In this document: positions 1-64,000 of the stretch, piece by piece
How the letters are laid out: each line of letters begins with the position of its first letter
Numbering within the stretch: the stretch's first letter is position 1
Assembly (NCBI GenBank): GCA_963662545.2
Contig: CAXXLL010000002.1
Coordinates: 672,001-736,000 of the forward strand
Direction: 5' to 3'
Length of the DNA: 64,000 nt
DNA from: Gammaproteobacteria bacterium
GTDB lineage: Bacteria; Pseudomonadota; Gammaproteobacteria; Ga0077536
Position numbers and translations under genes: made by a program
The notes under the pieces: generated by a model
What the model was told of the DNA's origin: nothing
The model's input: the letters and a program-made list of their open reading frames with translations, nothing else
Databases searched by the model: none

Positions 1-11
1 TTTACCCGCGA

Positions 12-317
12 TGAAAGCTTTGGGTCGGTAGCTGCCGAGCCACCGCAGCGCAGCACAGCTAGAGATTACGTCTGCAATGCGCTCGGAAGCGGTCGTCTCG
101 CAGCTTTCAGTGGAGCGTTAGCTGAACAGGACGGGTCACGGCCGAGGCTGTGTGAAAACTCAAAAATACGATGACGGAAGTAAAATTTTTCCCACCAGCA
201 CAGTAATTAAGCACCTCGAAAAGGGATCGGCATTCCAATTAGAGTCAATTTCGAGTGTAGTTCCCCCACTTTTGAAAAACGAAAATAGTTTTCACACAGC
301 CTCGGCCATAAGCGGGC
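12..317 (+). repeat. Three-box array repeat R1 (MITE in box 3)
   Basis: GGGTCGGTAGCTGCC...GATTACGTCTGCAATGCGCTCGGAAGCGGTC...CACGGCC[MITE]GGCCATAAGCGGGC. Confidence 0.9.
144..303. mobile_element. 160-bp MITE with IS1182-type TIRs
   Basis: TIR GAGGCTGTGTGAAAACT / AGTTTTCACACAGCCTC, GGCC duplicated on both sides. Confidence 0.9.
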
Positions 318-411
318 ACCGTGGGCTGCCAAAAAGAAACTTGCCGAGCCAGGTTCTTTCTCTTGAAATCCAGCAAGCCCCAGTCTCATCGAGCGGGGGG
401 TTCGGGTCAGG

Positions 412-1980
412 TCACACTCCGGTCTCGCCTGCTTCGCGGGCGCGATCCCGCATGCTGCGCTCATCCCGTTCGAGATAGTACTTTGCCAGGCCGATCAGCA
501 CGGCTGCGCCAAGGTTCGCGCAAATCGCCGTAACCAAACCCTTGCGCAGGTCGCCGGTCAAATCAGACACGAGGCCGACGGTGAACGGCCCGAGCGCTAA
601 GCCGATCAGTGTCACGCTGAGGATATATGCGGCGGACGCGGTGCCGCGCATTCGCGGGAGCACCAGATCCGTGATGGTCGATCCCCCGACACCAAGCCAT
701 GCCGCACCGGTGAACGCTACCACCGCGTTAAGTAAGAAGGCCAGCGTGGTGGACAAGGTGTAGAGCATCCAAATGCCAACCGGTACCGGTACCAGAGCTG
801 AGATGATTGCGACGTTGAGACGACCGCACGGGTTGCGGGCACGCCAAAAGTCGGCGAGTACCCCACCCAGAGTGACCCCCAGAAATCCGAATGCCGCAGT
901 GATGCCACCCAACGTGAAACCGAGCTGACCGATGGGAACTTTATGATAGCGGATAAAAAACGGTGCGCTGAAGTAGGCCAGCCCGTATGTGGAAAACGCG
1001 AGGAGTGAGAGGCCCAGCACGACCAAAACCCACGAGCGGGTCTTCAGGATGAGCGTTGCGGTTGGCGGATCGCGCAACGCCAGGCTTTGCGCCCAGGAAA
1101 TCGTCGCGTAAAAGCCGATTGCCAGCGCAATCCACTGTGCCGGGTTGCCGAGAGATACGATAAGCGCCCAAGCAACAAGCGCCAATCCAACGAGCGCGAA
1201 CAGGTTGCGCGCGATCCCCCGGGGCCCTGCGCCACGACGATACAGATTTAGGATCGTGAGGCCGGGTAAGACGGCGCAAAGCTCGCTTCCGAATTCCCGA
1301 AACGGGTGCGGCTCGGGCGGTGAGGTGATGCCGTCCATCGTCCCGCGCGCCGGTTCACGCAACGTCCGTACCCACAACGCAAGTATCAGGCCCGGAAGCC
1401 CGACGACAAAGAACGCTACTTGCCATCCAGCCAACCCGAAGGGTGCGCTGCCTGCTGAAAAAGTGTCGTTCCACCTTTGCACTACCTGGCCGCCGATCAA
1501 GATCCCGAGCCCCGCACCGACGTAGACCCCACTCGTCAGGATCGCAATCACCGTAGCGCGTCGGGCAGGTGCGAAAGAATCCGAGAGCATCGAATACGCA
1601 CAAGGCCCCGTGCCGGCTTCCCCGACCCCGACCGCGATCCGCGCGATGCCGAGTTCGAGGAAATTGCGTGCAAATCCCGAGAACGCGGTGGCGGTGCTCC
1701 AGAACGCCACAGCGTAAGCGACGAAAGTACGCCGCACCCAAACGTCGGCCAAGCGTCCGAAGGGAATGCCAAAGAGCGCGTAGAAAACTGCAAAGGCGGT
1801 CCCGTAGAGAAAGCCCATCTGGGCGTCGCTTAGAGCGAGGTCGCCTTTAATCTCTTCGTTGAGGATCGCGAGGATTTGCCGGTCGACGAAATTGAAGACG
1901 TAAACCAGCATGAGAATGCCGAGGGTGTAACACGAGTAGCGGAACTCGCCGGGCGTCTGGGCAGGTTTCTCGGGCGGCAC
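412..1980 (-). CDS. MFS transporter (Spinster-like)
   Basis: 522 aa, many hydrophobic helices, FNFVDRQIL and GRLADVWVRR MFS motifs. Confidence 0.9.
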   Translation of the reverse strand: MPPEKPAQTPGEFRYSCYTLGILMLVYVFNFVDRQILAILNEEIKGDLALSDAQMGFLYGTAFAVFYALFGIPFGRLADVWVRRTFVAYAVAFWSTATAFSGFARNFLELGIARIAVGVGEAGTGPCAYSMLSDSFAPARRATVIAILTSGVYVGAGLGILIGGQVVQRWNDTFSAGSAPFGLAGWQVAFFVVGLPGLILALWVRTLREPARGTMDGITSPPEPHPFREFGSELCAVLPGLTILNLYRRGAGPRGIARNLFALVGLALVAWALIVSLGNPAQWIALAIGFYATISWAQSLALRDPPTATLILKTRSWVLVVLGLSLLAFSTYGLAYFSAPFFIRYHKVPIGQLGFTLGGITAAFGFLGVTLGGVLADFWRARNPCGRLNVAIISALVPVPVGIWMLYTLSTTLAFLLNAVVAFTGAAWLGVGGSTITDLVLPRMRGTASAAYILSVTLIGLALGPFTVGLVSDLTGDLRKGLVTAICANLGAAVLIGLAKYYLERDERSMRDRAREAGETGV

Positions 1981-2088
1981 GGCGGTGCAATCTACTCGCT
2001 GGATGGAAGCGCACCCAGAGTATAAGGCGGTTGACGTTCCTTTATGGCATTTGCGTCAGCTTGTGCGCCCGCATCGACGCATGAGCGG

Positions 2089-2393
2089 TTTCCGCTCACC
2101 GCCCATTTCCTGCCTCCTCGCGGCAGTGCAGCATCGCTCCAGATTAAGTCTGCAATACGCTCCATAGCGGTCGTCCGGTAGCGTTCGGGGCGCGACCCTG
2201 ACTCGCGGCTGCAGTCGGCCGAGGCTGTGTCAAAAGTATTTTCGAATTTTGAAAGTGGGAGAAGTTTAGCCCGATTCGTCTACCTTAGGCGGTGCGTTCC
2301 CTTAATCAATCGTGCATAACAACCTAAGTGGGGAAAATTTTCACGGCGGGCTCCATTTTTCGACTTTTGACACAGCCTCGGCCACAACCGGAC
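2089..2393 (+). repeat. Three-box array repeat R2 (MITE in box 3)
   Basis: CTCGCGGCAGTGCAGCATCGCTCCAGATTAAGTCTGCAATACGCTCCATAGCGGTC; box 1 degenerate. Confidence 0.9.
2221..2379. mobile_element. 159-bp MITE with IS1182-type TIRs
   Basis: TIR GAGGCTGTGTCAAAAGT / ACTTTTGACACAGCCTC, GGCC duplication. Confidence 0.9.
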
Positions 2394-2520
2394 ATACTGC
2401 TCAAGCTAATTAACGGCACATCATCAATTGCTACACTTTTAATACCGTCGGCGAAAAAGGGTATGTGAATGACGTTCGACGAGGTTCAATCCTGATGCGC
2501 ACAAACACGGGGAGCAGCCG

Positions 2521-3192
2521 GTGAGCTTTTACGAAAACAGAATCTTGCCGCGGATCATCGATCGCATTTGTGGCCACCGCGCGTTTGCGGATCAACGCGC
2601 GAAACTAATCCCGCAGGCGATCGGTCGCGTCCTCGAGGTCGGTTATGGCACCGGTACGAGTTTGCAATGGTACGACGCCGACAAAGTTGAACAGGTCATT
2701 GCCCTGGACCCAGCTGCAGGCGCGATGGAACTCGCGGCGGAACGTGAACGCGGTTCCTCAATTGCGGTTGAACATGTCGCCTTACGTGGCGAAGAAATTC
2801 CGCTCGACGCGGAAAGTGTGGATACCGTGGTCGTCGCCTACACTTTATGCACGATTCCCGATGTCGAATCGGCGATTGCCGGGATGCGCAGGGTGCTTAA
2901 ACCAGGCGGTAAGCTCTTGTTCATGGAGCACGGTCAATCACCCAACGCCAACATAAAACGTTGGCAGGAGCGCTTGAACCGTCCCTGGGGCATCGTCTTC
3001 GGCGGCTGTAATTTGCTGCGCCAACCGCCAATGCTGCTGGCGGAGGCCGGTTTCGTCCTCGATCATCGTGAAGAGCTTGAGGTGCCGTCGCCGCCGCCAA
3101 TTCCTGGAATCACTCTGGTCAAGTACAACTATCTGGGTGTCGCGCGTCGCGCGTCGTGCGTCGTGCGTAGGCAAAAACGTACGCAGGCTTGA
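2521..3192 (+). CDS. Class I SAM-dependent methyltransferase
   Basis: VLEVGYGTG motif I, RVLKPGGKLLFMEHG. Confidence 0.9.
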   Translation: MSFYENRILPRIIDRICGHRAFADQRAKLIPQAIGRVLEVGYGTGTSLQWYDADKVEQVIALDPAAGAMELAAERERGSSIAVEHVALRGEEIPLDAESVDTVVVAYTLCTIPDVESAIAGMRRVLKPGGKLLFMEHGQSPNANIKRWQERLNRPWGIVFGGCNLLRQPPMLLAEAGFVLDHREELEVPSPPPIPGITLVKYNYLGVARRASCVVRRQKRTQA

Positions 3193-3403
3193 TCAGATCA
3201 GGACATAACTTGTAAGAACTCAGACTTGCTCTGACAGTTCCGCCACGCAAATTAATGTCCGCTATCGAAAACATTCCGCTCATACTTCGGGATGGCGATT
3301 TCGGCAGCTCTCGGCCATGGACGGACAATGTTTGTGCCCGGTGGTATACCAAATTGCAGGCTCTAGGCTATCCTTATCACGAGGCTATTCCTATAAGGAA
3401 CGT

Positions 3404-3727
3404 ATGCACAATTTGGTACAGTGTCTGTTGTTCATCGGTTTACTCAGCATCGGCACGGGCAAGGCCGTGCAGGCCGACGACCTGCGCGGTTTCGTTCTCG
3501 CCAGCTCCTGCGTAAGCTGTCACGGTGATGCTTCACCGAACGGTGCGGGTATCCCCGCCATCGTCGGAAGGGACGCCGCGTTTATCGCCGATGCACTGAA
3601 AAATTTTCGTTCAGGCGCGCGCGTATCGACCATCATGCAAAGGCTCGCGCGTGGTTACGACGACGCAGAAGTTGAACTTATTGCCGCATGGCTGGCCAAA
3701 ACTCAGTCCACAATTGTGAGACCCTGA
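3404..3727 (+). CDS. fccA: Monoheme cytochrome c, flavocytochrome c cytochrome subunit
   Basis: Signal peptide, CVSCH heme motif, STIMQRLARGY; directly upstream of fccB. Confidence 0.8.
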   Translation: MHNLVQCLLFIGLLSIGTGKAVQADDLRGFVLASSCVSCHGDASPNGAGIPAIVGRDAAFIADALKNFRSGARVSTIMQRLARGYDDAEVELIAAWLAKTQSTIVRP

Positions 3728-4999
3728 ATGCAACGCCGTAATTTTCTCGGGCAATCGGCTGGGATAGCAGCGCTCGCCATGCTGACACCATGGCGAGCGA
3801 CCGCGACAACGTCTGCGCGGACGATCATTATTGGCGGTGGATTCGGCGGAGCGACCTGTGCGCGCTATCTGCGCTTACTCGATCCCGGCCTCGCCGTCAC
3901 ATTGATCGAAAGCGACGCCGCCTTCGTAACCTGCCCTTTCAGTAACCTCGTACTCGCAGGAATGCGCACCGTTGACGAAATCACGCATACGTACGCCCGA
4001 CTTCGAGCGTCCGCGATCACAGTGATTCACGATACAGCGACCGCAATTGATGCCGACAATCGTCGCGTAGCGCTCGCCAGTGGTAAGCAACTGGACTATG
4101 ACCGGCTCATCGTCGCCCCTGGGATCGCACTGAAGTTCGACGCTGTACCTGGCTACGACACGGCCGCGGCCGAGCTCATGCCGCATGCCTGGAAGGCTGG
4201 CGCACAGACATTATTGCTACGCCGGCAACTCGAGGCGATGAACGACGGAGGTGTGGTTGTGATTGCGGCGCCGGCCAATCCGTTCCGTTGCCCGCCCGGA
4301 CCTTATGAACGCGCCAGCTTGATTGCGCACTATCTGAAGCAGCACAAACCGAGATCCAAGATCCTGATTCTGGACACCAAAGACAAATTTTCAAAGCAGA
4401 GTCTGTTCCAGCAGGGTTGGAACGCGCTCTATCCGGGCATGATTGAATGGGTCGCCGGATCCGCCGGTGGGTTGGTTGAACGTGTGGAGGCCGCGTCGCG
4501 GACCCTGGTGACCGAGTCCGGTTTTACTGAACACCGCGCCGACGTGGTAAATTTCATCCCGCCGCAAGAGGCCGGGCAAATCGCGCAGCAAGCCGAACTC
4601 ACGGATGCTTCCGGTTGGTGCCCGGTTAATCAGCTCAGTTTCGAGTCGCTGCGTATTCCCGGTATACACGTTCTCGGTGATGCCGCGATAGCCGGTGCGA
4701 TGCCAAAATCAGGCTTTTCCGCCAACAGCCAGGCGAAAGTTTGTGCGGCTGCAATCGTCGCAGCATTGCGCGGTGACCCGATACCGGAAGCTTCCTACGC
4801 CAACACCTGTTATAGCCTTGTCGGCCCCGATTACGGAATCTCGGTCAGTGCGGTATATGCCCTTACTGATAGTGCCATCGCCGCCGTTAAGGGCGCCGGA
4901 GGATTAAGTCCGAGCGATGCCGATCCCGCGTTTCGCGCGCGCGAGGCGGCCTACGCTCGCGGTTGGTATTCCAGTATTACAGCCGATACCTGGGGCTAG
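3728..4999 (+). CDS. fccB: Flavocytochrome c sulfide dehydrogenase flavoprotein (FccB/SoxF)
   Basis: Tat signal RRNFL, GGGFGGA, FRCPPGPYERAS, MPKSGFSANSQAK, NTCYS. Confidence 0.92.
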   Translation: MQRRNFLGQSAGIAALAMLTPWRATATTSARTIIIGGGFGGATCARYLRLLDPGLAVTLIESDAAFVTCPFSNLVLAGMRTVDEITHTYARLRASAITVIHDTATAIDADNRRVALASGKQLDYDRLIVAPGIALKFDAVPGYDTAAAELMPHAWKAGAQTLLLRRQLEAMNDGGVVVIAAPANPFRCPPGPYERASLIAHYLKQHKPRSKILILDTKDKFSKQSLFQQGWNALYPGMIEWVAGSAGGLVERVEAASRTLVTESGFTEHRADVVNFIPPQEAGQIAQQAELTDASGWCPVNQLSFESLRIPGIHVLGDAAIAGAMPKSGFSANSQAKVCAAAIVAALRGDPIPEASYANTCYSLVGPDYGISVSAVYALTDSAIAAVKGAGGLSPSDADPAFRAREAAYARGWYSSITADTWG

Positions 5000-5034
5000 C
5001 CGACGCTCGACTGCGCCCTTCCTTCGCTGCCGCT

Positions 5035-5300
5035 GATGGCCGCAATGGGTCCAGGCTGTCCGAAAACTAATTTCGATTTTGGAAAGTGGGGTATGCGTTA
5101 TCCAATTTGATCAATTTGCGCAGTGTGGTCCCTAATTTATCTGCTATGGGGACAACAAGTGGGGAAACTTTTCGTCGCGTAACGATTTTTCGGAGTTTTC
5201 GGACAGCCTGGGTCGTCAGCGGCCTCATCGCCGCGTTGCACCACTACTAAACGTTACGTCTGCAATCCTCTCAATAGCGGTCGTGCGGCAGTGTTCAGCG
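5035..5300 (+). repeat. Three-box array repeat R3 (MITE in box 1; box 3 replaced by IS91 fragment)
   Basis: GATGGCCGCAATGGGTC[MITE]GGTCGTCAGCGGCC...TTACGTCTGCAATCCTCTCAATAGCGGTC. Confidence 0.9.
5052..5210. mobile_element. 159-bp MITE with IS1182-type TIRs
   Basis: TIR CAGGCTGTCCGAAAACT / AGTTTTCGGACAGCCTG, GGTC duplication; near-identical to 23270-23428. Confidence 0.92.
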
Positions 5301-5304
5301 GCGA

Positions 5305-5771
5305 CTGAAGACCTAACGCCTCTTGAACGCCGAGCAGCGATGAATTGGGCGCAGCGCCTGAAGCGGGTATTCAACATCGACGTCGAGACCTGCAATAGCT
5401 GTGGCGGGCAGGTCAAGATCATCGCGTGCATCGAGGATCCTGTGGTAATCGAGAAGATTCTCACCCATATCGAGCGCAAAGAAACTTCAACAGGCGCCTC
5501 GCGTTTGCCACCGTCTCGGGGGCCGCCGCAGGCCAGTTTGTTCGCCTAATACACGGACAACCGTGCGAGCAACACTGGCAGCTGCGATACCGACGAAGCG
5601 GCAGGGTCGCTGTCGAGCCGAGGGTCGAAGAGCCCAAAAATTAGCACCTAAGTGTGAGATTCTCCGGGCTCGGCCAGCCGACACCGCCTGCAAGCGCGCG
5701 TTGACGGCTGTGCGAGCACCTGCGGACACTCGATGAAGTTGCGGAAAAGGGCGTTTGTTCGTCTTATACGC
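5305..5771 (+). pseudogene. IS91/ISCR transposase 3' fragment with oriIS-like end
   Basis: MNWAQRLKRVFNIDVETC..CGGQVKIIACIEDP..RGPP; ends GAAAAGGGCGTTTGTTCGTCTTATAC. Confidence 0.85.
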
Positions 5772-5782
5772 TAATGTCCGCG

Positions 5783-7195
5783 CTATGATCTCACTGTCGG
5801 CTTGATGTTCTGGTTGAAGCGAAACATATTAGTGGGATCGTATTTATTCTTCAGCGCGACCAGGCGCTTATATTTCTCCGGTCCATAGGCAGCCATCACC
5901 CGATCGTCGCCTTCGTCGTCCTGCGGCCCCAGGTAATTGACATAAACCGAGTCCTCGTTGAACGGCGCCATGGCATCAAAGAAATCCCGTGTCCAGGCGA
6001 CGATCTGTTCATTGTTTGACGGGTCTGAGGTCATGCCCATGATCAATGAACTGTAACGGGCATCGCGGTGGTTGAAGGCGGTGTCATCCTTGCCGACACG
6101 TCGAACGCCGTTACCGACCTGCTCGATCATAAAGACCGATTCCGGCGTGGGGATCCTCGACACGAAATCGAGGATCACCTCGATAGTGTCGGCATTGAGT
6201 TTTTTCAGAAAATTGGACTTCCAATAATTCTGAAGTTTTTCTGGAAAAACTTCATCCGATGCTTGTTGATAGTCTACGTAGGTCGTTGGAACAATATCGT
6301 CGCTGATGGGCGAGCCGAACTCTCTCAGTGGTCGCAAGTACTTCTTACCCTCGTGTATGCCGCCGAAATAACAGACTTCAACCCCGAGCGCTAGTGGGCC
6401 ATCAGGTAATGTCGCGAACTGCACTAAGGAAACCAGATCATCGGGGGACGACTCGGTAAATTCGTCGTAAAACGTGAGCACGTCGCGGGCGGCGTCCAGC
6501 GGATGCCATATCACACCTCCTAGTACCTCACCTACCGGATGAACTTGATACTCAAACGACGTCACGACACCGAAATTTCCGCCGCCGCCGCGCAGTCCCC
6601 AAAACAGTTCTTCGTTTTGATCGGCGCTCACCGTCATCAGTCGCCCGTCGGCGGTGACGACATCAGCGGATAACAGGTTGTCACAAGCGAGTCCGTGTCG
6701 CCCGCCGAGCCAACCCCAGCCACCGCCCAAGGTCAATCCCGCTACGCCGGTACGTGATACAGCCCCGCCCGTACTGGCCAGGCCGAACGTCTGCGTCTCG
6801 CGATCGTAATCCTTCCAGGTTGCGCCACCCTCGGCTCTTGCGATGCGCGTCGCTACATCAACGTGAATACTTTTCATCAACGATAGATCGATCATCAAGC
6901 CGCCATCACACACGGCATTGCCCGAAACGTTGTGACCGCCGCCACGAATGGACACGCTAAGCACATTCGACCGCGCGAAGTTGACTGCTGCAATCACGTC
7001 CGAGACACCGGCGCATCGGACGATCAAATCCGGTCGGTGGTCAATCATTTCGTTCCATATCGTGCGGGCTTCGTCATACCCCGCATCGTGAGCTTGAAAG
7101 ACCGAACCGCGCAGGCCTATTTTGAATTCATCGATAATAGATTGATCGAGGCCCATACTATCCGAGCTATCACTGGCGGTATGTGTAACAGACAT
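5783..7195 (-). CDS. FAD-linked oxidase (BBE-like)
   Basis: RGGGHN covalent-FAD motif, LFWGLRGGGGNFGVVT, YVNY and KYDPTNMF C-terminus. Confidence 0.92.
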   Translation of the reverse strand: MSVTHTASDSSDSMGLDQSIIDEFKIGLRGSVFQAHDAGYDEARTIWNEMIDHRPDLIVRCAGVSDVIAAVNFARSNVLSVSIRGGGHNVSGNAVCDGGLMIDLSLMKSIHVDVATRIARAEGGATWKDYDRETQTFGLASTGGAVSRTGVAGLTLGGGWGWLGGRHGLACDNLLSADVVTADGRLMTVSADQNEELFWGLRGGGGNFGVVTSFEYQVHPVGEVLGGVIWHPLDAARDVLTFYDEFTESSPDDLVSLVQFATLPDGPLALGVEVCYFGGIHEGKKYLRPLREFGSPISDDIVPTTYVDYQQASDEVFPEKLQNYWKSNFLKKLNADTIEVILDFVSRIPTPESVFMIEQVGNGVRRVGKDDTAFNHRDARYSSLIMGMTSDPSNNEQIVAWTRDFFDAMAPFNEDSVYVNYLGPQDDEGDDRVMAAYGPEKYKRLVALKNKYDPTNMFRFNQNIKPTVRS

Positions 7196-7591
7196 CTTGG
7201 TTCTCCCCTTCGCAATGACGACACTGCTTTGGAACCAATACTACGATGATTGAATCAAAAGTGCCCTTTCTACGCCGATTTTCGATCCGATTAAAAGATC
7301 AAAGGTTCGTTATCTTCCAAACGCAGTCATTGCCTGCTCAAACTATAGTTTGTTCGCGGTTGCGAGATTTAATTTCACTTGTTCTCTCATGATCGGACGA
7401 GAAAGCTTAATCGACGAAATCATGGAATTTCGCGACCATCATTGGCGCTGCAGGTCGAAGTGATTGTAAATTCGGCGTGCGCGCTTTACTTATAAGCTGT
7501 CGGCATTCATGCTGCAGAATAGTAAAATGAATCGTTCAGCGATGAATGCGAATGCGGCACTACAATAATCTTACAGTCAGAGGAAATAGCG

Positions 7592-8005
7592 ATGACTGAT
7601 AAATTTGGCGGCGCCTGCATGTGCGGCGCAGTGCGCTACAAGTGCAAATCCGAACCGGCTGCAACGGTCGTTTGTCATTGTCGGGATTGCCAGAAGCACA
7701 CGGGTAGCGCCTTTGCGACCGCGATGTTCTTTCTCAAAACCGACGTTGATATAACTGGCGAGCTAAAATCGTTTGATAAAAAAACGGATGCCGGCAACGT
7801 CATGACGAGAACGTTTTGCGGCATATGTGGTTCACATATTACGGAGTTTACGACTGGATTCCCCGAGCACGTCGTGGTGCATGCCGGGACGCTGGATGAT
7901 CCGACCCGGGTGAATCCCGATTCGCAGTGCTGGACGCCAAGAACCTTGCACTGGATCAACGACGTCGGCGGCTTGCACGGTTTCGAACAAGACCCGGAAT
8001 TTTAG
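7592..8005 (+). CDS. GFA family protein
   Basis: GACMCGAVRY, CHCRDCQK, FCGICGS. Confidence 0.9.
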   Translation: MTDKFGGACMCGAVRYKCKSEPAATVVCHCRDCQKHTGSAFATAMFFLKTDVDITGELKSFDKKTDAGNVMTRTFCGICGSHITEFTTGFPEHVVVHAGTLDDPTRVNPDSQCWTPRTLHWINDVGGLHGFEQDPEF

Positions 8006-8085
8006 TCGCCCGATAGACGGAATTGATCAGCCATGTCGCGTGATACCTCGGCGATCGATACCGTCCAATTGCCTGGAAACCCGTT

Positions 8086-8847
8086 ATGAAAGAGCATGAA
8101 GAAGCCTATGCGATGCCATTGGCCGCACCGACCTTCACGCCGCCGCCGTTCTACGCAACACCCTACAGCCGCATTATCCTGATGGTCTACAAGGCGGACC
8201 CGGATGCGGTCGCCTGGGAGGTGCCGGAACCGCTCGAGATGGCAGAGGACGGCGTCATGCTGGCCTGGATCGGCGATATGGGCCAGCCGACTCACACTAT
8301 TGACGTTTATCACGAAGCGCTTACCGCGATTAAGGTGAAGTATCTACGATGGTCGGGCTGGTACATCAATTACATTTGGGTGGACCACGACATGGCGCTC
8401 ACTTTCGAGCGCGAAATATACGGCTGGCCGGCCAACCTGTGTGAATCGACGTCGCTGCAATTTCACGGCAGTCAAATTCTCGCGGACTGTGTACGTTATG
8501 GTGAGCAGTTGATGCGCATAAGTATGAACATCACCAGCCCACCGCCGCAGGGCCGCGAGACGCCGCTCGAGGATGAATTCGGGCGATTGGTTGGCGGGGA
8601 TTTTCTACAGATCCGAAAATTTCCGGCACCGGAGAAAGACGGCATTCCGATCAAGCAACTCCTGCTCATTCCATCGACCGATTTCAAGGTTCACGAAATC
8701 TGGTCGGGGCCTGCGGTGCTCGAACTCGGCAGCTCAGGACTTTACCCACACCTGCATAAACTGAATCCGATCGAAATCCTTGGAGCCTGGTACACGAAAT
8801 CCTCATGGATCGTGCCGTATCCTGAAATTCTTTGGGAGAACAAATAG
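8086..8847 (+). CDS. Acetoacetate decarboxylase family protein
   Basis: AMPLAAPTF..PP, VPEPLE, YIWVDHDMAL..REIYGWP. Confidence 0.8.
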   Translation: MKEHEEAYAMPLAAPTFTPPPFYATPYSRIILMVYKADPDAVAWEVPEPLEMAEDGVMLAWIGDMGQPTHTIDVYHEALTAIKVKYLRWSGWYINYIWVDHDMALTFEREIYGWPANLCESTSLQFHGSQILADCVRYGEQLMRISMNITSPPPQGRETPLEDEFGRLVGGDFLQIRKFPAPEKDGIPIKQLLLIPSTDFKVHEIWSGPAVLELGSSGLYPHLHKLNPIEILGAWYTKSSWIVPYPEILWENK

Positions 8848-9088
8848 GAGCGGGAGGCTCCAGGTCCTACCTGCCTTTGGTGATGAGCGCTGTTCTGTTT
8901 TGCGCCGGCGTGGCTATTGAGCCCTTCGAGACATGAGATGCTACGTAACGCGAATGATTTTAACGCCTTTTATAACTCCCTCTTCCTGTGTGACCGTGGC
9001 TCGGGCATTGCGACATAGGTAAAGACATAGAAACTCCAAGATGCGAAGGCATTGTTGGCGGAGTGGGAGTAAAGAAGCCGCATTCTCC

Positions 9089-10920
9089 GAGGTCTGCAAA
9101 GGGTCCAGGCTGTCCATAAACTCACTTTGCGGAGCACTTGACGGCTCATCCGGGCTGTTTGGTAGCGGCGTCATCACGATGCGCTGATTCTGCGCGTCCA
9201 ACAGCGTTTGAGAAACTCGACGCCAAAGTGGCGAAGGACATTCGCCGCCGCGGTCTATCCAACACCCGGAGGATGTTTCGGGAAAAAGGCGGGTTCCTAT
9301 GACTGTATCGCTTCTATGAGTGGCGCAACCCCGAGTATCGCCATCGCCCGTTTCATGTTGTACGCCAGCACGTGCAAACTCATCTCCGTACCCACGTTCT
9401 TCAGCGTTTTCATTTGGAAGTGTGTCGACCCCATCCAGGATTTCAACGTGCCGAAGGGATGTTCGACGGTCTGTCGTCGAACGCGCATGCGCGCGGGCTC
9501 TTTGTCCAACCTTGCTTCAACCGCTTCGAGCACGGCTTCGTGCTCCCAGCGGCTGACGCGTCGTTCTTTCCCCGTCGTGCACTTGCCTTTGAGCGCACAT
9601 GAACCACACGTCGATGCCCAGTAACGGTAGATTGTTAATCCGTCTTGGTGTGTTTCCGTGCGGCGCGTCAGTCGCTCTCCCGCCGGACATTCGTATTCGT
9701 CATCATCGGGCTTATAAATGAAATCCCGTTTGCCGAAGAGGCCCTTCGCCAGATTGCCCGAGGTCTGGGGTTTCGGCAGATAAGTCGTGACCCCCGCTTC
9801 ATCACACGCCAGGCTCTCCTCGCTCCTGTAGTAACCCCGGTCCGCGACAACCTCCAGGTGCTCAACACCGAGTGCTTCCTTCGCTTGCTTTGCCATGGCG
9901 GCGAGCGCCGCTCGGTCATGACCCACGTTCGTCACCTCGTGCGTCACGATCATATGATGTTTAGCGTCAACCGCCGCCTGTACGTTGTAGCCCACCATCC
10001 CCGTACCGCGCCCGCTGGTCGCCATCGAGCGGGCGTCTGGATCAGTCAGTGAGATCTGTTGGCCCGGTGCCTCAAGCATCCGGGCTTCCAACTTTTTTAG
10101 GCGCGCCATCTCCTCTTTCAGTCGGCTGATTTTATCCGCCAGTCGCTCCGTTTTGTCCTTCGCAACCGCTGCTTCCTGACGGTCAGCACTCGCCATCTGA
10201 CCCAGATACCGCTCAATGCTCTCGTCAATCTGCGCCAACCGACGCTTCAGCTTCGCCTTGGTGAAGTTCCGCTCCCGGTTGTTCACCGCCTTGAACTTGC
10301 TGCCATCAATCGCTACAAATGCCTCCGAGAATAATTCCAGCTTCCGGCACAGCATCACAAACTCCCGGCACACCAGACGAATGGCGACACCGTTGTCCTT
10401 CCTGAAATCCGCGATGGTTCTAAAGTCAGGCGCTAAGCGACCCGTCAGCCACATCAACTCCACATTGCGCTGCGCTTCACGCGCCAGCCGTCGCGATGAC
10501 TGAACTCGATTCAGGTAGCCGTATACGTAAAGTTTTAAAAGGGTTCTCGGATCGAAGCCCGGCCGACCCGCGGCCTTGGCCTCCGACTGGAAACCTAGAC
10601 CGGAAATATCCAGCTCGTCGATGAATACATCAATCACGCGCACCGCACTGTCTTCGCCGATGTAATCATCCAGTCGCTCTGGAAACAGCGTCGCTTGGTA
10701 GCGATCTTCGCCTTCAATGAATCCACTCATCAGACGATTCCTTGCGCGAAAGGTCGATTATAGATTCATGGGAGTTTTCGGACAGCCTGGGTCGTAAGCC
10801 GCCCGCTCGCGGCAGTGCAGCACTGCTAGAGGTTAGGTCTGGGATACCCTCGTAAGCGGCCATTCCCTTCTCATAAAAAGCATCGCAGCGCTTGACTTCG
10901 GCTCGCGGCTAAGAGCGGTC
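9089..10920 (+). repeat. Three-box array repeat R4 (split by IS1182-A in box 1)
   Basis: GAGGTCTGCAAAGGGTC[IS]GGTCGTAAGCCGCC..GCAGTGCAGCACTGC..AAGCGGCC..GGCTCGCGGCTAAGAGCGGTC. Confidence 0.9.
9106..10789 (-). mobile_element. IS1182-family element A (transposase 9297-10730)
   Basis: 477-aa DDE transposase (IDGSK, ADRGY, VEHPFG); TIR CAGGCTGTCC.AAACT; GGTC duplication. Confidence 0.95.
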
Positions 10921-11011
10921 CCGAATATAAACGGTGTTCGTCGAGAATTGCTATGCTTACAGAACTGCCCTCGGGTGAACATCCAATAAGACGATGTCGG
11001 GAGATCGGACC

Positions 11012-12877
11012 ATGAGAAATCTGCACCTGTTACCCCTGTTTGGATCCCTGTTCGCGTCGCTCGCTGCGTACGCTGAACCCGCAGCCGAAAAGTCGAAGGG
11101 ACTGGACGGCGCCGCACTGTACGCCGAACACTGTATCGAATGCCACGGGCGCGCCGCAATTTCCCCATCGTTGACGGCATTATCGAACATGACCGCCGAG
11201 GAAATTCACAAGGAACTGTGGTTCGGCGTCATGGCACAGTTTGTCAATGGCATGGACGATGCGAAGCGATGGACGATAGCCAAGTGGATCGCCGACCATA
11301 AACCCGAAAAGGGCACGCGCGGTGCCGGCGTGACCATGTGCAAAGACAAGACGCCGCTGGTACCCGATGCGGAGCATGACTGGCCTGGACTGTCGAACGA
11401 CAACCGCTACAACCGGCATGTGACTAATGCGCAGCTCACCGCTGCGGGGTTAGCGAACCTCAAGGTCAAGTGGGCCGTAGCCTTCCCGCAGGTCCACGCG
11501 TACCAGGGTGGTGGGCACCCGGTCGCCGTCGTCGGTGACCGATTGTTCGTAGGTAATCTCAATCAATGGGTCTACTCGCTCGATGCGGACACCGGGTGTG
11601 CCCACTGGGCGTTTCGTGCGGAATGGCGGATCCGATCGAACATCGCGGTGTCCGACGGTATCGCCGTGTTTGGCGATCTGGGGGCCAACGTCTACGCTGT
11701 AGATGCGGAAACGGGCCAATTGCTGTGGCGCGACCGGGCGGATTGGACGCCGACCTCACGCATTACGGGCAACGTGACGGCGCACGACGGCATGGTTTAC
11801 GTGCCCGTGTCCTCCTTCCAAGAAGTGCTCAATATTGGCAAACATAGGGAATACCCGTGCTGTACGTTTCGCGGCAGCATCGTCGCCTATGACCTGCGTA
11901 CCGGTGAGCGCAAGTGGAAGTCCTACACCATCGACAAGGAATTCGGGTATCTGGGCACGACGAAAGCCGGCACGAATCGCTACGGTCCCTCGGGGGTCGT
12001 GGTGTTCTCGGCCGTCACGGTCGACGACAAGCGCGGCCTGCTTTACGTGCCAACCGGCAACCAGATGACTGAGCCGGTCGTGCGCGAATCCGACGCCATG
12101 TTGGCGTTGGACATGAAAACCGGCGCCAAGCGCTGGGTGACTTCACTGGCACCCGAGCAGATGGGCGGCCAGGACATCTACCACCTGGGCTGCGAAAAGT
12201 GGGTGGATCCCGAACAGAAAACCTGTTCGCCCTTAAACCCGACGGGACATGGTGACCGGGATATCGTGTCGCCCGCGGTGCTGGTGGAACGATCGGACGG
12301 TAAGGAGATCATCGTGACCGGATCCAAGGACGGCATGCTTTACGGCCTGGATCCGGATGACAGCGGCAAAGTCCTGTGGCAGATCCGCCTCGGCGCCGGC
12401 GGAGAGCTCGGCGGCATCCAATGGGGATTCTCGAGCGACGGCATAAATGCCTACGTACCCGTCATCGATATGGATGTGGACATGAAGGCGAACGGGTCCT
12501 TCACGGCGGTCGATCTCCTGACCGGTAAATCCATCTGGCGTATACAGGATATGACGCCTGATTGTGAAGGTAAGACGTCACCCCCGTGCAGCAACGCCTT
12601 CAGCTTGCCCAGTACCGTGGCGGGCGACGTCGTTTTCACGGGCACCGGCGACGGCGTACTGCGCGCTTACGATACCGCGACCGGCAAGCCGGTGTGGACG
12701 TTCGATACCGTGCGCGAATATGAAACGGTTAACGGCCGCAAAGGGTTCGGTGGGGGGCTCGGCTCGTTCGGGGGGCCCGTCATCGTGAAAAACCGGTTAT
12801 ACGTTTCATCCGGCATGGATCAGTTCAATATTGGGCTGCCCGGAAACGTACTGATCGCGTTCGAGATCCCCGAATAA
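11012..12877 (+). CDS. PQQ-dependent dehydrogenase with N-terminal cytochrome c (polyvinyl alcohol dehydrogenase-like)
   Basis: Signal peptide, CIECH, PQQ beta-propeller repeats, YPCCTFRGS, GGIQWG. Confidence 0.88.
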   Translation: MRNLHLLPLFGSLFASLAAYAEPAAEKSKGLDGAALYAEHCIECHGRAAISPSLTALSNMTAEEIHKELWFGVMAQFVNGMDDAKRWTIAKWIADHKPEKGTRGAGVTMCKDKTPLVPDAEHDWPGLSNDNRYNRHVTNAQLTAAGLANLKVKWAVAFPQVHAYQGGGHPVAVVGDRLFVGNLNQWVYSLDADTGCAHWAFRAEWRIRSNIAVSDGIAVFGDLGANVYAVDAETGQLLWRDRADWTPTSRITGNVTAHDGMVYVPVSSFQEVLNIGKHREYPCCTFRGSIVAYDLRTGERKWKSYTIDKEFGYLGTTKAGTNRYGPSGVVVFSAVTVDDKRGLLYVPTGNQMTEPVVRESDAMLALDMKTGAKRWVTSLAPEQMGGQDIYHLGCEKWVDPEQKTCSPLNPTGHGDRDIVSPAVLVERSDGKEIIVTGSKDGMLYGLDPDDSGKVLWQIRLGAGGELGGIQWGFSSDGINAYVPVIDMDVDMKANGSFTAVDLLTGKSIWRIQDMTPDCEGKTSPPCSNAFSLPSTVAGDVVFTGTGDGVLRAYDTATGKPVWTFDTVREYETVNGRKGFGGGLGSFGGPVIVKNRLYVSSGMDQFNIGLPGNVLIAFEIPE

Positions 12878-12884
12878 GGGTACC

Positions 12885-13016
12885 GTGACGGCGATTAGAT
12901 CGGAGGACGTTATTCAAAGCGTGGCGGACGCGTTGCAATACATCTCGTATTACCATCCGCCCGACTACATCGCCAACCTCGCGCGCGCCTACGAGCTCGA
13001 AGAGTCGCAGGCCGGC
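12885..13016 (+). pseudogene. Class I fumarate hydratase, 5' fragment cut at repeat R5
   Basis: Own translation: MTAIRSEDVIQSVADALQYISYYHPPDYIANLARAYELEESQAG. Confidence 0.85.
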
Positions 13017-13150
13017 GTGGCCGCTTAGGGTCGTCGGCGGCCTCCTCGCGGCACTGCAGCACTGTTTTAGATTGCGTCTGCTATTCCCTCCATAGCGGTC
13101 GTCCAATAGCGTTCAGCGGAACGTTTACAGAGCACTTCAGCTTACAGCCG
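13017..13150 (+). repeat. Three-box array repeat R5
   Basis: GGCCGCTTAGGGTCGTCGGCGGCC..GCACTGCAGCACTG..GTCTGCTATTCCCTCCATAGCGGTC. Confidence 0.92.
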
Positions 13151-13362
13151 AGGCTTTTCTTGCAACGCTCGACATTCCGATCTCGGCACCGAGCCTAGGC
13201 GGACCCGAAACGTTGGTGACGTGCCCTGCCATCACTTCGCACGCGGGACTGTCGATAGCAGCGCGCGAACGCCTAGGTGTCAGCAACGCTTTGATCCGCT
13301 GCTCGACGGGTTTGGAGGACGCTGATGAGCTGATTGCTGATTTCGCCCAAGCCCTCGGTTGA
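13147..13362 (+). pseudogene. Cys/Met PLP lyase (MetB/MetC type), 3' fragment starting in box 3 of R5
   Basis: Own translation: AEAFLATLDIPISAPSLGGPETLVTCPAITSH...LIRCSTGLEDADELIADFAQALG*. Confidence 0.85.
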
Positions 13363-13443
13363 TACCCGTGTATCATCCGGGTTCAAGGAACTTTCGGCCG
13401 CACGCCCATGTCCGGATGTATTGCGGCGATAGTGGAAAACTCC

Positions 13444-14943
13444 ATGAATCATTTTGATGTCGTCATCGTCGGCGCAGGCCTGTCGGGCATCGGCGCGGCT
13501 CGTCAATTGCAGGACAAATGTCCCGGCAAGACGTTCGCGATTCTGGAAGGGCGTGAAACGATCGGCGGCACCTGGGATCTGTTTCGTTACCCCGGTGTCC
13601 GTTCGGACAGTGATATGTATACGATGGGATACGACTCTAAGCCCTGGCTCAACCCCAAAGCGATTGCTGACGGACCGTCAATTTTGGACTACGTGAAGGA
13701 GGCCGCCACGGAGCGCGCCATCGTCGAGCACATCCACTTTGGTCATAAGGCCCGCGCGGCCAACTGGTCGAGCGAGCAATCCCGCTGGACCATCGAAGCC
13801 AAGCGCACGAATGGCGGCTTGGCTCAGTTCACCTGTAATTTTCTGTTTATGTGCAGTGGCTACTACAGCTACGATGAAGGTTACACCCCCGAGTTCGACG
13901 GCATAGACGATTTTAAGGGCCAGATCATCCATCCTCAGAAATGGCCGGACGACCTCGACTATGCCGGCAAGCGCGTGGTGATCATCGGCAGCGGCGCGAC
14001 CGCGATGACGCTGGTCCCGGCCATGGCCGAGACAGCCGGTCAGGTCACGATGCTGCAGCGTTCGCCGACTTACGTGGTGTCGCTCCCGGCCGAAGACGCA
14101 ATCGCCGAAACGCTCAAGAAGTATCTGCCGGAGAAGCTCGCGTATCGCATCATCCGCCGGAAGAACGTGCAGTTTCAGCGCTACATCTACCGCCAAACGC
14201 GAGTGAATCCCGAGAAGTTCAAGCAGAAACTCTTGAGTCTGGTGCGTAAGCACCTCGGGTCCGACTACGATATCAACAAGCACTTCACGCCTGATTACAA
14301 CCCCTGGGATCAGCGTCTTTGTCTCGTGCCGGATGCCGACTTGTTCAAGGCGATAAATTCCGGCAAAGCGGCGGTGGCGACCGATCAAATCGAACGCTTT
14401 ACGCCTACCGGAATTCAGCTCAAGTCCGGAGGCGAACTCGAAGCCGACATCATCGTTACCGCGACGGGTCTCAACCTCGTCGTACTGGGCGACGCGACCT
14501 TCAGTGTCGACGGCAAACCCATTGATTTCCCGCAGACCTACTCCTACAAAGGTTTGATGTTTTCGGATGTACCCAACCTCGTGTACACCCTAGGCTATAT
14601 CAATGCGTCCTGGACTTTACGCTCGGAATTGGTGGCGGAATATGTATGCCGGCTGGTGAATCGCATGACTGAGTTGAATGCCAGCCAGTGCACCCCGCGC
14701 TTGCGCGAAGAAGATGAAGGCATGGAGCGGCGATTGATGGTCGAGGATTTCACCCCGGGCTACATGCAGCGGACCATGCATCTATTTCCGAGGCAAGGTG
14801 ATCGCGACCCCTGGCGCTTCACGCAAAATTATGCGGCCGACAAGAAGAAAATCCGTCACGCGCCGCTGGAAGATGGGGTCTTGAACTTCAGTCGAAATCG
14901 TCCGCCTGAGTTTTCAGAGATCAAAGGGGCCGTTAACGAATGA
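13444..14943 (+). CDS. Flavin-containing monooxygenase (EthA/BVMO-like)
   Basis: GAGLSG, GGTWDLFRYPGVRSDSD, FKGQIIHPQKWP, GSGATA. Confidence 0.92.
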   Translation: MNHFDVVIVGAGLSGIGAARQLQDKCPGKTFAILEGRETIGGTWDLFRYPGVRSDSDMYTMGYDSKPWLNPKAIADGPSILDYVKEAATERAIVEHIHFGHKARAANWSSEQSRWTIEAKRTNGGLAQFTCNFLFMCSGYYSYDEGYTPEFDGIDDFKGQIIHPQKWPDDLDYAGKRVVIIGSGATAMTLVPAMAETAGQVTMLQRSPTYVVSLPAEDAIAETLKKYLPEKLAYRIIRRKNVQFQRYIYRQTRVNPEKFKQKLLSLVRKHLGSDYDINKHFTPDYNPWDQRLCLVPDADLFKAINSGKAAVATDQIERFTPTGIQLKSGGELEADIIVTATGLNLVVLGDATFSVDGKPIDFPQTYSYKGLMFSDVPNLVYTLGYINASWTLRSELVAEYVCRLVNRMTELNASQCTPRLREEDEGMERRLMVEDFTPGYMQRTMHLFPRQGDRDPWRFTQNYAADKKKIRHAPLEDGVLNFSRNRPPEFSEIKGAVNE

Positions 14944-15039
14944 TAGGTTTAATAATTCTCCGTTGTCACCTAACCCTCTAATTCACCTTGGCTTAGCCGA
15001 ATCTTCGCTTTCTCGCCATTTCTGCCGCACCGTTCCACC

Positions 15040-15120
15040 TACCCTTGAAGACCGCTCCGCATTTTTCGATAAACACAGTCATGCCTTTTTTCTGGTCCTC
15101 GGTAGAAAACGCCAGGGCCA
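15040..15120 (-). pseudogene. Enoyl-CoA hydratase C-terminal scrap
   Basis: Own translation: ALAFSTEDQKKGMTVFIEKCGAVFKGR. Confidence 0.6.
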
Positions 15121-15159
15121 CCGCTCCAGTCGGAGAAGGAAGCAAGGTAATCTACCGTC

Positions 15160-16992
15160 GATGTCCGCTGTGGGTCCAGAGTGTGTGAAAACTCTGCATC
15201 AGATAAGATCACTCTTTCGGTCCTGGGGAGTCGTTGATGAGCGGGTTCATTGAAGGCGCGGACCGCCGCCAAACAACGCTGTTTCCCGAGTGTCTGGACG
15301 ATTATGTCGCTGAGGAGAGTGCGGTGCGGGTCATCGATGTGTTCGTCGATGAGTTGGATCTGTCAGGTCTGAGTTTCAGAACCGATGCGCATGAGACGGG
15401 TCGACCGGGGTATCACCCGGCGACGATGCTGAAGCTCTATATCTACGGTTACCTGAACCGGGTTCAATCGAGCCGTCGCCTGGAACGGGAGGCGCAGCGG
15501 AACGTGGAACTGATGTGGCTGACGGGTCGTCTGGCGCCTGATTTCAAGACCATTGCCGATTTCCGCAAAGATAACGGTGACGCCATTCGTCTGGTATGCC
15601 GGGAGTTCGTGATGCTGTGCCGTAAGCTGCAGCTGTTTTCGGAAGCCTTCGTGGCGATAGATGGCAGCAAGTTCAAAGCGGTAAACAACCGTGACCGGAA
15701 CTTCACGAAGGCGAAGCTGAAACGTCGGTTGCAGCAGATTGACGAGAGCGTTGAGCGGTACCTGGCGGAAATTGCAAGTGCCGACCGCCAGGAGCGTGCG
15801 GTGTCAGGTGACAAGTCGCAGCGTTTGAAGGACAAGATCGAGGTACTGAAGGAAGAGATAGGCCGCCTAAAAAAGCTCGAGGTACGGCTCGAGGAGACGC
15901 CGGACCATCAGGTCTCACTGACGGACCCGGACGCGCGCTCGATGGCGACGAGCGGCCGTGGCAGCGGCATGGTGGGGTACAACGTGCAGACGGCGGTCGA
16001 CACGAAGAGTCATCTGATTGTGGCACATGAAGTGACGAACGTAGGTCATGACCGGGCGCAACTGTCGAACATGTCGGAGAAAGCCAAAGAGGCGCTGGAT
16101 AAGAAGGAGTTGACCGTCGTTGCGGATCGCGGGTACTTCAGTGGCGAAGAGATCTTGGCGTGCGCTAAAGCCGGCATCACGACCTATCTGCCGAAACCGC
16201 AGACCTCGGGTAACCAGGCGAAGGGCTTGTTTGGCAAGCGCGACTTCATTTACCAACCCGAAGAGGATGCGTATGAATGCCCGGCCGGTGAGCGACTGAT
16301 TTACCGGTTCACCCGAGTGGAGAAAGGCAAGCAGATCCGGCGCTACTGGAGTTCGGCGTGTCCCCGCTGCCCGATCAAATCTAAATGCACAACGGGTCGA
16401 TACCGGCGCGTCAGCCGTTGGGAACATGAAGCGGTTGTTGAAGCGGTGCAGGCGCGATTGGATCGTGAACCTGACCCTATGCGTGTCCGCCGAGAGACGG
16501 TCGAGCATCCATTTGGCACGATCAAATCCTGGATGGGTTCGACCCACTTCCAGATGCGCACGCTGAAACACGTTGGTACGGAAATGAGTCTGCACGTGCT
16601 CGCTTACAACATGAAACGCGTGATGAATCTACTGGGTGTCGCTACGCTCATCGAAGCGATGACGGCATGAGACCCTCTGTGGCCTCGAAAACTCCCTGAT
16701 CCACGGCTTCACTGCCGGCTTCTGGGGCCGTTCTAAGGAATGTTCCATTAACTAACCGATCGCATTGGACCGCGAGCGCGGCCGTCGTAACCGCGCCGCG
16801 TTGCGTCTGACGAGGAGTTCTCGACGTGATTCCTCTTCATTCCGAGTTTTCACACACTCTGGGTCGGTAGCTGCCTGATCACCGCGGCGCAACGCTGCTC
16901 TAGTTTACGTCTACAATGCGCTCGGAAGCGGTCATCGAGTTGCTTTAAGCGTTAAGTCGAGAGGGTACGACGGCTCTCGGCCAAGTGTGGGC
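15160..16992 (+). repeat. Three-box array repeat R6 (split by IS1182-B)
   Basis: GATGTCCGCTGTGGGTC[IS]GGTCGGTAGCTGCC..GTCTACAATGCGCTCGGAAGCGGTC..GACGGCTCTCGGCC. Confidence 0.9.
15177..16861 (+). mobile_element. IS1182-family element B, copy 1 (transposase 15237-16670)
   Basis: TIR CAGAGTGTGTGAAAACT, 1685 bp, GGTC duplication. Confidence 0.95.
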
Positions 16993-17133
16993 CCGAACAG
17001 CACGCACGCCTCGATCATTCATCGGCAAGTTGCTATACCGCAGCGCTGACTTGAAAGCGGCTATTTAATGGGGATAGCAAAAGCTGGCGGATATTGGTAA
17101 ACGTATCCGATAGCGCGACGGGGGAAAGAGGCC

Positions 17134-17763
17134 ATGTACATTCCCAAGGCACATCAAATTTCGGATAGAGCGATACTTGATGAGTTCATCACGATGAACG
17201 GTTTTGCGACGCTCATCAGCACCGTGGACGGCTCCCCCTTTGCGACCCATCTGCCGATGATCCTCGATCGGACTGAGTCGGCGCAGGGAGTTCTCCTGGG
17301 GCATGTCGCGCGCGCTAATCCTCACTGGCGCGCGTTCGACGGCCAGAGGGAGGCGCTCGCGATTTTCCACGGCCCTCATACCTACATTTCCCCTAGTTGG
17401 TGTGTGACCCCCCTCGCTCTACCCACCTGGAACTATGCGGTGGTGCACGTATACGGCGCTCCTCGTGTCGTCGATGAGGAAGAATGGCGCTCCAACCTGG
17501 TGGACAGACTGATTGCCATCCACGAAGCGGGCATGCCTGAACCGTGGCCAGGGGAGTTTCCCGCCGACTTCAAAGCCAATCTCTTGCAAGCGATCGTGGG
17601 GTTTGTCATAGAAATCGAGCGAGTGGAGGGCAAGTTTAAACTGGCTCAGAACCGCCCGCTTGAGGACCAGCTGGGGATTGTGCGTCACCTTGAAGCAAGC
17701 CGTGACCCTGTAGCCCAGGCATTGGGAGCACTCACGAAGAAACAGCTCAGCGCCACGGATTGA
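17134..17763 (+). CDS. FMN-binding negative transcriptional regulator (PaiB family)
   Basis: MYIPK, GHVARANPHW, YISPSW, PTWNY, GKFKLAQNR. Confidence 0.9.
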   Translation: MYIPKAHQISDRAILDEFITMNGFATLISTVDGSPFATHLPMILDRTESAQGVLLGHVARANPHWRAFDGQREALAIFHGPHTYISPSWCVTPLALPTWNYAVVHVYGAPRVVDEEEWRSNLVDRLIAIHEAGMPEPWPGEFPADFKANLLQAIVGFVIEIERVEGKFKLAQNRPLEDQLGIVRHLEASRDPVAQALGALTKKQLSATD

Positions 17764-17865
17764 TTGATCGAGCACGAAGAGCCTGAAATGAACCCAGAAG
17801 TTATTGCGAGGGTGGAGACTAGCCAAAAAAAAACGCCTTAGTACGAGGTTTTTATTTTTGCAACC

Positions 17866-19138
17866 AGGTCCGCTATGTGGTTTGGCCCCGGTATTTCGGA
17901 CCACCTAATTCGGCACGATAATGTGCTGGGAGGTGTGTCATGGGGAGAAGACAACGCTATAGCGCGGAGTTCAAAAGACAAGCACTTAGGCGAGCTGACG
18001 AGCCCGGGGTGACGGGTGCTCTGGTGTGCGAGGAGCTTGGGATCAGTACGCGACAGCTTCGGCGGTGGCAGGATTTGGTAAGTGAGCACGGGGAGAAGGC
18101 TGCGTTCCCAGGCCACGGCAAGAGCCGCGACGAGGAGATGACGCGACTCAAGCGCGAACTGAGCAAGGTCACAGAGGAGCGTGATTTTTTAAAAGAAGCG
18201 GCGAGGTACTTTGCCAGGGAGTCGAAGTGAGATACGGCTGTATCCACCGGCGGCGGCGCCAGCACTCGGTCAGGATGATGTGCGGGTTGTTGCGTGTCTC
18301 GCGTAGCGGTTACTACGACTGGTGCGGTCGTGGCGAGAGTGCGAGACAGCGCCGGGACCGGCGTCTGTTACCCCTGATCCGAGGCCTGCACCTGGAGAGT
18401 GGCGGTGTCTACGGCGCACGCAAGGTGCAACGCGAACTGGCCGAGCTCGGTGAGCCTTGCGGACGGCACAAAGTGGCCCGCTTGATACACGATGCCGGAC
18501 TCAAAGGTTGTCCGAAGCGCCGATTTCGCCGGCTTGCTGAGCGCCCGCCGAGCTACCCGGTTGCAGCGAACTTGCTCAACCAGGACTTCAAGGCCAGCCG
18601 GGTCAACGCGCGCTGGGCGTCGGATATTACCTACCTCTCGACACGCCAGGGATGGCTGTACCTGGCGGTAGTGATGGACCTCTATTCGCGACGCATTGTG
18701 GGCTGGTCGATGGACCGGCGGACCGGCCGACACCGGGTGGTGGACGCGATGAAGATGGCGCTGGGGCAACGTCAGCCGAGCGCCCCGTTGCTCCATCATT
18801 CCGACCGTGGACCGCAATACACCAGCGATGACTTCCGAGCGCTACTGGCGCGTTACGGGATCGAATGCAGTATGAGTGGTCGTGGTAGTTGTTACGACAA
18901 TGCACCGGTCGAAAGCTTTTTCGCGCTACTCAAGCGCGAGCGCATTCGCCGACGCACTTACGCTTCTCGAGAGGACGCCAAGGCTGATGTGTTCGACTAC
19001 ATCGAGCGTTTCTACAACCGATGTCGGCGTCATGGCTACCTGGACTATTCCAGTCCGGTAGACTTTGAAAGGCAGGCAGTGAAGACTTAATCAACTGGTC
19101 CGAAATTCTGGGGCCGAACCAGTCGGCCATAAGCGGCC
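17866..19138 (+). repeat. Array repeat R7, internally deleted around an IS3
   Basis: Box-1 left arm AGGTCCGCTATG, then IS3, then box-3 GTCGGCCATAAGCGGCC. Confidence 0.6.
17878..19121 (+). mobile_element. IS3-family element (orfA 17940-18230, orfB 18227-19090)
   Basis: TG..CA 26-bp imperfect TIRs; WASDITY, HSDRG, YDNAPVESFF; no target duplication. Confidence 0.95.
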
Positions 19139-19328
19139 ATCCGAGTCGCCTGGCTAACTCAATTTTGATGGCTGGAGCGAGCCATATTCCTGACGACCGC
19201 CCCAAAAAAATACTGCGCGCAGGTATTCGAGCCATGCCCGCTCCGACACCTTATATATATGTGCCCTTAATCGCTGTACTGGTGGGCTGTTCTACGCCCT
19301 ACCAGAAGAAGGGTTTTTCCGGCGGATA

Positions 19329-19534
19329 GCATATTGGCGCACAGTCCAAGGCCGCCCCACGTACTTGGTCGCGCGTGGCCCGCGCACAAAGGGCTCGAAT
19401 CCCGGCATCGAATCGACGTGTTCCAACTCGGCCAGGTCGGCCGCCGTATAAACGGGTTTAACGACGATTCCCTCCGCCGTCAGCCAGTCAAGCGCGTCTG
19501 GCGAGGCCGCCTTTGACTCCTTTAGCGCCCGCGC
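19329..19534 (-). pseudogene. Methylmalonyl-CoA mutase N-terminal fragment
   Basis: Own translation: LDWLTAEGIVVKPVYTAADL..MPGFEPFVRGPRATKYVGRPWTVRQY. Confidence 0.85.
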
Positions 19535-19835
19535 GCTTCAATCAGATAGGGCTTTTTCAGAACCTGTTGTCACTCGAGAACCTCCGGAATATACGGCGAT
19601 CCGGGCGCCTATACCCCGCCTGCGGTGCGGGCGTCTGGGAGCCGCGAATTATAGCCCGCGATCCGTCTAGACGCACGTAAGGTTCTGCATTACAGGACTT
19701 TTCCGGTGCCTACAGATCGTTTACGGAAGGCCCGCGGGACCTAACTCGTTATACTGGACGGGCCCGCGTCGGGCACGTCACCGCCCGGTGAGCCGCACGT
19801 AATAGCAATCAAAGACGAAATCCCCTAAACACATC

Positions 19836-21050
19836 ATGGATTTCTCACTTTCAGCCGATCAAATCGAGCTCCAGAGTCACTGCCGCGAACTCGCGCGCAC
19901 GTTTGCTGAGACGTCCGACCGGCATGATCGCGAAGCATCCGCGCCGGAAGAGAATTACCGTGCGCTACGTGAAGCCGGCCTGTTCGGGATGCTAACGCCC
20001 AAGAACTTGGGCGGGATGGGCGCCGGCCTGCTCGGACACACGATCGCGATGGAAGAACTCGCCCAGGGCTGCGCCGCGACAGCGATGAGCTTCAACATGC
20101 ATAACGTGGCCGCTTATACGCTAACGGTAACCGACGCATTCGGCGACGCCGTACGCGAACGCGCTGCACAACTGTTTGTCGTCGAACGCAAGTTAATGGC
20201 GAATCTCATTTCGGAGGCCGGCACGACCAATCTTTTGTACTCGACGCGCGCAAGTTCGACCCAGGCGCGACGGGTAGATGGCGGTTATCTGTTAAACGGC
20301 CGCAAGGCTTTCGCTTCTATGATCTCCTCGGCCGACATGGCGTTGATTTGCGTGCATCCGGAACATATCGAGAACCTCGAATCGGTGATCATGGTAATCG
20401 TCGATACCGACGCGCCCGGTCTCACGATCGAACCGGTGTGGGATACGCTGGGTATGCGAGCAACCCGCAGTGACAACGTTTTGCTCGAAGATTGCTTCGT
20501 ACCGGCGGAATTTGCCTTCGATCATGTCGTTGTTCCCAGCATCGGCGAATTCCTGGCGACTCATGAATCGATGATCAACCTGCCCTATACCGCCGTTTAC
20601 ATGGGCCTTGGGCTCGCAACGCTGGCCGCGATCAAAGCCGTTGTAAAGGGACGGCGACCCAAGGGTTACACCCAACCGCTGTCTTATCACCCCGATATCC
20701 GGCGGCGCATAGCCATCATCAACGCAGAACTCGAGAGCGCGCGTTGGCTGTTGCGCTACGCGGCCTGGCTCGCCGACAACGAAGGCCAAACGCCGGCCGC
20801 GCAGACGGCGTTGTTCCGCGCGAAATACGTCGTTGGCGAGGCCGTAGCCGCGGCAACGCGATCGGCACTCGAAATGGGCGGCGCGCATGGGTTGTTCAAA
20901 GGCTCGGCGATAGAACGTTTGTTTCGCGACGGCGCCACCGCCACAATGATGCAACCCAGCACCGACGTTTGTCTGGGCCAGATCAGCCTCGATGAATTAG
21001 ACCTCGAGCAAACGCAGGTCCAATCTCCGTTGGCCCGTTCCGACGACTGA
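19836..21050 (+). CDS. Acyl-CoA dehydrogenase family protein
   Basis: GYLLNGRKAFAS, WDTLGMRATRS, IERLFRD. Confidence 0.9.
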   Translation: MDFSLSADQIELQSHCRELARTFAETSDRHDREASAPEENYRALREAGLFGMLTPKNLGGMGAGLLGHTIAMEELAQGCAATAMSFNMHNVAAYTLTVTDAFGDAVRERAAQLFVVERKLMANLISEAGTTNLLYSTRASSTQARRVDGGYLLNGRKAFASMISSADMALICVHPEHIENLESVIMVIVDTDAPGLTIEPVWDTLGMRATRSDNVLLEDCFVPAEFAFDHVVVPSIGEFLATHESMINLPYTAVYMGLGLATLAAIKAVVKGRRPKGYTQPLSYHPDIRRRIAIINAELESARWLLRYAAWLADNEGQTPAAQTALFRAKYVVGEAVAAATRSALEMGGAHGLFKGSAIERLFRDGATATMMQPSTDVCLGQISLDELDLEQTQVQSPLARSDD

Positions 21051-21310
21051 CGCAGTATGCCGCGTCACCACTCGCGGTTCGGGTGATGATCGCAACCCTA
21101 TAATCGAGTTCTTACCCGGTTATCTCGCCGTACTAATTGGATCCCGCCTTTTCCAACTGCACGGATTCCTGAAGCGTTGTCGTGAATTCGAACGAGGGCG
21201 GGGTCTTCGATGCAGGCGATGACTGTAGAGCACCGCACCTGCGTATGGCTTTTGGATCTATTTTCACAGTCGGGTTGTGCTGGAAGTAAGCGTTCTAAAC
21301 CTGGAACTCC

Positions 21311-21455
21311 GAGGACCACTTTGGGTCGTCAGCGGCCGAATCGCGGCAGCGGATCACCGCCCTAGATTACGTCTGCAGTGCGCTCCATAGCAGTCGTCGA
21401 GTAACGTTCACCGACGCGTTAACCGATGACGACGGCAGTCGGCCAATAACCGATA
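21311..21455 (+). repeat. Three-box array repeat R8
   Basis: GACCACTTTGGGTCGTCAGCGGCC..CTAGATTACGTCTGCAGTGCGCTCCATAGCAGTC..GACGGCAGTCGGCC. Confidence 0.92.
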
Positions 21456-21769
21456 TATCCCGAATCTGCTACCAGTCAAGCGAATAATTAAATTCGCCCA
21501 ATATCCTGGCACTGAGTGACTAAAATGGTGGCGCTGAGAAAAAATATTACGTGCTAATGCCCGGCTTTAAAATCGGCGGTTGGGGCCCATAATTGTAGTT
21601 GGGTACAAAAAGAAGAGAGGAAATTTAGCAAGTGCCAGTGCCGCCATCAGGATTGAAGTTGGCTTTACTAATTGACCATATAATGGAACCGGATAAAAAC
21701 TGGTTTATCGCGCCAGAAGGTCATTTCTGGTATTGGGTGCCAGCTGACTCTGCACTCTTTCCCCTTTTC

Positions 21770-22942
21770 TTACTCGCGCCGCAGCCGCTCCGTGACTGCA
21801 ATAGGCGTCGGGAAATTCAATACGATTAAGTAGGGAGATACGATAAAAGTGAACAGCGTGCTCGCCTGAATCAAGTACGCTGCGGTCGTACCAATCACTC
21901 CCAGCTCCGCCGCCACTACCGCAATAAGCAGCGAAAACTCACTGAGCTGGCCCAACCTCACGCCCACTTCACGCGCCAGGGCATCCGTTTCCCCAGAACG
22001 GCGGATCAGGAACGCGAAAACGAGCGGCTTGAACAACAAAGTCAGTGCCGCTAGCAGGCACGCGGGAAACACCACCACCGGTAACATGTTCAAATCGAAA
22101 CTCGCGCCCAGCGAAAAGAAAAAAATAACCAGAAAAAAGTCCCTCACTGGTTTGAGGGTCTCGGCGATAAACAACGAAACAGGGTTCGTGGCCATCGCCA
22201 CGCCGGCGATGAAGGCCCCAACCTCGGCAGACAGGCCGAGAAAGGTTGCAAGCTCAGCCATACCAAGACACCAGCCGACCATCAGTAGAAAAATGTACTC
22301 GTGGATTCCGTCAAAGCGGCGCATCAGCGGTACCAAAACGTAGCGCTGTCCGAGAAACGCAACAATGACGAGTACCGGCACGGACACCAGCAATATCAGC
22401 AGGTCAAACGTCGGAATTGCTCCGCGGCCAAAAAAACGAACGAGTAACAAGACCACGACCGCGATGAGGTCTTGCAACAAGAGCACACTGATGATGAGCT
22501 CACCCGTGCGCTGGTGATGCAATACCATGGTTGGCAGCAACTTCAGTCCGATGATGGTGCTCGAGAACATGAGCGCCGCACCCAGCACAAGACACTCAAC
22601 GAGATCGAGACCGAACAGCCAACCTACCACCGCGACGGAAAGGCCGAATACACCGCAACTGACCACCGTTATAAAAGTAGTTTGGCGCAACAGGGCGAAC
22701 AGCTTTTGGGGGTGGAGGTTAAGCCCAAGCAAAAACAGCAGGAAAATTATTCCAATATGGGCGATCTCCGTGATCACGAGCGTATTGGTCACCAGGGCGA
22801 AGCCCCAAGGGCCAAACAGGATCCCGAGCAGAATGTAGCTGACCAGTAACGCCTGACGCGCGTACAGTGCAGCGGTGGCCAGGGCCGCCGCTCCTGTGAA
22901 AATTAGGAAGATGGTGAAGAGAACCGGATCCGGGGTGGTCAT
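21770..22942 (-). CDS. Cation:proton antiporter (CPA2/Kef-like membrane domain)
   Basis: Very hydrophobic; GIIFLLFLLGL, FSST, LLLQDL, GAFIAG, GQLSEFS. Confidence 0.88.
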   Translation of the reverse strand: MTTPDPVLFTIFLIFTGAAALATAALYARQALLVSYILLGILFGPWGFALVTNTLVITEIAHIGIIFLLFLLGLNLHPQKLFALLRQTTFITVVSCGVFGLSVAVVGWLFGLDLVECLVLGAALMFSSTIIGLKLLPTMVLHHQRTGELIISVLLLQDLIAVVVLLLVRFFGRGAIPTFDLLILLVSVPVLVIVAFLGQRYVLVPLMRRFDGIHEYIFLLMVGWCLGMAELATFLGLSAEVGAFIAGVAMATNPVSLFIAETLKPVRDFFLVIFFFSLGASFDLNMLPVVVFPACLLAALTLLFKPLVFAFLIRRSGETDALAREVGVRLGQLSEFSLLIAVVAAELGVIGTTAAYLIQASTLFTFIVSPYLIVLNFPTPIAVTERLRRE

Positions 22943-23137
22943 GACTTCGTCGTGCGCGAACACATATGCGTAACGTCCGTCAAAGTATTCGTGATTTTGG
23001 GAGCTTTGCGGTGCAGTATATTTAACTCGCCCAACGTGACCTACCCGCATTCTTTGGTCCAGTTTTAGAGTAAGTTTACACAGCTTGATTCAGGTTTGGC
23101 ACGTCGTCCTCGGGAAGCGCGGTTTCGGGATCCGGCA

Positions 23138-23236
23138 GCCCGTGAGATGCTGGGAGGGATTTACGAGTGGTTTATAGAAGGCTTTGACACCAAAGACCTG
23201 CGAGAGGCGAAGGTGCTGTTAGAGGAATTGGAATAA
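23138..23236 (+). pseudogene. C-terminal scrap of adenylate/guanylate cyclase-AAA-TPR type protein
   Basis: Own translation: AREMLGGIYEWFIEGFDTKDLREAKVLLEELE*. Confidence 0.75.
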
Positions 23237-23252
23237 AGCAACCACGTTTGCC

Positions 23253-23560
23253 TATGTCTCCTTAGGGTCTAGGCTGTCCGAAAACTAATTTCGATTTTGG
23301 AAAGTGGGGTATGCGTTATCCAATTTGATCAATTTGCGCAGTGTGGTCCCTAATTTATCTGCTATGGGGACAACAAGTGGGGAAACTTTTCGTCGCGTAA
23401 CGATTTTTCGGAGTTTTCGGACAGCCTGGGTCGTCAGCGGCCTGATCGCGGCAGTGCAGCGCTAGAGACGGTTACGTCTGCAATGCGCTCGTAAGCGTTC
23501 GTCCAGCAGCGTTCGGCGGACCGTTAACCAAGGAGTTCGGCTCCCAGCCAACAGCGGTCA
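23253..23560 (+). repeat. Three-box array repeat R9 (MITE in box 1)
   Basis: ATGTCTCCTTAGGGTC[MITE]GGTCGTCAGCGGCCTGATCGCGGCAGTGCAGC..GTCTGCAATGCGCTC..CAGCCAACAGCGGTC. Confidence 0.92.
23270..23428. mobile_element. 159-bp MITE with IS1182-type TIRs
   Basis: Near-identical to 5052-5210; GGTC duplication. Confidence 0.92.
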
Positions 23561-23626
23561 TCGGGAACGGGCAAAAGGCAGGATCTGGCCTCGCAGGCGC
23601 GGATACCAGTCGCGTGAGCCCCTGTA

Positions 23627-25555
23627 TCAGGATTGATCGGTCGTGGCCATCGTCGGAAATCGCACGGTCGCGCCTGGCGTGACCTTGTGCAAATCAAGCC
23701 CCGGGTTGTACTGCCGGAACAGCCATACGGGCACATCGTATTGCCTCAGCGACAGTATCCATATTGACTCGCCCGATCGAATCGTGTGTTCCGTCACACC
23801 AGTTATCACGTTTTTGCGGAAGAAGCTGTCCTGCTGTGTACGGTGATACGCCTCGCGAAGAACCTCGAAGCCTTGCACGTCGACATCGTTGAATTCGAGC
23901 CTGATGCGCTGACCAACCTCCATAGGAGTGCGGAATTTAAGTCCGTTGATGTCACGCAGCCGTTGCGTGCGAATTCCGAGCCAATCCGCATAATGACCAA
24001 GAGTCTCGAGTGGCTGTATTTCGATCGTGTTGTCCTCGGCAACGCTGTAGTCGCTGGGGTCGGACAACAACGAGGTCTGTATCGTCTCCATGAGGCTCGA
24101 CACTAGGTCGCTCACCAGAGCCGTGGGATCAAGCTCCTCGACCTCGGGTTCTTCAGGCCCTGCCTTGGCGGCGCTGGCAACGACAACTGGCTCGGGGGCC
24201 TCAGCCGTCGCTGGCGCGCTCGCGACAGGCGCCGGACCTGCACCGGGCAATCGCAGCCGTTGCCCCCCCCTGATTCGGTGCTGACTGCTAAGTCCGTTCA
24301 GCGCGACGAGCGTCGAGACGCGCGTGCTGTATCTCTCAGCGATTTCCGAGAGAGTGTCGCCACGCGCGACCGTATGAAAGAGATCGGGTAACTGCGCGTT
24401 GTGCCAGCTGTCGGCAGGAACACTGGCAACGAGCTCATCGATCGACCCATTGATCATTCTCCCGGGCATGAGCACATTGAAACCGCGCGGCACGTGTTTG
24501 CTGCCTTGCCAGACTGTCGGCTGCAGGGCCGGATTGTGTTTCTTTATCTGTGTTTGAGTGACGCCGAGGGCCTGTGCAAGGTCGCTCGCCGGCACGAACC
24601 CCGGAAGCTTCGCCTCAGCATAAACAGTCGGCGTGTCACGAACGATGCCGGGAAAATAGTTGTCTGAATTCTGATCGACTTCTTTCGCCGCAAGAAACTC
24701 TGCGTAGAAATTGCGGGATGCAAAACCGAAAGTGCGACCATTGTAGTTGCGTAGTATGTCTACGTAGGCCGTGTCGCCGTGACGACGCATGGCGCGACGG
24801 ACGCCAGACAAGCCATGGTTGTAGGCCGTGATTGCCATCGGCCAGTTGCCGGTAATCGAATAGTTGTAAGCCAGGAGCTTGCCTGCGCCGCGGGTTGCCT
24901 CGAACGGGTCATTTCGGTCGTCGATAACGTGGTTGACGCGCATGTATCGACGCGCCGTACTGCGCGTGAACTGCCAGATGCCGGAGGCGCCGACGTGCGA
25001 TCGTGCGTCGGGATTGTAGGAAGACTCAACGTGCGGCAGCGCCGCAAGTTCGACCGGAACACCCAGCGCGGTGAATTCGGACTCAATGAAATCACGCCAG
25101 CGACCGGAGCGCTTGAGACCCTCCTGGAATCGGTCCGAGAGACCTTGTTGATAACGAATGCGGCCCGCAGCGGCCTTGAGTGTCGCGTTGTCGACATCAG
25201 CCGGCCATAGCGCGAGTATGCGCGCTTCTTCCGCAGTCAGGTTGTCACCTATGCCGTTTGCCAGTGATCGCAGCACCGCGGTGAGGGCATCGCGGCGCTT
25301 ATCAACCCGTCGGTTGCGCTCGCGGCGGCTGAGATTCGTCGGTATATCGATGCGCCCGTAGATGACGCCGAGATGACGATTATCGTGCAGCACTCCCTCG
25401 TCACTGTCATACCGCGCGAATATCGAGACCCAGAAATTGACGTCGGGCTGTAATTCCGGGGGAAAAGGGAAGGTCTCTCCTGCATTGGAAGACGCGCCGG
25501 GAAGCACTAGGAGTAGTAGTAGCCCCGCGAGCCAATATCGACTTTTTCTTGCCAT
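23627..25555 (-). CDS. Lytic transglycosylase with LysM domains (MltD-like)
   Basis: LPHVESSY, GASGIWQF, AYNHG, HTVARGDTLSEIA; start codon uncertain. Confidence 0.9.
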   Translation of the reverse strand: MARKSRYWLAGLLLLLVLPGASSNAGETFPFPPELQPDVNFWVSIFARYDSDEGVLHDNRHLGVIYGRIDIPTNLSRRERNRRVDKRRDALTAVLRSLANGIGDNLTAEEARILALWPADVDNATLKAAAGRIRYQQGLSDRFQEGLKRSGRWRDFIESEFTALGVPVELAALPHVESSYNPDARSHVGASGIWQFTRSTARRYMRVNHVIDDRNDPFEATRGAGKLLAYNYSITGNWPMAITAYNHGLSGVRRAMRRHGDTAYVDILRNYNGRTFGFASRNFYAEFLAAKEVDQNSDNYFPGIVRDTPTVYAEAKLPGFVPASDLAQALGVTQTQIKKHNPALQPTVWQGSKHVPRGFNVLMPGRMINGSIDELVASVPADSWHNAQLPDLFHTVARGDTLSEIAERYSTRVSTLVALNGLSSQHRIRGGQRLRLPGAGPAPVASAPATAEAPEPVVVASAAKAGPEEPEVEELDPTALVSDLVSSLMETIQTSLLSDPSDYSVAEDNTIEIQPLETLGHYADWLGIRTQRLRDINGLKFRTPMEVGQRIRLEFNDVDVQGFEVLREAYHRTQQDSFFRKNVITGVTEHTIRSGESIWILSLRQYDVPVWLFRQYNPGLDLHKVTPGATVRFPTMATTDQS

Positions 25556-25795
25556 TTTTTTCAACAGAATATCTGACTCTCGTGGAAAAGTTGTTGTCCT
25601 CCCCAGATTGTCCGCCTCCACTGCACGAAATGCTGCCATGGTATATGCCAGACGACCTAGCAGGCCAAGCCGAATAGCAGTTCGCCAATGCGAATGACAC
25701 CACTCAGGTTAACAAATGCGCTCCAGCCGACACTTGACTGCGTCCTTCCTTCGCTACCGATCCGGTGGGTGAAATACGCCTAGTAATCTGTCCTC

Positions 25796-25941
25796 GATGA
25801 CCGCTTCGGGTCGTCAGCGGCCTTGTCGCGGCAGCGCATCACTGTTCTAGATTAGGTCTGTAATGCTCTCCATAGCGGTCGGCGAGTCGCCTTAATGGCG
25901 GCTACGGATGAGCGGTTCGGCTCTAAGCCAAGAGGACGACA
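25796..25941 (+). repeat. Three-box array repeat R10
   Basis: GATGACCGCTTCGGGTCGTCAGCGGCC..CTAGATTAGGTCTGTAATGCTCTCCATAGCGGTC..TTCGGCTCTAAGCC. Confidence 0.92.
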
Positions 25942-25951
25942 TTCCTTGATA

Positions 25952-27648
25952 GTGTCCGTCCATAAACAGGCATTTTCTTCGATGGGCACGGAGAAATCGA
26001 GGTGTTGAAAGTAGGTTGTTGGAGCGGTAGCGGCGGTTCGGTGGGGGTCGAAGGGCTCTTCGAGCGTAATTGTGAGTACGTTCGCCGGCCGCAGAGCGCT
26101 GCAACCCAAAGTCGCCCGTTCGACGATATCGAGGAGGTCAGTTAGTGCGAGTGAACGTCGCTATTCGAGTTGATAGCGCGCGAGCAGGCTGAGGTTGTAG
26201 GCGACCACAGAAGACCACACGTAGGCTTCGAAGTGCGGCAGGCTCTTCCAGGTGCAACGTGCCAATCCGTATGCACGCTTCAGGCAGGAGATACCGGCCT
26301 CGATGCCGGCGCGGAAGTTGCGCAAGCGTCGATAGACCCACTGACTCTTGACCATGTCGGCGATCGCGAGCCCGCGCTTCTTGTGGAAGGCAACGTCTTC
26401 GATGCCTTCTGCTTTCGCCGCCCGGAGATTGTCGAGGCTCGCATAGCCGCCATCGGCGGCGACCTGTCGTGGCATCGTCCCGTAGTGTGTTCGATGCCGT
26501 TCGAGCATCGGCATGAAGCGCTGACTATCGACCGGATTGCCTCGCTCGATGACCACGTCGAGGATGAGGCCACTGCGCCCCGAAGCCAGATTGATTTTGT
26601 GTCCGTACTGAACGTCGCGCGCACCCTTTATGATGATGTCGGTATGCGGCTCGAACAAGCTCACGCACTTCTCGCTCGCGGGGACCTTCTCACCGCCGAA
26701 CACCCGCCGCTCAGTTTGCGAAATCACCTGCAGAACAAGTGTTTCGTAGTGCGCTACCTGCGCTAGCCAGTCCGGCAGTTCAACGCCGGTGACGCCCGGG
26801 CTCAGCAGCTGCTCACGTACCCTCGCTACCGCTTCCAAGGTTGAACGCGTCGCCCCAATCAAATCGCGATACAGACGTTGGCGTTGCTTCGCACCACGCG
26901 CATACCACAGCGCCCGCGCACGCTTCTTCGCCAATCGAGTGTGGTTCACGAAGCACAACTCCGGCGCGCCAGGCAACTCGCGCGCCTGTGCGAGCAGACG
27001 AACCACAACACGCACGCCATCCCACAGCAGATGACTGTCGCTCGGCGCGTGGATGGCACTGTCCGTTACCGTGCTATCAATCCGTACACGCTGTGCCGGC
27101 TCAATGCGCGTCTCTTTCGCCGTCGCCAGCAGGGCGCGATGAATAGACTCCCACGTCGATACCTGGATCGCCGAGACCACCCGCTGTAAGGCAGACTTCT
27201 TCGGACGTTCATTACCCGGCAACCGGGCGAAGGCCTGAAAGCTCGCCGAGTCCTGCAGGTGAAAGGCCAGCTCCTCGTAACTCAATTGCCGGTGCTGCTT
27301 GAGCACCGCGCAGCGCAGCACCGACTCCGCCGACAGTCCGCGTCGACCGGTGGGCTTCAAACCCCGCCGACACAGATCGTTCATGACCGGCGTGAGGACC
27401 TTGGGGTGAGCATCGAGCCACTCGGACATGCCCTGCAGCTCTCGCCCCAGGTCATGGTCAGCAAACAGCTCGTATATACTCGCTTGGGCCGTGCGTTTCT
27501 GACGCATTCCCCCTCCTGTGGTGTCGATGATTGTGTGGAAAATCAGAGGTTTGAAGTTCCATTAGATCACGACCCACCGGAGGTTTCGATCCCTTAAGCG
27601 ACAAATTTTCCTTTTTATTTCAACCGCATCGCGTTTAGGGATGCACAC
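25952..27648 (-). mobile_element. ISNCY/IS5-like element (transposase 26161-27507)
   Basis: RIDSTV, ADGGY, RAGIEAGIS; TIR GTGTCCGTCCATAAAC / GTTTAGGGATGCACAC; TTGATA duplicated. Confidence 0.9.
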
Positions 27649-27705
27649 TTGATAGCGGTCGTACGGTTATCCTATCCCTTCAATCAGCAACGGAAGGTAT
27701 TGACT

Positions 27706-28242
27706 ATGAACTGGAACGTTGCGGGAGCGATTGGTGAAGTAGTCGGGGCGGCCGCAGTCGTAATTTCCGTCATGTACCTGGCGGTTCAGATTCGCAAACA
27801 GACCGAGGAATACAGATTATCTGCTACACGCGAAATTGCCGCTCAATTCATGGACGGTTTGAAGGTTCCCATAGCCGATGAGGGTCTGTGCGAGATATAT
27901 CTGAAAGGTATCCAAAATTACAAATCGCTGCCGGAAGCAAAACGGTTAAGGATCAGTCTACTATTTCAGCATCAGATAAGAGTTATGGAGCTGCAATACT
28001 TTCACAGTAAAAAAAGGAATATTGATGCTTCATTTTTGGACTCAATAAATCGCACTTTATCCGAAATTTTGAGCTTTCCCGGCGTACAACAATGGTGGGA
28101 AACGACACACTACAGCTTTGAAGACGGGTTTCAACAACACATAGAACATTTGCTCTCGGAATCCAAAACCAAGTCGTATCCAAGTACATTCAGTACAAAG
28201 AAGAAGGCGCAAACTAATAGCGTGGGCGAGTTCGACACTTGA
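27706..28242 (+). CDS. Hypothetical membrane-anchored protein (MNW..AIGE..AV..YLA.QIR type)
   Basis: N-terminal TM helix; AT-richer than neighbours; resembles 60302-60823. Confidence 0.8.
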   Translation: MNWNVAGAIGEVVGAAAVVISVMYLAVQIRKQTEEYRLSATREIAAQFMDGLKVPIADEGLCEIYLKGIQNYKSLPEAKRLRISLLFQHQIRVMELQYFHSKKRNIDASFLDSINRTLSEILSFPGVQQWWETTHYSFEDGFQQHIEHLLSESKTKSYPSTFSTKKKAQTNSVGEFDT

Positions 28243-28304
28243 TTGCGACCCAGGTCAAAACGCCTTTTATCGAATGAAAAGGATGCTGAGTAACGCAGCG
28301 CAAC

Positions 28305-30138
28305 AAGTCCGCTGTGGGTCCAGAGTGTGTGAAAACTCTGCATCAGATAAGATCACTCTTTCGGTCCTGGGGAGTCGTTGATGAGCGGGTTCATTGAAGG
28401 CGCGGACCGCCGCCAAACAACGCTGTTTCCCGAGTGTCTGGACGATTATGTCGCTGAGGAGAGTGCGGTGCGGGTCATCGATGTGTTCGTCGATGAGTTG
28501 GATCTGTCAGGTCTGAGTTTCAGAACCGATGCGCATGAGACGGGTCGACCGGGGTATCACCCGGCGACGATGCTGAAGCTCTATATCTACGGTTACCTGA
28601 ACCGGGTTCAATCGAGCCGTCGCCTGGAACGGGAGGCGCAGCGGAACGTGGAACTGATGTGGCTGACGGGTCGTCTGGCGCCTGATTTCAAGACCATTGC
28701 CGATTTCCGCAAAGATAACGGTGACGCCATTCGTCTGGTATGCCGGGAGTTCGTGATGCTGTGCCGTAAGCTGCAGCTGTTTTCGGAAGCCTTCGTGGCG
28801 ATAGATGGCAGCAAGTTCAAAGCGGTAAACAACCGTGACCGGAACTTCACGAAGGCGAAGCTGAAACGTCGGTTGCAGCAGATTGACGAGAGCGTTGAGC
28901 GGTACCTGGCGGAAATTGCAAGTGCCGACCGCCAGGAGCGTGCGGTGTCAGGTGACAAGTCGCAGCGTTTGAAGGACAAGATCGAGGTACTGAAGGAAGA
29001 GATAGGCCGCCTAAAAAAGCTCGAGGTACGGCTCGAGGAGACGCCGGACCATCAGGTCTCACTGACGGACCCGGACGCGCGCTCGATGGCGACGAGCGGC
29101 CGTGGCAGCGGCATGGTGGGGTACAACGTGCAGACGGCGGTCGACACGAAGAGTCATCTGATTGTGGCACATGAAGTGACGAACGTAGGTCATGACCGGG
29201 CGCAACTGTCGAACATGTCGGAGAAAGCCAAAGAGGCGCTGGATAAGAAGGAGTTGACCGTCGTTGCGGATCGCGGGTACTTCAGTGGCGAAGAGATCTT
29301 GGCGTGCGCTAAAGCCGGCATCACGACCTATCTGCCGAAACCGCAGACCTCGGGTAACCAGGCGAAGGGCTTGTTTGGCAAGCGCGACTTCATTTACCAA
29401 CCCGAAGAGGATGCGTATGAATGCCCGGCCGGTGAGCGACTGATTTACCGGTTCACCCGAGTGGAGAAAGGCAAGCAGATCCGGCGCTACTGGAGTTCGG
29501 CGTGTCCCCGCTGCCCGATCAAATCTAAATGCACAACGGGTCGATACCGGCGCGTCAGCCGTTGGGAACATGAAGCGGTTGTTGAAGCGGTGCAGGCGCG
29601 ATTGGATCGTGAACCTGACCCTATGCGTGTCCGCCGAGAGACGGTCGAGCATCCATTTGGCACGATCAAATCCTGGATGGGTTCGACCCACTTCCAGATG
29701 CGCACGCTGAAACACGTTGGTACGGAAATGAGTCTGCACGTGCTCGCTTACAACATGAAACGCGTGATGAATCTACTGGGTGTCGCTACGCTCATCGAAG
29801 CGATGACGGCATGAGACCCTCTGTGGCCTCGAAAACTCCCTGATCCACGGCTTCACTGCCGGCTTCTGGGGCCGTTCTAAGGAATGTTCCATTAACTAAC
29901 CGATCGCATTGGACCGCGAGCGCGGCCGTCGTAACCGCGCCGCGTTGCGTCTGACGAGGAGTTCTCGACGTGATTCCTCTTCATTCCGAGTTTTCACACA
30001 CTCTGGGTCGATAGCCGCCTCATCGGGGCAGGGCAGCACCACCAAGCGACACGTCTGGATTACTTTCGAAAGCGGCCATCCTGCTTCTGTTGGCATCACC
30101 TCTGAGGGTGACTTCGGCTCTCGGCCAAGTGCCGTCGT
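28305..30138 (+). repeat. Three-box array repeat R11 (split by IS1182-B)
   Basis: AAGTCCGCTGTGGGTC[IS]GGTCGATAGCCGCC..GTCTGGATTACTTTCGAAAGCGGCC..TTCGGCTCTCGGCC. Confidence 0.9.
28321..30005 (+). mobile_element. IS1182-family element B, copy 2
   Basis: Same protein and TIRs as copy 1; GGTC duplication. Confidence 0.95.
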
Positions 30139-30400
30139 TCAATGTGGCGACACATAACAACAGCTTACGGATCAGAAAACGGTCGTTCGTGCAACGTGCC
30201 TCATAATGCCTGGTTGACGCATTCCGGACCTTGTGCGATTTTCCTCCGGAGGTGCTTCCATTTACTCGGCCGGTCGTCAAAATTTGTAGCACTGGCCTTT
30301 GAAGGGGCGTCAAATCGGGAATGTTGGCTGAACGGCGTCGTCACGTTGATCGCCTAAAGCTCGCGCTTGAACTTCACAGTCAAATTCTTATTTGAGTCAC

Positions 30401-30926
30401 ATGAACGAGCAGATCCATTACGCAAGCGGAATCCTGACCCTGCTCATCGAATCGCTCGCCAGTGCGCTACCCGGAATCTTCGCCGGCCTGGTCGTCATCG
30501 TTGCCTTTTTCATCGCCGCCGTCATGAGCCGCAAGCTGTTGCGCCGTTTGTCGGCGCGGGTCGAGGCCGACAAGCGCCCGCTAGTAGAGCTAGCCGGCGA
30601 GACACTGTTCTATGTCGTGATCGCCATCGGCCTGGTCACGGGTCTCGGCACGATGGGAATCGATGTCTCCGCGCTGATCGCCGGCTTGGGCTTGACTGGC
30701 TTCGCGCTCGGTTTCGCCCTGCGCGACGCGGTCTCCAATTTGATCGCCGGCGTGCTAATCCTGCTGTATCAGCCCTTCGGTTACGGTGACAAGATCACGG
30801 TGGGCGGCAATAGCGGCACGGTGATTGGCATTAACCCGCTACACGGTTCTGGAAGCCGATGGCGGGACCGTCGTCCACGTGCCCAACAGCACTATGTTCA
30901 GCAATAGCGTCACGGTCGAGGCGTGA
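30401..30926 (+). pseudogene. MscS mechanosensitive channel, frameshifted near 30837
   Basis: GFALGFALRDAVSNLIAG, PFGYGDKI; continues in another frame RYTVLEADGGTVVHVPNS. Confidence 0.8.
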
Positions 30927-30995
30927 ACCGGAGATAGCGCCGTATAAAACGGTGTGGCGGCCAACCTTTGACTGCGCCCTTCCTTCGATGCCGCT

Positions 30996-31137
30996 GATGT
31001 CCATTATTGGGTCGTTAGCCGCCGCCTCGCGGCAGTGCAGCACAGCTCTAGATTACGTCTGCAATGCGCTCCATAGCGGTCGTCCAGTAGCGTTCGGTGG
31101 CGTGAACATCACGAGGGGCGGCTCTCGGCCGGCGGAC
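30996..31137 (+). repeat. Three-box array repeat R12
   Basis: GGGTCGTTAGCCGCC..GCAGTGCAGCACAGCTCTAGATTACGTCTGCAATGCGCTCCATAGCGGTC..GGCGGCTCTCGGCC. Confidence 0.92.
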
Positions 31138-31190
31138 AATAAGGTCGGCTGACAAGACATTGCCGTTGCCGTTGCAAAGGAGTTGTGACG

Positions 31191-31246
31191 ATGCCACGAA
31201 GACCACGGATGAACCTGCCGGGTGTGCCCGTGCATGTCGTTTAGCG
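31191..31246 (+). pseudogene. N-terminal scrap of Y1/RAYT-type HUH transposase
   Basis: RBS AAAGGAG then MPRRPRMNLPGVPVHVV*. Confidence 0.6.
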
Positions 31247-31251
31247 ATAAA

Positions 31252-32253
31252 TCAATCTGGCTTCTGTCTACTGTCCGGGATAACGTCGCCATTCGGCGTC
31301 ATACCCTTTAGAAATTTGAAGAGGTCACTGTCCGTGGAAAGGACCAGGGTCGTGTTCTCCGCGATGATGGACTTGTAGGACTGCATGGTCCGCGTGAATT
31401 CATAGAACGCCACCGCCTCAGGGCTCTGGTTGTAAGCCCGCGCGTAGATTTCGGTGGCTTTCGCGTCCGCCATGCCGCGGATCTCCTCGACCTGCCGGTA
31501 TGCTTCAGACTGGATCTTGTTCAGGTCACGCACACGATTGCCGCGGATTCTGGCGGCCTCGCCATGACCTTCCGAGAGGAAGCGTTCCGCGATCTGGCGC
31601 CGCTCACTGATCATTCGATCGTAGATTTTCGGGCGCACACTTTCGTTGTAGTTGATTCGCTTGAACCGAATATCGAGCAATTCGATACCGAACACGCGAA
31701 CCTTCTCGGCAGCCGATTCAAAGATCTCCTGCTCGACGAGTTTGCGTCCCTTGTGGATCGGCACCAGTGATCCCATGTCCAGCTCCTTTTCCGCGTCGGT
31801 CAGGAGGGCGTCGCGCAGCGGCACGCGGTCTTTGGTGGTACGGATGATCTCGATCAGCTCATGCTTGGCGACAGCGTTACGCGTCTCGCTGCCCAGAATA
31901 TCGTCCAAGCGGGACTGCGCACTGCGTTCATCGCGCAAGCGCAGAAAGTACTGGAGAGGATCGGTAATTCGCCAGCGGGCGAAGAGATCGACCGAGATAT
32001 AGAGCTTGTCCTTGGTGGGCATATCCGACGGGTTGCCGTCCCACTCGAGCACGCGCTTGTCGATCGGGTTGACGTCCTGAATAAAGGGCAGCTTAACCTT
32101 CAGGCCGGCGGTAGTCACGGGCGCGCCGACCGGCTTGCCGAACTGCGTGATAATCATCTGCTCGACTTCGCTCACGGTATAGATCGAACTCATCGCGACG
32201 AACGCCCCGATGCCCAAAACCACCACGATAGCTATTTGCTTGATCTCATTCAT
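31252..32253 (-). CDS. hflC: FtsH modulator HflC
   Basis: SPFH domain, RMISER, SEG..EAARIRG, downstream of hflK. Confidence 0.92.
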   Translation of the reverse strand: MNEIKQIAIVVVLGIGAFVAMSSIYTVSEVEQMIITQFGKPVGAPVTTAGLKVKLPFIQDVNPIDKRVLEWDGNPSDMPTKDKLYISVDLFARWRITDPLQYFLRLRDERSAQSRLDDILGSETRNAVAKHELIEIIRTTKDRVPLRDALLTDAEKELDMGSLVPIHKGRKLVEQEIFESAAEKVRVFGIELLDIRFKRINYNESVRPKIYDRMISERRQIAERFLSEGHGEAARIRGNRVRDLNKIQSEAYRQVEEIRGMADAKATEIYARAYNQSPEAVAFYEFTRTMQSYKSIIAENTTLVLSTDSDLFKFLKGMTPNGDVIPDSRQKPD

Positions 32254-33311
32254 GGCCGATCTCCCTGCTGGGAGTCGAGATTCATCAGCAATGGCAGGAT
32301 GCTGCGCGTCTGTTCATCGACAATGATCTTGGAGCGTATGCCCGGCATGACGTCCTGCAGGGTCTCGATATAGATGCGGCGGCGAGTGACCTCTGGGGCC
32401 TTGCTGTATTCGGCCAATAAGGCACTGAACCGAGCGACATCGCCTTCCGCTTCATTGATTCGCTTGAGACGGTAGCCGTCGGCCTCGCGAATGCGCTGAT
32501 CCTTCTCTCCCTCGGCCAGCGGGATCACCTTGTTGTATTCGCGCCGGGCTTCGTTGATCAGCTTCTCTTTCTCCTGCTGGGCCTGGTTGACTTCGTTGAA
32601 TGATTCCTGCACTGGTTCGGGCGGATTGATGTTCTTCAACTGCACTTGGTCAATGCTGATCCCCATCGCGTACTTGGTTGAGAGCGCCTGCATCTTGATC
32701 AGCGTTTCCGTTTCGATTTCCTGTCGGCCGATGGTAATCACCTCGTCCACGGTGCGATCGCCGACGACTTCCCGCATGACGGATTCGGAAACGTAGCGCA
32801 GGGTTTCACTCGGTTCCCGAACCTCGAAAAGGAATTTAACGGGATCCGAAATGCGGTATTGAACCACCCATTCCACCAACGCAGCGTTCAGGTCACCGGT
32901 CACCATCTCCGTTTCCCGCTTTTCATCGTGTGAACTCTGGTACGGATCGCTGGCGCCTGGGGTCGTGAACCCGAATTCCTGCTTCAGCTGCCGTTTGACA
33001 GGAACGATCGTTGCCACATCAATACCCAGTGGCAGCTTGAAATGCAGTCCCGGCGGAACGTCCTTGAGATATTTACCGAAACGTTGCACGACAGCGACAG
33101 AGTCGCTCGGCACAGTGTAATAGGCCGTCCATGCGCCTAGGGCGGCCAGAGCGAGGACGGCAAGGACGATTACTCCGCGCGGGCCACCACTCGGCATGAC
33201 CTGCTTGAGCAGATCCTGCCCCTGCCGGACCAGATCCTGAATATCGGGAGGAGATGACCCCCGGCTATCCCGTGGGCCGCCCCGCCCGCCGTTACCTTTC
33301 TGCGGTGGCAT
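32250..33311 (-). CDS. hflK: FtsH modulator HflK
   Basis: PGLHFKLPLGID, MVTGDLN, NPPEPVQESFNEV, APEVTRRRIYIET. Confidence 0.92.
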   Translation of the reverse strand: MPPQKGNGGRGGPRDSRGSSPPDIQDLVRQGQDLLKQVMPSGGPRGVIVLAVLALAALGAWTAYYTVPSDSVAVVQRFGKYLKDVPPGLHFKLPLGIDVATIVPVKRQLKQEFGFTTPGASDPYQSSHDEKRETEMVTGDLNAALVEWVVQYRISDPVKFLFEVREPSETLRYVSESVMREVVGDRTVDEVITIGRQEIETETLIKMQALSTKYAMGISIDQVQLKNINPPEPVQESFNEVNQAQQEKEKLINEARREYNKVIPLAEGEKDQRIREADGYRLKRINEAEGDVARFSALLAEYSKAPEVTRRRIYIETLQDVMPGIRSKIIVDEQTRSILPLLMNLDSQQGDRP

Positions 33312-33674
33312 TGGGATACCCTCTCTTGTGCACACTATAGGCGCGTGTTGGCAGCACGTTATCGAACCCGCTAAGAACGAAGGGCCTCCTGAAGGTCACT
33401 GTCATCTTGCTCGCGCGTATCGTCATTTGATACCTCCTGGTATACTTCGTCAAAACCTTTCGGACGAAAGGTGCTCGAAATTAAGAGCGTATCCGACTCA
33501 TCAAGTTTGCCATTCAAGCTGCCTTGCGTTTGTAGTGTAACTGCCGGCTCTGTTCAAACGGGTGCCGATTGATATTCTGTCGTATCGATAAAATTTTCTC
33601 GCCTCGTCCATAGTAAACGTCGGCCGGTGTGACGTTATTGTACTGACCTTTTCTCAGCGACGTTAGCGAGAATC

Positions 33675-33990
33675 GATGTCCGCTCAGGGTCCAGTCCGCT
33701 CTCCAGTGTGAAAACTCAAAAATACGACGACGAAATAAAAATATTCCCCACCAGCATAGTTGTTATGCCCCTCGAATAGGGATCGGCATTTCAATTAGAT
33801 CCAATTTCGAGGGTAGTTCCCCCACTTTTGAAAAATGAAAATAGTTTTCACACACTCTGGGTCGTCAGCCGCCTTATCGCGGCAGTGCAGCACTGCTCTA
33901 GATTACGTCTGGAGTTCCCTCGATAGCGGTCATCCCGACGATTCCAATGCAGTGCTGAGGGAGGGGGCGGCTCACGGCCACAAGCGGCCA
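33675..33990 (+). repeat. Three-box array repeat R13 (MITE in box 1)
   Basis: GATGTCCGCTCAGGGTC[MITE]GGTCGTCAGCCGCC..GCAGTGCAGCACTGCTCTAGATTACGTC..GGCTCACGGCCACAAGCGGCC. Confidence 0.92.
33692..33859. mobile_element. MITE related to 144-303, left TIR damaged
   Basis: GTGTGAAAACTCAAAAATACGA.. / AGTTTTCACACACTCTG; GGTC duplication. Confidence 0.85.
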
Positions 33991-34079
33991 TCGCGACCAG
34001 GCAAAAGGCAAGATCTGACCCTTAGAATCTAATATTGCTTCGGACCGGACACGGAATGCACTGAGCCGGAATTAGATTT

Positions 34080-34223
34080 GCTCGGCGCGACGATCTGACC
34101 GTCTGCATTCGCTGAGACCTGACTGCCGATGAAAAGCAGATTATCGACGAGCCAAACCTGCGAGATTGAGACTGGTATCGGCCAGTCCCAGTGACCGGTA
34201 GGCATCAATCGCTTATTCCGCAC
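34080..34223 (-). pseudogene. RidA family 5' fragment
   Basis: MPTGHWDWPIPVSISQ..VDNLLFIGSQVS; truncated. Confidence 0.65.
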
Positions 34224-34246
34224 TTCCCGTCCCTCCTAATCTTTAT

Positions 34247-35631
34247 GGGTCTACGCGGAAACGTGTGGGTTGATATTGGCATTTCTGGGTAGTGGCGGAA
34301 GAAATGCCGCAATGATTTTCAGTTTGAGGAATTCCTCATCACGATAGCCATAGGCGCGTCGTTGCAGGACCCGGATTTTGTTGTTGACCCCTTCGACCAA
34401 TCCAAGACTGACTTTATTCTTAGCATCACAATAGGAAGCAATGCCATCCCAATGGGATTCAATCAGCTCAGCAAACTTGCGATACGGCGCCAATCGCTGC
34501 CATTTCAGACTGTCCTTCCAGCGCTCGAAAAAGGCACGCGCGCCGCGCTCGGTACGGTAGTCCCAGAGTTGGCCGAAGGTTTCCTTGAGGACGTAGGCGG
34601 TGTTCAGACGCCGGTTGGCCTGGAGCAGTTTTTTCAGGGCTCGTCTGCCATCCAGATTCAGGTTCTCGCGTCGCGAGAGCAAGGTATATCGCTGGCCTTT
34701 GATGTAACTCCTGTCCTTGCCGCGGAGACGTTTGTATTCACGGCGCCGGACTTCATCGAGAGCCTTTGAGAGGTGGCGCATGATATGGAACTTGTCATAG
34801 ATGATCCGCGCCTGCGGTGCGTTGTTCATGACCGAGTTACGGAACGGCTTCCACATGTCCATCGCCGCCAGTTCGATGCGAGCGCTCTTGTTCTCGCCCA
34901 ATGCCTGGAAAAACAGGTCGATGTCAGCCTCTTTGCGACCTTCACCACCGACCCAGATAGGACGCCCCCGATCCAGGTCACTGACGATGACCCGGTAGTT
35001 ATGTCCTTTGCGGATGGAGATCTCATCAATACCGATGGCCCGGGGTGCTGGCATGCCCGCCAGCTCAACCTGCTTTTGCATGTACAGCTTATCGAGGTCT
35101 TTCACCGTGCTGTGGTGCAGGCGTTCCCTCTCGGCGACAGCCTGGTTCGGCATGTCCCGGCACAGCTTGCCCACCTGCATGGCAAAGCGCTGCGTATAGC
35201 GAGGGTTCTTTGCCAGCCAGTCAAGATGTTCTACCTGCACGCCGCCGCACCTCCGGCAACTGACACGCCAGCGTTCGAACTCCAGGTAGATTCGCCATCC
35301 GGCAACTGACAGGTCTCGTACTCGCAGCACCTTCTTGTCGTAACGCCCGCGGCACCGGTGAGCACAGTGAGAACAGATCGCTGTTTTTTTCGCCTCTTGA
35401 GTTGGATCACACGGGCATACCGATCACCAAACATGCCCACCAATTTCGATGCGGCGGTAAAACCAGGGAACGCAAACAGCGCTCGGATCGACTTGGGATT
35501 CTTCATGGCCCTAGCCTACCCACAAAATGAAACCACTTTCACCCCATACGAAATCTCTGAATGTCTACATGATTTCAATGGTTTACACTTGGTCTAATTC
35601 AGAATTTACCCATATGAATCCGCGTAGACCC
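34247..35631 (-). mobile_element. ISL3-family element (transposase 35506 to 34251 via an A7 frameshift)
   Basis: TIR GGGTCTACGCGGA; 8-bp duplication ATCTTTAT; GIDE, AMDMW, DKFH, EGVNNKI. Confidence 0.93.
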
Positions 35632-35668
35632 ATCTTTATAATACCCAGTTCATCCGGGACCGACCTGC

Positions 35669-36715
35669 ATGCAAGACATCGATCACACTCGACGCGCCAT
35701 GTTGCAGATGTCGGCCGCGAGCGCGCTCCTTGGTGTACTTACTGTGCCGTGCGTCGCCGCGCGGGCAGGTGGGTTCAGCGTGAATCTGTACGTCGACGAT
35801 CATTTGGCTGCTTACGGTTTCCCCGACGGACACCCGTTGGGTATCGATCGGCAAGGCGCGTTTCTGCGCGAGGCGCGCAACCAGGGCTTGGTCACCCGGG
35901 CGACGACGCGGGGCTCGCGCGCTGCTACGCGCGAAGAGCTCGGAAGGTTCCATCACCGCGATTACGTCAGCCGCGTGTCTACGGCGGAGGAAAGCGGTCT
36001 CGTTCTGCTGGACGGCGGCGATACGCCCGTTTTCCCCGGCGTCTATTCCACGTCAGCGCATATCGTCGGCGCCGCCCTCGATGGTGTGGAACAGTTGATG
36101 AAAGCGCACAGCCAGCGCACCCTGCAACCCATCGGCGGATTGCATCACGCGGCACGCGGTCACGCTTCGGGATTTTGCGTGTTCAACGACCCCGGAGTGG
36201 TGATCGAAACACTACGAGAAGTTTATGGCATCAGGCGCGTCGGTTATCTCGACATCGACGTGCATCATGGGGACGGCGTGTTCTACGCATTCGAAGACGA
36301 CCCCGATCTGATCTTCGCGGATATTCACCAGGACGGGCGTACGCTCTTTCCCGGCACGGGCCGAGAGCACGAGACGGGGAAAGGTGCAGCACAAGGCACC
36401 AAGCTCAATATCGAGCTCGCGCCGTATTCAGGGGATCGTGAATTCATGCAGGCGTGGCCGCGGATCGAGGCGCATTTCGAAGAATTCAAACCGGAGTTCT
36501 TCATCTTCCAGTGTGGCGCCGACGGACTGAAGGGTGATCCGCTGGCGCAGCTCCAATATACACCTGCGGTGCATGCGCACGCCGCGAAACGACTGGTTAC
36601 GCTAGCGGATCAATTCGCCAAGGGCCGCATCATGGCGTTCGGCGGCGGTGGCTATGATCGCACTAACCTCGCCCACGCTTGGAGCGCCGTGCTGCGGGAG
36701 TTCGTCGGCAGTTAA
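35669..36715 (+). CDS. Histone deacetylase/AcuC family hydrolase with Tat-like N-terminus
   Basis: GGLHHA, GFCVFND, DIDVHHGDG, GGGGY; TRRAMLQ plus hydrophobic stretch. Confidence 0.88.
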   Translation: MQDIDHTRRAMLQMSAASALLGVLTVPCVAARAGGFSVNLYVDDHLAAYGFPDGHPLGIDRQGAFLREARNQGLVTRATTRGSRAATREELGRFHHRDYVSRVSTAEESGLVLLDGGDTPVFPGVYSTSAHIVGAALDGVEQLMKAHSQRTLQPIGGLHHAARGHASGFCVFNDPGVVIETLREVYGIRRVGYLDIDVHHGDGVFYAFEDDPDLIFADIHQDGRTLFPGTGREHETGKGAAQGTKLNIELAPYSGDREFMQAWPRIEAHFEEFKPEFFIFQCGADGLKGDPLAQLQYTPAVHAHAAKRLVTLADQFAKGRIMAFGGGGYDRTNLAHAWSAVLREFVGS

Positions 36716-36907
36716 AGATTCGCCCGCAAGCGTGCGTATGAAGGATCAATTTGTGCCTGACATCCATCGCGGAAAGTTTAGACGTCGTTACACTTCAACC
36801 GGCGCATCCGGCCTACTGGATCAACAAGACGAATCGAAATCTAATCAGACACTGACCGCTATCTCACCCGCCACAGGGATTGGTGTCAGGTCTTGCCTTT
36901 TGCCCGT

Positions 36908-37033
36908 GATATCCGGAATGGGTCAGCGGCCTGATCGCGGCAGTGGAGGAGTGCTCTAGATTATGTCTGCAGTACCCTCCATAGCGGTCGCGCAGTAGCG
37001 TTCAACAGAACGTTAATGGAGCTGTTCGGCTCC
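36908..37033 (+). repeat. Three-box array repeat R14
   Basis: GGGTCAGCGGCCTGATCGCGGCAGTG..CTCTAGATTATGTCTGCAGTACCCTCCATAGCGGTC. Confidence 0.9.
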
Positions 37034-37162
37034 TATTACCTTGACGGAAATGTAATACAGAAGATTTCACTTAGCAGCCCCGATCAGCTGTCCAATCGAT
37101 GGGGTCCACCTCTCTGGCGGATACGGTGTTAATGGGCACCTATTGTCGGTCACAATAAGGCG

Positions 37163-37948
37163 ATGGGTAGGCACGGCCGGACAAGGAGCGCGGCGGCGTT
37201 CGTCATCGCGGCAGGCGTCTGCTTCAAGCCCGTGGCGGCGGACCTTGCGTCAGGTGAGCCGCAGGAGGATCTCTCAATCGCGGCGTTGGAACGCGAATGG
37301 ACTGAAGGCCGGGGGGAGGTGGTGACTGCACCGGGGGGCTGCAGCCTCGGGCTCCACGTGGAAGAGCGCGGTAGGCGCATCATCGGGATCAGTCCACCGG
37401 CCGTGGGTACGCCCATCGCGCACGGCGACACGCTGGTCGCGGTGAACTCGCTACCCGTGGCCGATGGCGCGGCCTTCGACGCCTTGCTCAGCGGCTTGCC
37501 CGGTGCCGGCGTCGCCACGGTTACCATTGAACGATATCGGAAGCTGCGCGATGTCGAGATAGGGTGTGCGGATCGCGACGCTTGGCGACGCAAACTGATC
37601 GAGGGAATCGATGCGGCGCTCGGCGGCCGTTCTTATGAATGCAGGATTGTCACGCTAGAACTCGACGCTATGGCGGGCCTGCGCACCGGGCACGCAAAGC
37701 TGCGTTATGAATGCGCACAGGCCCGGCGCATTGCCGATGGCCGGGCACGGAGCGCGGACGATGCAATGCTCTATTATGAAATCTACTATCGGCTGGGTGC
37801 GGCGGCACGGTTTTCGGGAGCTTACCGTGAACAGGTGCGCGCCGAGGTCGAGCGTGCTGCGGATCATCTTCGCGGGGAGGGTTTCAGCGCGCTCGCCGCC
37901 GAACTTGAGCGTCTGCTGGAGACTCCGACCCGAACTCGTGAGCGCTAA
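37163..37948 (+). CDS. Hypothetical exported protein with PDZ-like segment
   Basis: LGL..., GDTLVAVNSLPV, VTIER. Confidence 0.65.
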   Translation: MGRHGRTRSAAAFVIAAGVCFKPVAADLASGEPQEDLSIAALEREWTEGRGEVVTAPGGCSLGLHVEERGRRIIGISPPAVGTPIAHGDTLVAVNSLPVADGAAFDALLSGLPGAGVATVTIERYRKLRDVEIGCADRDAWRRKLIEGIDAALGGRSYECRIVTLELDAMAGLRTGHAKLRYECAQARRIADGRARSADDAMLYYEIYYRLGAAARFSGAYREQVRAEVERAADHLRGEGFSALAAELERLLETPTRTRER

Positions 37949-38055
37949 AATGTAGAAGTTCACGCTTGATCGCAATTGGAGAAAAGGGACTGTTTTCTAT
38001 ATCGATTCGGAATACCCGCATCACCGAAAGGAGACGTTGAAATATTTGTGCTTGT

Positions 38056-38141
38056 ACGGCTGGAGTGGGTCCTTTCCGGCCTCCTCGCGGCACCGGAGCA
38101 CTGATTAGGGTTAAGTCTGCAATTCCCTCAGAAGCGGGCAT
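38056..38141 (+). repeat. Array repeat R15 (boxes 1-2 only)
   Basis: GGGTCCTTTCCGGCCTCCTCGCGGCACCGGAGCACTG..GTCTGCAATTCCCTCAGAAGCGGGC. Confidence 0.8.
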
Positions 38142-38160
38142 AAACTTCTTCACACTCTGC

Positions 38161-38193
38161 AAAAGAAAACCCCGCACTGAGGCGGGGCTTCGT
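38161..38193 (-). terminator. Intrinsic terminator-like hairpin
   Basis: AAAAGAAAACCCCGCACTGAGGCGGGG; U-tract on minus strand downstream of the cupin gene. Confidence 0.6.
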
Positions 38194-38330
38194 ATGCTGA
38201 TAAATGACTTGGGAGCGTTCATCGAAACCTGTGACACACGCCGCGGCGGTCTAGAAGGCAAATCGACTTAGATACATATCCATTTAAATGGTTAACTTGT
38301 AAGTACCCAGTCGCGATATCCCGGCTCCCT

Positions 38331-38777
38331 TTAAGCAGCAGCCTTTGCCTTGCTCGCCGAGAAGTGTTGTTCCTTCCCCTGCATCATTTCGAGCGCGGTT
38401 TCGTGGTTCAGGATTTGCGAGACTGATCCGTCTTCGTTGAAGAAGATGCTGGGACCATACGCATTGAACGTGAGCTCCGTTTCTTCGTCGCAGGTCGTGG
38501 TTTCGTGCACGGCACCCGTCGGCTCGTAACCGTAGGCACCCGCGGGAGCTTCTCCCATCCGGTATTTCAGCTTGCCTTTCAGTATCAAGAAGTCCGCAGC
38601 AGCCAGATGTTTGTGCGAAGCAAAGACGGCACCAGGTTGCATGCGAATGATGGCGCTCCAGAAGCCCGTCTCTTCGCTCACCCGCAGCACCTTGATATCA
38701 ACGCCGTCCCCCATTTTTACCCAGGGAAGATCTTCGGTGTGGATCAGGATTTCTGTGTTTTCGGCGGTCGTTGTCAT
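38331..38777 (-). CDS. ChrR-like cupin (2,4'-dihydroxyacetophenone dioxygenase family)
   Basis: DLPWV, RMQPG..FASHKH, YGYEPTGAVH; RBS GGAGG. Confidence 0.82.
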   Translation of the reverse strand: MTTTAENTEILIHTEDLPWVKMGDGVDIKVLRVSEETGFWSAIIRMQPGAVFASHKHLAAADFLILKGKLKYRMGEAPAGAYGYEPTGAVHETTTCDEETELTFNAYGPSIFFNEDGSVSQILNHETALEMMQGKEQHFSASKAKAAA

Positions 38778-38859
38778 AGCGTGCCCTCCAACATTGGGTA
38801 GACGGTCATGATACTGCGGCGGGAGTGGCGATAAAAGAGAACGCGCTGGGGCCCATACC

Positions 38860-40136
38860 ATGGGGTCGTATCCGGCCCCATCGCGGCACTGCAGCACTGC
38901 TCTAGTGTGCTGTCCCGCAAAGAAGTTTCGAAAGTCGGGCGAGTTTTTTCAAGATTGAATCGGCGGTTGCGGTCCATGCGAAAGGCACGGGGTTGGCGTT
39001 GTGCTGAGCAATATAGTGCTCGATACACGCAATGAGTTCTTTCACCTTTCGGAATGAACCGCGCTTGATAGCGCGCTGACTGATGAGACCAAACCAACGT
39101 TCGACCTGGTTGAGCCATGCAGCGTAGGTTGGCGTAAAGTGGACGTGAAATCGAGGTCGGCGAGCGAACCAGGCACGGACTTTCGGATGCTTGTGCGTGC
39201 CATAGTTGTCCATCACCAGATGCACATCCAGGTCGGCCGGAACGTTTTTCTCGAGGTGCTTGAGGAAGGACAGAAATTCCTGATGACGATGCCGCGCTTT
39301 GCACTGCCCGATGACGGTGCCGTTGGCGATATCGAGCGCCGCGAACAACGTGGTCGTGCCGTGCCGGAAGTAATCATGCGTGACGCCCTCGACATAACCG
39401 AGCCCCATCGGCAGAACCGGCTGACTGCGTTCCAGTGCCTGGATTTGGGTTTTTTCATCCACACACAAAACCAGCGCATTATCGGGTGGATTCAGGTACA
39501 AGCCGACGATATCGCGCACTTTCTCGACCAAGAACAGGTCGGTAGAGAGCTTGAACGTGCGGCTGCGATGCGGCTGGATCCCGAACAACGTGAAATAGCG
39601 ATGAACCGTACTCTTCGAGGGCTCGCTCACGCGTGCAAACGAACGGGTGCTCCAATGGGTCGCGTCCTCCGGTTGCTCGCGCAGCGATCAAGCGCGCAAC
39701 CTCATCGTCGTCATACGTCCGCCGACGATGACCCGGCGGCAGGTCATACAATCCGGCGACCCCGTTGGCGATATACCGGCGACACCAATTCGTGACCGTC
39801 GGATTGGACACATCGAGCTTTCTGGCAAGCGCGCTGTTAGACAGCCCATCGGCTGCCATCACGACGATCTTTGCGCGCCGTGCCAGCGCATGCGGCAGAC
39901 TGCGCGACCTCGCGTAACTGTTGAGGACCTCGTGTCCCTCCTCGCTCAGTTTAACCGTAAAGGATCTGGGTCGACCGCTAACCATCGCCTTGCTCCTGCA
40001 TGACACAATAGCCGATCTGATCATCACGACTTATGAAAGTTCATCGTGGGACAGCACACTAGATTACGTCTGCAATCCACTCAAGAGCGGTCGTCGAGTT
40101 GGTATCTTCGCCTTGCCGTGGGTGCACTGCGGCAGT
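38860..40136 (+). repeat. Three-box array repeat R16 (split by IS630 at CTAG)
   Basis: GGGTCGTATCCGGCC..GCACTGCAGCACTGCTCTA[IS]TAGATTACGTCTGCAATCCACTCAAGAGCGGTC. Confidence 0.9.
38905..40059 (-). mobile_element. IS630-family element, transposase frameshifted near 39670
   Basis: TIR GTGTGCTGTCCC; TA duplication; VDEKTQIQAL, MDNYGTH, WLNQVERWF. Confidence 0.92.
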
Positions 40137-40203
40137 CCTCACGCTAAGTTGGTGCATCCCCCGCCGATCGATTCCGAACAGGGTAACCCGGCTCGGCGAT
40201 GAC

Positions 40204-40917
40204 TCAGAGTTCGGCGCGTTTGCTACCCAAATAATCGCTGATCTTCCAGAAATCCCCAGTGAGGCCAATCTCGTCGAGGTATTTCTGCAGATTGTCGATC
40301 CGTGGCATGCGGTAATCTTTAGAGAAGCGATCGAGGCCGCCGATCAATCCTGCCTCGTGCAACGATATGAGGTGGCCGCCTGCGTAATGCGGATTCTCTT
40401 CTCCCCAGCGTTCGACATGTTCTTCAGACCTGAAGAAATTGAGTCCGTTTCAGGCCATTTCCCAGTTGTGAAACCACTCCCGAAAAGGGAGCCCGACATG
40501 GATGCGCAGCTCAGAGTGACTTTGTGCGACGACTTGTCGATCTTTGCAACGGACTTCGAAGGGCTCCCCGCAGTGCGGACAGCACGAGCAGATCAGCGCC
40601 TCATCGTCGGGGAACATGTAGGACAGCCCCAATGCGTCGAGTCCACATACCGTGTAGGCGGTGTGCCCGCCACTGTAAGTCACATGATGGATTGTCGGGA
40701 CATTCGAGTACGGAAAGGCCATCAGCAGGTTCTGTGTACCACGAACGCGGACGATGTCATGCTGCCTTTCCAATTCGTCCAAGACCTCGATCACACGTTC
40801 ACGGCTGATGCTAAAGTGCTGCATCAAGTCGCTTAAGTTGGGCGTGCGGCCTGTTTTGTAACAATGATCGAGAATGTGCAGACGAACAGGCTGCGAGAGT
40901 TCGAGTTTGTAAGGCAA
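40204..40917 (-). CDS. MerB-like organometallic lyase family, probable selenoprotein (UGA at 40450-40452)
   Basis: RBS GGAGG + TTG; MAFPYS, VCGLDALG, CPHCGE; in-frame UGA then NGLNFFRSEEHVERW...GLTGDFW; SECIS-like hairpin. Confidence 0.8.
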
Positions 40918-41050
40918 GTTACTACCTCCTCATGCCGCTGGGGTGAACGTGCGCGGTCAGCGGAACGAGCGCGCGGCTCTACTCGAGTATATAGGCAAGA
41001 AAAGCGGGGTTGTAAGTACAGAAATTTTGGGGTCAGGGTAAAAACCCATT

Positions 41051-42878
41051 AGGACCGCTTCGGGTCCAGAGTGTGTGAAAACTCGGAATGAAGAGGAATC
41101 ACGTCGAGAACTCCTCGTCAGACGCAACGCGGCGCGGTTACGACGGCCGCGCTCGCGGTCCAATGCGATCGGTTAGTTAATGGAACATTCCTTAGAACGG
41201 CCCCAGAAGCCGGCAGTGAAGCCGTGGATCAGGGAGTTTTCGAGGCCACAGAGGGTCTCATGCCGTCATCGCTTCGATGAGCGTAGCGACACCCAGTAGA
41301 TTCATCACGCGTTTCATGTTGTAAGCGAGCACGTGCAGACTCATTTCCGTACCAACGTGTTTCAGCGTGCGCATCTGGAAGTGGGTCGAACCCATCCAGG
41401 ATTTGATCGTGCCAAATGGATGCTCGACCGTCTCTCGGCGGACACGCATAGGGTCAGGTTCACGATCCAATCGCGCCTGCACCGCTTCAACAACCGCTTC
41501 ATGTTCCCAACGGCTGACGCGCCGGTATCGACCCGTTGTGCATTTAGATTTGATCGGGCAGCGGGGACACGCCGAACTCCAGTAGCGCCGGATCTGCTTG
41601 CCTTTCTCCACTCGGGTGAACCGGTAAATCAGTCGCTCACCGGCCGGGCATTCATACGCATCCTCTTCGGGTTGGTAAATGAAGTCGCGCTTGCCAAACA
41701 AGCCCTTCGCCTGGTTACCCGAGGTCTGCGGTTTCGGCAGATAGGTCGTGATGCCGGCTTTAGCGCACGCCAAGATCTCTTCGCCACTGAAGTACCCGCG
41801 ATCCGCAACGACGGTCAACTCCTTCTTATCCAGCGCCTCTTTGGCTTTCTCCGACATGTTCGACAGTTGCGCCCGGTCATGACCTACGTTCGTCACTTCA
41901 TGTGCCACAATCAGATGACTCTTCGTGTCGACCGCCGTCTGCACGTTGTACCCCACCATGCCGCTGCCACGGCCGCTCGTCGCCATCGAGCGCGCGTCCG
42001 GGTCCGTCAGTGAGACCTGATGGTCCGGCGTCTCCTCGAGCCGTACCTCGAGCTTTTTTAGGCGGCCTATCTCTTCCTTCAGTACCTCGATCTTGTCCTT
42101 CAAACGCTGCGACTTGTCACCTGACACCGCACGCTCCTGGCGGTCGGCACTTGCAATTTCCGCCAGGTACCGCTCAACGCTCTCGTCAATCTGCTGCAAC
42201 CGACGTTTCAGCTTCGCCTTCGTGAAGTTCCGGTCACGGTTGTTTACCGCTTTGAACTTGCTGCCATCTATCGCCACGAAGGCTTCCGAAAACAGCTGCA
42301 GCTTACGGCACAGCATCACGAACTCCCGGCATACCAGACGAATGGCGTCACCGTTATCTTTGCGGAAATCGGCAATGGTCTTGAAATCAGGCGCCAGACG
42401 ACCCGTCAGCCACATCAGTTCCACGTTCCGCTGCGCCTCCCGTTCCAGGCGACGGCTCGATTGAACCCGGTTCAGGTAACCGTAGATATAGAGCTTCAGC
42501 ATCGTCGCCGGGTGATACCCCGGTCGACCCGTCTCATGCGCATCGGTTCTGAAACTCAGACCTGACAGATCCAACTCATCGACGAACACATCGATGACCC
42601 GCACCGCACTCTCCTCAGCGACATAATCGTCCAGACACTCGGGAAACAGCGTTGTTTGGCGGCGGTCCGCGCCTTCAATGAACCCGCTCATCAACGACTC
42701 CCCAGGACCGAAAGAGTGATCTTATCTGATGCAGAGTTTTCACACACTCTGGGTCGTCAGCGGTCCCCTAGTCGCAGTGCAGCAATGTTAATCGTCACGT
42801 CTGCAATACACTCATAAGCGGTCTTCTAGTAGCGTTCGACGGCGGGATTATTGTGGACGGCGGCTCTCAGCCGAGGAC
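41051..42878 (+). repeat. Three-box array repeat R17 (split by IS1182-B, inverted)
   Basis: AGGACCGCTTCGGGTC[IS]GGTCGTCAGCGGTC..GTCTGCAATACACTCATAAGCGGTC..GGCGGCTCTCAGCC. Confidence 0.9.
41067..42751 (-). mobile_element. IS1182-family element B, copy 3
   Basis: Same protein and TIRs, opposite orientation; GGTC duplication. Confidence 0.95.
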
Positions 42879-42951
42879 GTGGCGGGAAAGTCGTGCTACC
42901 GGACCTTTCCGTCCGTTGTCCGGCAGACAAGCGAAGCGCCCGGCTGGAACT

Positions 42952-44433
42952 CTACCACTGCAGTAGGTTGTCCCGCATCATCGGGCCGATATACTCTTTC
43001 CGGTAACGCCCGCGGCGCTGCATCTCCGGCACTACCATGTCCGCAATATCTACCCAGCATTGTGGAGAAGCGGTAGAGACCAACATAAAGCCGTCGGCGC
43101 CGCCCTCATCCATATAGTATTCCATCTGATCAGCTACATCCTTCGCCGTGCCGACAGCATGGGGCATGCACAAGCTGGCGCCATATATCTTGGCGCCTTC
43201 TCGCAGGGTGACCGGCACGCCATCTTTGAGCTGGCTCATCGCATCCATTACGCCCTGGATCCCCGGGACCTCGATGTTCTTAACGTCATCGTCTAAATCG
43301 AACTCGGAGAAGTCCACCATCATGTGGCCCGACATAATGGTCAAGGCCGCTTCGAGAGGCAGATGAGACTTTATGAACTCCCACTTCTCCTGCGCTCTCT
43401 CGCGGGTGATATCGACGACGGTTTGAAGACCGTATATGAGCTTCACGCTACCTGGCGGCCGGCCGAATTTTCCCAGGCGGTTATTGAGATCCGCGGAGTA
43501 CGCCCTCATCGTGTTTATCGTGGGTAAGATAGCGAAGATCGCCTCTGCGTGCTTGGCCGCGAAATCGCGCCCGCGATCAGATGAGCCGGCCTGCCAGAGT
43601 ACCGGATAAACCTGCGGCGATCGGTAAGCGATTGGCCGCCCATGACACTTGTAATACTTGCCTTTGTGGTTGACCGTATGAACCTTCGCCGGATCAGCGA
43701 AGATGCCGCTCTCCCGATCCCGAACGATGGCGTCGGGCTCCCATGCGTCCCAGAGCTTATAGCAGACGTCCAGGTACTCATCGAGCATGTCATAGCGGTC
43801 GCCGCGCGGTACGTAATCCCGTCCATATGCGTCAAATTCGCACTTGTTGAAGGAGGCGACGATATTCCATGCGACACGGCCCCCTGATAGGTGATCCATG
43901 GTCGATAGCCTGCGTGCCATCGAATAGGGGTGTTCAAAGGCGTTCGAGAGCGTGACCCCGATGCCTAAGTGCTTGGTGGCGCAGGCGACGATCGGCACCA
44001 GGGTGCCCGGCTCATGGACGGGGCATTGGACGCCCCACTTCACGGTCGCGTCTGAACTTCCCTCGTAGGTATCGTAGGGGGCGAGCACGTCAGCAATGAA
44101 CATTGCATCGAATAGCCCACGCTCCATCACTTGCGCTGCGACCTGCCAGTAATCGGGCCGGCTAAGGGGTAGATTAGCCCTGTCCCCAGGGAGACGCCAC
44201 ATACTTGGGCAGTGATGTGCGGCGATGGCATGTTGAAGGAATCCTACGAAGTGCGCTATTTTTTTCTTCCCTTTTATCTCGCGGCCCGTTTTGACGCCAG
44301 GTGTGGTCAGCAGGCTGCTCTCGTTGCGAAGCCTTGTAGCCTCTTCCTTTCGTGTTGCGTCCCGTGGTGTTTTCAGGCCAGTGGTGGCCTGGCGACTGGT
44401 CTTCTTTGCCACTACACCCTCCCGATTCTTCAA
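42952..44433 (-). CDS. NtaA/DmoA/DszA family FMN-dependent monooxygenase
   Basis: FDAMFIAD, HPYSMARRLSTMDHLSGGRVAWNIV, QAGSSDRGRDFAA; start uncertain. Confidence 0.9.
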   Translation of the reverse strand: MKNREGVVAKKTSRQATTGLKTPRDATRKEEATRLRNESSLLTTPGVKTGREIKGKKKIAHFVGFLQHAIAAHHCPSMWRLPGDRANLPLSRPDYWQVAAQVMERGLFDAMFIADVLAPYDTYEGSSDATVKWGVQCPVHEPGTLVPIVACATKHLGIGVTLSNAFEHPYSMARRLSTMDHLSGGRVAWNIVASFNKCEFDAYGRDYVPRGDRYDMLDEYLDVCYKLWDAWEPDAIVRDRESGIFADPAKVHTVNHKGKYYKCHGRPIAYRSPQVYPVLWQAGSSDRGRDFAAKHAEAIFAILPTINTMRAYSADLNNRLGKFGRPPGSVKLIYGLQTVVDITRERAQEKWEFIKSHLPLEAALTIMSGHMMVDFSEFDLDDDVKNIEVPGIQGVMDAMSQLKDGVPVTLREGAKIYGASLCMPHAVGTAKDVADQMEYYMDEGGADGFMLVSTASPQCWVDIADMVVPEMQRRGRYRKEYIGPMMRDNLLQW

Positions 44434-44569
44434 TTACATGACCCTATGCAAGCCAATCTACTATCGCAGTAGGTTGTCTCGTGGTGACGACCCATTGTAC
44501 TCATGCGATTGAATGGTCTCGCAGTGGGATTTTGAGTGTCATGACTTCCAAGGCCTGATTCTTGCGCAC

Positions 44570-44714
44570 GATGATCGCAAAGTGGTCGTCAGCGGCCTCG
44601 TCGCGGCATCGCCGCACTGCTAAGGTTTACGTCAGCAATGCGCTTGAAAGCGGTCGTTCGGCGGCGTTCAGTGGGGCGTTAAGCGAGGACTTCGGCTCCC
44701 GGGCAAGAGCGGTC
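44570..44714 (+). repeat. Three-box array repeat R18
   Basis: GGTCGTCAGCGGCC..GTCAGCAATGCGCTTGAAAGCGGTC..TTCGGCTCCCGGGCAAGAGCGGTC. Confidence 0.92.
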
Positions 44715-44792
44715 GCCCGCGCGCGAAACCCGTCGGAAATTTCCGTGGGTATACAGCGGTCCATCCGACATAATCGGTTAACCGATTATGAG

Positions 44793-45854
44793 TCAGCGCA
44801 TGCGGGCGATCACGGCGTTGGCAAACTCGTTGCACATCTCGTACTGACGGTCCGCTTGAGCGATGAAGTTGATGCCGGTCAGACCCTGGGCCTCGAGCTC
44901 GGTTAGCTGCTCGACGATGTCACCGGGCTGACCGGCGATGCAGAAGGCGCGGATGATCTCAGGGGTTACGAACCGTGCCTCGGCCGGGTCAAGGTGGCCG
45001 TAGTGGCTGTGGTGAGCTTCGGTAAACGACCGATCGGCGTCGCGTTCCTCGCGGAACGCCACGTACTCCTCCCAGATCGACCCGGCGTAGGCGGGCGGCT
45101 CGGCGCCGACCTCGCGGTAGCGGTCGTACATGAAGTGAATATTCACCATGATTGACGACCCGACTTCACCGAGCACTCGGTCGGACTGTAGCGTTTCACC
45201 GCGTCGCAAAAGCAAGAGGTTCACGAGAGCGTAGGTCTCGAAGTCGTCCATCGAGCGGCCCGATCGGTCGGCGCCGATCTTCACATTTACCAGGGCATCC
45301 GGAATGGATCCACCCCGCGGAATGGAGGTGATCAGACCCTCGCCGTACTCTCCCGCCAAGGCTTGTGCTAATGGACCGAACCCGCCGACGTGGATCGGTA
45401 TCGGATTGTCGAGGTTAATGTGTCCCAGCTCGAGGCTCTGGAACGCGATGTCTTCGCTGATACCGTTTGCCTCAAAGGTCACGGTCTCACCCGAGAGTAG
45501 GCCTCGAATTACCTGGAGATGGGCCTCAAACGTCGCGATTCGCATCGGTAACTGTCCCATCGCCCGCATTGCAGTGTTGCCGGTGCCGACTCCCAGGAAA
45601 GTCCGCCCTGGAGCGATCGCATTAATCGTGGCGATCGCGTTCGCCGTAACCGGTGCCATCGACAGGGCGGGGACGGCAACGCCAGGTCCGACAGCGATGC
45701 GGCTCGTCCTATCGGCTACGAGTGCAAGCAGCGCCCAGACGTTCGAGCGAATCATCGGGCTGTCCCACACCCAGCAGAAGTCGTAGCCCACTTGCTCGGC
45801 TCGGACGACGAGATCGACCTCCTTGATCTGGCTGACGGTGATTCCGAACTTCAC
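44793..45854 (-). CDS. LLM-class flavin-dependent oxidoreductase
   Basis: WVWDS, APGRTFLGVGTG, IPIHVGGFGP. Confidence 0.9.
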   Translation of the reverse strand: MKFGITVSQIKEVDLVVRAEQVGYDFCWVWDSPMIRSNVWALLALVADRTSRIAVGPGVAVPALSMAPVTANAIATINAIAPGRTFLGVGTGNTAMRAMGQLPMRIATFEAHLQVIRGLLSGETVTFEANGISEDIAFQSLELGHINLDNPIPIHVGGFGPLAQALAGEYGEGLITSIPRGGSIPDALVNVKIGADRSGRSMDDFETYALVNLLLLRRGETLQSDRVLGEVGSSIMVNIHFMYDRYREVGAEPPAYAGSIWEEYVAFREERDADRSFTEAHHSHYGHLDPAEARFVTPEIIRAFCIAGQPGDIVEQLTELEAQGLTGINFIAQADRQYEMCNEFANAVIARMR

Positions 45855-45943
45855 GCGATTTCTCCTTGAACTGGCTTGCCCGGAACGGTTTCATTAGCAA
45901 CTATAAGAAGAACAAAGCCAAATATCGAATGGCCGGAACGGGT

Positions 45944-45986
45944 TGCGGATTCAACCGGTCGATGTAACACATTGGCTAAAACGCTG
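45944..45986 (-). mobile_element. IS30-family right-end remnant
   Basis: Reverse complement reads QRFSQCVTSTG* then ATCCGCA; follows a box-1-like arm ATGGCCGGAACGGGT. Confidence 0.65.
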
Positions 45987-46152
45987 CGCCGGTGTTACCA
46001 AGGCACGGTGCTTGCTGTTGGGCGCGAACACGCCATGACAAATTCATCAGGAGTGAATTTGGACGCACGCAGTGCGCCCGTAGGGCGCGCGCCAGGGATG
46101 GCGCGCATCCAACCTTGTCAGGTTCACTCTGGGCTTGGGCACCAGCGCCACC
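45986..46152 (-). pseudogene. IS91 transposase internal fragment with palindromic insert
   Basis: Matches 51877-51978 (ALVPKPRVNLTR..PNSKHRALVTPA). Confidence 0.8.
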
Positions 46153-46434
46153 AAGCAGGCGCTCAAGCTGTATCCGTGGATCTGCGGGCGTTGTTCGCGC
46201 GAGTTCACCCACGCCAATCTGCACGAGTTGACCGTCCATCATCGCGACCACGATCACGACAATAACCCGCCGGACGGCAGCAACTGGGAACTGCTATGCC
46301 TTTACTGCCACGATAACGAGCACCAGCGGATGGTCGCAGAGCACGGAGCGCCTGAGCAATCGGCCGACGCCAAGGACGACAGCGCGACGCATCGGCCGTT
46401 TCCCGGACTCGACGAGATATTAAAGCGCGACTAA
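46153..46434 (+). pseudogene. yajD: YajD HNH nuclease, 5'-truncated
   Basis: ALKLYPWICGRC.REF..LTVHHRDHDHDNNPPDGSNWELLCLYCHDNEH. Confidence 0.8.
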
Positions 46435-46584
46435 GCGGCTTTTATAGACGCCTGCTCCTTCGCTTTTTCGACTCACTCCGGTTCATGCCCGGGTTTGACC
46501 CGGCATGGAATGGTCGTCATGTCGACCACGCCCTGTTCCTTGTCCTGAAAATCTTCAGTGTCCGGCACCAGCAGGGCGTCGGCG

Positions 46585-46720
46585 TGCAGCCACAAGGCCG
46601 CATCTTTGACATGCGCGTTCGGACGTGGATCCAGCACGATCATCTTTGCACCGCGATCCAGTGCGCGGGTCAGGCGCCCCCACATCGCGCTCCAGTTCTG
46701 CCGTGTCGGCACGTGGCCGC
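46585..46720 (-). pseudogene. Molybdopterin oxidoreductase internal scrap
   Basis: RALDRGAKMIVLDPR..AALWL. Confidence 0.6.
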
Positions 46721-46890
46721 CGAGCATGTTGGAGTCTACGATCCGGCGGTTCGTGTTCGTAAGCTGATCGCGGAGATTATTAAAGTCTGTGCGTGTAAGA
46801 AAATTGAGTAGAATGCGCACCACCGCATGGCTGTGTGGCGGTCTATACAAGCTCACGATCTGCATCTCCATCCCGACAAAGCCCCACCTC

Positions 46891-48225
46891 TTGCTAGATA
46901 AAGAACGGTTCGACCGCATCCTGGCCCTCGCGTTGCCGATCGTCGGCGGCATGGTGTCCCAGAACATCTTCAACCTCGTCGATTCGGCGATGGTGAGCCG
47001 TTTGGAAAACAGCAACGCGGCGCTCGCAGCCGTCGGCGTAGCTGGTTTCACGCTGTTCGTCATGCAGGCCATCATCCTCGGTTTCTCGACCGGGGTGCAG
47101 GCCTCGGCCTCGCGCCGCAAAGGCCAGGGGCGCTTGAATGAGACGGCGTTGTTCCTCAATGCGGCGCTCATCATTGTCATGTTGGCCGCACCACTCTTGT
47201 CGCTCTTGGTGATCAATGGGGTGCCGGACGTTTTTCACTATATCAATGAAGATCCCGATGTCATCGCACTCGGGGTTCCTTACCTGCAGATCCGAGCGTT
47301 CGGAATCGTGTTCGTCGCGATGAACTTTTCGTTTCGCGGTTATTGGAACGCTGTCGATCTCACGCACGTGTATATGCGGACTTTGATCTCGATGCACGTG
47401 CTCAATATCGTGTTGAATTACATTCTCATTTTCGGCAACTTCGGCGCGCCGGCACTAGGTGTGCGTGGTGCCGCCATCGCGTCGGTGTCGGCGCTGGGTT
47501 TCGGCACCTTGATCTATTGTCTGTTTGGCCTGCGTTATGCGCGCGAGAACGGTTTTCTACGCGGCCTACCGCCGCGCGCGGATATCAAGACCTTGATTCG
47601 GCTATCCATTCCTCCGGGCATCCAGCAGATGTTTTTCGCGGCCGGATTTCTCGCGACCTACTGGATCATCGGAAAAGTCGGTACCGCAGAAGTCGCCGCT
47701 GCCAACGTGCTGCTCAACGTCATGCTGATCGCGATGTTGCCGGGCATGGGCCTTGGTCTGTCAGCGGCGACCCTGGTCGGACAGGCGCTCGGCCGTGAAG
47801 ATCCCAACGATGCGGCGCGATGGGGTTGGGACGTGGTCAAGGTCGCGATGATCGGCATGGGCGTACTGGCGTTGCCAATGATCTTTTTTCCGGAACAGCT
47901 CATCGCCTCTATCTACGAGTTGGAAGCCGCAACGCTCGAGCTAGCCCTATGGCCGTTGCGGTTGATCGGCCTCAGCATGATCTTCGAGGCGGCGGGCATG
48001 GTGCTTATGAACGCGTTGTTAGGTGCTGGGTATAACCGTCGCGTCATGGCGGTCTCCATTACGAATCAATGGTTGATCTTCCTGCCGCTCGCCTACCTCG
48101 TTGGGCCCGTGCTGGGATACGGCTTGACCGCTATCTATCTGGTACAGGTTATTTATCGCGCTTTTCAGGCGTTCGTCTTTTCAGGTTTCTGGCTAAAACG
48201 CAATTGGGCGGAGGTGAAGATCTGA
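46891..48225 (+). CDS. MATE efflux transporter
   Basis: LALPI, DSAMV, NIVLNYILIFGNFGAPALGVRGAAIA, VGQALG; start uncertain. Confidence 0.9.
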   Translation: MLDKERFDRILALALPIVGGMVSQNIFNLVDSAMVSRLENSNAALAAVGVAGFTLFVMQAIILGFSTGVQASASRRKGQGRLNETALFLNAALIIVMLAAPLLSLLVINGVPDVFHYINEDPDVIALGVPYLQIRAFGIVFVAMNFSFRGYWNAVDLTHVYMRTLISMHVLNIVLNYILIFGNFGAPALGVRGAAIASVSALGFGTLIYCLFGLRYARENGFLRGLPPRADIKTLIRLSIPPGIQQMFFAAGFLATYWIIGKVGTAEVAAANVLLNVMLIAMLPGMGLGLSAATLVGQALGREDPNDAARWGWDVVKVAMIGMGVLALPMIFFPEQLIASIYELEAATLELALWPLRLIGLSMIFEAAGMVLMNALLGAGYNRRVMAVSITNQWLIFLPLAYLVGPVLGYGLTAIYLVQVIYRAFQAFVFSGFWLKRNWAEVKI

Positions 48226-48250
48226 TATATAACTCGATCAAGCAAAGGAT

Positions 48251-48314
48251 TCGCCCGCAAGCGGGCTCCTACGATTCGTGGTTTAACTCCCGTAGGAGCG
48301 CGCTTGCGCGCGAA
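48251..48314. repeat. GTAG-family REP doublet
   Basis: TCGCCCGCAAGCGGGCTCCTAC ... GTAGGAGCGCGCTTGCGCGCGA, inverted pair. Confidence 0.8.
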
Positions 48315-48334
48315 GCCGAACTCAAGAAAACCTT

Positions 48335-48805
48335 ATGACAGGCCAGATCGACAAGCGCCTCGTAGAACTCGGTATCTCGCTTCCCCAAGCGCAAAAGCCC
48401 GTGGTCGCTAAAATCAAGGGTACGTCTATTATCGGCAACACGCTCTACGTATCCGGCATGATCCCGCAATGGGAGGGCGAGGTGCGTTACGTCGGCACGG
48501 TCGGCCGGGAATTCACCATCGAGGAAGGCCGCGCGGCAGCGCGTTTGAGCGCGCTCAACGTGCTGGCGCAAGCGCGCGTTGCACTGGATGGGGATCTCGA
48601 CCGCATCAAGCAGATCGCGAAGGTCTCGGGCTTCGTCAAATGCACACCTGACGTCATCGAAGTAGCAGCGGTGGTGAACGGGGCGTCGGAGCTTTTTATC
48701 GAGGTGTTCGCCCAGCGCGGAGAACACGCGCGGATCGCCGTGGGCGCAGCAACAATGCCGCTCGGCGTAGTGGTCGAGATCGAGGCGATCATGGAGATTG
48801 AGTGA
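48335..48805 (+). CDS. RidA/YjgF family protein
   Basis: LYVSG, VVNGASEL, GEHARIAVG, VEIE. Confidence 0.9.
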   Translation: MTGQIDKRLVELGISLPQAQKPVVAKIKGTSIIGNTLYVSGMIPQWEGEVRYVGTVGREFTIEEGRAAARLSALNVLAQARVALDGDLDRIKQIAKVSGFVKCTPDVIEVAAVVNGASELFIEVFAQRGEHARIAVGAATMPLGVVVEIEAIMEIE

Positions 48806-48872
48806 CGACGTCGCCGGCTCCTCTACTCTCTCATAAACCGCCACAGCGCCCACTATCGCCTTCAGATTGCCG

Positions 48873-49060
48873 CTAGTGCTGCGGCATCAGTCCGAAGTTG
48901 AACTCGAGCCTTGTAAAAGGCGTCTCTATTCCGTTTTGTTCCCCGAGCGCCCCATCGGTGCAGACCTTGAACTCACCAACCAATGATTCCTTAGTCGCGA
49001 ATACGGCATCTGAATCGAGATATTTATCACCCTTGACAAATACATGCGTCGTCAATGGCT
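48873..49060 (-). pseudogene. Intradiol (catechol/hydroxyquinol) dioxygenase 3' fragment
   Basis: LTTHVFVKGDKYLDSDAVFATKESLV. Confidence 0.8.
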
Positions 49061-49258
49061 ACGTAACCGTCGGCATCGACAATGAAATGAATATGCGCGG
49101 GCCGGAAGACGTGACGTCCAGCCGCGTTTAGCATGCGGGCGACCGGGCCGTTCTCAAGGTCGTTGCCCGATTATTCAGGTTGCGAGTGTTCACCGCTTGG
49201 CAGATTGGAACCAACTCCCAAACGATCGCGACTCCGTGAATGACATGTCGAGGTGGAG

Positions 49259-51170
49259 TTAATGTGGCAATGCCAGATCTCGGTACCATAGCTGCCGGGT
49301 CGTCGTAGCCCGGCTTGCAACTATCCAACGACCGTCTGGGGAGACTTGCGGCATTAGAAGATTACCTCGCATTGAATGCGTAAGCTTCTCGACCTTCCCG
49401 CCCGAGGCCGACACCCGAAAGAGCTGATATCGACCATCGATACGGCCCGAGAACACTATGGTGCGGCCGTCTGGAGACCAATCTAGACCAGTAAACGTCG
49501 TGCTGTTGAATTCTGCAATCTTACGCGTCTCCCGGCTTTCTAAATCAAGCAGAATTATCCGATGCACATCTCCGAGCGCCCAATCTTCAACCGCAATGAT
49601 GTCCGCTACGGGCGACCAATATTGCATGCGTGCATTCTCGATGTCGCCAGGCGTCCCGATCCATTCGACATTCTGCCTAGCGCCCGTCTCAGGGTCGATC
49701 GTTATAAGGACTAATTCGGTAACGAACGTCGGCCCACCCTGCCGCCAAGACGATAGGATAAAACGTCGACTGTCAGGCGCCCAATCCGCTAGACCAACCT
49801 CCCACAGCGTTGGCGGAGTCACATGGATCTCTTCCTCAATTCCCGCGCCTTCGCGCAGTAATGCGAGACCGTCGCGACAAATTTCCCCCCAGCCATGCAG
49901 GTAATGTGGCACCGAATGGTCGCAGCGATGCGTGTGATACAGCATCCATCGGCCGTCAGGCGACCACGCAGGCGTAAAGTCTTCGTGGTTGCCAACGATC
50001 AGCATCTCAGGTGGCGCGAGGACTCTCGCCTGAGTATCAACCTTCACCGCGGCAACGTCGTATAACATGGCGCTGTCGATCACTCGATTATCGCCAATCG
50101 TGTAGGCAATGCGTTTTCCATCGGGTGACCAGTAAGGCAATGATCCATTCTCAGCGACCAGCCGTGCGCGGCCACCGTTGAAGGGTACAACTACGATATC
50201 GTTCTCGAGAGCACTGCGGGTCCAATACAAAGACGTTCCTACGACGACGGGAGAAAAATCGTCGAACGGTGAATCGACGATTTTCTGAAGCGAACGGTTC
50301 GAGAGCTTGAACACGTATATATCAAGGTCCCTGTCGGGAGGATTTGGTACGTGCCGCGATTCGACCGATGGTTGTCCATCGCTCGCGAGGCTTAGATAAA
50401 TTAGTCCTCCAATCTTATCGACGCCGATTGAGGTTGAATTCGCGGCGGCGTCAAGTTCCCCTAGAAGCGGGGTAACCCGCCCCAGCGGAACATCAACCTC
50501 GACAAGCGACCCCAATCCAGTTTCAAAATCGTGTAGTACGACCGCAAGTGCGCGATCCGAAAGCCATTCAACTGCCACGATGCGACCATTCAGCTCGATC
50601 GTTTTGAGTGCTTCCGGCGTACCCACATTTAGGTGATTCCAGTCGGTGTGGCGTAGGAAGTAATGACCGGCACGAAAGAACGCGACCTGCGTTCTGCTTT
50701 CGTCCCAACGCTGTATGATGTTGCTGGGTAGCGACTCGATTGCCGCGGCGCCAGGAATATCCGTTTGCCAACCGTCGCCTGTGACCGGCACGAAAGAACG
50801 CGACCTGCGTTCTGCTTTCGTCCCAACGCTGTATGATGTTGCTGGGTAGCGACTCGATTGCCGCGGCGCCAGGAATATCCGTTTGCCAACCGTCGCCTGT
50901 ATCAAATGCGACGGTATCCTTCGATCCGACGAAGGCCGCAAATTGAGCGCCCTCGGGGATGCCGTCCAATAATCGGCCTGTCGCGAGGTCGACCATGCCG
51001 AACTGGGGCCCTCGTCCAAAGGTAGCCAGCTTTTCATCGGACGATACGGCCAGTTCAGTCGGATATGAGAATATCCAACCTCCGATCTGATCTTCATAAA
51101 TCAATCGGTCTGCGTTTGCGACTGCGCTGAAAATCATTGTGACTAGAGCGCCAGTCATCTTTCGTCGCAT
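49259..51170 (-). pseudogene. TolB-like PD40 beta-propeller protein, frameshifted by a 118-bp tandem duplication
   Basis: Several WSPDG motifs; duplication 50664-50781 / 50782-50899. Confidence 0.82.
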
Positions 51171-51317
51171 CGCCGTGCGACCATTGTGTCGTTTGATAGG
51201 CATTATTAAAAGTCGGCCCCAACTACAGAAAAGGGAACGCACTTATTTCCTCCTTACCTTTTGAAGATATAGGGACGGACTAAAATAAATGCGTCCCCAG
51301 TGCCTCCGTCTTTTTCG

Positions 51318-53400
51318 AGTATAGGAAGCATAAACTCCGGTTCCCCAAGAATCCACCGCCTCTGAATAGCCGCCCACCCGACTCTTCGCCCTGCTCGCTG
51401 CACAATCTGCGCTGAATTCCACCACCAGTGCCTGAACTTTCCCCAGCTTTTCGCCCCTTTCCGTCCCATGCTTGCCTTCAAGCGAACAGCATCTCTGCCG
51501 CGCCGTCAAAGTTGCAGCAACTTGATTGGATTGGTTTATATTGCCGGTGTCAGCCGCACAGCTCTACCTGAGGCGGCGCCCTGCTTTGTGGCAACAACGC
51601 CGCCGGTTCCGGAGCCGGTTTTTCTTTCAGGTGAGTCAGTATCTTCTTGATCACCACCGGGTCTTCGATGCAGGCAATCACTTTGACGATGCCGCCGCAT
51701 TCACCGCAGGTCTCGATATCGATGTGGCCTACAGGGATGTAGGTCAGGGGCGTGAGCAGGACGCGGAAGCTTTGAAGACGCGCTTGAGTCGCGGTGCTTA
51801 AGGCTCATCGAAACCCGATGCGCGGCGGGCGTTGGCGGCTCATCTAATACTTTGGCCTTGTTGACTTTGCCGCGCTTCGCCGGTGTTACCAAGGCACGGT
51901 GCTTGCTGTTGGGCGCGCGCCAGGGATGGCGCGCATACAACCTTGTCAGGTTCACTCTGGGCTTGGGCACCAGCGCCACCCATCTTGCAATAAAGTATTC
52001 CGGGCATCCATGCCCGTCACCCCTTCGGGGCCAGCCTTCGGCTGTTCAAATTTGTTCCCGACAAATTTGTCCAGGGGCTCGAAAATGCCGTGCAGGGATG
52101 CGCGGGACTGGCCACATGCGTGGTGCCGTCGCGATACGGGGTTTTCAACGCGTAACGCACTTTGCCCTGCGCGGTGAGCGACAGGCGCTTTTCGGATACC
52201 GCCGGCCGGGTGATGTAGCGGCACAGGCGTTCCAACTTGTCCCGTTCATGGGCCTTGGCGGTGACGCCGGCGTGCAGGGAAAAACCGGCGACATTGCCGG
52301 GCGCCTCGCCATAGTGCTCTTCGGGGTCGCAGACGGGCAGGGTTTGCAAGGTGAATACTTTGCGCCCAGCATTTGGTCCCACAGCAATGCGGTAGGTAGC
52401 CGCTCTCGCGCGTCCCTGCGCTTCGCGGCATTCGTGCTTCCCTGCACATCATGGAATGCCCTTGCAGCTGTTCCATTGGCCCCATTTCCACGGCGTCCGC
52501 GGCGAGATAACTGTTTTCGATGTCACGTTCCAGTAAGCCCTGACGCTCGAGACAAATTTGCCAGGAGCAAATTTGGACGCACGAAGTGCGCCCGAAGGGG
52601 GCGCGCCAAGGACGGCACGCATCAAAGCGGCCGATGCCCTGGGCGATGGTGTGGACCAGTTGGGTGAGTTCGGCGCTTGTGGGCGCCTTCACCCAGCGGA
52701 ACTTGCCGCCGTCAACATACACCCGTCGAGGAACAGCATATGACAAATCGGCAGGACAGCCGATTTGCACAACCGGAGGTTGCCCCGCAAGGGTGGCACA
52801 CAGGGATGTGCGCCATGCAAATGGATATTCAGGTTGACCGCCGACCCGAAGCGCTGAATGAGTGTGACGGCATCAGCGCAAGCCGTGGTTTTTGTGTAAC
52901 CGGCTTTCCGGGTCAGATGCGTGGCGATGGTGCGGTAGACGATGCCCAGCACACGACTCATGACGTCTGGGCGACTGGCAAATAGAAAGCGTAGCGGGAA
53001 CGGTACGCTGAGCACCCACTGGCGCATCGGCTGTTCGGGCAAAACCTCATCCACCAACAAGGCGGCGCTTTGCGCCATGCGCCGTGTCCCGCAACTGGGG
53101 CAAAAGCCACGCCGTTTGCAGCTGAACGCCACCCGGCGTTCAGCATGGCAGGTGTCACAACGCACCCGTAGGAAGCCGTGCTCGCGGCGCCCGCATTTGA
53201 GGTACTCGTCGAACTCGCGCTCGACATACCCCGGCAATGTCGTTCCCTGAGCCGCCAAGTGGCCCTGGAACGCGGGATAATGCTCTTCAACAAGCTGGTA
53301 AAGGAGGGTGCGTTCCGGGCGATGGCGTTCGTAGACCGACGCAACAACCCCCGCACTGGCTTCCCTGCCAGCAGGCAACGGCAACATATTCGCATCCTTG
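51318..53400 (-). mobile_element. IS91/ISCR element, transposase (~53387 to 51550) disrupted by small inserts
   Basis: FSCKRRGFCPSCG, RQWVLSVP, GFSLHAG, LERLCRYITRP; oriIS-like GTTTATGCTTCCTATAC on minus strand near 51318-51335. Confidence 0.88.
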
Positions 53401-53656
53401 CGAAATCGTCTTGAAGGTTAGCCTAACAGACCCCCTTCATCGTCGTCGCGGGCATTAGCCGATTTGGAGATCGCGTTAGGTAATGTATTTCTCTGTGATC
53501 TCTGTGGTTTTATTTTATTGTGCCGCTCCGTAGTACGTCTGCGTATCCATTCATGCCTTAAGATCCTGCCTACGATTCCCGACTAAATGCCAATCCGGTC
53601 GGCCATTTCCAAGAGATATTTGAGGTCTCCGCGCGTGCTGGCCTGCTCATCACCAG

Positions 53657-53709
53657 GGTGGGTCAGTTTTCAACCGGCCAGGTGGGCCAGTTTTCAACCG
53701 GCGTTGACA
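53657..53709. mobile_element. IS21-family end remnant
   Basis: GGTGGGTCAGTTTTCAACCGGC repeated twice, ending GTTGACA. Confidence 0.7.
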
Positions 53710-53918
53710 CGTGTTAGCGCCGGGCCGACCGAGACCCGACGCGCCGCCTGACAAAAAGCCCGACTCGTACGCTTGACCATGACTTTCTCATCGCTGACGG
53801 ACCCGGACGATGGCGACGAGCGGCCGTGGCAGCCATGGTGGGGTACAACGTGCAGACGGTCGACACGAAGAGTCGCTCGGGTCCAAAAAAATCAATAACG
53901 TGGATAATGCAGCGCAAC

Positions 53919-54061
53919 AAGTCCGCTTCGGGTCGTCAGCCGCCTGATCGCGGCAGTGCAGCACTGATTAGGATTACGTCTACAATGCTCTTCATAGCGG
54001 TCGTCGAGTTGCTTCAAGCGTCGTACAAACGCACGACCTAGCCTCGCGGCCAGATGCGGTC
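53919..54061 (+). repeat. Three-box array repeat R19
   Basis: AAGTCCGCTTCGGGTCGTCAGCCGCCTGATCGCGGCAGTGCAGCACTG..CATAGCGGTC..CGCGGCCAGATGCGGTC. Confidence 0.92.
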
Positions 54062-54355
54062 TGTCAGGTTTCCAATCCCCTTGGATATTCTGTCCCCTTG
54101 GTTTTGTGGACAGGGATTGGAAGAATCGGGTGAGATACTAAGGATAGAGACTCGTAATGGACCGGACCGAGGGCTTTGGTGAATATGAGCGTGAAATGAC
54201 TGTTCAGGAGATCGAGCGTGTAGACCAGCCAAAGGATTATGAACTGGTAGAACATACATTTAACAGAGGTAGCGGTACCTATCTCATAGGCGATCAAGGT
54301 AACTGGACTGTTGATTCTCCTGCCTACTCATTTGATTTTAAATCAAGGATCAAGA

Positions 54356-54979
54356 ATGGTTAAAACTCTCTATGAATGGGATCGTTGGGCGTGTGAGCGC
54401 TGGTTTATATCACCGCTTGTGGACGCTGGTGTGCACCCTAATGCAGTCACACTCTTTACTCTAATTGCTGCCGTTTCCGGGGCGTTGCTTATGCCTCAGT
54501 ATCTCTGGTTAGGTGTTCTGCTTTTTTTCATTGGGCGTTTCTTTGATAACGCAGATGGTGGCGTTGCGCGGGCATCAAATAAGGTCACTAAGTTTGGTGA
54601 GAGCTTCGACACATGGACTGGAGCTGCTTCATTAGGCGCTCTATTCTTCATGATGGGCAGCGGGGCATTGGCGTTTCTAGGTGTTGCTGGTGCAGTTCTA
54701 TCCCGTGTCCTGTGCCTATTTGTTGATGATGAAAAGGAGTTCTTCAACCCAACATGGCTACGTAAGTTTCCTTTAGTTGTTGAACTATTACGTAATGAGC
54801 TGGCTGGTATGCCCTACTTCCTACTCCCACTGTTCGCGGCCTTTGATTGTGTGGACATATTCCTGTGGCTCACCTTATTGGGGAACTGGCTCACTATCAT
54901 CGTCTTCACACCTATACTCCTAAAGTCAGGTGGTAAGGCCAGAAAATGTAAGCTCGTTCCTAAAACAGGGGCTATGTAA
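54356..54979 (+). CDS. CDP-alcohol phosphatidyltransferase family protein
   Basis: HPNAVT, DNADGGVAR..TKFGESFD; AT-richer DNA. Confidence 0.88.
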   Translation: MVKTLYEWDRWACERWFISPLVDAGVHPNAVTLFTLIAAVSGALLMPQYLWLGVLLFFIGRFFDNADGGVARASNKVTKFGESFDTWTGAASLGALFFMMGSGALAFLGVAGAVLSRVLCLFVDDEKEFFNPTWLRKFPLVVELLRNELAGMPYFLLPLFAAFDCVDIFLWLTLLGNWLTIIVFTPILLKSGGKARKCKLVPKTGAM

Positions 54980-55136
54980 TGGCAAAACAGATTGGGCGTT
55001 ATCAACTATTAAGTATTCTAGCCAACGGTTGCCTGCCCTTCCGTCGCTACCGCTGATGTCCGCAAAGCCAGAAGCGGACCGGACGGAGTCACATAAATCT
55101 GTCCCCATTCATTCTCTCTCCTTCCCGTTTTTCTAT

Positions 55137-56026
55137 TCAGCCGGTTTCCATGGGTAGATCAGGATCGCTCGTCCATTCCGTCAGCGAGCCGTCATAGAGT
55201 TCGACATTTTCGACACCCAGGCGGGTGAGCGCGAAAACGGTGTTACTCGCCGCTATTGCCCCGCCGCAGTACGCAATCACGCGCTCTTTGTCGAGAGCAC
55301 CGACGTCTTCGAACTGCTGCCGTAGCGCCGCATCATCTGCGAAGTATTGTGTCGGGAGGTCGACGGTCGTCGAAAACGGCACATTCACGCTGCCTGGGAT
55401 GCGGCCGGGGCGCGCATAGCGCTGCGGCGGACGCCCGGCGAACTCATCCGGGTCGAGGGCGTTGATCAGGCATGCTGCGCCATCGCCGATGGTCGTGAGC
55501 ACGTCATCGCGACTGGACTGGCGATCAGACCCGTACGCGGGCGCGCAGTAAATTTCGCGGCCGGATGGTCGGGCGCCACGGTTGAGGTCGGCAATCCCCG
55601 CGCGCTCCATGTCGTCCATCCGCCATTGAGAACGGCCGCGTTATCGAAGCCGAAACAGCGCAGCATCCACCACACTCGGGCGGCCCAGGAATTCATGCCG
55701 CGGTCGTAGAGCACTACTGCTGTACCGTCGCCGACCCCGATGGCTGACATCACCTGTGCGAAGCGGTCAGCGGACGGCATCGCATACATGAAATTGGTTT
55801 GCGAGCGGTCGGAGAGTTCGTGCAGTAAATCGACGTAGGTGGCGCCCGCAATGTGCACCTCATCGAACAACGGTCGGCCGCTGGTCATTTCCAGTCCCTC
55901 TGCCGCCGTCGGCTCGAAATAATTGGGTAGCTGCGAGGTACATTCAACGATCCGTAGCTCAGGCGCATCGAGGTGCGCGGCAAGCCAATCGCACTCGACC
56001 AGGTAATTCAGTTCAGCCAGGTCCAT
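55137..56026 (-). pseudogene. Tandem-rhodanese sulfurtransferase, frameshifted near 55520
   Basis: HIAGA, AARVWWML, VLNGG / GRIPGS, YCGGAIAA, LYDGSLTEW in two frames. Confidence 0.85.
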
Positions 56027-56237
56027 TACCGTTCTCTCCTGCGGGTTGGACAAAAGGTGTCAGATTTATTTAAGGATAAAGGGAACGGAGGGACTCAAAA
56101 TCAACCAGTTGGCAAAATTTGATTCCTTCGTCCCCTTTATTATGACCGAAAGGCGCCGGATAGCCGCCGTTCGTCCCTGACAGAGCTTTATCAACTCGTG
56201 CAGGCGCCTCCCGGCCAGGACCGGACACCGAAGGCCG

Positions 56238-56268
56238 GAAAAAAGAAACCCGCCGAAGTGGGTTTCTG
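56238..56268 (-). terminator. Intrinsic terminator of the RidA gene
   Basis: AAAAAAGAAACCCGCCGAAGTGGGTTTCT. Confidence 0.7.
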
Positions 56269-56287
56269 CTGATACTCTTCAAACAGC

Positions 56288-56683
56288 TCAGGCGACGGCC
56301 GTTGCTTCGATTTCGATCATGATGCTTGGGTCGTAGAGGCGGGTCACCCCGAGGAGCGTGGACGCGGGCTTGCACCCGTCCGCCGCGACGATCCCGAGAA
56401 GTTCACCGGCCGCCTCCATGAAGCCGTCCACATCAGTGGTGTACATGTTCAGACGAATGACATTGCCAGGCGTCATCCCTGCCTCTGCCAGCGCGTCCTT
56501 CAGATTGGCCCAGGCGAACTTGAACTGCGCGGCGAAATCGCCCGGGTGCATTGGCGTGCCGTCGGCCGCGGTTGACGTCTGGCCAGAAAGGTAGAGCGTG
56601 CGCTCGCCGCCCGTCACTTCTACCCCATGGTTTATGTTGAAAGCCTGGAGCCAGGGCGTGGGATTTATATTACGAGTTTGCAT
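56288..56683 (-). CDS. RidA family protein
   Basis: LYLSGQT, PASTLLGVTRL, IEIEATA. Confidence 0.9.
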   Translation of the reverse strand: MQTRNINPTPWLQAFNINHGVEVTGGERTLYLSGQTSTAADGTPMHPGDFAAQFKFAWANLKDALAEAGMTPGNVIRLNMYTTDVDGFMEAAGELLGIVAADGCKPASTLLGVTRLYDPSIMIEIEATAVA

Positions 56684-56859
56684 GAAACGACCTCCTCGGA
56701 AAGTCCTGATAGAAACGTGCCTCGGCGAGGCGAAGCACCTGATCTGAGGCGCCAGTCCTGGCCGGCGCGCTTGTCCAGTGTATGCATCACAGCGCGGATG
56801 TTAAATCACCGCGCCGCACAATTGTCGTGTGTCAGCCCGGGACAGAACGTCAAGACGCG

Positions 56860-57422
56860 TAGCTCACTCGTTATCCTGGGACTCCCATAGGTGCCGTCAC
56901 TAGCAACGTGCACACGCCGTACCGCTTTCAGCAAGGCGCGGTCATCCCGTGCGTGTTGGCTCTCCGGCCGCCCACGCCAAGCGTAGTAGCCGCTCGATGA
57001 CACACCTGCCAGGCGGCACATCAAACGGATGGGATAGAGTCGGCGGTGTCGATGGATATGCGCATATCTCATATCGACTCCGTGGCAAAGTAAACCACCG
57101 CTTCCTTTAAAAAATCTCGTTCCTGTTCAACCTTGGCGAGTTTACGCTTCAACTGCGCGAGTTCTTCATCTCGCGCCTTAACCTTCACCGGGAAACGCAC
57201 TAACGCCGTGCTCCTCAACCGCGTCTCGCCAGCGCCGTAGCTGACGTGTGCTGATCCCCAACTCCTCTGCTACCAGTGCCGCCGTTACTCCCGGTTCATT
57301 GCATCGTCTCATCGCTTCTCGCTTGAACTCGGTGCTGTATCGCTTTCTTCGCGTCATGACCCACCTCCAGCAGGAGCATTATCCCGCTACATCTAGGTGT
57401 CCACGAAACTGAGGCAAGACCA
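56860..57422 (-). mobile_element. Truncated IS3-family element
   Basis: IRL TGGTCTTGCCTCAGTTTCGTGGACA, damaged orfA, orfB start ..[16 protein letters not shown]. Confidence 0.85.
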
Positions 57423-57438
57423 ACAAGCGGCCATTGCC

Positions 57439-58044
57439 TCAAGGGCCCTGGTAGGAGAAGGCGGAGTAAAATCCGTTCTTGTTCGAAAATTCCCAGTTAA
57501 AGCCCAGATCTTTGTAGCTCAACTTGCTGGAGCGGGCGGCTACCGCCGATTCCCCCGGGGCTATGCACAGGGGATGGTTGGTGATGGTGACATCCTGCCC
57601 GCCCTGTCCCTCGATGGCTTCAATGGCCACTTCCGCAAAGCTACCGATGCGTAGCCGGCGTTGCTTACCGTCGATGGTGAATTCCATGGGTGCCGAAGCC
57701 AGTCCGACGATCTCCGCTACGTGTGATGCCAGTATGGCCGGATGACCGCCGGCGTGGCCTCCAAATATTTGCTTCAGGGCCTCCCGCTGTCGGTCATTGG
57801 CCTTGTCGTCTAGGTAGACCGCGGCCTTCCACTTGACCTCCGCCATATGGCCGGGGGAATGCACCGCCAGGGCAACATTCAATCCGTCGAGGGACATGCC
57901 CTCGAAACTGCCTTTTTCGATGTGCCAGGCTATCAAGACCTCGCATTCGCCGGTGGTAGGCTTGCTGAGAAATACACACGGACAGGCCGTTTCGCAATTG
58001 CAACTTTCAAAATACTGTCCGCTCAAATTCCAGTCGTTCGCCAT
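57439..58044 (-). CDS. DUF1326 family protein
   Basis: GQYFESCNC..CPC..PTTGEC, IFGG..GG. Confidence 0.85.
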   Translation of the reverse strand: MANDWNLSGQYFESCNCETACPCVFLSKPTTGECEVLIAWHIEKGSFEGMSLDGLNVALAVHSPGHMAEVKWKAAVYLDDKANDRQREALKQIFGGHAGGHPAILASHVAEIVGLASAPMEFTIDGKQRRLRIGSFAEVAIEAIEGQGGQDVTITNHPLCIAPGESAVAARSSKLSYKDLGFNWEFSNKNGFYSAFSYQGP

Positions 58045-58465
58045 GGCAGTACCCTCCTCATGTGAATGAACGCCCGTGGTTTCGTGAACCGGGCGCTATG
58101 GTGTATAGATTCTATAATTGAAGCATAATCCGCGAAGTGTATATTCGGGTCGAAATGAGTATGGAACGAATAAGTCGCTTCTACCCCAGCACGCTCAATC
58201 TGGACGATTTCGGGCAGGGATGAACATACGAGGACGAATAACTCCTACATTTTCTGAGTAAAGTTGACGTGGTCGGTGAGTTTGGTCAGAGAGCACGATT
58301 ATATGTGAGCAGAAGCGGCCAGAAGCCGACGTAAAGGTATAGCCCACTGAATTCAAGGGGCAGGATCCTTGAACACCGAATGAGGTTTTCAAAGGATCCG
58401 ACCTCTTGAACGCTTGCCCTGGTACGTTTGCGATTGGCGGGTGTCGCTTCGCCGAAGAAGTTCCG

Positions 58466-59797
58466 ATGTCCCGATTGAACTATATGAAGTCGTTTGTCAT
58501 CTGCGTGTTTATGACTTGGGCGTTGTCTGTCTCTGGTAGCGAGGTCTCGTATCAGGACGTGAGGGATTGGCTGCAAACCGATGCAGCCGCACCTGTCGAC
58601 GGCATCGCCCCGGGTGTCTATGGCGTACGGGATCTGGCGAAACTCCGGCACTACCTTCCGCCGGGCTTTGCCGAAGAATTCGATTTCTCCGAATTGTCAG
58701 TCGAGATCGCCGAAACCGAACACTACCTTCCGCACAAAAGCTACCGCGCGGCGACAGAGCGATTCGAAGGCACCGCGAGCATCGGTCCGGACGGCGCGAT
58801 CGGATCCTATACCGCGGGACGCCCATTCTCGGCAGCTGCGATCGACGCCGCACCACCAGAAAAAGCGGGCTATATGGTTGCCTGGAGCCACATATTCCGG
58901 TGGCAACATTACGGTTACGAAACCGACATTCTGATGAGCTATGTCGAGCCGAACGCATCGGGCGACCGGCACACCGCCGGCATGGAGGGCGGCGGTAACG
59001 TAATTCGATCAATGACGCTCTACTATCGCCGGGTCTACCTGAACAAGCTCGCACATCAACCTGATGGTGACTACCGGTTGGACATCGACAACACCGATGA
59101 GCTGCATTGGAAAGAGTACATCGAATTTTTAGATCCCTTCGATGTGGCGGGTTCAAAATTTGTCGTCGAGCGATCGCTCGACCCGAACCTCGGTGATCAG
59201 ATGTATTCCTACCTGCCGAATGAACGGAGAGTACGACGATTATCGGTCAAGGAACGATCCGATAGCTTTATGGGCAGTGACCTGACCTTTGACGATCTAC
59301 AGGGCTTCTCCGGTCGTGTGCTGGACTATTCCTGGAAATATCTGGGACGCAAAGTCGTAATGCACGTCAGCGCGTCGCGACATGAGCAAGCAGTGTTTTT
59401 CGGGCCGCGCAGTCACGTTCCATCGGACCGATGGCAATTGCGACCGTGCTACGTCGTTGAACTCATCCCGAAGTGGGAAGGGCACCCTTACGGCCGTCGC
59501 GTCCAGTTTATCGACGCCGATTCGTTCAATACGGTGGTGTCGTTGATCTTCGACCGGGGTGATTCCTTATGGAAAATCGTGTATACGGCGTACGAACACG
59601 CAGATGTGCCGGCCGGTACCGAGCCGAACGCGGAAGAGTCCGTACACCGCTGGTCCGCCCTGGTGGCCATCGATCTACACAACAACACGACCACGGTCTC
59701 GCGCGAACCGCCAGGAACTCAGTCGCGATACGAGGCGGTGTCGCCCTCTCGGGTGAGGCGGATATTCGATGTGTCGAACCTCACAGGCGGCCGTTGA
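58466..59797 (+). CDS. DUF1329 family exported protein
   Basis: YTAGRPF, YSYLPNERRVRRL, GSDLTFDDLQGFSG, HPYGRR. Confidence 0.82.
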   Translation: MSRLNYMKSFVICVFMTWALSVSGSEVSYQDVRDWLQTDAAAPVDGIAPGVYGVRDLAKLRHYLPPGFAEEFDFSELSVEIAETEHYLPHKSYRAATERFEGTASIGPDGAIGSYTAGRPFSAAAIDAAPPEKAGYMVAWSHIFRWQHYGYETDILMSYVEPNASGDRHTAGMEGGGNVIRSMTLYYRRVYLNKLAHQPDGDYRLDIDNTDELHWKEYIEFLDPFDVAGSKFVVERSLDPNLGDQMYSYLPNERRVRRLSVKERSDSFMGSDLTFDDLQGFSGRVLDYSWKYLGRKVVMHVSASRHEQAVFFGPRSHVPSDRWQLRPCYVVELIPKWEGHPYGRRVQFIDADSFNTVVSLIFDRGDSLWKIVYTAYEHADVPAGTEPNAEESVHRWSALVAIDLHNNTTTVSREPPGTQSRYEAVSPSRVRRIFDVSNLTGGR

Positions 59798-60109
59798 CAA
59801 AGCGGCCGTTATGAGGGTGCCAAGGTGTGTTTTGCCCGGTACGACAACATGGACCAGCACCGATTGCTGGCGCGGGGTGCCGTTCATTTCAAAAATCGCT
59901 CGATGCTGAGTCGCCGGTGGCAGGTGATGGGCCGCACGGTGGCCGGGGGCGGCTTGGGTGAGAAACAAAACCTGTCCTTTTTAATTATTTGTGTTTATAG
60001 ATGCCTAATCGTCGTTTAACGTGACAATACCTCCATGATGCTTTCCCCTCAATGAACTGGTGGGGGCAGCATAAAGGCGGAATACTCAACCAGCTAATAT
60101 AATGCCAAG

Positions 60110-60254
60110 AATGTCGCCTTCGGGTCGTCAGCGGCCTGATCGCGCCAGCGCAATACCGCTCTAGATTACGTCTGCGATGCTCTCGGAAGCGGTCGTCGAA
60201 CTGCATTAAACGCCTTGCGAAAGCGCGACTATGGCTGGTGGGCATGCGCCGTCG
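60110..60254 (+). repeat. Three-box array repeat R20
   Basis: AATGTCGCCTTCGGGTCGTCAGCGGCCTGATCGCG..CTCTAGATTACGTCTGCGATGCTCTCGGAAGCGGTC. Confidence 0.92.
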
Positions 60255-60301
60255 TCTCCTTCAGGAATATGCTATCGATTCGTCATTTAGGGGGCAAAAA
60301 A

Positions 60302-60823
60302 ATGAACTGGGAAACAATAGGCGTATTTGCGGAAGTAGTCGCAGCGGTAGCCATCGTTGTGACACTCGTCTACCTCGTTATCGAATTACGTCGAAACACC
60401 GCAGCGACGCAGAGCGCAACACACCAGCAACAAGTCGATACCACAGTAGCGCTAAACACAAATGTTTCGAACGATCCGCAGCTCGCGACCCTAATCGCCC
60501 GAGCTAATGACGATTACACTTCTCTTGAGCCTTCCGAACAAATTCAACTTCAATATTTGTATACGAGCTACTTGAATATGTGGCATTACCAATATTCTAA
60601 TAAACAGAAGAAATTTCTCGATTTGGATGTTTTCACTGTATGGGATAAAGGAATGTCAATTTTGCTCAATACTCAAATCGGAATAAGGGAGACATGGGCT
60701 GCCATCGCCCACATTTACGACAACGACTTTCGAAATCACGTCGAAACTGAGATAAGCAGATTAGGACCCGTGGAAAGTCATACGGGTATGCTTGAGGAAG
60801 GGCCGAAGGAAAACGCACCCTAA
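60302..60823 (+). CDS. Hypothetical membrane-anchored protein resembling 27706-28242
   Basis: MNWETIGVFAEVVAAVAIVVTLVYL.IELRRN; AT-rich. Confidence 0.8.
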   Translation: MNWETIGVFAEVVAAVAIVVTLVYLVIELRRNTAATQSATHQQQVDTTVALNTNVSNDPQLATLIARANDDYTSLEPSEQIQLQYLYTSYLNMWHYQYSNKQKKFLDLDVFTVWDKGMSILLNTQIGIRETWAAIAHIYDNDFRNHVETEISRLGPVESHTGMLEEGPKENAP

Positions 60824-60982
60824 AAAGGCGCACAAACCCCGCGCCTGGCTATAGCTTTCATTTCGTCGGCGATGACAAGTGCCGACCGCCAGGAGCGATG
60901 CGGTGACCCTCGGTGTCCCTGATCCACGGCAGGGTGACTGAAGGAAAGTAGGCCTATGCCTATCACTCTTTCGGTCCCGTTG

Positions 60983-61085
60983 ATGGGTCGTCAGCGGCCT
61001 AATCACGGCAATGCAGCACCGCTCTAAATTGCGTCTGCAATGCGCTCCATAACGGTCGTCCTATTGTTTTAAGCGTCGCGCTCGA
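60983..61085 (+). repeat. Array repeat R21 (boxes 1-2)
   Basis: GGGTCGTCAGCGGCCTAATCACGGCAATGCAGCACCGCTCTAAATTGCGTCTGCAATGCGCTCCATAACGGTC. Confidence 0.9.
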
Positions 61086-61108
61086 AGCCAGTCCTCGGTA
61101 CCTGCAGT

Positions 61109-61435
61109 TCATTCGGTCGGGAGCGCGGGGACGATGTTCGTGTCAGAGCGGGTGCGCAGGGTCTCGTACTCGGTGCCTGCGGGCGGGGGGGTGTCGGTTA
61201 TGTTCCAGTTGCCCTGCACGTCGCGCCATTTATAAGCCTGTGTCACGGTCTGGGGCCGTTCCAGCGGGGTGCCCTTCAGCATCTTCTCGATACGGGCCTG
61301 CTCGAAGACGTAAACGTAGGTACCGGCAGCGCCCAGCACGAGCAACAGCAGCAGCCAACGCCAAGGAACTCGCCACTTGCGCTCGGGCGTAGTGTCGGCG
61401 AACTCAAACTGCTGAAAGCGATCGTCGCGCGCCAT
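61109..61435 (-). CDS. DUF4124-like membrane protein
   Basis: TM helix, YKWRDVQGNWNITDTPP. Confidence 0.8.
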   Translation of the reverse strand: MARDDRFQQFEFADTTPERKWRVPWRWLLLLLVLGAAGTYVYVFEQARIEKMLKGTPLERPQTVTQAYKWRDVQGNWNITDTPPPAGTEYETLRTRSDTNIVPALPTE

Positions 61436-61609
61436 GCTCGTCTACCCTCTCGAAGCGCCGGCGAACCAGCCGAACGATACGGGCCTGCTCGAAGACGTAA
61501 ACGTAGGTACCGGCAGCGCCCAGCACGAGCAACAGCAGCAGCCAACGCCAAGGAACTCGCCAGTTGCCCTCGCGCGCCATGCTCGTCTACCCTCTCGAAC
61601 GGCGAACCA

Positions 61610-61655
61610 GCCGAACAATTTAGCCAATGCGTTGCGTCGATCGGTTGAAACCGCA
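61610..61655 (+). mobile_element. IS30-family right-end remnant
   Basis: AEQFSQCVASIG* then AACCGCA, abutting GTC of box 1 in R22. Confidence 0.65.
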
Positions 61656-61785
61656 GTCGATAGCCGCCGAATTGCGGTAGCGCAGCACTATTTTAGATTA
61701 CGTCTGCAATCCTCTCGTAAGTGGTCGTCCAATAGCGTTAGGGAGCGCGACTATGAAGAGCGGCAACAGTCGGCCATTTGCAGAC
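61656..61785 (+). repeat. Three-box array repeat R22
   Basis: GTCGATAGCCGCC..TAGATTACGTCTGCAATCCTCTCGTAAGTGGTC..CAGTCGGCCATTTGCAGAC. Confidence 0.88.
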
Positions 61786-61844
61786 TATATAACCCAATTT
61801 CAGGCAGGCGCTTGCGTAGCTGAAATAAGAGAGCCCGCCTCGAC

Positions 61845-62207
61845 TTAAAATGCCCCTCTCCATTGTTGGGTGTCTACGAACCAACGCTCCTCATAAATCT
61901 TGTCACCGCGAAATCGAAACAGTGCCGCAAGTTGCGAAGCTTCGACCTTTGCGGACTTCCACGAGCAGATCGTCACGACCTCGTCATTTTCTTCGATATG
62001 CCGCAGGCCCGTTATCTCGAAACCAGCTGGCACCGCCGCGCCCAAATTTTCAACGGCGGCACGAAAACCCGGAATGCCCTCAATCAGGTCTGTTTGACCG
62101 GGCATGACGAAAATCATGTCCTCTGTGTAATCCGCGACCAAAGTATCCATATCGCCTTCGGCTACCGCATCCCAGCCGCGTTGGACAATTTCTGTGAGCG
62201 TCGTCAT
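61845..62207 (-). CDS. SnoaL/NTF2-like protein
   Basis: GDMDTLVADYTED, FRFRGDKIYEERWFVD; RBS GAGG. Confidence 0.82.
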   Translation of the reverse strand: MTTLTEIVQRGWDAVAEGDMDTLVADYTEDMIFVMPGQTDLIEGIPGFRAAVENLGAAVPAGFEITGLRHIEENDEVVTICSWKSAKVEASQLAALFRFRGDKIYEERWFVDTQQWRGAF

Positions 62208-62388
62208 GAGATTTCCTCTTGTTCTTATACCTGAGGTTATGGAGTGTAGCGCGAACCAAAAGCGGAACGCGACCCGAAACCGATAGGCGAGCGCGGCGGT
62301 ATCGACACGCACGACGGATAAGCAGGCTACCCCGGCCGCCGAATTATCCTGGCAAGGTTTTTATGAATTGCAACAATAGTCCGCTATG

Positions 62389-62446
62389 TGGTCTTGCCTC
62401 AGTTTCGTGGACATCTAAATGTAGCAGGATAATGCTCCTGCTGGAG
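62389..62446 (+). mobile_element. IS3 left-end remnant after a box-1 arm
   Basis: GTCCGCTATG then TGGTCTTGCCTCAGTTTCGTGGACA, same IRL as at 57422. Confidence 0.8.
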
Positions 62447-62677
62447 CCAGGCGTTACCGCTCCATGGTGCCAAATGCGGAGATGCCTCGGAAGAGCGTGC
62501 GGACCTCAGTCGGCGGCGCGATGCAAAAACTCCGATAGGCGTCCACGATGGGGAGTCATCATTTTGGGCCGAATTGCAGGTCATTATCGACCTTCCGTTG
62601 GGATCCTTTCCAACACCGCGCCAATTATCGAGTCGGTTGAAACGCCCTCAACCTTGCCGCCGCGTCTTTTTCTCTCC

Positions 62678-63955
62678 TTAGAAGAACACAAAGGATCGCA
62701 CGACAACGTTTTTGCGGCAGGGAGCGTCGTTGGGCGCGGTCGTGTCGACACAGGCCGTGTGGAAGGACCAGCGCGAGACGGAGCCGTCGGTGACGGAGTC
62801 GTAGCACTTGAGCATCGAGACCTCGGTGGGCTTTTGCTGCGGAAGCCAGTACCACTCGTGGTCGGGCCTGTAGGTGAAGCGAGTAGTCTCGCCAACGCGG
62901 TCGTCGTAGACGCGATAGCTGGTGATGTAGGGCTGGTCGGCGAACGAGGGCCAGGCGCAGAGCACGAAGGGGTTCTGACGCACGGTTTCCATCGGCTTGG
63001 CAAGATTGATCGACATGAACCGCCGCGACATCTTCGCGTCGGCCTGCTCTTCCGTATAGTGCTGTTCGCGCCCGAAGTTCCGCAGGTTTCTCGTAAGGAG
63101 CTCGCGGCAGCGGACACGGCCGCTGTTGTCGTTCAGGTCGTTGTGTACGATGTTGGCGTAGAAGTTGTTCACGCCCGGATTCTTGTTATCCTGGTCCTCC
63201 GTGCGGTCGCCCGCATAGTCCTTGTCAAACACGTCGTGGTTGTACACGAGCGCATCCGTCGCGCCCGGGAAGAATTCCAAGAGGAGCTTTTCCATCTCGG
63301 GATAGAACACCCGCTCCACCTCGGCAGCGTCGTAGAAGTTCTCGCACTTGGACTCGCAGTGCGCCAACGAGACTCCGAGCTTGTCCATGCACTCGGGGCT
63401 ATAGGGCGAGAGGCCAGGGTAGTACTCCTCGATTCGTCGCGCGTCGCGCATCACCTGCGGGAAATAGAGGCGTCGCCGCTCGATGTCTTCCTCTTCCTTA
63501 CGCAACGCGTTGGCCTCGGCGTCGCGCGCGTGGTCGCGCCAGAATGCGTTGGACGTGACGATGGTGTAGGACGGCCGCTCGTGGATGGTGTAGCGAAGCG
63601 GAACCGCCAGACCGCCTTCAGGGGATTCGATGGCGCTCGCCCGAATATGTTCCACGCACTCCGAGTAGGTCCGAAATCCGACGCCCCACTTGGTCTCGAT
63701 GGGGCCGGGGGGAGCGTTGTCGAGCATGTCGATGATTGCCTGCCCCTCCCCCTCGGCAATCTGGAGGAGCGCCGCCTCTGTCGCCGCCGCCGTTCCCGCA
63801 TCGCCATCCTGATCGAACGACATGTAGGACAAGCCTCCGTTCGCGGCGATGGGCGGTGGCTGCCCTTCTGTGAGTTCGAGGGGAGGCACATAGGCCGATG
63901 AAACTGCCTCCGTATCTGCCGCGACGTGGTTCGTCATGTCTTTGAGCTGGTCCAT
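62678..63955 (-). CDS. CmcJ/NvfI (AsaB-like) family oxidoreductase
   Basis: VHND, INLAKP, YRPDHEWYWLPQQKPTEV..LKCYDS, FHTAC, RKNVVVR; start uncertain. Confidence 0.72.
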   Translation of the reverse strand: MDQLKDMTNHVAADTEAVSSAYVPPLELTEGQPPPIAANGGLSYMSFDQDGDAGTAAATEAALLQIAEGEGQAIIDMLDNAPPGPIETKWGVGFRTYSECVEHIRASAIESPEGGLAVPLRYTIHERPSYTIVTSNAFWRDHARDAEANALRKEEEDIERRRLYFPQVMRDARRIEEYYPGLSPYSPECMDKLGVSLAHCESKCENFYDAAEVERVFYPEMEKLLLEFFPGATDALVYNHDVFDKDYAGDRTEDQDNKNPGVNNFYANIVHNDLNDNSGRVRCRELLTRNLRNFGREQHYTEEQADAKMSRRFMSINLAKPMETVRQNPFVLCAWPSFADQPYITSYRVYDDRVGETTRFTYRPDHEWYWLPQQKPTEVSMLKCYDSVTDGSVSRWSFHTACVDTTAPNDAPCRKNVVVRSFVFF

Positions 63956-64000
63956 TACATGCACCCGATTAGATAGACCCCATCTTGGCACACGAGACTT

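Follow-up and report, generated by a model that had tools for sequence, protein, structure and literature searches.

Co-oriented arrays of a ~150-base repeat between unrelated gene blocks in a gammaproteobacterial genome: a candidate gene-capture system

The window, a stretch of 64,000 nucleotides of a gammaproteobacterial genome (G000:C2:672001-736000), is part of an array in which a repeat of ~150 bases, always in the same orientation, separates blocks of unrelated genes. Such arrays are probably the product of site-specific recombination with sites unlike attC and an enzyme other than IntI. The more specific reading, an integron-like accretion of cassettes by the IntI-related recombinase of an IS91 unit, is the one that we prefer, and the arguments for and against it seem to us evenly balanced.

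An nhmmer profile based on 20 copies from the window gave 22 matches there, all on the plus strand (chance ~5e-7 under random orientation, in line with the 1 in 2 million of the first-pass annotation), and a repeat-finding run separately recovered the same element. Two matches (38859-38905 and 40053-40137) belong to a single copy that an IS630-like insertion has cut in two, so that the profile yields 21 repeats. These agree with 21 of the 22 positions originally listed; the remaining one (17866) marks a left arm only. At seven copies the starts differ (earlier/profile: 5035/5198, 9089/10777, 15160/16849, 23253/23416, 28305/29993, 33675/33847 and 41051/42739); the earlier start is the true left arm because an IS or MITE sits exactly after GGGTC, with GGGTC duplicated. 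The repeat appears to contain two core-like sites ~95 bases apart, each with short inverted arms round a ~10-base spacer. The left core would comprise the arm ATGTCCGCT, a 10-base spacer with GGGTCG and an AGCGGCC-type arm, and the right core a weaker CGGCT-type arm, a 10-base spacer with CGGCCA and the arm AGCGGACAT. The features of the window are as follows.

12-158, plus strand: repeat copy 1, right core broken at GGCC by a MITE (~141-310)
2092-2236, plus strand: repeat copy 2, left part degenerate, MITE at GGCC (~2217-2385)
5035-5343, plus strand: repeat copy 3, ~160-base MITE (5047-5205) after GGGTC
9089-10927, plus strand: repeat copy 4, IS after GGGTC, with an ORF for a 477-aa DDE transposase (9297-10730, minus strand)
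10928-13016, plus strand: example of a cargo block, with a PQQ-dependent dehydrogenase gene (10994-12877)
13017-13163, plus strand: repeat copy 5, intact
15160-16999, plus strand: repeat copy 6, 1.7-kb IS (15165-16871; identical copies at 28309-30006 and 41057-42763) after GGGTC
17866-19140, plus strand: interior-less copy, left arm (17866-17876), IS3-family insertion, CGGCCA-type core and right arm (~19117-19140)
21311-21456, plus strand: repeat copy 8, intact
23253-23562, plus strand: repeat copy 9, MITE after GGGTC
25796-25939, plus strand: repeat copy 10, intact
28305-30142, plus strand: repeat copy 11, 1.7-kb IS after GGGTC
30996-31141, plus strand: repeat copy 12, intact, nearest to the consensus
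33675-33991, plus strand: repeat copy 13, MITE after GGGTC
36908-37034, plus strand: repeat copy 14, right end divergent
38056-38197, plus strand: repeat copy 15, divergent
38860-40137, plus strand: repeat copy 16, IS630-like element in mid-repeat, with a DDE_3 ORF (38902-39630, minus strand)
41051-42883, plus strand: repeat copy 17, 1.7-kb IS after GGGTC, here in inverted orientation
44570-44714, plus strand: repeat copy 18
52689-53387, minus strand: partial gene for an IS91-family transposase (only the zinc-binding domain), opposite in orientation and not among the six recombinase-transposase units described below
53919-54065, plus strand: repeat copy 19
60110-60255, plus strand: repeat copy 20
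60983-61090, plus strand: repeat copy 21, 3' end truncated (profile positions 11-119)
61656-61791, plus strand: repeat copy 22

The copy at 17866 had been described as deleted, which holds for its ~105-base interior; its left arm and CGGCCA-type core remain. Blocks between repeats carry one to about eight genes each in the window, and a Pfam search confirmed the earlier statement that these are unrelated and lie on either strand, as did GC content per kb (0.48 to 0.62) for their variable base composition. No tRNA genes were found in the window.

In the 5.58-Mb genome as a whole, the profile has 120 matches, grouped into 18 clusters with a combined extent of 327 kb (~6% of the genome), with arrays at about a dozen loci and a median spacing of repeats of 2.3 kb; the largest array, of 136 kb and 39 matches, contains the window. 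The co-oriented clustering that had been predicted for the rest of the genome is evident, since of 102 pairs of neighbours less than 25 kb apart, 100 share their orientation. The repeat family is confined to this genus. Both orientations occur within a region of one GC-skew sign, and repeat orientation is therefore independent of the direction of replication. ORFs in the arrays (crude calls of at least 100 aa, IS genes included) run with the repeats in 157 cases and against them in 138. A short form of the site, the 'head' site of ~120 bases, has eight occurrences, found at the upstream end of five arrays and inside two.

Pairwise likeness of the repeats is only ~65-85%. Nine-base inverted arms are present, the right core being a weak palindrome only, and arm complementarity, whether measured inside a repeat (p = 0.12, n = 26) or from one side of a cargo block to the other (p = 0.79, n = 24), is no greater than in shuffled pairs. 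No target-site duplication was detected among 26 intact copies (mean of 2.62 bases in their flanks vs 2.56 +/- 0.17 in permuted pairs), and identity as a MITE was rejected because, in spite of the inverted arms, duplication of the flanks is no greater than chance. Folding gave a mean z of -0.67 (60 folds, 30 copies), with z of -1.3 to +1.5 in 14 further folds, and neither covariation nor a stable fold that would back a structured site was found in the repeat. Identity with REP/BIME elements, which are palindromes of 20-40 bases with a stable hairpin and are associated with a RAYT-type transposase, was rejected on size and folding for a repeat of ~150 bases without such a hairpin. Rfam, named at the outset as a place to look for a known family, returned no matches at gathering thresholds for the whole window and none at E up to 1 for one copy with its flanks.

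A conserved recombinase had been predicted outside the window, and there is one at or inside array heads. It belongs to a 2.5-kb unit in which the gene for an IntI-related, Xer-like tyrosine recombinase is paired with an IS91 transposase gene, and which has six copies in the genome, all with the orientation of the repeats and located either inside an array or no more than 3 kb upstream of it. Each of the six has CGGCCA plus two bases at its left junction and an AGCGG-type arm at its right. Two interrupt 150-base repeats, one lies in tandem behind another copy and three interrupt the short head site, while two head sites are empty at the exact point where a third holds the unit. Integration of the unit at the CGGCCA core is precise and oriented, and one site exists both as a filled and as an empty allele. 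The recombinase reaches 174-187 bits with the integron-integrase model (TIGR02249, cut-off 265), which it matches in two stretches, skipping model positions ~179-237 that correspond to the IntI-specific insertion; a preprint assigns IS91-borne recombinases to the integron-like subgroup and states that this insertion is missing from them. The transposase makes the unit a member of the IS91 family, being a Y2 HUH enzyme with a zinc-binding N-terminus (Pfam Y2_Tnp E = 4.5e-65, Zn_Tnp_IS91 5e-32; NCBIfam transpos_IS91 423-430 bits vs cut-off 125), and on a Methylomonas plasmid the genes of a homologous pair carry the annotations 'site-specific integrase' and 'IS91 family transposase'. In other genera, the core pattern directly precedes the unit at 33 of 62 distinct left junctions vs 0.6% of random positions, and several of the empty sites, when reconstructed, prove to be short palindromes. 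There the unit sits in single cores of the CGGCCA kind, and 51 loci for which 9 kb or more was available showed no such array. The unit could thus be no more than a site-specific parasite that exploits the repeat, like the IS and MITE family that strikes it at GGGTC and at GGCC.

Cassettes are shared and reordered between arrays and between species. The PQQ-dependent dehydrogenase block of the window has a second copy between two repeats at C2:442789-445147, and a copy of 92% identity between two repeats in a sister genome, G001. From the cargo of the G001 array, six non-IS segments have counterparts of 88-96% identity in G000, which lie in other arrays and follow a different order; for the rest of that contig, beyond the array, identity is 68-82% in 28 of 31 segments (core DNA ~75%). 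In a second sister genome, G002, two blocks are in swapped order relative to G000. One cassette common to G000 and G001 runs from CGGCCA in the repeat upstream to the left arm of the next repeat downstream. Among 12 homology breakpoints, judged by eye, eight fall at a core, two in mid-repeat and two inside cargo. The earlier expectation of gain, loss or shuffling of segments exactly at repeats holds in that species differ by gain, loss and reordering of blocks and most ends lie in repeats, but not for the ends inside cargo. All in-repeat breakpoints lie in the conserved boxes (left, middle and right), which does not discriminate between mechanisms because homologous recombination would place them there too. 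G001 has 26 repeat copies (89% complete) and G002 seven (95% complete), and their assemblies lack an integron integrase above cut-off, a close relative of the unit recombinase, an IS91 transposase and any homologue of the head genes. Arrays in assemblies with none of the candidate enzymes are a weak point of the preferred reading, as is the chance that blocks moved by homologous recombination between repeats, to which the ends in mid-repeat and inside cargo point. The weak palindrome of the right core and the lack of excess arm complementarity also count against it. In the contigs, whose joints were unreliable, neither a circle nor an excision junction was seen.

As in integrons, long arrays of co-oriented sites lie between unrelated accessory genes, several arrays have at their upstream end a head site that might be a counterpart of attI, site-specific IS elements parasitise the sites and the candidate enzyme comes from an integron-like subgroup of tyrosine recombinases. 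The genome moreover has two genes that score above the cut-off for integron integrases (462 and 461 bits vs 265). It is nevertheless extremely improbable that these are ordinary integron cassette arrays, or integrase-less attC clusters, served by those two integrases. The nearest repeat arrays are 112 kb and 52 kb away from the two genes, one of which is accompanied by an array of some ten palindromic ~110-base sites, 400-2700 bases apart, with AAC...GTT-type ends in the one site examined. As the first-pass annotation had maintained, the repeats are not attC sites: the end motifs (RYYYAAC ... GTTRRRY) are absent from their consensus and they do not share the single-strand folding of ten true attC sites of this genome (z of -5.9 to -14.4, mean -9.8, vs -0.67). 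An integron with an adjacent IntI was rejected on these distances and on the low scores of the in-array recombinases, and cassettes of the integron type, with single co-oriented ORFs, on the almost even split of ORF directions and the one to about eight genes per block. In contrast to integrons, the recombinase is without the IntI-specific insertion, has the orientation of the array, is paired with an IS91 transposase gene and is an insert in the sites rather than a fixed divergent gene, and cassettes, at a median spacing of 2.3 kb, are often multi-gene and in either orientation.

Two further explanations were considered. The repeat could be a passive element of the REP/MITE kind, a preferred landing site for IS, with transfer of whole islands and homologous recombination between repeats in place of any dedicated recombinase. 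This would suit the sister genomes that keep arrays with no candidate enzyme, the breakpoints in all three conserved boxes, the failure to find covariation or a stable fold, and the insertion of three unrelated element types at fixed points of the repeat, which recalls IS-targeted REP/BIME and MITE families, short intergenic repeats struck at fixed positions (here GGGTC and GGCC). We consider it unlikely. REP and MITE families are scattered in both orientations, whereas this repeat is longer, forms no stable hairpin, shows no target duplication and is confined to co-oriented arrays in ~6% of the genome; scattered MITE/REP identity was rejected on that distribution, and the first-pass view that this is no ordinary MITE or REP gains from flanking blocks that are non-syntenic with the sister genomes. 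Repeats that are only ~65-85% alike would also be a poor substrate for homologous recombination, and one cassette has clean ends at both cores. Alternatively, arrays could be built by rolling-circle (one-ended) IS91 transposition, as proposed for ISCR, the repeats being origin- or terminator-like signals: read-through from repeat to repeat would collect the DNA between, and the product would land next to a further repeat, always the same way round. All six IS91 transposase genes of this type, with their high scores, are in or at arrays and co-oriented with them, polar capture would take in any neighbouring genes in any orientation, as in IS91/ISCR capture, and insertion by this route is oriented and free of duplication, none of which is seen at the repeats. 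IS91, however, targets the tetranucleotide GTTC or CTTG, whereas insertion here is inside a palindromic core and not directly beside either. In ISCR capture no 150-base boundary element recurs, neither end of the unit is significantly similar to the repeat (best local score 19; shuffled mean 16, maximum 28), and G001 and G002 have no transposase. We regard this explanation as quite improbable.

In the preferred reading, of accretion by the unit recombinase, arrays would grow and reshuffle through site-specific recombination at the repeat cores: circular DNA with a core site would integrate beside an existing site, which would yield direct, co-oriented repeats. We infer that cargo moves by the same reaction as the unit and that the unit recombinase catalyses it; this would be the likeliest enzyme, working in trans on cassettes without a copy of its gene. 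The interior-less window copy, with its left arm and right core, is the product predicted for recombination between the two cores. A broader proposal, doubtful although conceivable, is that of a second gene-capture platform independent of integrons, composed of a head module, arrays of double-core, double-stranded sites and an IS91-riding recombinase that behaves as a cassette. Its putative head module would comprise a GIY-YIG-like gene, a tiny conserved ORF and the short head site. If true, this platform would capture, stockpile and exchange multi-gene cassettes, in either orientation, between arrays and species, and the rolling-circle partner of the recombinase might provide the circular substrates.

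Other systems based on tyrosine recombinases offer partial parallels. Direct repeats flank unrelated cargo, and some units lack their own recombinase, in tandem integrative elements (those that exploit Xer at dif, and tycheposons at tRNA genes); there the repeats are copies of dif or of tRNA ends and arrays have few elements, unlike the arrays here, with up to 39 copies, no tRNA in the window and no likeness to dif. The Acinetobacter pdif modules (XerC/XerD) are likewise gene modules between core sites of tyrosine recombinases, shuffled between replicons without a recombinase of their own. Sites of the pdif type have 28 bases, resemble chromosomal dif and alternate in orientation, whereas those described here have ~150 bases, are all direct and are unlike the genome's own dif-like site. 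Identity with dif or pdif was rejected because the genome's site is AT-rich and unlike the arms of the repeat. This single dif-like 28-mer, at C2:2180004, has two mismatches to the motif used and lies in the half of the contig where GC skew changes sign.

The arrays form a real, strongly non-random and genus-specific system. A repeat search of the window returned families with 15-20 direct copies and no inverted ones, and 20 window copies served to build an nhmmer profile that gave 120 matches to the ~150-base repeat (at E up to 1e-3) in the 5.58-Mb genome (three contigs, 58% G+C). Twenty-two of these matches lie in the window (C2:672001-736000), two of them the parts of a single copy that an IS630-like element interrupts, and all are on the + strand, as claimed in the first-pass annotation, which had placed 22 repeats there and of whose positions 21 were recovered. 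At 17866, where it had noted a deleted copy, the left arm is kept and a right-hand core lies at ~19117-19140, beyond an IS3-family insertion, while the interior is absent. Genome-wide (25-kb linkage), the matches fall into 18 clusters spanning 327 kb, eleven of them with at least three copies, and the clustered, co-oriented arrays expected of such a scan were indeed seen, 100 of 102 neighbouring pairs being alike in orientation with a median spacing of 2.3 kb. The largest cluster (C2:612978-749010, 39 matches) encloses the window, and two clusters each consist of two blocks in opposed orientation. Replication direction does not set orientation, since both repeat orientations occur within the positive-GC-skew part of contig C2.

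The repeat family is limited to one genus. BLAST with one copy detected it in two of 40 other genomes, both congeneric, and a sequence-only Infernal model, run with stricter filters, was positive in two of 60 other genomes of the family, with 26 copies in the sister genome G001 (14 of them in one all-plus array on its contig 14) and seven in a second sister, G002. The same model found no repeat in the 58 genomes of 17 other genera, a plasmid collection gave no match to it, and literature searches returned no description of such arrays.

Alignments suggest a repeat with two cores, separated by ~95 well-conserved bases:

Left core: 9-base arm ATGTCCGCT, then a 10-base spacer with GGGTCG, then an AGCGGCC-type arm
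Right core: a weaker CGGCT-type arm, then a 10-base spacer with CGGCCA, then arm AGCGGACAT

Read in this way, the left core makes a good, if imperfect, palindrome, and the two outer arms are mutually inverted repeats. Arm complementarity, either within one repeat or across one cargo block, is no higher than for shuffled pairs, i.e. there is no covariation, and no target-site duplication was found around the repeat. An IS1182-like IS (with a 477-478-aa DDE transposase) and its MITEs hit only two points of the repeat, in either orientation. Seven window copies are split exactly after GGGTC, with duplication of these five bases, which explains the offsets between first-pass and profile start positions:

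5047-5205, IS1182-like IS/MITE after GGGTC
9102-10784, IS1182-like IS/MITE after GGGTC
15165-16871, IS1182-like IS/MITE after GGGTC
23265-23423, IS1182-like IS/MITE after GGGTC
28309-30006, IS1182-like IS/MITE after GGGTC
33691-33854, IS1182-like IS/MITE after GGGTC
41057-42763, IS1182-like IS/MITE after GGGTC
about 141-310, MITE at GGCC in the right end of the repeat
about 2217-2385, MITE at GGCC in the right end of the repeat

The same IS1182-like end beside GGGTCG is also present in G002 and in an Arenicellales genome (locus L055).

The genome has two true integron integrase genes. One (C2:996723-997664, 462 bits) belongs to a classical chromosomal integron outside the window (C2:985243-997664) and adjoins about ten palindromic attC-like sites of ~110 bases, 400-2700 bases apart, the one copy inspected in full having AAC...GTT-type ends; the other (C3:1527239-1528180) has no obvious array alongside. 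For these ten true attC sites, single-strand folding gives z = -5.9 to -14.4, versus a mean z of -0.67 for the repeat (60 folds, 30 copies) and -1.3 to +1.5 in 14 further folds. The repeat therefore does not fold like the genome's own attC sites, a classical attC or CALIN was rejected and the earlier statement that this is no attC holds. The Rfam check proposed at the same time gave no match to the repeat or the window, compensatory change is nearly nil in the consensus fold, and a structured RNA was likewise rejected. Other candidates fared no better. A promoter or terminator role had no consistent signal behind it: window positions 12500-32000 contain two promoter-like sites versus 8.1 in shuffles and 14 terminator-like sites versus 18.7, only one of all these falling inside a repeat. 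A tRNA-derived attachment site was rejected (the window has no tRNA), as was a MITE derived from the recombinase-transposase unit described below, to whose ends the repeat bears no significant similarity.

The window cargo comprises transporters, flavin-, PQQ- and luciferase-type oxidoreductases, SPFH proteins, a deacetylase, proteins of unknown function and many IS elements. ORFs inside arrays run both along (157) and opposite (138) the repeat direction. Among non-IS cargo, a diverse family of 100-220-aa proteins (20-44% mutual identity) is the most frequent; it lacks any Pfam match even with E relaxed to 10, and 17 of its 24 entries run along the repeat direction:

Window 27649-28242, ORF of the 100-220-aa family
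Window 60215-60823, ORF of the 100-220-aa family
Eight arrays, 22 further ORF entries (three ORFs entered twice, so about 21 distinct)

Also within the window, a second repeat family (~90-190 bases; 45982-46167, 51873-51995 and 52551-52626) brackets a 46-52.6-kb segment that includes a stray IS91 zinc-finger fragment.

Comparison between species indicates that cargo blocks have moved. Non-IS segments of the G001 array match the studied genome at 88-96% identity, in other arrays and in other order. For the part of that contig outside the array, identity is 68-82% in 28 of 31 segments. The G001 homologues of other window blocks are only 79-84% identical and are spread over many contigs; some cargo blocks are therefore old. 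A PQQ-dehydrogenase block lies between repeats in two arrays of the studied genome and in the G001 array, two blocks are in swapped order in G002 compared with the studied genome, and one block common to the studied genome and G001 extends from the CGGCCA of its upstream repeat to the left arm of its downstream repeat. Twelve homology breakpoints were placed by eye: eight at a core, two mid-repeat in the most conserved box and two inside cargo. The first-pass expectation that blocks change between strains exactly at repeats is thus borne out for reordering between species and for most breakpoints, but not for the two in cargo. Two further lines of evidence were discarded: a possible unoccupied site for G001's solitary Na+/H+ exchanger block, the flanks of which are not syntenic with the studied genome, and, as a sign of excision, repeat-to-repeat joints in contigs of four public runs (e.g. 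53966 to 61698), the sides of which are shorter than 31 bases and lie inside conserved boxes.

A short form of the repeat (~120 bases), the head site, occurs eight times in the studied genome; five arrays have it at their upstream end and two contain it internally. Three head sites are directly preceded by a gene encoding a 190-212-aa protein with a C-terminal GIY-YIG-like domain (Pfam score 22.4 bits versus a cut-off of 22.6). This family is narrow, with 23 database relatives, mostly on ~1-kb contigs; seven of the relatives have a precomputed Pfam GIY-YIG assignment. A conserved tiny ORF of ~28 codons, encoding a hydrophobic peptide with LWPEG and acidic residues at its end, is found just before head sites:

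C2:606044-606682, GIY-YIG-like gene (the three copies are 70-75% identical)
C2:1616068-1616640, GIY-YIG-like gene
C3:385454-386077, GIY-YIG-like gene
C3:~6630-6720, tiny ORF upstream of head site
C3:~923500, tiny ORF upstream of head site
C2:~654900, tiny ORF upstream of head site
C3:~388800, tiny ORF upstream of head site
C2:~605950, tiny ORF upstream of GIY-YIG-like gene

Judging from the sequences, two tiny-ORF copies have apparently lost the GIY-YIG-like gene by a deletion bounded by two similar short sequences.

A candidate enzyme is encoded by a gene pair present in six copies in the studied genome, a unit of ~2.5-2.6 kb as delimited by comparing copies:

First gene, 293-319-aa tyrosine recombinase with Phage_integrase and SAM-like domains
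Second gene, 384-397-aa IS91-family Y2 transposase

On the integron-integrase model, the recombinase scores 174-187 bits, under the cut-off, in a match that skips the IntI-specific insertion. According to a preprint, the recombinases of IS91 elements belong to the integron-like subgroup and have no such insertion, and public plasmids carry homologous pairs with the labels 'site-specific integrase' and 'IS91 family transposase'. All six units share the orientation of the repeats and are inside arrays or at most 3 kb upstream of one. Their left flank is invariably CGGCCA plus two bases and their right flank an AGCGG-type arm, so the unit interrupts the right core. Two units lie within 150-base repeats, one is in tandem behind another copy and three are within head sites (two of these belonging to one 2.8-kb duplication); the very point at which one head site holds the unit is unoccupied in two others. 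The recombinase anticipated at array ends is thus there in the studied genome, but none common to all three genomes was found: the only recombinase/transposase-type genes of the G001 array are DDE-type IS genes, and no candidate enzyme was found in the G001 or G002 assemblies, although both have arrays.

The unit itself is widespread. Species-representative genomes yielded 80 loci, in many proteobacterial genera, with recombinases 60-73% identical to those of the unit. The repeat profile had no match in 80 unit loci of other genera, and no comparable array emerged when the 51 loci with 9 kb or more of sequence were compared with themselves; array candidates in L055 and in another such locus, L056, proved to consist of tRNA-linked repeats and paralogous gene ends. 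The core pattern directly precedes the unit at 33 of 62 distinct left junctions versus 0.6% of random positions, with an arm-like GCT just upstream in 22 of the 33, and right flanks (visible in 13 loci) often start with an AGCGG-like arm. The unit is thus a site-specific element with short palindromic cores of this kind as its target across genera, arrays of such cores occurring only in the genus studied here.

In the way it works, the array system resembles integrons and dif-module systems but is a member of neither, and it is the enzyme and the reaction behind it that we infer. Repeated site-specific integration would leave direct repeats between unrelated DNA, and the driver would be the unit's IntI-related recombinase, the one recombinase seen at these cores. 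For these two reasons, site-specific accretion of cassettes by this recombinase is the best explanation, and one that may equally well prove right or wrong. Against it stand the arrays of G001 and G002, with no candidate enzyme in their assemblies, and the unit without arrays elsewhere. The 12 breakpoints also fit homologous recombination, yet that recombination between repeats is what moves the blocks seems rather doubtful to us. Capture by the IS91 transposase, acting by a rolling-circle mechanism, we consider quite improbable; the repeat is unlike the ends of the unit. We also regard the host Xer system as an improbable driver, since the dif-like site of this genome differs from the arms of the repeat. 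This site, a single 28-mer at C2:2180004, in the half of the contig where GC skew switches sign, likely marks the replication terminus.

To our knowledge, among well-described bacterial systems only integrons stockpile promoterless genes in long polar arrays. Should accretion by the unit's recombinase be correct, the closest IntI relatives, too, would be able to operate a cassette system, one that uses ordinary double-stranded core sites and takes multi-gene cargo. One IS91 subgroup has an integrase gene that has long gone unexplained, and this gene would then have a function, and a large accessory pool (oxidoreductase, transporter and unknown genes) would move as cassettes between marine gammaproteobacterial lineages.

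Several sample types contain the organism or its arrays. For window 53000-62900, thirteen public runs from four studies have at least half of the sampled words and seven more runs from four further studies have part of the stretch, including runs labelled sponge and sediment metagenomes. Near-identical sequence is found in runs of eight studies; no RNA run is among those listed. Contigs from two public runs also differ from the window at internal duplications. Window 61288-61576 contains two copies of a 102-base stretch (97% identical, 187 bases apart), and X1 and X14 contigs skip 141 bases there. A perfect 118-base tandem duplication (50664-50899) lies within a gene for a 612-aa PD40/WD40-like protein, and in one X1 contig the 118 bases are present only once (joint 50663 to 50782).

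Follow-up and report, generated by a model that had tools for sequence, protein, structure and literature searches.

The repeat module R5 is flanked by the stumps of two different genes. The start of a class I fumarate hydratase abuts it on the left, the end of a MetB/MetC-type lyase leads away from it on the right, and no other piece of either gene occurs in the window, i.e. the whole 64-kb stretch of DNA that was analysed. R5 is one site of an array whose modules resemble recombination or target sites used in double-stranded form and normally stand between whole genes or operons, and we tentatively propose that its two stumps may well stem from two different events. Within the module, the centres of two short palindromes, P1 and P3, are hot spots for breaks and insertions.

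Features of the module array and of the segments around R5 (positions refer to the window)
Feature	Position	Strand	Description
Module array	11–61792	+	21 copies; leaves the window at both ends
MITE in R1	143–304	+	~160 nt, IS1182-type ends, at P3 centre
MITE in R2	2220–2380		At P3 centre
ISCR (IS91-type) remnant	5289–5546	+	C-terminal part of transposase, NF052416
IS-B, IS1182-type	transposase 9297–10730	−	Right end in P1 centre of R4; left end missing
Module R4	10776–10932	+	Left neighbour of the dehydrogenase piece; left arm missing, P1 centre carries the IS-B end
PQQ-dependent dehydrogenase	10994–12877	+	Complete, N-terminal cytochrome c domain; Pfam PQQ, PQQ_2, Cytochrome_CBB3
Fumarase stump	12885–13013	+	First 43 codons, class I fumarate hydratase
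Module R5	13014–13149	+	Profile match 13018–13166, E = 5.6e-38
Ambiguous junction bases	13147–13155	+	Nine bases, GCCGAGGCT, fitting both parents
Lyase stump	13147–13362	+	Last 71 codons and stop, Cys/Met-metabolism PLP lyase (MetB/MetC type)
Flavin monooxygenase	13408–14943	+	511 aa, FMO/Baeyer-Villiger type; FMO-like, Pyr_redox families
Module R6	15163–17001	+	Split at P1 centre by IS-A; left arm 15163–15175, remainder from 16861; dinucleotide GT on either side of IS-A
IS-A, IS1182 family	15176–16862		1687 bp, in R6 at P1 centre
MscS stump	30371–30904		Near R11
Module R13	36922–37033	+	Cut inside P3, ~5 nt left of the point matching the R5/lyase join; unrelated DNA after the cut
Second ISCR remnant	52020–53387		NF052416 positions 19–198 and 274–372

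All 21 module copies lie on the + strand, at a spacing of 0.7–9.3 kb. A profile built from 18 copies gives 22 matches on this strand of the window (nhmmer, E = 6.7e-40 to 1.7e-08), one copy being split by an IS630-like element, and two chance-level matches on the − strand (E = 3 and 3.4). The module is ~150 nt long. Its conserved core of 122 nt runs from the centre of the imperfect palindrome P1 (GGGTCG) to the centre of the imperfect palindrome P3 (GGCC); conservation is strongest between these two centres and falls outside them, in the weaker outer arms. These arms of ~10–12 nt are inverted repeats of each other and are recognisable in about half of the copies, the module ends reading ..CCGCTT.. 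and ..AAGAGCGGTC.. in alignments judged by eye. Further, the module contains several short palindromes and repeated 7–10-mers. The copies are mutually 63–85% identical. A Mantel comparison, which sought the uncoupling of left and right module parts that a crossover between them predicts, gave r = 0.15 (p = 0.16) for the left versus the middle part and r = −0.11 (p = 0.79) for the left versus the right part, with a saturated signal (r = 0.04 within the left part).

No target duplications were seen flanking the 7 copies inspected by eye, no empty palindromic target occurs in the window at up to 3 mismatches, and no circular form of module segments was seen; module mobility is therefore something we infer. 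A role of the module as promoter or terminator was rejected. Only one predicted site between 10500 and 30400 falls in a module; this region holds 2 promoter-like sites versus 8.2 expected and 15 terminator-like sites versus 20.8 expected. Rfam at gathering scores returned no match over the whole window, and a permissive search of 30900–31250 returned a single chance match (E = 9). The first 8–9 core bases presumably resemble the outer end of Tn21-type inverted repeats; a plasmid search for the module gave no support for this likeness.

The fumarase stump is a remnant and not a gene. Its ORF (12885–13028) opens with GTG and comprises 47 codons; after residue 43, the fumarase frame continues through four foreign codons to a TAG (13026–13028) inside the module. 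It matches 508-aa class I fumarate hydratases with PF05681 and PF05683 (best match E = 1.4e-17, 98% identity over 91% of the query; E ≤ 0.001 in 5835 of 5854 scored candidates). Residues 1–43 of the homologue P0002 align to 12885–13013 with 42 of 43 identical, the GTG start being the sole mismatch (tblastn against the window). Enzymes of this class have ~500 aa with Fumerase and Fumerase_C domains, of which residues 1–43 are present here; neither tblastn of P0002 nor Pfam over 242 frames detected a further fumarase piece in the 64-kb window. The NCBIfam match of the stump is weak (NF004885, E = 0.028, positions 1–44 of 279), and a PDB sequence search with it returned chance-level matches only (E = 1.2).

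On the module side of this junction, the left arm of R5 (~13018–13027, including CCGCTT at 13021–13026) and P1 are intact, while bases 13014–13017 are of uncertain origin. The core extends from 13028 (GGGTCG, P1 centre) to 13149 (GCC of the P3 centre), and the offset from CCGCTT to GGGTCG is the same as in R9, R16, and R18. The fumarase match ends 3–7 nt before the left arm, and no IS or ISCR end is found at the junction. A preliminary description of this DNA, whose coordinates and codon counts differ from ours by no more than one or two codons, had counted ~44 fumarase codons behind the dehydrogenase, which is borne out at 43 residues, and had set the left junction at box 1 (GGGTCG). The junction actually lies 7–14 nt further left, outside the intact left arm.

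The lyase stump is a remnant without a start codon. It corresponds to positions 310–380 of the 381 positions of Pfam Cys_Met_Meta_PP (E = 4.5e-18), and its nearest homologue P0122 (381 aa) aligns with residues 311–381 to 13147–13359 at 87% identity (tblastn against the window). Cys/Met PLP enzymes have ~380 aa including the PLP-binding part, which is missing from this piece; its frame has a stop at 13093–13095 and no usable start upstream. Again, tblastn (P0122) and Pfam over 242 frames revealed no further lyase piece in the 64-kb window. One residue is changed although it is identical in all 5 aligned homologues, and by its sequence the stump looks older or decayed.

The stump begins at the P3 centre of R5, at the same nucleotide where the MITEs of R1 and R2 are inserted. 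The nine bases GCCGAGGCT recur unchanged at the module/MITE boundary of R1 and R2; read in frame, they give Ala-Glu-Ala, as at the same place in the closest lyase homologues. Moreover, the 6–7 nt that follow the break in R5 match the outer end of a P3-type MITE exactly. By sequence, the nine shared bases would be as compatible with a dedicated crossover as with a short-homology event. A GCCGAG start at the P3 centre is common to two or three unrelated junctions (R3, R5, perhaps R16). R5 has no recognisable right arm, with 6 of the 14 positions after GGC matching the consensus in our own reading of the alignment; as the right arm is also weak in ~7 other modules, a loss of this arm from R5 is judged against a consensus present in about half of the copies. 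The right junction had been placed within box 3 and does lie at the centre of the box-3 palindrome, a recurrent breakpoint that is also seen at the MITEs of R1 and R2, in R13, and at the ISCR remnant of R3. Likewise, the ~70 terminal lyase codons said to lead to the monooxygenase are found as 71 residues.

Both stumps stand beside whole genes. The 621-aa dehydrogenase homologue P0243 aligns with residues 1–621 to 11012–12874 at 96% identity; some sources call homologues of this enzyme polyvinyl-alcohol dehydrogenase (cytochrome). The dehydrogenase ends 7 nt before the fumarase start, and 45 nt separate the lyase stop (13362) from the monooxygenase; because of these spacings, each stump is likely the native neighbour of the adjoining whole gene. 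To this extent the idea that each useful gene came with a sheared native neighbour is supported. The claim that capture is not gene-bounded is not supported as a rule for the array: 23 of the 26 assessable host-gene ends facing a module have full domain coverage, and the only cut host genes beside modules are those for the fumarase, the lyase, and MscS. Shearing is thus exceptional, and most array segments are bounded by whole genes. The segments (0.7–9 kb) are multi-gene pieces rather than one-ORF cassettes, in agreement with the earlier view that they are not cassettes. They carry one to several genes, encoded on either strand, some of which form natural pairs (cytochrome c and flavocytochrome sulfide dehydrogenase; two Band7 genes).

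In plasmids, a tblastn search with the dehydrogenase gave 5 records at ~34% identity or less, too distant for a comparison of gene order. One plasmid region, which matches part of the monooxygenase gene at 81% on the nucleotide level, has hydrolases and dehydrogenases beside it and no lyase within 5 kb. In a relative (locus L002), a monooxygenase also lies beside a module; it is a 26%-identical paralogue and was rejected as the same cassette.

Of the 21 modules, 9 carry IS1182-type insertions; 7 of these share a single nucleotide of P1 as their site and the other 2 a single nucleotide of P3, and one insertion point is common to 3 + 1 + 3 modules. The elements are assigned to this family by a DDE transposase with DUF772, DDE_Tnp_1, and DDE_Tnp_1_6 and by inverted ends of 18 nt; three identical 1687-bp copies occur in the window. 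The ISCR remnant starts within R3 or at its right end and covers positions 444–508 of the 509 positions of NF052416 on 5340–5546 (E = 1.4e-19), or 427–508 in the longer frame 5136–5546 (E = 8.3e-23). The start of the R3 remnant could not be placed with the help of the second ISCR copy, which is too decayed, and a third remnant at 45982–46167 is probable from its repeat with 51873–51995. No intact ISCR transposase is present in the window. A recombinase or transposase able to act on the modules was found neither in the window nor within 2 kb of the modules at 5 other loci, and no phage-integrase-type domain occurs in the 242 frames of the window, which the array leaves at both ends, or in the 117 frames of the 5 loci (2 kb reach).

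How the two stumps arose can be pictured as follows. On the left, a 2.1-kb piece of this lineage's own chromosome, consisting of the dehydrogenase and 43 fumarase codons, ends just before the left arm, and this end would be a scar left behind when modules are placed. Either a module or DNA bounded by modules would have landed inside the fumarase gene 136 nt downstream of the dehydrogenase, and recombination with another module would then have moved one side into the array and left the rest of the fumarase behind. To judge from the sequence identities of the fumarase (42/43), the dehydrogenase (96% to P0243), and a related metagenome-assembled genome (MAG; 94.8%), this would be a recent event within the own lineage. 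On the right, a later breakage and joining at the P3 centre would have removed the right arm of R5 and the first 310 lyase codons, either by a short-homology deletion, most simply if R5 carried a miniature IS1182-type element, or by recombination between R5 and a similar-looking site of the lyase gene. The order of these events and an enzyme acting on the modules are presumed in this scheme. Insertion of the repeat into a gene had been dismissed on the grounds that the two sides belong to different genes. This does not follow, since insertion with later module–module recombination or deletion also gives different flanking genes. Several observations run counter to our scheme: the lack of a recombinase in the window and within 2 kb at the 5 other loci; the failure to see circular forms, empty sites or, in the 7 copies inspected, target duplications; the weakness of the right arm in ~7 other modules as well; the lack in the window of any module with both halves of one gene around it, which simple insertion should sometimes leave; and the shared GCCGAG start at the P3 centre, which fits a dedicated crossover as well as short-homology joining.

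The preliminary description instead had arbitrarily sheared chromosome pieces captured and joined at fixed points of the repeat, namely box 1 at its left edge and box 3 in its middle; sheared neighbours would then be what capture normally leaves. Two different stumps around one module, segments of up to several genes on both strands that include natural pairs, the strong conservation from P1 centre to P3 centre, the recurrence of joins to unrelated truncated genes at the P3 centre (R5 and R3), and the additional MscS stump near R11 all speak for it. However, in a genome with a coding fraction of ~85–90%, random cuts would usually strike genes, and 23 of 26 gene ends are complete. The fumarase junction lies outside the left arm, 7–14 nt from GGGTCG, and no single right-hand point emerges, since R13 is cut ~5 nt off the R5 point and R14 at profile position 86; the MscS stump stops 56–124 nt short of the nearest repeat-associated sequence. 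We consider this model rather improbable. The stumps could also be the work of other mobile elements for which the module is a mere landing place, be it a rolling-circle ISCR element, which takes neighbouring DNA of arbitrary length with it, or the module-targeting IS1182-type elements. The two to three ISCR remnants, one of them beginning inside or at the end of a module, the insertions in 9 of 21 modules, the ~11 nt after R14 that resemble the IS-A end, the loss of the R4 left arm together with an IS-B end, and the MITE-like 6–7 nt past the R5 break are consistent with this. On the other hand, P1 of R5 is intact, neither an IS nor an ISCR end is found at the fumarase junction, and the window contains no intact ISCR transposase. 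The 6–7 nt at the lyase junction code, besides, for residues that lyase homologues conserve, and need not come from an IS. We consider this a quite unlikely origin of the stumps.

Alternatively, no cassette system exists at all, and an intergenic repeat or miniature element spread locally in a native, decaying, IS-ridden chromosome, in which ordinary deletions made the stumps. Such an origin, which we regard as unlikely, would explain modules between whole genes and mutually inverted outer arms as in a miniature element; it also agrees with the uniform GC3 of most genes in the window (0.58–0.80), with a region that contains several further gene remnants and IS elements of at least 5 families, and with the difference between the window and L002, whose break lies at an IS3-end remnant and not at a module. 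Yet all 21 copies lie on one strand over 64 kb, no target duplications were seen beside the 7 copies inspected, no module is enclosed by the halves of a single gene, and a chance deletion would hardly end within a few bases of the outer edge of a module, as at the fumarase. Nor do the modules appear to be a genome-wide repeat: the module scan pattern, which detects 16 of the 21 window copies, occurs at 2 places in the ~95%-identical MAG and in 5 stretches of the whole species collection. The MAG contig is 94.8% identical to 62544–64000 of the window, and L002 carries another module 52 nt past the point where the window ends. An assembly artefact, with two unrelated contigs joined through the repeat, is very improbable. 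Repeats are classic sites of chimeric joins, and a contig of a relative (L003) starts 175 nt from a module; however, a misassembly is unlikely because R5, in line with the divergence of the copies, shares no exact run longer than 19 nt with the rest of the window, and because the three 100%-identical IS copies of 1687 bp were spanned, which points to long reads. In addition, a chimera inside the repeat would neither remove the right arm nor leave a 9-nt overlap with the lyase frame.

Among known systems, integron arrays and CALIN resemble the array in that many site-like repeats of the same orientation separate gene-bearing segments in one long array, that insertion sequences home in on the sites, and that the origin of the segments is an open question in both. 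Indeed, the IS1111-attC group homes in on the sites of integrons. In contrast to integron cassettes with one short, usually promoterless ORF per site, the segments between the modules, all 21 of which point in one direction, are 0.7–9 kb long and hold one to several genes on both strands. Integrons have an IntI-type tyrosine recombinase and attI at one end of the array; no IntI was found in the window, which the array leaves at both ends, or within 2 kb of the modules at the 5 other loci. An attC site folds single-stranded into a long hairpin in which the R and L boxes of its imperfect palindrome pair, and its ends carry the conserved core sites RYYYAAC and GTTRRRY. An attC-type hairpin was rejected for the module, which has neither a stable single-strand fold nor covariation: z-scores against shuffles range from −1.64 to +2.66 (14 copies, both strands, DNA parameters), RNAalifold gives consensus folds of −2.96 and −2.92 kcal/mol, and a test of two candidate hairpins found 329 of 500 shuffles to pair no worse than the actual sequences. 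By eye, the RYYYAAC/GTTRRRY pair is not seen at the module ends; GTTA-type words are confined to some copies, where they lie in the variable middle.

Rolling-circle capture by ISCR/IS91 elements yields chromosome pieces cut at arbitrary points, with stumps of neighbouring genes. ISCR remnants are present in the window, yet the repeated unit is neither an ISCR gene nor an ISCR end, and 21 modules stand against two to three transposase remnants. Such capture entails a Y2-type transposase and an origin end beside the captured DNA; the window holds remnants only, none next to 12885–13362, and no ISCR sequence lies beside the fumarase or the lyase junction. With MITE, REP, and ERIC repeats the modules share the length of ~150 nt, the intergenic position, and, in about half of the copies, short imperfect terminal inverted repeats; repeats of these kinds are favoured IS targets. 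Unlike dispersed repeats of this kind, with many scattered copies in both orientations, the modules lie on one strand in one array (21/21) and are nearly absent from the ~95%-identical MAG, and neither the flanking target duplications typical of miniature transposable elements (7 copies inspected) nor an empty palindromic target in the window were seen. Tandem arrays of integrative elements at one attachment site, finally, have multi-gene cargo separated by direct repeats of one orientation, and the short palindromes and repeated 7–10-mers of the module recall complex att or res sites. These arrays differ in that the 64 kb contain no tRNA or tmRNA gene and no integrase and that the modules, at 63–85% identity, are not near-identical copies of one target. 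No match to the module was found in the plasmid and phage collections, and a word search of the literature, where a sequence cannot be found, returned no paper on such an array.

It is possible, if doubtful, that the array represents an undescribed, non-integron system of gene gathering, in which a ~150-bp double-stranded module lands beside or inside genes of the host chromosome and module–module recombination lifts the DNA in between into the array. The making of gene cassettes out of ordinary genes of a chromosome has long been debated; to our knowledge, the origin of cassettes is unknown even for integrons. A module abutting the undecayed stump of a housekeeping gene of its own lineage is a scar that could show this making. 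If such a system exists, the fumarase/module junction, still protein-identical to the intact gene of close relatives, would be a cassette caught at birth and direct evidence on cassette origin, and its exact end point gives a target to look for in relatives. Should the stumps be no more than deletion products of an IS-ridden region, the finding is worth less; even so, two short palindromes of the module would stand out as places where breaks occur and to which one IS family homes. The plasmid comparison of window positions 1–25000 touches on this family as well, for among the 11 records found, 9 are annotated, 8 as IS1182-family transposases and 1 as an oxidoreductase. We take IS1272 to belong to the IS1182 family. 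IS1272 is reported to target inverted repeats (PMC5678879).

R5, one copy of the array module, separates two gene stumps whose end points can be placed exactly. On its left, a PQQ-dependent dehydrogenase that aligns end to end with a relative's homologue (P0243, 621 aa, 96% identity) is followed by a short frame, residues 1-43 of which correspond to the N-terminus of 508-aa class I fumarate hydratases (best match E=1.4e-17, 98% identity; E<=0.001 for 5835 of the 5854 candidates scored). Forty-two of these 43 residues are the same in the relative's fumarase P0002, the start codon being the sole difference, and past residue 43 four foreign codons lead into a TAG (13026-13028). The lyase stump on the right is 87% identical to the homologue P0122 and covers Pfam positions 310-380 of 381 (E=4.5e-18); it has no start codon and a stop close upstream, and differs at one residue that all five aligned homologues share. 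No further piece of either gene was found in the 64 kb, by alignment of homologues to the window or by Pfam over 242 frames. The stumps reported in the preliminary description are thus real and exactly placed, with fumarase residues 1-43 on one side of R5 and lyase residues 311-381 on the other. A relative's 5.9-Mb contig encodes a 248-aa form of the same lyase (P0123, 84% identical to the stump) whose first residue corresponds to about residue 134 of the complete enzyme; this gene may be cut or decaying at a different point.

Coordinates of gene stumps, neighbouring genes and mobile elements in the window
Feature	Position	Strand	Remarks
PQQ-dependent dehydrogenase	10994-12877	+	complete; N-terminal cytochrome c domain (Pfam)
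Fumarase frame	12885-13028	+	GTG start, 47 codons; opens 7 bases past dehydrogenase stop
Lyase stump	13147-13359	+	residues 311-381 of 381-aa Cys/Met-type PLP lyase; stop 13360-13362
Flavin monooxygenase	13408-14943	+	begins 45 nt past lyase stop
MscS-type channel gene	30371-30904		cut after 37 of 68 beta-domain positions
IS-A (IS1182 family, 1687 bp)	15176-16862, 28320-30006, 41066-42752 (inverted)		three 100%-identical copies, in R6, R10 and R16
Miniature elements (five, ~160 nt)	143-304, 2220-2380, 5051-5211, 23269-23429, about 33691-33860		IS1182-type-like ends
IS630-like element	38906-40051		DDE_3 and HTH frames; splits R15 (38860-38905, 40052-40137)
ISCR (IS91-type) transposase remnants	5289-5546; 52020-53387 (-); 45982-46167; 51873-51995; 52551-52626

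A profile search of the window yields 21 module copies, every one on the + strand and 0.7-9.3 kb apart. The profile gives 22 matches (E 6.7e-40 to 1.7e-08), the extra one stemming from the copy split by the IS630-like element, and two minus-strand matches at chance level (E=3 and 3.4). The array extends past both window ends: the window begins within R1, and L002, a related MAG contig 94.8% identical to window 62544-64000, carries a module 52 nt beyond the equivalent of the window end. Alignment of 24 copies, including 7 taken from other loci, defines a strongly conserved core of 122 nt, which runs from GGGTCG, the centre of an imperfect palindrome (P1), to GGCC, the centre of a second palindrome (P3). 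The stretch from P1 to P3 also holds a short third palindrome and a conserved block with AGCGGTCGTC at its end, a 10-mer that occurs 7 times in the window versus 0.3 expected. The core is flanked by weaker arms (left ..CCGCTT.., right ..AAGAGCGGTC..), which, read by eye, are mutual inverted repeats and recognisable in about half of the copies. Further, a 43-nt sequence (74-86% identical) lies just left of three modules (4999-5041, 25726-25768, 30960-31002), at 4999 beginning on the last base of a sulfide dehydrogenase stop codon. In two unrelated arrays, a module is followed by a 53-nt hairpin-forming element (89% identical; window 38160-38212; 1881-1933 in L001, a locus in another genome), perhaps a terminator or a further small repeat.

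On the left side of R5, the match to fumarase extends to 13013, and codon 44 could still have contributed its first base at 13014. The left arm starts at about 13018, with the same CCGCTT-to-GGGTCG offset as in R9, R16 and R18, and P1 is intact and free of IS elements. The junction thus falls where a complete module begins, 7-14 nt before GGGTCG. Since the bases past 13013 encode the next fumarase residues in no frame, the module cannot have crossed over at its P1 centre with a similar site in fumarase. The stump protein is the same as in the relatives' genes; thus, either the event took place recently or the stump was copied recently.

On the right, R5 is recognisable up to the GCC at 13147-13149, the P3 centre, and lyase codons follow directly. 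The nine bases GCCGAGGCT (13147-13155) are compatible with both the module and the lyase parent: they are the same as the module/MITE boundaries in R1 and R2, and in frame they encode Ala-Glu-Ala, as in the two closest lyase homologues at that position. The right arm of R5 is not recognisable (6 of 14 positions match, read by eye). This junction may have arisen by short-homology deletion, most simply from an R5 carrying a miniature element, in which case that element, the right arm and everything to lyase codon 310 would have been lost. Alternatively, the P3 centre may have recombined with a look-alike site in the lyase gene. The latter would fit the ISCR-type remnant whose start lies within R3 or at its right end (profile positions 444-508, or 427-508 with the longer query) and the GAG that follows GCC in R3, R5 and perhaps R16, whereas the cut in R13, about 5 nt further left, and the weak right arm of about seven other modules speak against a single precise crossover at P3. 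Where the preliminary description had DNA joined at box 1 (P1) and within box 3 (P3), the P3 centre holds as a recurrent junction, but the left junction lies at the outer arm.

The palindrome centres are also the insertion points of mobile elements. The IS-A copies occupy one identical P1 nucleotide in both orientations, with GT on either side, which suggests very recent, site-specific transposition. The same point is taken by the related IS-B (R4) and by three ~160-nt miniature derivatives (R3, R8, R12), and R1 and R2 each carry a further miniature element at a common nucleotide of the P3 centre. Altogether, IS1182-type insertions are found in 9 of the 21 modules at two points, each a palindrome centre; the miniature-element copies at 5047-5301 and 23265-23519 are 92% identical. 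The IS1182 family includes IS1272. A passage in PMC5678879 reports inverted-repeat targets for this element. Other modules are damaged as well: R13 is cut within P3, R14 ends at profile position 86 and continues with ~11 nt resembling an IS-A end, R4 has lost its left arm along with the IS-B end, and the IS630-like element in R15 sits at a TA kept on either side. The second ISCR remnant (52020-53387) is nearly full length and broken into frames; its short repeats lie ~5.7 kb apart in direct order, with MatE, YjgF-like and PD40 genes and a dioxygenase stump between them. This PD40/beta-propeller gene (49259-51097, -) contains a perfect 118-nt tandem duplication (50664-50899), which may affect the reading frame because 118 is not a multiple of three.

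How common cut genes are was assessed in a census of the 26 module-facing ends of host genes for which profile coverage allows a verdict, domain coverage being a criterion that does not prove intactness. Complete ends number 23. They belong to an MFS transporter, a Na/H exchanger and a SaoL-like lyase (both ends each); a methyltransferase, the PQQ dehydrogenase, an FMN-binding protein, an acyl-CoA dehydrogenase and a deacetylase; a flavocytochrome c sulfide dehydrogenase, which runs up to repeat-associated sequence with its stop at 4999; the N-ends of an MltD-like and the MscS gene, a cupin C-end and two Band7 genes; and two luciferase-like monooxygenases (three ends), a CDP-alcohol transferase, a DUF1329 and a SnoaL-like protein. 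The remaining three, fumarase, lyase and the MscS C-end, are cut, the last 56-124 nt short of the nearest repeat-associated (43-nt) sequence, which precedes R11. The monooxygenase and MltD-like C-ends, the cupin N-end, six ends belonging to ORFs that match no family and IS-occupied sides fall outside the census. Were a mostly coding genome cut at random, the ratio would be reversed, and the earlier proposal that segments are raw sheared pieces is not supported as a rule. Two further stumps adjoin IS elements rather than modules: a methylmalonyl-CoA mutase beside an IS3 element (19295-19537, -; first ~54 profile positions) and the dioxygenase (48876-49058, -; last ~48 profile positions).

The module matches no Rfam family, tRNA or tmRNA. 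Folding z-scores range from -1.64 to +2.66 (14 copies, both strands), the consensus folds at about -3 kcal/mol, and two candidate hairpins show no covariation, with 329 of 500 shuffles pairing equally well. On these data, the module looks like a double-stranded protein-binding site and not like an attC-type hairpin. It contains no consistent promoter or terminator consensus and has no relatives in the plasmid and phage collections. Neither the window nor the DNA within 2 kb of modules in five other loci codes for a candidate enzyme such as an integrase or resolvase. A degenerate pattern that matches 16 of the 21 window copies was run against a collection with one genome per species (185,579 species; the source genome not being among them) and finds 5 stretches only. 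In this lineage the module is thus not a repeat spread throughout the genome. Two of the stretches lie in a MAG ~95% identical to the window and a third in a Pseudomonadota MAG; the other two come from contigs of 3.8 kb, assigned to a Chloroflexota bin, and of 5.7 kb, assigned to a Poribacteria bin. By profile, the 5 loci hold 7 modules, twice as same-strand pairs 0.8-1.5 kb apart, and the adjoining genes encode accessory enzymes like those of the window.

Identity to close relatives (dehydrogenase 96%, fumarase stump 98%, a shared 1.46-kb stretch 94.8%) marks the DNA left of R5, as judged from sequence, as this lineage's own and not a distant donor's. Judging by their spacings of 7 nt and 45 nt, dehydrogenase and fumarase, and likewise lyase and monooxygenase, are likely to be native neighbours; plasmid homologues are too distant to inform on donor gene order. 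GC3 is uniform across most genes (0.58-0.80). Three low outliers (0.45-0.50; ORFs 27649-28242, 54311-54979 and 60215-60823, two without family match) are probably of foreign origin.

We tentatively favour a two-event history of R5, to which we give nearly an even chance: a module was placed in the fumarase, and P3 later broke and was joined to the lyase. In the first step, putative machinery acting on module ends would have put the module, or module-bounded DNA, into the fumarase, and module-by-module recombination would then have left one side alone with the array. Later, the P3 centre of R5 would have broken and joined the lyase gene via a short shared sequence. We consider it unlikely that the module is simply a local repeat of a native region in decay. 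Given the census, systematic capture of raw sheared pieces appears distinctly improbable. We similarly doubt that ISCR or IS elements made the stumps and the module served as a mere landing place. Misassembly is hardly credible, as R5 shares at most 19 consecutive identical bases with the rest of the window and the three identical 1.7-kb IS copies are spanned.

Among known systems, the integron cassette array is closest in working: there too, the sites share one orientation, the segments carry genes and an IS family homes on the sites. In contrast to integrons, however, the module has neither a foldable attC nor the core motifs, the segments are multi-gene and two-strand, and no IntI is found in the window or the other loci searched. 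Arbitrary stumps are a trait in common with ISCR capture, and size and arms with miniature elements, but defining features of each are absent. Word searches of the literature, which cannot query sequence, returned no description of such an array. The stumps at R5 are of moderate interest in themselves; their chief value is that two exact end points allow segment origin to be tested in relatives' genomes.

IS3-end-like remnants occur at window 62374-62446, 17868-17923 and 57365-57436. Window and L002 (1-480) diverge near 62544, ~100 nt right of such a remnant and not at a module; at this place, L002 has a short-chain dehydrogenase where the window has the SnoaL-like gene. The right-end gene encodes a CmcJ/NvfI-family oxidoreductase (E=1.7e-39) on the minus strand (window 62678-64000; L002 617-1936), as judged from 42 of 76 differences from L002 falling at its third codon positions, and its start faces the next module.

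Follow-up and report, generated by a model that had tools for sequence, protein, structure and literature searches.

The question raised by this locus is what kind of site is formed by the 146 bases at positions 25796-25941 of a 64-kb window from a gammaproteobacterium (the window being the whole stretch of DNA that was analysed, 64,000 nucleotides), where three palindromic boxes had been predicted to recur at a fixed period as binding sites for one dimeric protein. We find that these bases belong to an intergenic repeat of constrained length that has 22 copies, all in the same direction, and we tentatively regard them as one copy of a composite intergenic repeat that is specific to its lineage. 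Seventeen repeat copies were aligned (alignment A1), and the profile built from A1 was used to search the window. The search returned 22 copies, 18 of them near full length and 4 partial, all on the plus strand and with E values from 1.3e-36 to 2.3e-7; the copy in question (hereafter the named copy) was matched at 25798-25934. Repeat finding in the window gives families of 15-20 copies. The mean pairwise identity of the copies in A1 is 0.62, with a range of 0.48-0.77. On the left, the array extends beyond the window, and it may do so on the right as well. Besides the named copy, the array comprises the following copies, with "profile" marking those entered on a profile match.

12..146, plus strand: repeat copy, box 3 broken by a miniature IS at 144-303 (profile)
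2111..2223, plus strand: repeat copy without box 1, box 3 broken by a miniature IS at 2221-2379 (profile)
5035..5335, plus strand: repeat copy, box 1 split by a miniature IS at 5052-5210 (profile)
9089..10920, plus strand: repeat copy, box 1 split by an IS1182-family IS at about 9106-10789, transposase 9297-10730 on the minus strand (profile)
13018..13152, plus strand: repeat copy (profile)
15160..16991, plus strand: repeat copy, box 1 split by an IS1182-family IS at 15177-16861, transposase 15234-16670 on the plus strand, flanked by a GGTC duplication (profile)
21314..21453, plus strand: repeat copy (profile)
23253..23560, plus strand: repeat copy, box 1 split by a miniature IS at 23270-23428 (profile)
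28304..30136, plus strand: repeat copy, box 1 split by an IS1182-family IS at about 28321-30005 (profile)
31001..31132, plus strand: repeat copy with the best profile score (profile)
33675..33987, plus strand: repeat copy, box 1 split by a miniature IS at 33692-33859, with the best-preserved box 3 (profile)
36922..37034, plus strand: repeat copy (profile)
38077..38141, plus strand: partial repeat copy (profile)
38858..38906, plus strand: partial repeat copy adjoining an IS630-like gene (profile)
40052..40137, plus strand: partial repeat copy, 3' part (profile)
41050..42878, plus strand: repeat copy, box 1 split by an IS1182-family IS at about 41067-42751, transposase 41258-42694 on the minus strand (profile)
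44581..44714, plus strand: repeat copy (profile)
53921..54061, plus strand: repeat copy (profile)
60112..60253, plus strand: repeat copy (profile)
60981..61090, plus strand: repeat copy with a diverged 3' end (profile)
61655..61785, plus strand: repeat copy (profile)

The uniform strand of these copies is real, since the same search reports minus-strand matches with another profile. Under random orientation, the chance of finding 22 of 22 copies on one strand is about 5e-7 by our own arithmetic. All but one of the copies (21 of 22) lie outside family-supported genes. The family-supported ORFs of the window are split between the strands, with 18 on the plus strand and 21 on the minus strand, indicating that gene direction does not explain the orientation of the copies. 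The sequences flanking the copies are unique, save for a 35-nt module upstream of 3 of 18 copies. This module, about 35-43 nt in length, lies at 4999-5041, 25726-25768, and 30960-31002, in each case just upstream of a repeat copy, and at 25726-25768 it is about 30 nt away from box 1 of the named copy. When the 64 kb was searched with a profile of box 1, no isolated boxes were found apart from the composite repeat.

The named copy is built from the following parts.

25796..25941, plus strand: the named copy, a full-length repeat of about 146 nt (profile match, E 6.7e-34)
25799..25822, plus strand: box 1, the left-end palindrome, with 6-nt arms and a 12-nt loop with a central GGTC (exact string)
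25831..25845, plus strand: small linker-1 palindrome, imperfect in the named copy (helix 2, 76.5% of cells paired across A1)
25856..25880, plus strand: box 2, strongly conserved and weakly palindromic (arms of 1.70 bits each, T/T mismatch in 17/17)
25916..25939, plus strand: box 3, degenerate in the named copy and without a right arm (an inverted box 1 in good copies)

Box 1 is present at 25799-25822 exactly as the original prediction quoted it. The strings quoted for boxes 2 and 3 of this stretch, however, belong to other copies: the left arm of box 2 in the named copy is GTCTGT, one base off the quoted GTCTGC, and the right arm of box 3 at 25934-25939 is GGACGA, such that there is no dyad there. 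The nine right-arm positions that had been cited from other copies (44591/44649/44708, 33867/33925/33983, and 10797/10855/10914) all read AGC(G/C)G(C/T)C, and the differences between them are 58/59, 58/58, and 58/59. The proposed fixed spacing holds throughout the alignment as well. All 17 A1 copies have boxes 1 and 2 set 58 nt apart, and the step from box 2 to the column of box 3 measures 59 nt in 16 copies and 58 nt in the other. Columns 19-150 of A1 contain a single gap column. Linker 2 is as variable in sequence as had been claimed, with a mean pairwise identity of 0.44 compared to 0.73 for columns 19-94, the 5' 76 nt. The palindrome described within linker 1 is exact in 2 of 17 copies and pairs at the overall level given above, but the named copy carries an imperfect version of it.

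We measured the proposed depletion of indels between the boxes against a crude internal control, the five miniature IS copies of the same window, with gap and mismatch counts summed over all pairs. Gap events and mismatches stand at 16:6845 in the repeat and at 16:633 in the miniature IS copies, which suggests that indels are depleted about ten-fold in the repeat. The copies have diverged yet have done so almost without indels, which suggests that their spacing is length-constrained. The bare dyad pattern is less informative: it comprises 8 fixed bases, and by our own arithmetic about 5 occurrences per 64 kb are expected from composition. Because the pattern is expected about that often by chance, the evidence lies in the register that is kept across copies and not in the dyad pattern. 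For the box 1 24-mer with at most 3 mismatches, we observed 5 matches compared to 0.00 expected.

The claim that the arms are better conserved than the linkers applies to the right arm of box 1 and to both arms of box 2, and not to the remaining arms. The information content is 1.74 bits per column for the right arm of box 1 and 1.70 and 1.70 for the arms of box 2, compared to 1.18 for linker 1. The left arm of box 1 has 0.64 bits per column, linker 2 has 0.69, and box 3 has 0.47-0.89, while the box loops have 1.25 and the outside flanks 0.12-0.33. Despite its conservation, box 2 is a poor palindrome, with one arm pair being T/T in 17 of 17 copies and another T/G in 15 of 17. An exact AGCGGYC is found at box 3 in only 4 of 17 copies. 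A well-preserved box 3 is hit by the profile of box 1 on the other strand (33992-33966, minus strand), indicating that the end boxes are inverted copies of one palindrome, with box 3 as the weaker of the two. The unit that recurs three times with a period of 58-59 nt is the one-sided motif AGCGGYC.

These observations bear on the model of the original prediction, in which the repeat resembles a res-like accessory site with three dyad subsites, each bound by a recombinase dimer, that assemble a synapse. Tn3-family res sites hold three resolvase subsites in about 120 bp, and the presence of three boxes in about 140 bp, the fixed spacing of 58-59 nt, the depletion of indels, and the lack of evidence of folding described below are all consistent with such a model. 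A res site, however, is single-copy and lies beside its resolvase gene, whereas the repeat has 22 copies, and no integrase (intI), resolvase, or Y1 transposase/RAYT is present among the 76 window ORFs that were scanned in 64 kb. The idea of three equivalent dyads is not supported by the alignment either: the real palindromes are box 1 and, in some copies, box 3 only, box 2 with its invariant T/T pair is not a dyad, the left arm of box 1 is poorly conserved, and most copies lack the right arm of box 3. In addition, a one-sided AGCGGYC that recurs three times does not fit three symmetric dimer sites. We consider a res-like accessory site improbable.

The original prediction had offered ssDNA or RNA hairpins as an alternative to a protein-binding site, and for these the folding of the repeat is informative. 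As a positive control, we used the attC site that follows aadA1 in plasmid R100. This site folds along its whole length, at z = -4.0 and -3.8, and none of its 200 shuffles does as well. For the named copy, the corresponding z values are -0.22 and -0.84, which 77 and 37 of 200 shuffles equalled or bettered, and DNA folding of ten intact copies on both strands produced z values from -2.2 to +1.4. RNAalifold predicted 4 pairs on the repeat alignment, with no compensatory change. In a five-helix model consisting of the three boxes and two linker hairpins, 65.0% of cells pair compared to 65.1% in shuffled alignments, 280 of 500 shuffles pair at least as well, and the covariation score of 0.128 equals that of the shuffles (0.128). 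We likewise compared individual pairings with shuffled partners, removing the IS by coordinates so that all 17 left arms entered each comparison. Pairing is 63.9% compared to 64.6% for the box 1 hairpin (P 0.79), 44.7% compared to 43.2% for attC-like pairing of both termini (P 0.33), and 61.3% compared to 61.6% for inner pairing of the repeat (P 0.72). Conservation of sequence without fold or covariation favors a DNA site read by a protein over RNA or ssDNA hairpins, contrary to the alternative offered. The palindromy is therefore confined to the consensus. The same lack of covariation would be seen if a mobile element that once folded had left copies that decayed after their insertion, a caveat that also counts against the cassette-junction reading developed below.

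A number of other candidates were also set aside. A structured RNA or ssDNA was rejected given fold z values near zero, pairing equal to shuffles, and no Rfam match; in Rfam 15, the whole window had no match at the gathering score, and two copies searched at E <= 5 had none either. Protein coding was rejected, as stops occur in all six frames across copies and conservation has no 3-base periodicity. No promoter or terminator was predicted inside the repeats within 20000-39999, and no repeat match was found in a plasmid collection searched in distant mode, which speaks against a plasmid origin. A related proposal would make the repeat a decayed MITE with terminal inverted repeats, or else a gene for a structured small RNA. 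The size of the repeat is typical of a MITE and its ends are inverted repeats of about 10-27 nt, but no target duplication flanks the repeat and all copies have a single orientation. The Rfam searches, the 4 pairs of RNAalifold, and the lack of a promoter- or terminator-like site in the repeats of the 20000-39999 interval weigh against the proposal as well. The probability that we assign to this proposal is very small indeed, the smallest of any considered here.

The same tests apply to the possibility that the repeat is a canonical integron attC site and that the window belongs to a sedentary chromosomal integron or to a CALIN, a cluster of attC sites without an integrase. The ends of attC sites are complementary 7-nt motifs, with AAC at one end and GTT at the other. 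No column of A1 is an invariant GTT or AAC; of the 17 copies, 9 have GTT at one A1 column and 5 have it at another, so the repeat has no conserved AAC...GTT ends. The single imperfect hairpin that closes a whole attC site is also lacking in the named copy, whose z values stand against those of the aadA1 attC, as do those of the ten intact copies, and the termini of the repeat pair no better than with shuffled partners. No intI gene was found among the 76 ORFs scanned in the window, whose left end the array overruns; such a gene at the array end is not required for a CALIN. Other features are as one would expect for attC: the array is co-oriented (22 of 22 on the plus strand), with one site per module and many IS, the repeat is near the upper range of attC length, and it has two inverted end sites. 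The sites are 0.7-9.3 kb apart, and some of these gaps exceed the 4 kb limit for clustering of attC sites that is quoted in an excerpt of PMC4889954. All told, we regard a canonical attC array as very unlikely.

Nine of the 22 copies are interrupted, four by full IS1182-family elements and five by miniature derivatives of about 160 nt. The family assignment rests on a match to NF033551 with 466.5 bits against a cut-off of 270. The full elements (15177-16861, 28321-30005, 41067-42751 on the minus strand, and 9106-10789 on the minus strand) are about 1.69 kb long and encode a transposase of 477-478 aa; two stretches of 300 nt and 31 nt that were compared between the copies at 15177-16861 and 28321-30005 are identical. 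The miniature IS (144-303, 2221-2379, 5052-5210, 23270-23428, and 33692-33859) are 159-168 nt in length, have IS1182-type ends, and fall into at least two sequence types. Seven insertions lie in the loop center of box 1 and two in the loop center of box 3, with none in box 2; among the miniature IS, three are in box 1 and two are in box 3. Every insertion is flanked by a 4-nt duplication, either GGTC or GGCC. Since the insertions hit the loops of both boxes, boxes 1 and 3 are one kind of site as far as the IS is concerned.

The transposase alignment was scanned against one genome per species, yielding 78 loci with transposase identities of 57-80% in Nitrospirales, Acidobacteriota, Lysobacterales, Woeseiaceae, Halieaceae, and other Gammaproteobacteria. 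The ends of the IS could be placed in 39 of these loci, and in most of the 39 the IS interrupts the loop of a palindrome like that of boxes 1 and 3, with a 4-nt duplication. The right IS end was not placed in L005 and L017, and L023 and L071 are among the few loci without a clear palindrome in the flanks. The arms of the palindrome change complementarily between genomes, for example in L050 and L051, and in an Acidobacteriota MAG the IS flanks of L042 are the reverse complement of those of L045. We considered long attC-like hairpins around the IS targets of these genomes and rejected them: the median z is -1.26 across 36 loci, which we read as being mostly the short palindrome alone. A few longer hairpins do occur at IS targets, as in L010. 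According to excerpts of PMC5678879, IS1272, a member of the IS1182 family, targets inverted repeats, and other members have been noted to target palindromes.

When the repeat profile was searched against the 78 loci from other genomes, nothing was found at E <= 0.01, which is a further point against the cassette-junction reading. Weak partial matches were seen in L035 (E 0.03) and L037 (E 0.034), the latter sharing box 1, the linker palindrome, and box 2 with the window repeat, but with a 13-nt insertion. Because nothing reached E <= 0.01, kinship with the arrays of other genomes is judged from architecture together with these weak matches. Analogous arrays do exist. The Congregibacter variabilis repeat is about 125 nt long and has three boxes of the same arm type that are about 56 and about 37 nt apart, distances near those of gamma-delta res (about 53 and 35 bp center to center) and in that respect favorable to a res-like site. 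Matches to the C. variabilis profile are on the plus strand in 9 of 9 cases in L064 and in 6 of 6 cases in L062, and in L063 there are 6 on the plus strand and 4 on the minus strand. The minus block of L063 (8969-14045) is located between inverted IS30-like copies at 5567-6727 (plus strand) and 15773-16933 (minus strand), and is the only reversed block in that array, suggesting an IS-mediated inversion. Density is uneven, with 9 matches in the first 13.6 kb of L064 compared to 1 in 21 kb of L065. Most ORFs of the C. variabilis arrays are small and have no Pfam family (13 of 20 in L064, 20 of 31 in L062 and L063), and several ORFs of L064 end within a few bases of the next repeat.

A second such array is present in the Woeseiaceae MAG locus L069 (52-5506), where seven co-oriented repeats of about 70 nt are 340-2893 nt apart, six of them at 340-844 nt, with ORFs of 80-144 aa and of unknown family between them. 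No strong folding of the repeats was detected in the L069 test. An IS110-family transposase gene (132-1214) directly follows the first copy. IS1111-group elements target attC sites, and the position of this gene, together with the cassette-like spacing and small unknown ORFs of the C. variabilis and Woeseiaceae arrays, is in line with the attC reading. Self-BLAST of all loci of at least 8 kb listed five with at least 3 partner segments (L023, L063, L064, L069, and L043); of the two newly listed loci that were looked at, L023 and L069, only L069 holds an array, and no arrays were found in the 6 loci examined by repeat finding. L023, from Nitrospirales, has a dense cluster made up of several families of short repeats, some with units of a 39-nt period, at 16686-19036, near an IS1182-family copy and unrelated to the window repeat. 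In L025, the same palindrome type is single, clustered, and in both orientations. No description of such arrays was found in full-text searches of the literature.

The main rival explanation is that the repeat is a selfish or neutral extragenic repeat of the REP/BIME/REPIN kind, spread in trans by an HUH/RAYT-like single-strand enzyme, with its orientation arising from the strand exposed at the replication fork. We consider this possible, although on the unlikely side. The repeat consists of imperfect palindromes and conserved linkers in intergenic positions, its end boxes are inverted as in REP doublets, and the window holds many extragenic imperfect palindromic units of 20-40 nt (boxes 1 and 3 of 22 copies, 21 of which are extragenic). 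Likewise, the palindrome type is found singly, in clusters, and in both orientations elsewhere (L025 and the flanks of L042 and L045), and the lack of a target duplication around the repeat fits HUH-type insertion. IS that target palindromes or REPs are known, as excerpted from PMC5678879 for IS1272 and the IS1182 family. Weighing against this explanation are the 22 of 22 co-oriented copies and the absence of solitary units, in either orientation, from the 64-kb window. Classical BIMEs occur in both orientations. A mean identity of 62% is also low for an actively spreading family, the density of the C. variabilis repeat is very uneven between L064 and L065, and no Y1 transposase was found among the ORFs scanned in the window and related loci. 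The GC skew of the window gives a replication-strand signal that is too weak to use.

Successive copies of the repeat are separated by 1-5 unrelated genes, with genes on both strands and a mean module size of about 2.9 kb. Among the module genes are those for a transporter, a methyltransferase, a flavocytochrome c sulfide dehydrogenase, a PQQ dehydrogenase, and monooxygenases, as well as a Na/H exchanger, a lytic transglycosylase, SPFH proteins, and a deacetylase. Many transposases are present in the window, of the IS1182, ISNCY, IS3, ISL3, IS630, and ISCR/IS91 types. No cargo in common with the related loci was seen, the best matches among 35 window proteins being only 26-40% identical.

Some further sequence features of the window lie apart from the repeat. 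A perfect 118-nt tandem duplication is present at 50664-50899, inside an ORF for a PD40/WD40 beta-propeller (49259-51097, minus strand); 118 is not divisible by three and a second ORF overlaps at 50568-51242, pointing to either a broken frame or an artefact of assembly. A GC-rich element of about 80-130 nt has three copies (46037-46167, 51908-51995, and 52551-52626) and occurs near a truncated ISCR/IS91-type transposase gene (52689-53387, minus strand; model positions 19-198 of 509). These copies may be the ends of a rolling-circle element. Finally, a pair of 102-nt repeats that are 97% identical (61288-61389 and 61475-61576) is located between two copies of the repeat, 187 nt apart.

Our leading reading, in which we have somewhat less than even confidence, is by analogy with attC arrays: the repeat would be the protein-read junction site of an integron-like, co-oriented array of gene cassettes, without being a canonical attC. 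The ends of the repeat are inverted REP-like palindromes, box 1 on the left and box 3 on the right, with arms of the GnCCGCT/AGCGGnC type and a loop of about 10 nt centered on GGYC. Between them lies an asymmetric conserved core of about 75 nt that contains the degenerate box 2 and the small palindrome, with all inter-box distances fixed, and one copy of the repeat follows each module of 1-5 unrelated accessory genes. What speaks for this reading is the single strand of all copies, their location almost entirely outside family-supported genes, the unrelated genes and many IS between them, their mostly unique flanks, their divergence with hardly any indels, the lack of fold, covariation, and coding signal, the inverted end boxes, the IS insertions at loop centers, and the co-oriented arrays of C. 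variabilis and the Woeseiaceae MAG with their small ORFs. We infer that a protein encoded outside the window would read the thrice-repeated AGCGGYC in a fixed phase and as DNA, and that the site would serve to recombine or insert modules in a specific orientation, which would make the cassettes mobile. The end palindromes can in addition act as hairpin or cruciform targets, which IS1182-family elements exploit.

Several observations temper the cassette-junction reading. No type of recombinase turned up among the 76 window ORFs or in the four related loci that were scanned. The modules are large, multi-gene, and on both strands, unlike typical cassettes with one promoterless gene, and no cassette was seen in two contexts. 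The spacing of the boxes also differs by lineage, as is evident from the C. variabilis distances (56 and about 37 nt) and the 13-nt insertion of L037.

A more far-reaching proposal is that the arrays of the window organism, C. variabilis, and the Woeseiaceae lineage represent a second, non-integron cassette platform in marine and sediment Gammaproteobacteria. Such a platform would consist of co-oriented arrays of accessory modules with multi-palindrome sites of 70-146 nt that have no attC-like fold and would be read as duplex DNA in a fixed helical phase by a putative recombinase, and IS1182- and IS110-family elements would have specialized on these sites. We put this forward as a speculative proposal that is rather unlikely to hold. 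If the repeats are recombination junctions, they would define a cassette-capture system outside the integron paradigm, and one that could move multi-gene modules. Even as a REP/BIME-like repeat, this one would be unusual in its strict co-orientation, its fixed phasing of 58-59 nt, and the way in which a single IS1182 lineage targets one type of palindrome in several phyla. The targeting of palindromes is also useful for the annotation of hypervariable regions and IS insertion sites.

Comparison with known systems places the repeat and its IS separately. The comparison with IS1272 and the IS1182 family (excerpts of PMC5678879) concerns the window IS and not the repeat. Like those elements, the window IS enters palindromes and duplicates the loop center, as in a loop-duplication pathway. 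Unlike IS1272, whose targets are reported in the same excerpts to be alike in structure only, the window IS has a target that is sequence-specific across phyla. As for the repeat, it is similar to Tn3-family res sites in having three boxes in about 140 bp and in keeping their spacing while a linker drifts, but it differs in its many copies, the absence of an adjacent resolvase, its one or two true dyads, and its one-sided motif. With REP, BIME, and REPIN sequences it has in common palindromic units with conserved linkers, intergenic positions, inverted ends, and targeting by IS, but its strict co-orientation, identity of 0.62, and phasing of 58-59 nt set it apart, as does the window's lack of solitary units and of a RAYT. 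The repeat differs from attC in having an asymmetric core and a third box in place of an end-to-end hairpin and AAC/GTT termini, and the array differs from attC arrays in its multi-gene modules on both strands and in having no intI within 64 kb. Nevertheless, like the sites of attC and CALIN arrays, the window sites are co-oriented, follow each module, and are divergent in sequence but constrained in architecture, and they likewise have two inverted end sites each, occupy a hypervariable, IS-rich region, and act as landing pads for IS.

Follow-up and report, generated by a model that had tools for sequence, protein, structure and literature searches.

Does the in-frame TGA that closes a 155-aa open reading frame (ORF) mark the end of a protein, or is it a selenocysteine (Sec) codon inside a longer gene? 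The ORF lies on the minus strand (40917..40450) of the 64,000-nt stretch of DNA that was analysed here, hereafter the window, and has a TTG start. Past its TGA the frame stays open for 81 codons (NGLNFFRSEEHVERW...GLTGDFW...) until a second TGA at 40206-40204; the read-through product has 237 residues, with the internal UGA as codon 156. The original prediction for this DNA had described exactly this arrangement, and its coordinates are correct. We consider it probable, at roughly 80%, that the locus is the gene of a 237-residue MerB-family enzyme whose UGA codon 156 is decoded as Sec, and that it belongs to a clade distinct from SaoL, the MerB-like selenoprotein already described. Because TGA also serves as an ordinary stop in the window and is in fact the commonest one (16 of the 33 Pfam-supported ORFs), any recoding should be local and not the result of a changed genetic code. 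The features of the locus are collected in Table 1.

Table 1. Features of the putative selenoprotein gene and of its immediate surroundings, numbered in the window.
Feature	Position	Strand	Remarks
IS copy, 478-aa DDE transposase	41066..42752	-	Ends 148 nt upstream of the start codon; context, outside the gene
Shine-Dalgarno-like AGGAGG	40925..40930	-	7 nt 5' of the TTG start; conserved in the ortholog L001
Full read-through CDS	40204..40917	-	237 codons and terminal TGA; TTG start 40917-40915
N-terminal winged-helix-like region, residues 7-62	40732..40899	-	Weak Pfam HTH matches; three modelled helices; aligned to the MerB2 N-terminal part
Cys91 codon TGT, equivalent of MerB Cys96	40645..40647	-	Structure-sequence alignment; Cys in 51/55 clade members
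Asp94 codon GAC, equivalent of MerB Asp99	40636..40638	-	Alignment; Asp or Glu in 49/55 clade members
Proposed Sec156 codon, in-frame UGA	40450..40452	-	Column of MerB catalytic Cys159; TGA also in L001
Candidate SECIS upper stem-loop	40420..40437	-	7-bp stem, GGUC loop at 40429-40426, 12 nt after the UGA; encodes F161-E166
IS630-type transposase, downstream of the gene	38902..40027	-	Two overlapping ORFs: HTH 39479-40027, DDE_3 38902-39630; outside the gene

Membership in the MerB family was examined with the read-through product. It matches the Pfam profile MerB (PF03243) with 84.8 bits against a gathering score of 27 (E 6.3e-24), and the match (residues 71-188) spans the UGA; the 155-aa fragment alone covers only positions 2-78 of the 126 profile positions. 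The Pfam HTH matches of the N-terminal region are weak (GntR 0.016, MarR 0.1). Among solved structures the best sequence match is MerB2 (5c17; E 1.4e-12). In the alignment to 5c17 and 3f2g, Cys91 and Asp94 fall on MerB Cys96 and Asp99, and the UGA falls on Cys159 and its MerB2 equivalent, followed by the FF.S motif. An AlphaFold2 model of the read-through product, computed with U as C from a 99-sequence alignment, has a pLDDT of 93.4 and a pTM of 0.88, and the blocks after the UGA reach a pLDDT of 87-98 except for the last few residues. All 11 PDB entries matched by the model at E <=0.001 in Foldseek are MerB or MerB2 (E 7.9e-13 to 8.2e-07); 5c17 is found at E 7.9e-13 with a TM of 0.76 by target and 3f0o at 2.1e-10, and the identity is only 20-26%. 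The UGA sits at the catalytic Cys159 position of the MerB fold, and this position is conserved. The column of the Cys159 ligand holds the UGA codon, which supplies a ligand only if it is decoded as Sec. This pairing of the TGA with a Cys column, together with its conservation, is the strong evidence in our analysis, rather than the hairpin that is discussed below.

To what extent the column is conserved can be seen in the relatives. A word-indexed search gave 3 proteins at E <=0.001 among 177 candidates, and an exhaustive HMMER search gave 723 proteins at the same threshold, of which the best 150 were used; the UGA column was then counted in a MAFFT alignment of 153 stored proteins. Cys occupies this column in 115 of them (the query placeholder included), 12 have a gap, and the rarer residues are Trp in 3, Ala in 2 and Asn, Tyr and Arg in 1 each. 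The remaining 18 proteins end before the column, 15 of them exactly one residue before it and 3 at 54-80 columns earlier. All three of the closest database proteins (72-93% identity, one an NCBI record) stop at residue 155, before the TGA column, which bears out the expectation that annotation pipelines truncate the gene. The entry P0002 (NCBI/ENA, 180 aa) is identical in kind to the 155-aa fragment except that it carries a 25-residue tandem duplication (IVRVRGTQNLLMAFPYSNVPTIHHV twice), which is either real or an artefact in another assembly of a close relative. The central claim of the original prediction, namely that Sec replaces the second catalytic Cys, is supported by the pairing of the TGA with Cys159, by the Cys residues in the column, and by an ortholog that keeps both the TGA and a selected frame after it. 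The alignment with homologs that it had proposed as a check gave the Cys/UGA pairing both in the 153 proteins and at Cys159 of MerB and MerB2. It had also named what would speak against it, a non-Cys column without any other UGA-bearing homolog; what we found is a Cys column and a second gene with the UGA.

A FastTree tree of 135 rows was constructed solely from the part of the alignment that precedes the Sec position. It omits P0002, P0014, rows with under 110 residues in that part, rows that stop earlier and rows gapped at the column. The query and all 14 truncated rows that were entered fall into one clade of 55 rows (support 88), which also holds 34 Cys, 3 Trp, 1 Arg, 1 Tyr and 1 Ala forms. 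The other 80 rows are 77 Cys forms and the single true SaoL (P0145), among others. The starred branches of the tree require the truncated state to have changed at least 5 times. The last residue of the 14 truncated clade members is T in 13 and A in 1, and truncated relatives with the same end column extend down to about 30% identity. The TGA itself is read in the DNA of two genomes, those of the window and of the ortholog; the other relatives are known as proteins, and judging from their ends the stop codon of the truncated ones would be TGA. A tblastn search of a plasmid collection gave 63 records, all below 60% identity and of classical MerB types, and no TGA-bearing relative was found among these 63; one unannotated match, on an NGR234 plasmid, has Cys at the UGA column.

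The ortholog, L001, was the one confirmed match among 119 pattern matches in a genome scan for relatives. It lies in a Gammaproteobacteria MAG (CBDCJB010000008.1), is 91% identical to the gene in protein and 94% in DNA, and has the TGA at the same codon, the same open frame downstream and the same stop. At a dS of about 0.25-0.34 between the two genes, no further stop or frameshift has appeared in the 81 codons. By the Nei-Gojobori method, dN/dS is 0.10 before the UGA (codons 1-155) and 0.21 after it (codons 157-237); read in the other two frames, the downstream part gives 0.67 and 6.8. Nonsynonymous changes in the downstream part are too few (10 of 21, against 79% expected; P=0.0016, from the one ortholog with DNA). 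The downstream frame is thus under purifying selection, and the part after the TGA should therefore have been translated in-frame since the split from L001. A run of 62 nt after the UGA is identical in the two genes; this is not significant (P ~0.06 at synonymous sites), another part of the gene has a run of the same length that is free of synonymous changes, and we dropped the identity as evidence. The two loci are homologous over the gene, about 100 nt on its 5' side and 38 nt on its 3' side, and the neighbours differ. The conserved stretch of about 100 nt on the 5' side (40918-41017 in the window, 9900-10000 in L001) includes a T-rich/TATATACT stretch, and a simple scan upstream of the gene gave 0 sites of the sigma-70 promoter type.

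The surroundings of the gene are dominated by mobile elements. The upstream IS copy is one of three that are 99.8-100% identical and about 1.7 kb long (15163-16880, 28307-30024 and 41066-42752; DUF772/DDE_Tnp_1), and a 477-aa relative of its transposase is encoded at 9297-10730. The split of the downstream IS630-type transposase reflects either a frameshift or a programmed frameshift. The window as a whole is very IS-rich, with ISL3, IS3-type, IS630-type and IS91-type transposase genes in addition, one IS91 being split. Besides IS elements, the neighbours of the gene are a cupin and luciferase-like monooxygenases, and flavin monooxygenases are also present in the window; L001 has short-chain dehydrogenases, a PNPOx-like protein and an enoyl-CoA hydratase next to it. 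Of a PLP enzyme of Cys/Met metabolism the C-terminal end remains (13096-13360, +; profile positions 310-380 of 381); it lies just 5' of a flavin monooxygenase gene and looks like a gene fragment left by rearrangement. A gene for the flavoprotein of flavocytochrome c sulfide dehydrogenase (FCSD domains; 3317-4999, +) suggests a sulfur-oxidising lifestyle. It follows a 136-aa ORF that ends in an in-frame TGA, and recoding of this TGA was rejected, the arrangement being one of ordinary gene adjacency.

Such surroundings bear on the first of the alternatives, in which the gene is Sec-type by descent and is now stranded in a host without Sec machinery, either lost there or missing since the gene was transferred between IS elements, and only the 155-residue fragment is made. 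The flanking IS elements and the unrelated contexts of the gene in the window and in L001 agree with this, and so does the content of the window. None of selA, selB, selC and selD was found in either of the two stretches searched, the 64-kb window and 20.7 kb around L001, and a tRNA scan of both found no tRNA. Likewise, none of the 46 tested read-through candidates (of 119) in the window has a Pfam domain across its TGA that would indicate a second selenoprotein gene. However, 64 kb is too small for sel genes to be expected by chance, the Shine-Dalgarno sequence and the start are intact and conserved, and the purifying selection on the downstream part since the split from L001 implies translation in this lineage. 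We therefore regard a stranded gene as unlikely, and decoding of the UGA as Sec as the better account.

The signal for such decoding would be the hairpin UUCUUCA-GGUC-UGAAGAA, which the original prediction had placed twelve nt after the UGA and which is read there in the sequence, with 7 contiguous pairs and a 4-nt loop, and identically in L001. Its likening of the apical loop to that of E. coli fdhF, at a similar distance from the UGA, is also confirmed by the K-12 sequence (NC_000913.3), which shares the octamer CAGGUCUG and has a spacing of 18 nt as compared with 19 nt here. The bSECIS criteria, as given in the available text of a review (PMC13188914), are a loop of 3-9 nt, an upper stem of 4-16 bp, a G in the first two loop positions, a UGA-loop spacing of 16-37 nt and an MFE <=-7.5 kcal/mol. 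The values of the window hairpin lie within all of these ranges (loop 4 nt, stem 7 bp, GG start, 19 nt, -8.3 kcal/mol). In L001 the loop, the stem and the G position are also within range, but the MFE of -6.6 fails the -7.5 limit; the value of -8.3 in the window needs a 3-bp lower stem that is broken in L001. The hairpin alone (21 nt) has -5.4 kcal/mol, and its E. coli fdhF equivalent -5.7.

How often such a structure occurs by chance was also examined. Of all TGA triplets in the window, 311 of 2041 (both strands, 15%) pass the bSECIS criteria as implemented, and 8 of the 2041, this UGA included, are followed by at least 7 stacked pairs with a loop of 5 nt or less starting with GG or GU. In the window there are 5 occurrences of the octamer CAGGTCTG, where 1.43 would be expected, and 3 of the 5 lie in IS copies. 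When 15 codons were recoded synonymously, a proportion of 0.6 of 5000 recodings folded as well as the hairpin; for FFRSEE alone, the codon-usage-weighted P for the hairpin stability is 0.12. Folds of 71 nt and 45 nt are no better than shuffles (z -1.15 and -0.61). The stability is unexceptional against the recodings because Phe and Glu codons pair by nature. Rfam gave no match at the gathering score in the whole window and, around the gene, a chance snoRNA match only (E 8.8). The second DNA copy, L001, is identical in the hairpin, so that there are no compensatory changes to read as covariation. The hairpin fits the SECIS model without proving it and is weak evidence when taken alone.

An ordinary-looking hairpin would also suit read-through without selenium, in which a near-cognate Trp or Cys tRNA reads the UGA at low level, or the Trp homologs reflect a true TGG state, and the hairpin acts only as a read-through or pausing signal. 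Trp is indeed found at the Sec/Cys column in 3 of the 55 clade members, P0049, P0050 and P0079, and P0049 is sister to a truncated form. These Trp calls may equally be TGA codons that a pipeline translated under another genetic code, or they may be true TGG. Trp at the metal-ligand position of MerB would, however, leave the active site without function, Cys, with which Sec is usually paired, is present in 34 clade members, and the loop and spacing match those of a proven SelB target, fdhF. On these grounds we judge selenium-free read-through to be quite improbable and keep Sec as the residue at codon 156.

The relatives also speak against a plain pseudogene, in which a Cys codon TGY became TGA and the rest of the frame is decaying. 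It would take a single change (TGC/TGT to TGA), and the IS-rich region does hold gene remnants such as the PLP-enzyme piece and the split IS91. A nonsense mutation is nevertheless very unlikely, because L001 keeps the same TGA together with 81 intact and selected codons at the divergence given above, because 15 of the 153 proteins, down to about 30% identity, end at the same column, and because these truncated forms are interspersed with Cys forms. In addition, the part after the TGA is called as a separate ORF in many other contigs. When the 81 residues behind the TGA were searched against proteins of 44-142 aa, 23 of 65 candidates matched. Two of the 23 are 52-aa ORFs from close relatives, equal to the ORF that gene callers place at an internal start of the present gene (40362..40204). 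The other 21 are ORFs of 69-87 aa on other contigs, 36-43% identical, which start three residues after the Sec column.

The decapeptide FRSEEHVERW is identical in all 23 Sec-type sequences (the 21 fragments, the window and L001), a count with serious retrieval bias, because the C-terminal search needs shared exact 5-residue words and fragments without the motif would be missed. FRSEEHV(E/S)RW is present in none of the 34 Cys-type clade members, which have looser versions of the motif. A search from the C-terminus of a Cys-type relative gave 2 candidates, one with the same start and FRSEEHVSRW and the other with a later start. The first five residues of FRSEEHVERW are encoded by the 3' two thirds of the hairpin, and the invariance of the motif in Sec forms would be explained by an RNA constraint, i.e. 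by a SECIS. The separate ORFs could also be taken to mean two products by design, a 155-residue protein (HTH and half a MerB domain) and a C-terminal peptide from an internal start, as gene callers predict here and in the relatives, but this is scarcely credible, since the first in-frame start is 30 codons after the UGA with neither a Shine-Dalgarno sequence nor a conserved start there, and since the MerB domain, the model and the solved structures all run through the UGA position without interruption, and a break would remove one metal ligand.

With decoding as Sec preferred, the following course of events can be proposed. SelB with Sec-tRNA(Sec) would bind the stem-loop 12 nt downstream as the ribosome nears the UGA and would deliver Sec there, and translation would run 81 codons further to the real stop. 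In the product, which would adopt the MerB fold, Cys91, Asp94 and Sec156 would take the positions of Cys96, Asp99 and Cys159 of MerB; a metal would be bound by thiolate and selenolate, and the carbon-metal bond would be cleaved by protonolysis. Sec insertion, SelB binding, the enzymatic activity and the substrate are in this scheme what we infer from sequence and from comparison with known proteins. The gene belongs to a MerB-like clade apart from both SaoL and the MerB of mer operons, in which Cys and Sec forms are interspersed.

A more general proposal, which we put forward tentatively and would rate at slightly less than an even chance, is that this is a widespread second clade of MerB-family selenoenzymes without a curated model. 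It would comprise at least 14 truncated and at least 21 C-terminal clusters (50% identity), include oxygen-using Proteobacteria, lie outside the anaerobe-restricted SAO system, and have exchanged Sec and Cys repeatedly. In its Sec forms, an fdhF-type SECIS that overlaps the codons may freeze FRSEEHV(E/S)RW, and the clade may act on an organometal(loid) distinct from the organomercurials of mer operons. In the full-text literature searched, no second Sec-containing MerB clade is described, a prior listing in supplements or in the published Haft papers being possible, and the term MerB is absent from the main text of the GOS paper (PMC2398784) and of Peng 2016 (PMC5029168).

When one of the metal ligands of a carbon-metal lyase is Sec, the active-site chemistry is altered. 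SaoL, the one case described so far, belongs to a special locus found in strict anaerobes; the present clade is found in ordinary genomic contexts of Proteobacteria with an fdhF-like candidate SECIS. If a second independent Sec/Cys clade is real, the swap from Cys to Sec would be recurrent at this position of MerB, and the clade would offer a simple natural pair of Sec and Cys enzymes for comparison. It would also allow annotation to be repaired for a class of genes that at present appear as two pieces, an 'alkylmercury lyase' fragment of 150 residues and a 'hypothetical protein' of 70. In practical terms the gain is modest, and conceptually the step beyond SaoL is small.

We finally compare the gene with the three known systems that it resembles. 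With the SECIS of E. coli fdhF it shares the position of the hairpin in the coding region after the UGA and the GGUC loop closed by CA/UG within the identical octamer. The stem here has no bulge, while in the upper stem of the fdhF fold a U is left unpaired, and the 45-nt structure is much weaker (-8.3 against -14.9 kcal/mol); SelB binding is a prediction in the present case. With MerB and MerB2 (3f0o, 3f0p, 5c17) it shares the fold, the catalytic Cys and Asp and the N-terminal helical domain, and it differs from them by the UGA codon in place of the second catalytic Cys. Identification as the MerB proper of a mer operon was rejected: the scores against NCBIfam NF009710 (37.6 bits, cut-off 193) and NF033555 (31.9 bits, cut-off 200) are below both cut-offs, and a Pfam scan of 44 window ORFs and 17 L001 ORFs found no merR, merT, merP or merA. 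No model of NCBIfam release 20 claims the protein.

The closest parallel is SaoL. According to the accessible part of the preprint by Haft and Gwadz (bioRxiv 10.1101/2022.07.06.499078), it is a MerB-like selenoprotein that has Sec on MerB Cys159, is truncated in databases at its C-U site, and marks a nine-gene SAO locus of strict anaerobes. Two reviews, in their available text, name one MerB-like selenoprotein family (PMC13188914, PMC9312934), and the former, of 2026, equates it with SaoL and the C-U motif. The original prediction had noted that Sec-containing MerB-like proteins have been reported, which is true of SaoL with Sec at the same position, although SaoL represents a different clade. 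As far as the SaoL description available to us (NF040728) goes, both proteins belong to PF03243, have the UGA at the Cys159 position and Cys and Asp at the Cys96 and Asp99 positions, and are truncated at the UGA. Identification of the gene as SaoL was nevertheless rejected. It scores 67.3 bits against the NF040728 cut-off of 140, as compared with 224.8 for the true SaoL P0145 on the opposite side of the tree; of the 14 truncated clade relatives, 12 score 72 bits or less and 2 have no match. The motif is A-U in the gene and T-U in most of its relatives, in place of the C-U of SaoL, and neither an ABC transporter of the SAO type nor efflux pump or double-cubane genes lie near the gene in the window or in L001. 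The hosts of SaoL are exclusively anaerobic, as stated in the same part of the preprint, whereas the window of the gene contains oxygen-dependent enzyme families, namely luciferase-like and flavin monooxygenases. We read the gene as a member of a second MerB-family clade with Sec and Cys forms, as yet without a model of its own, standing beside SaoL.
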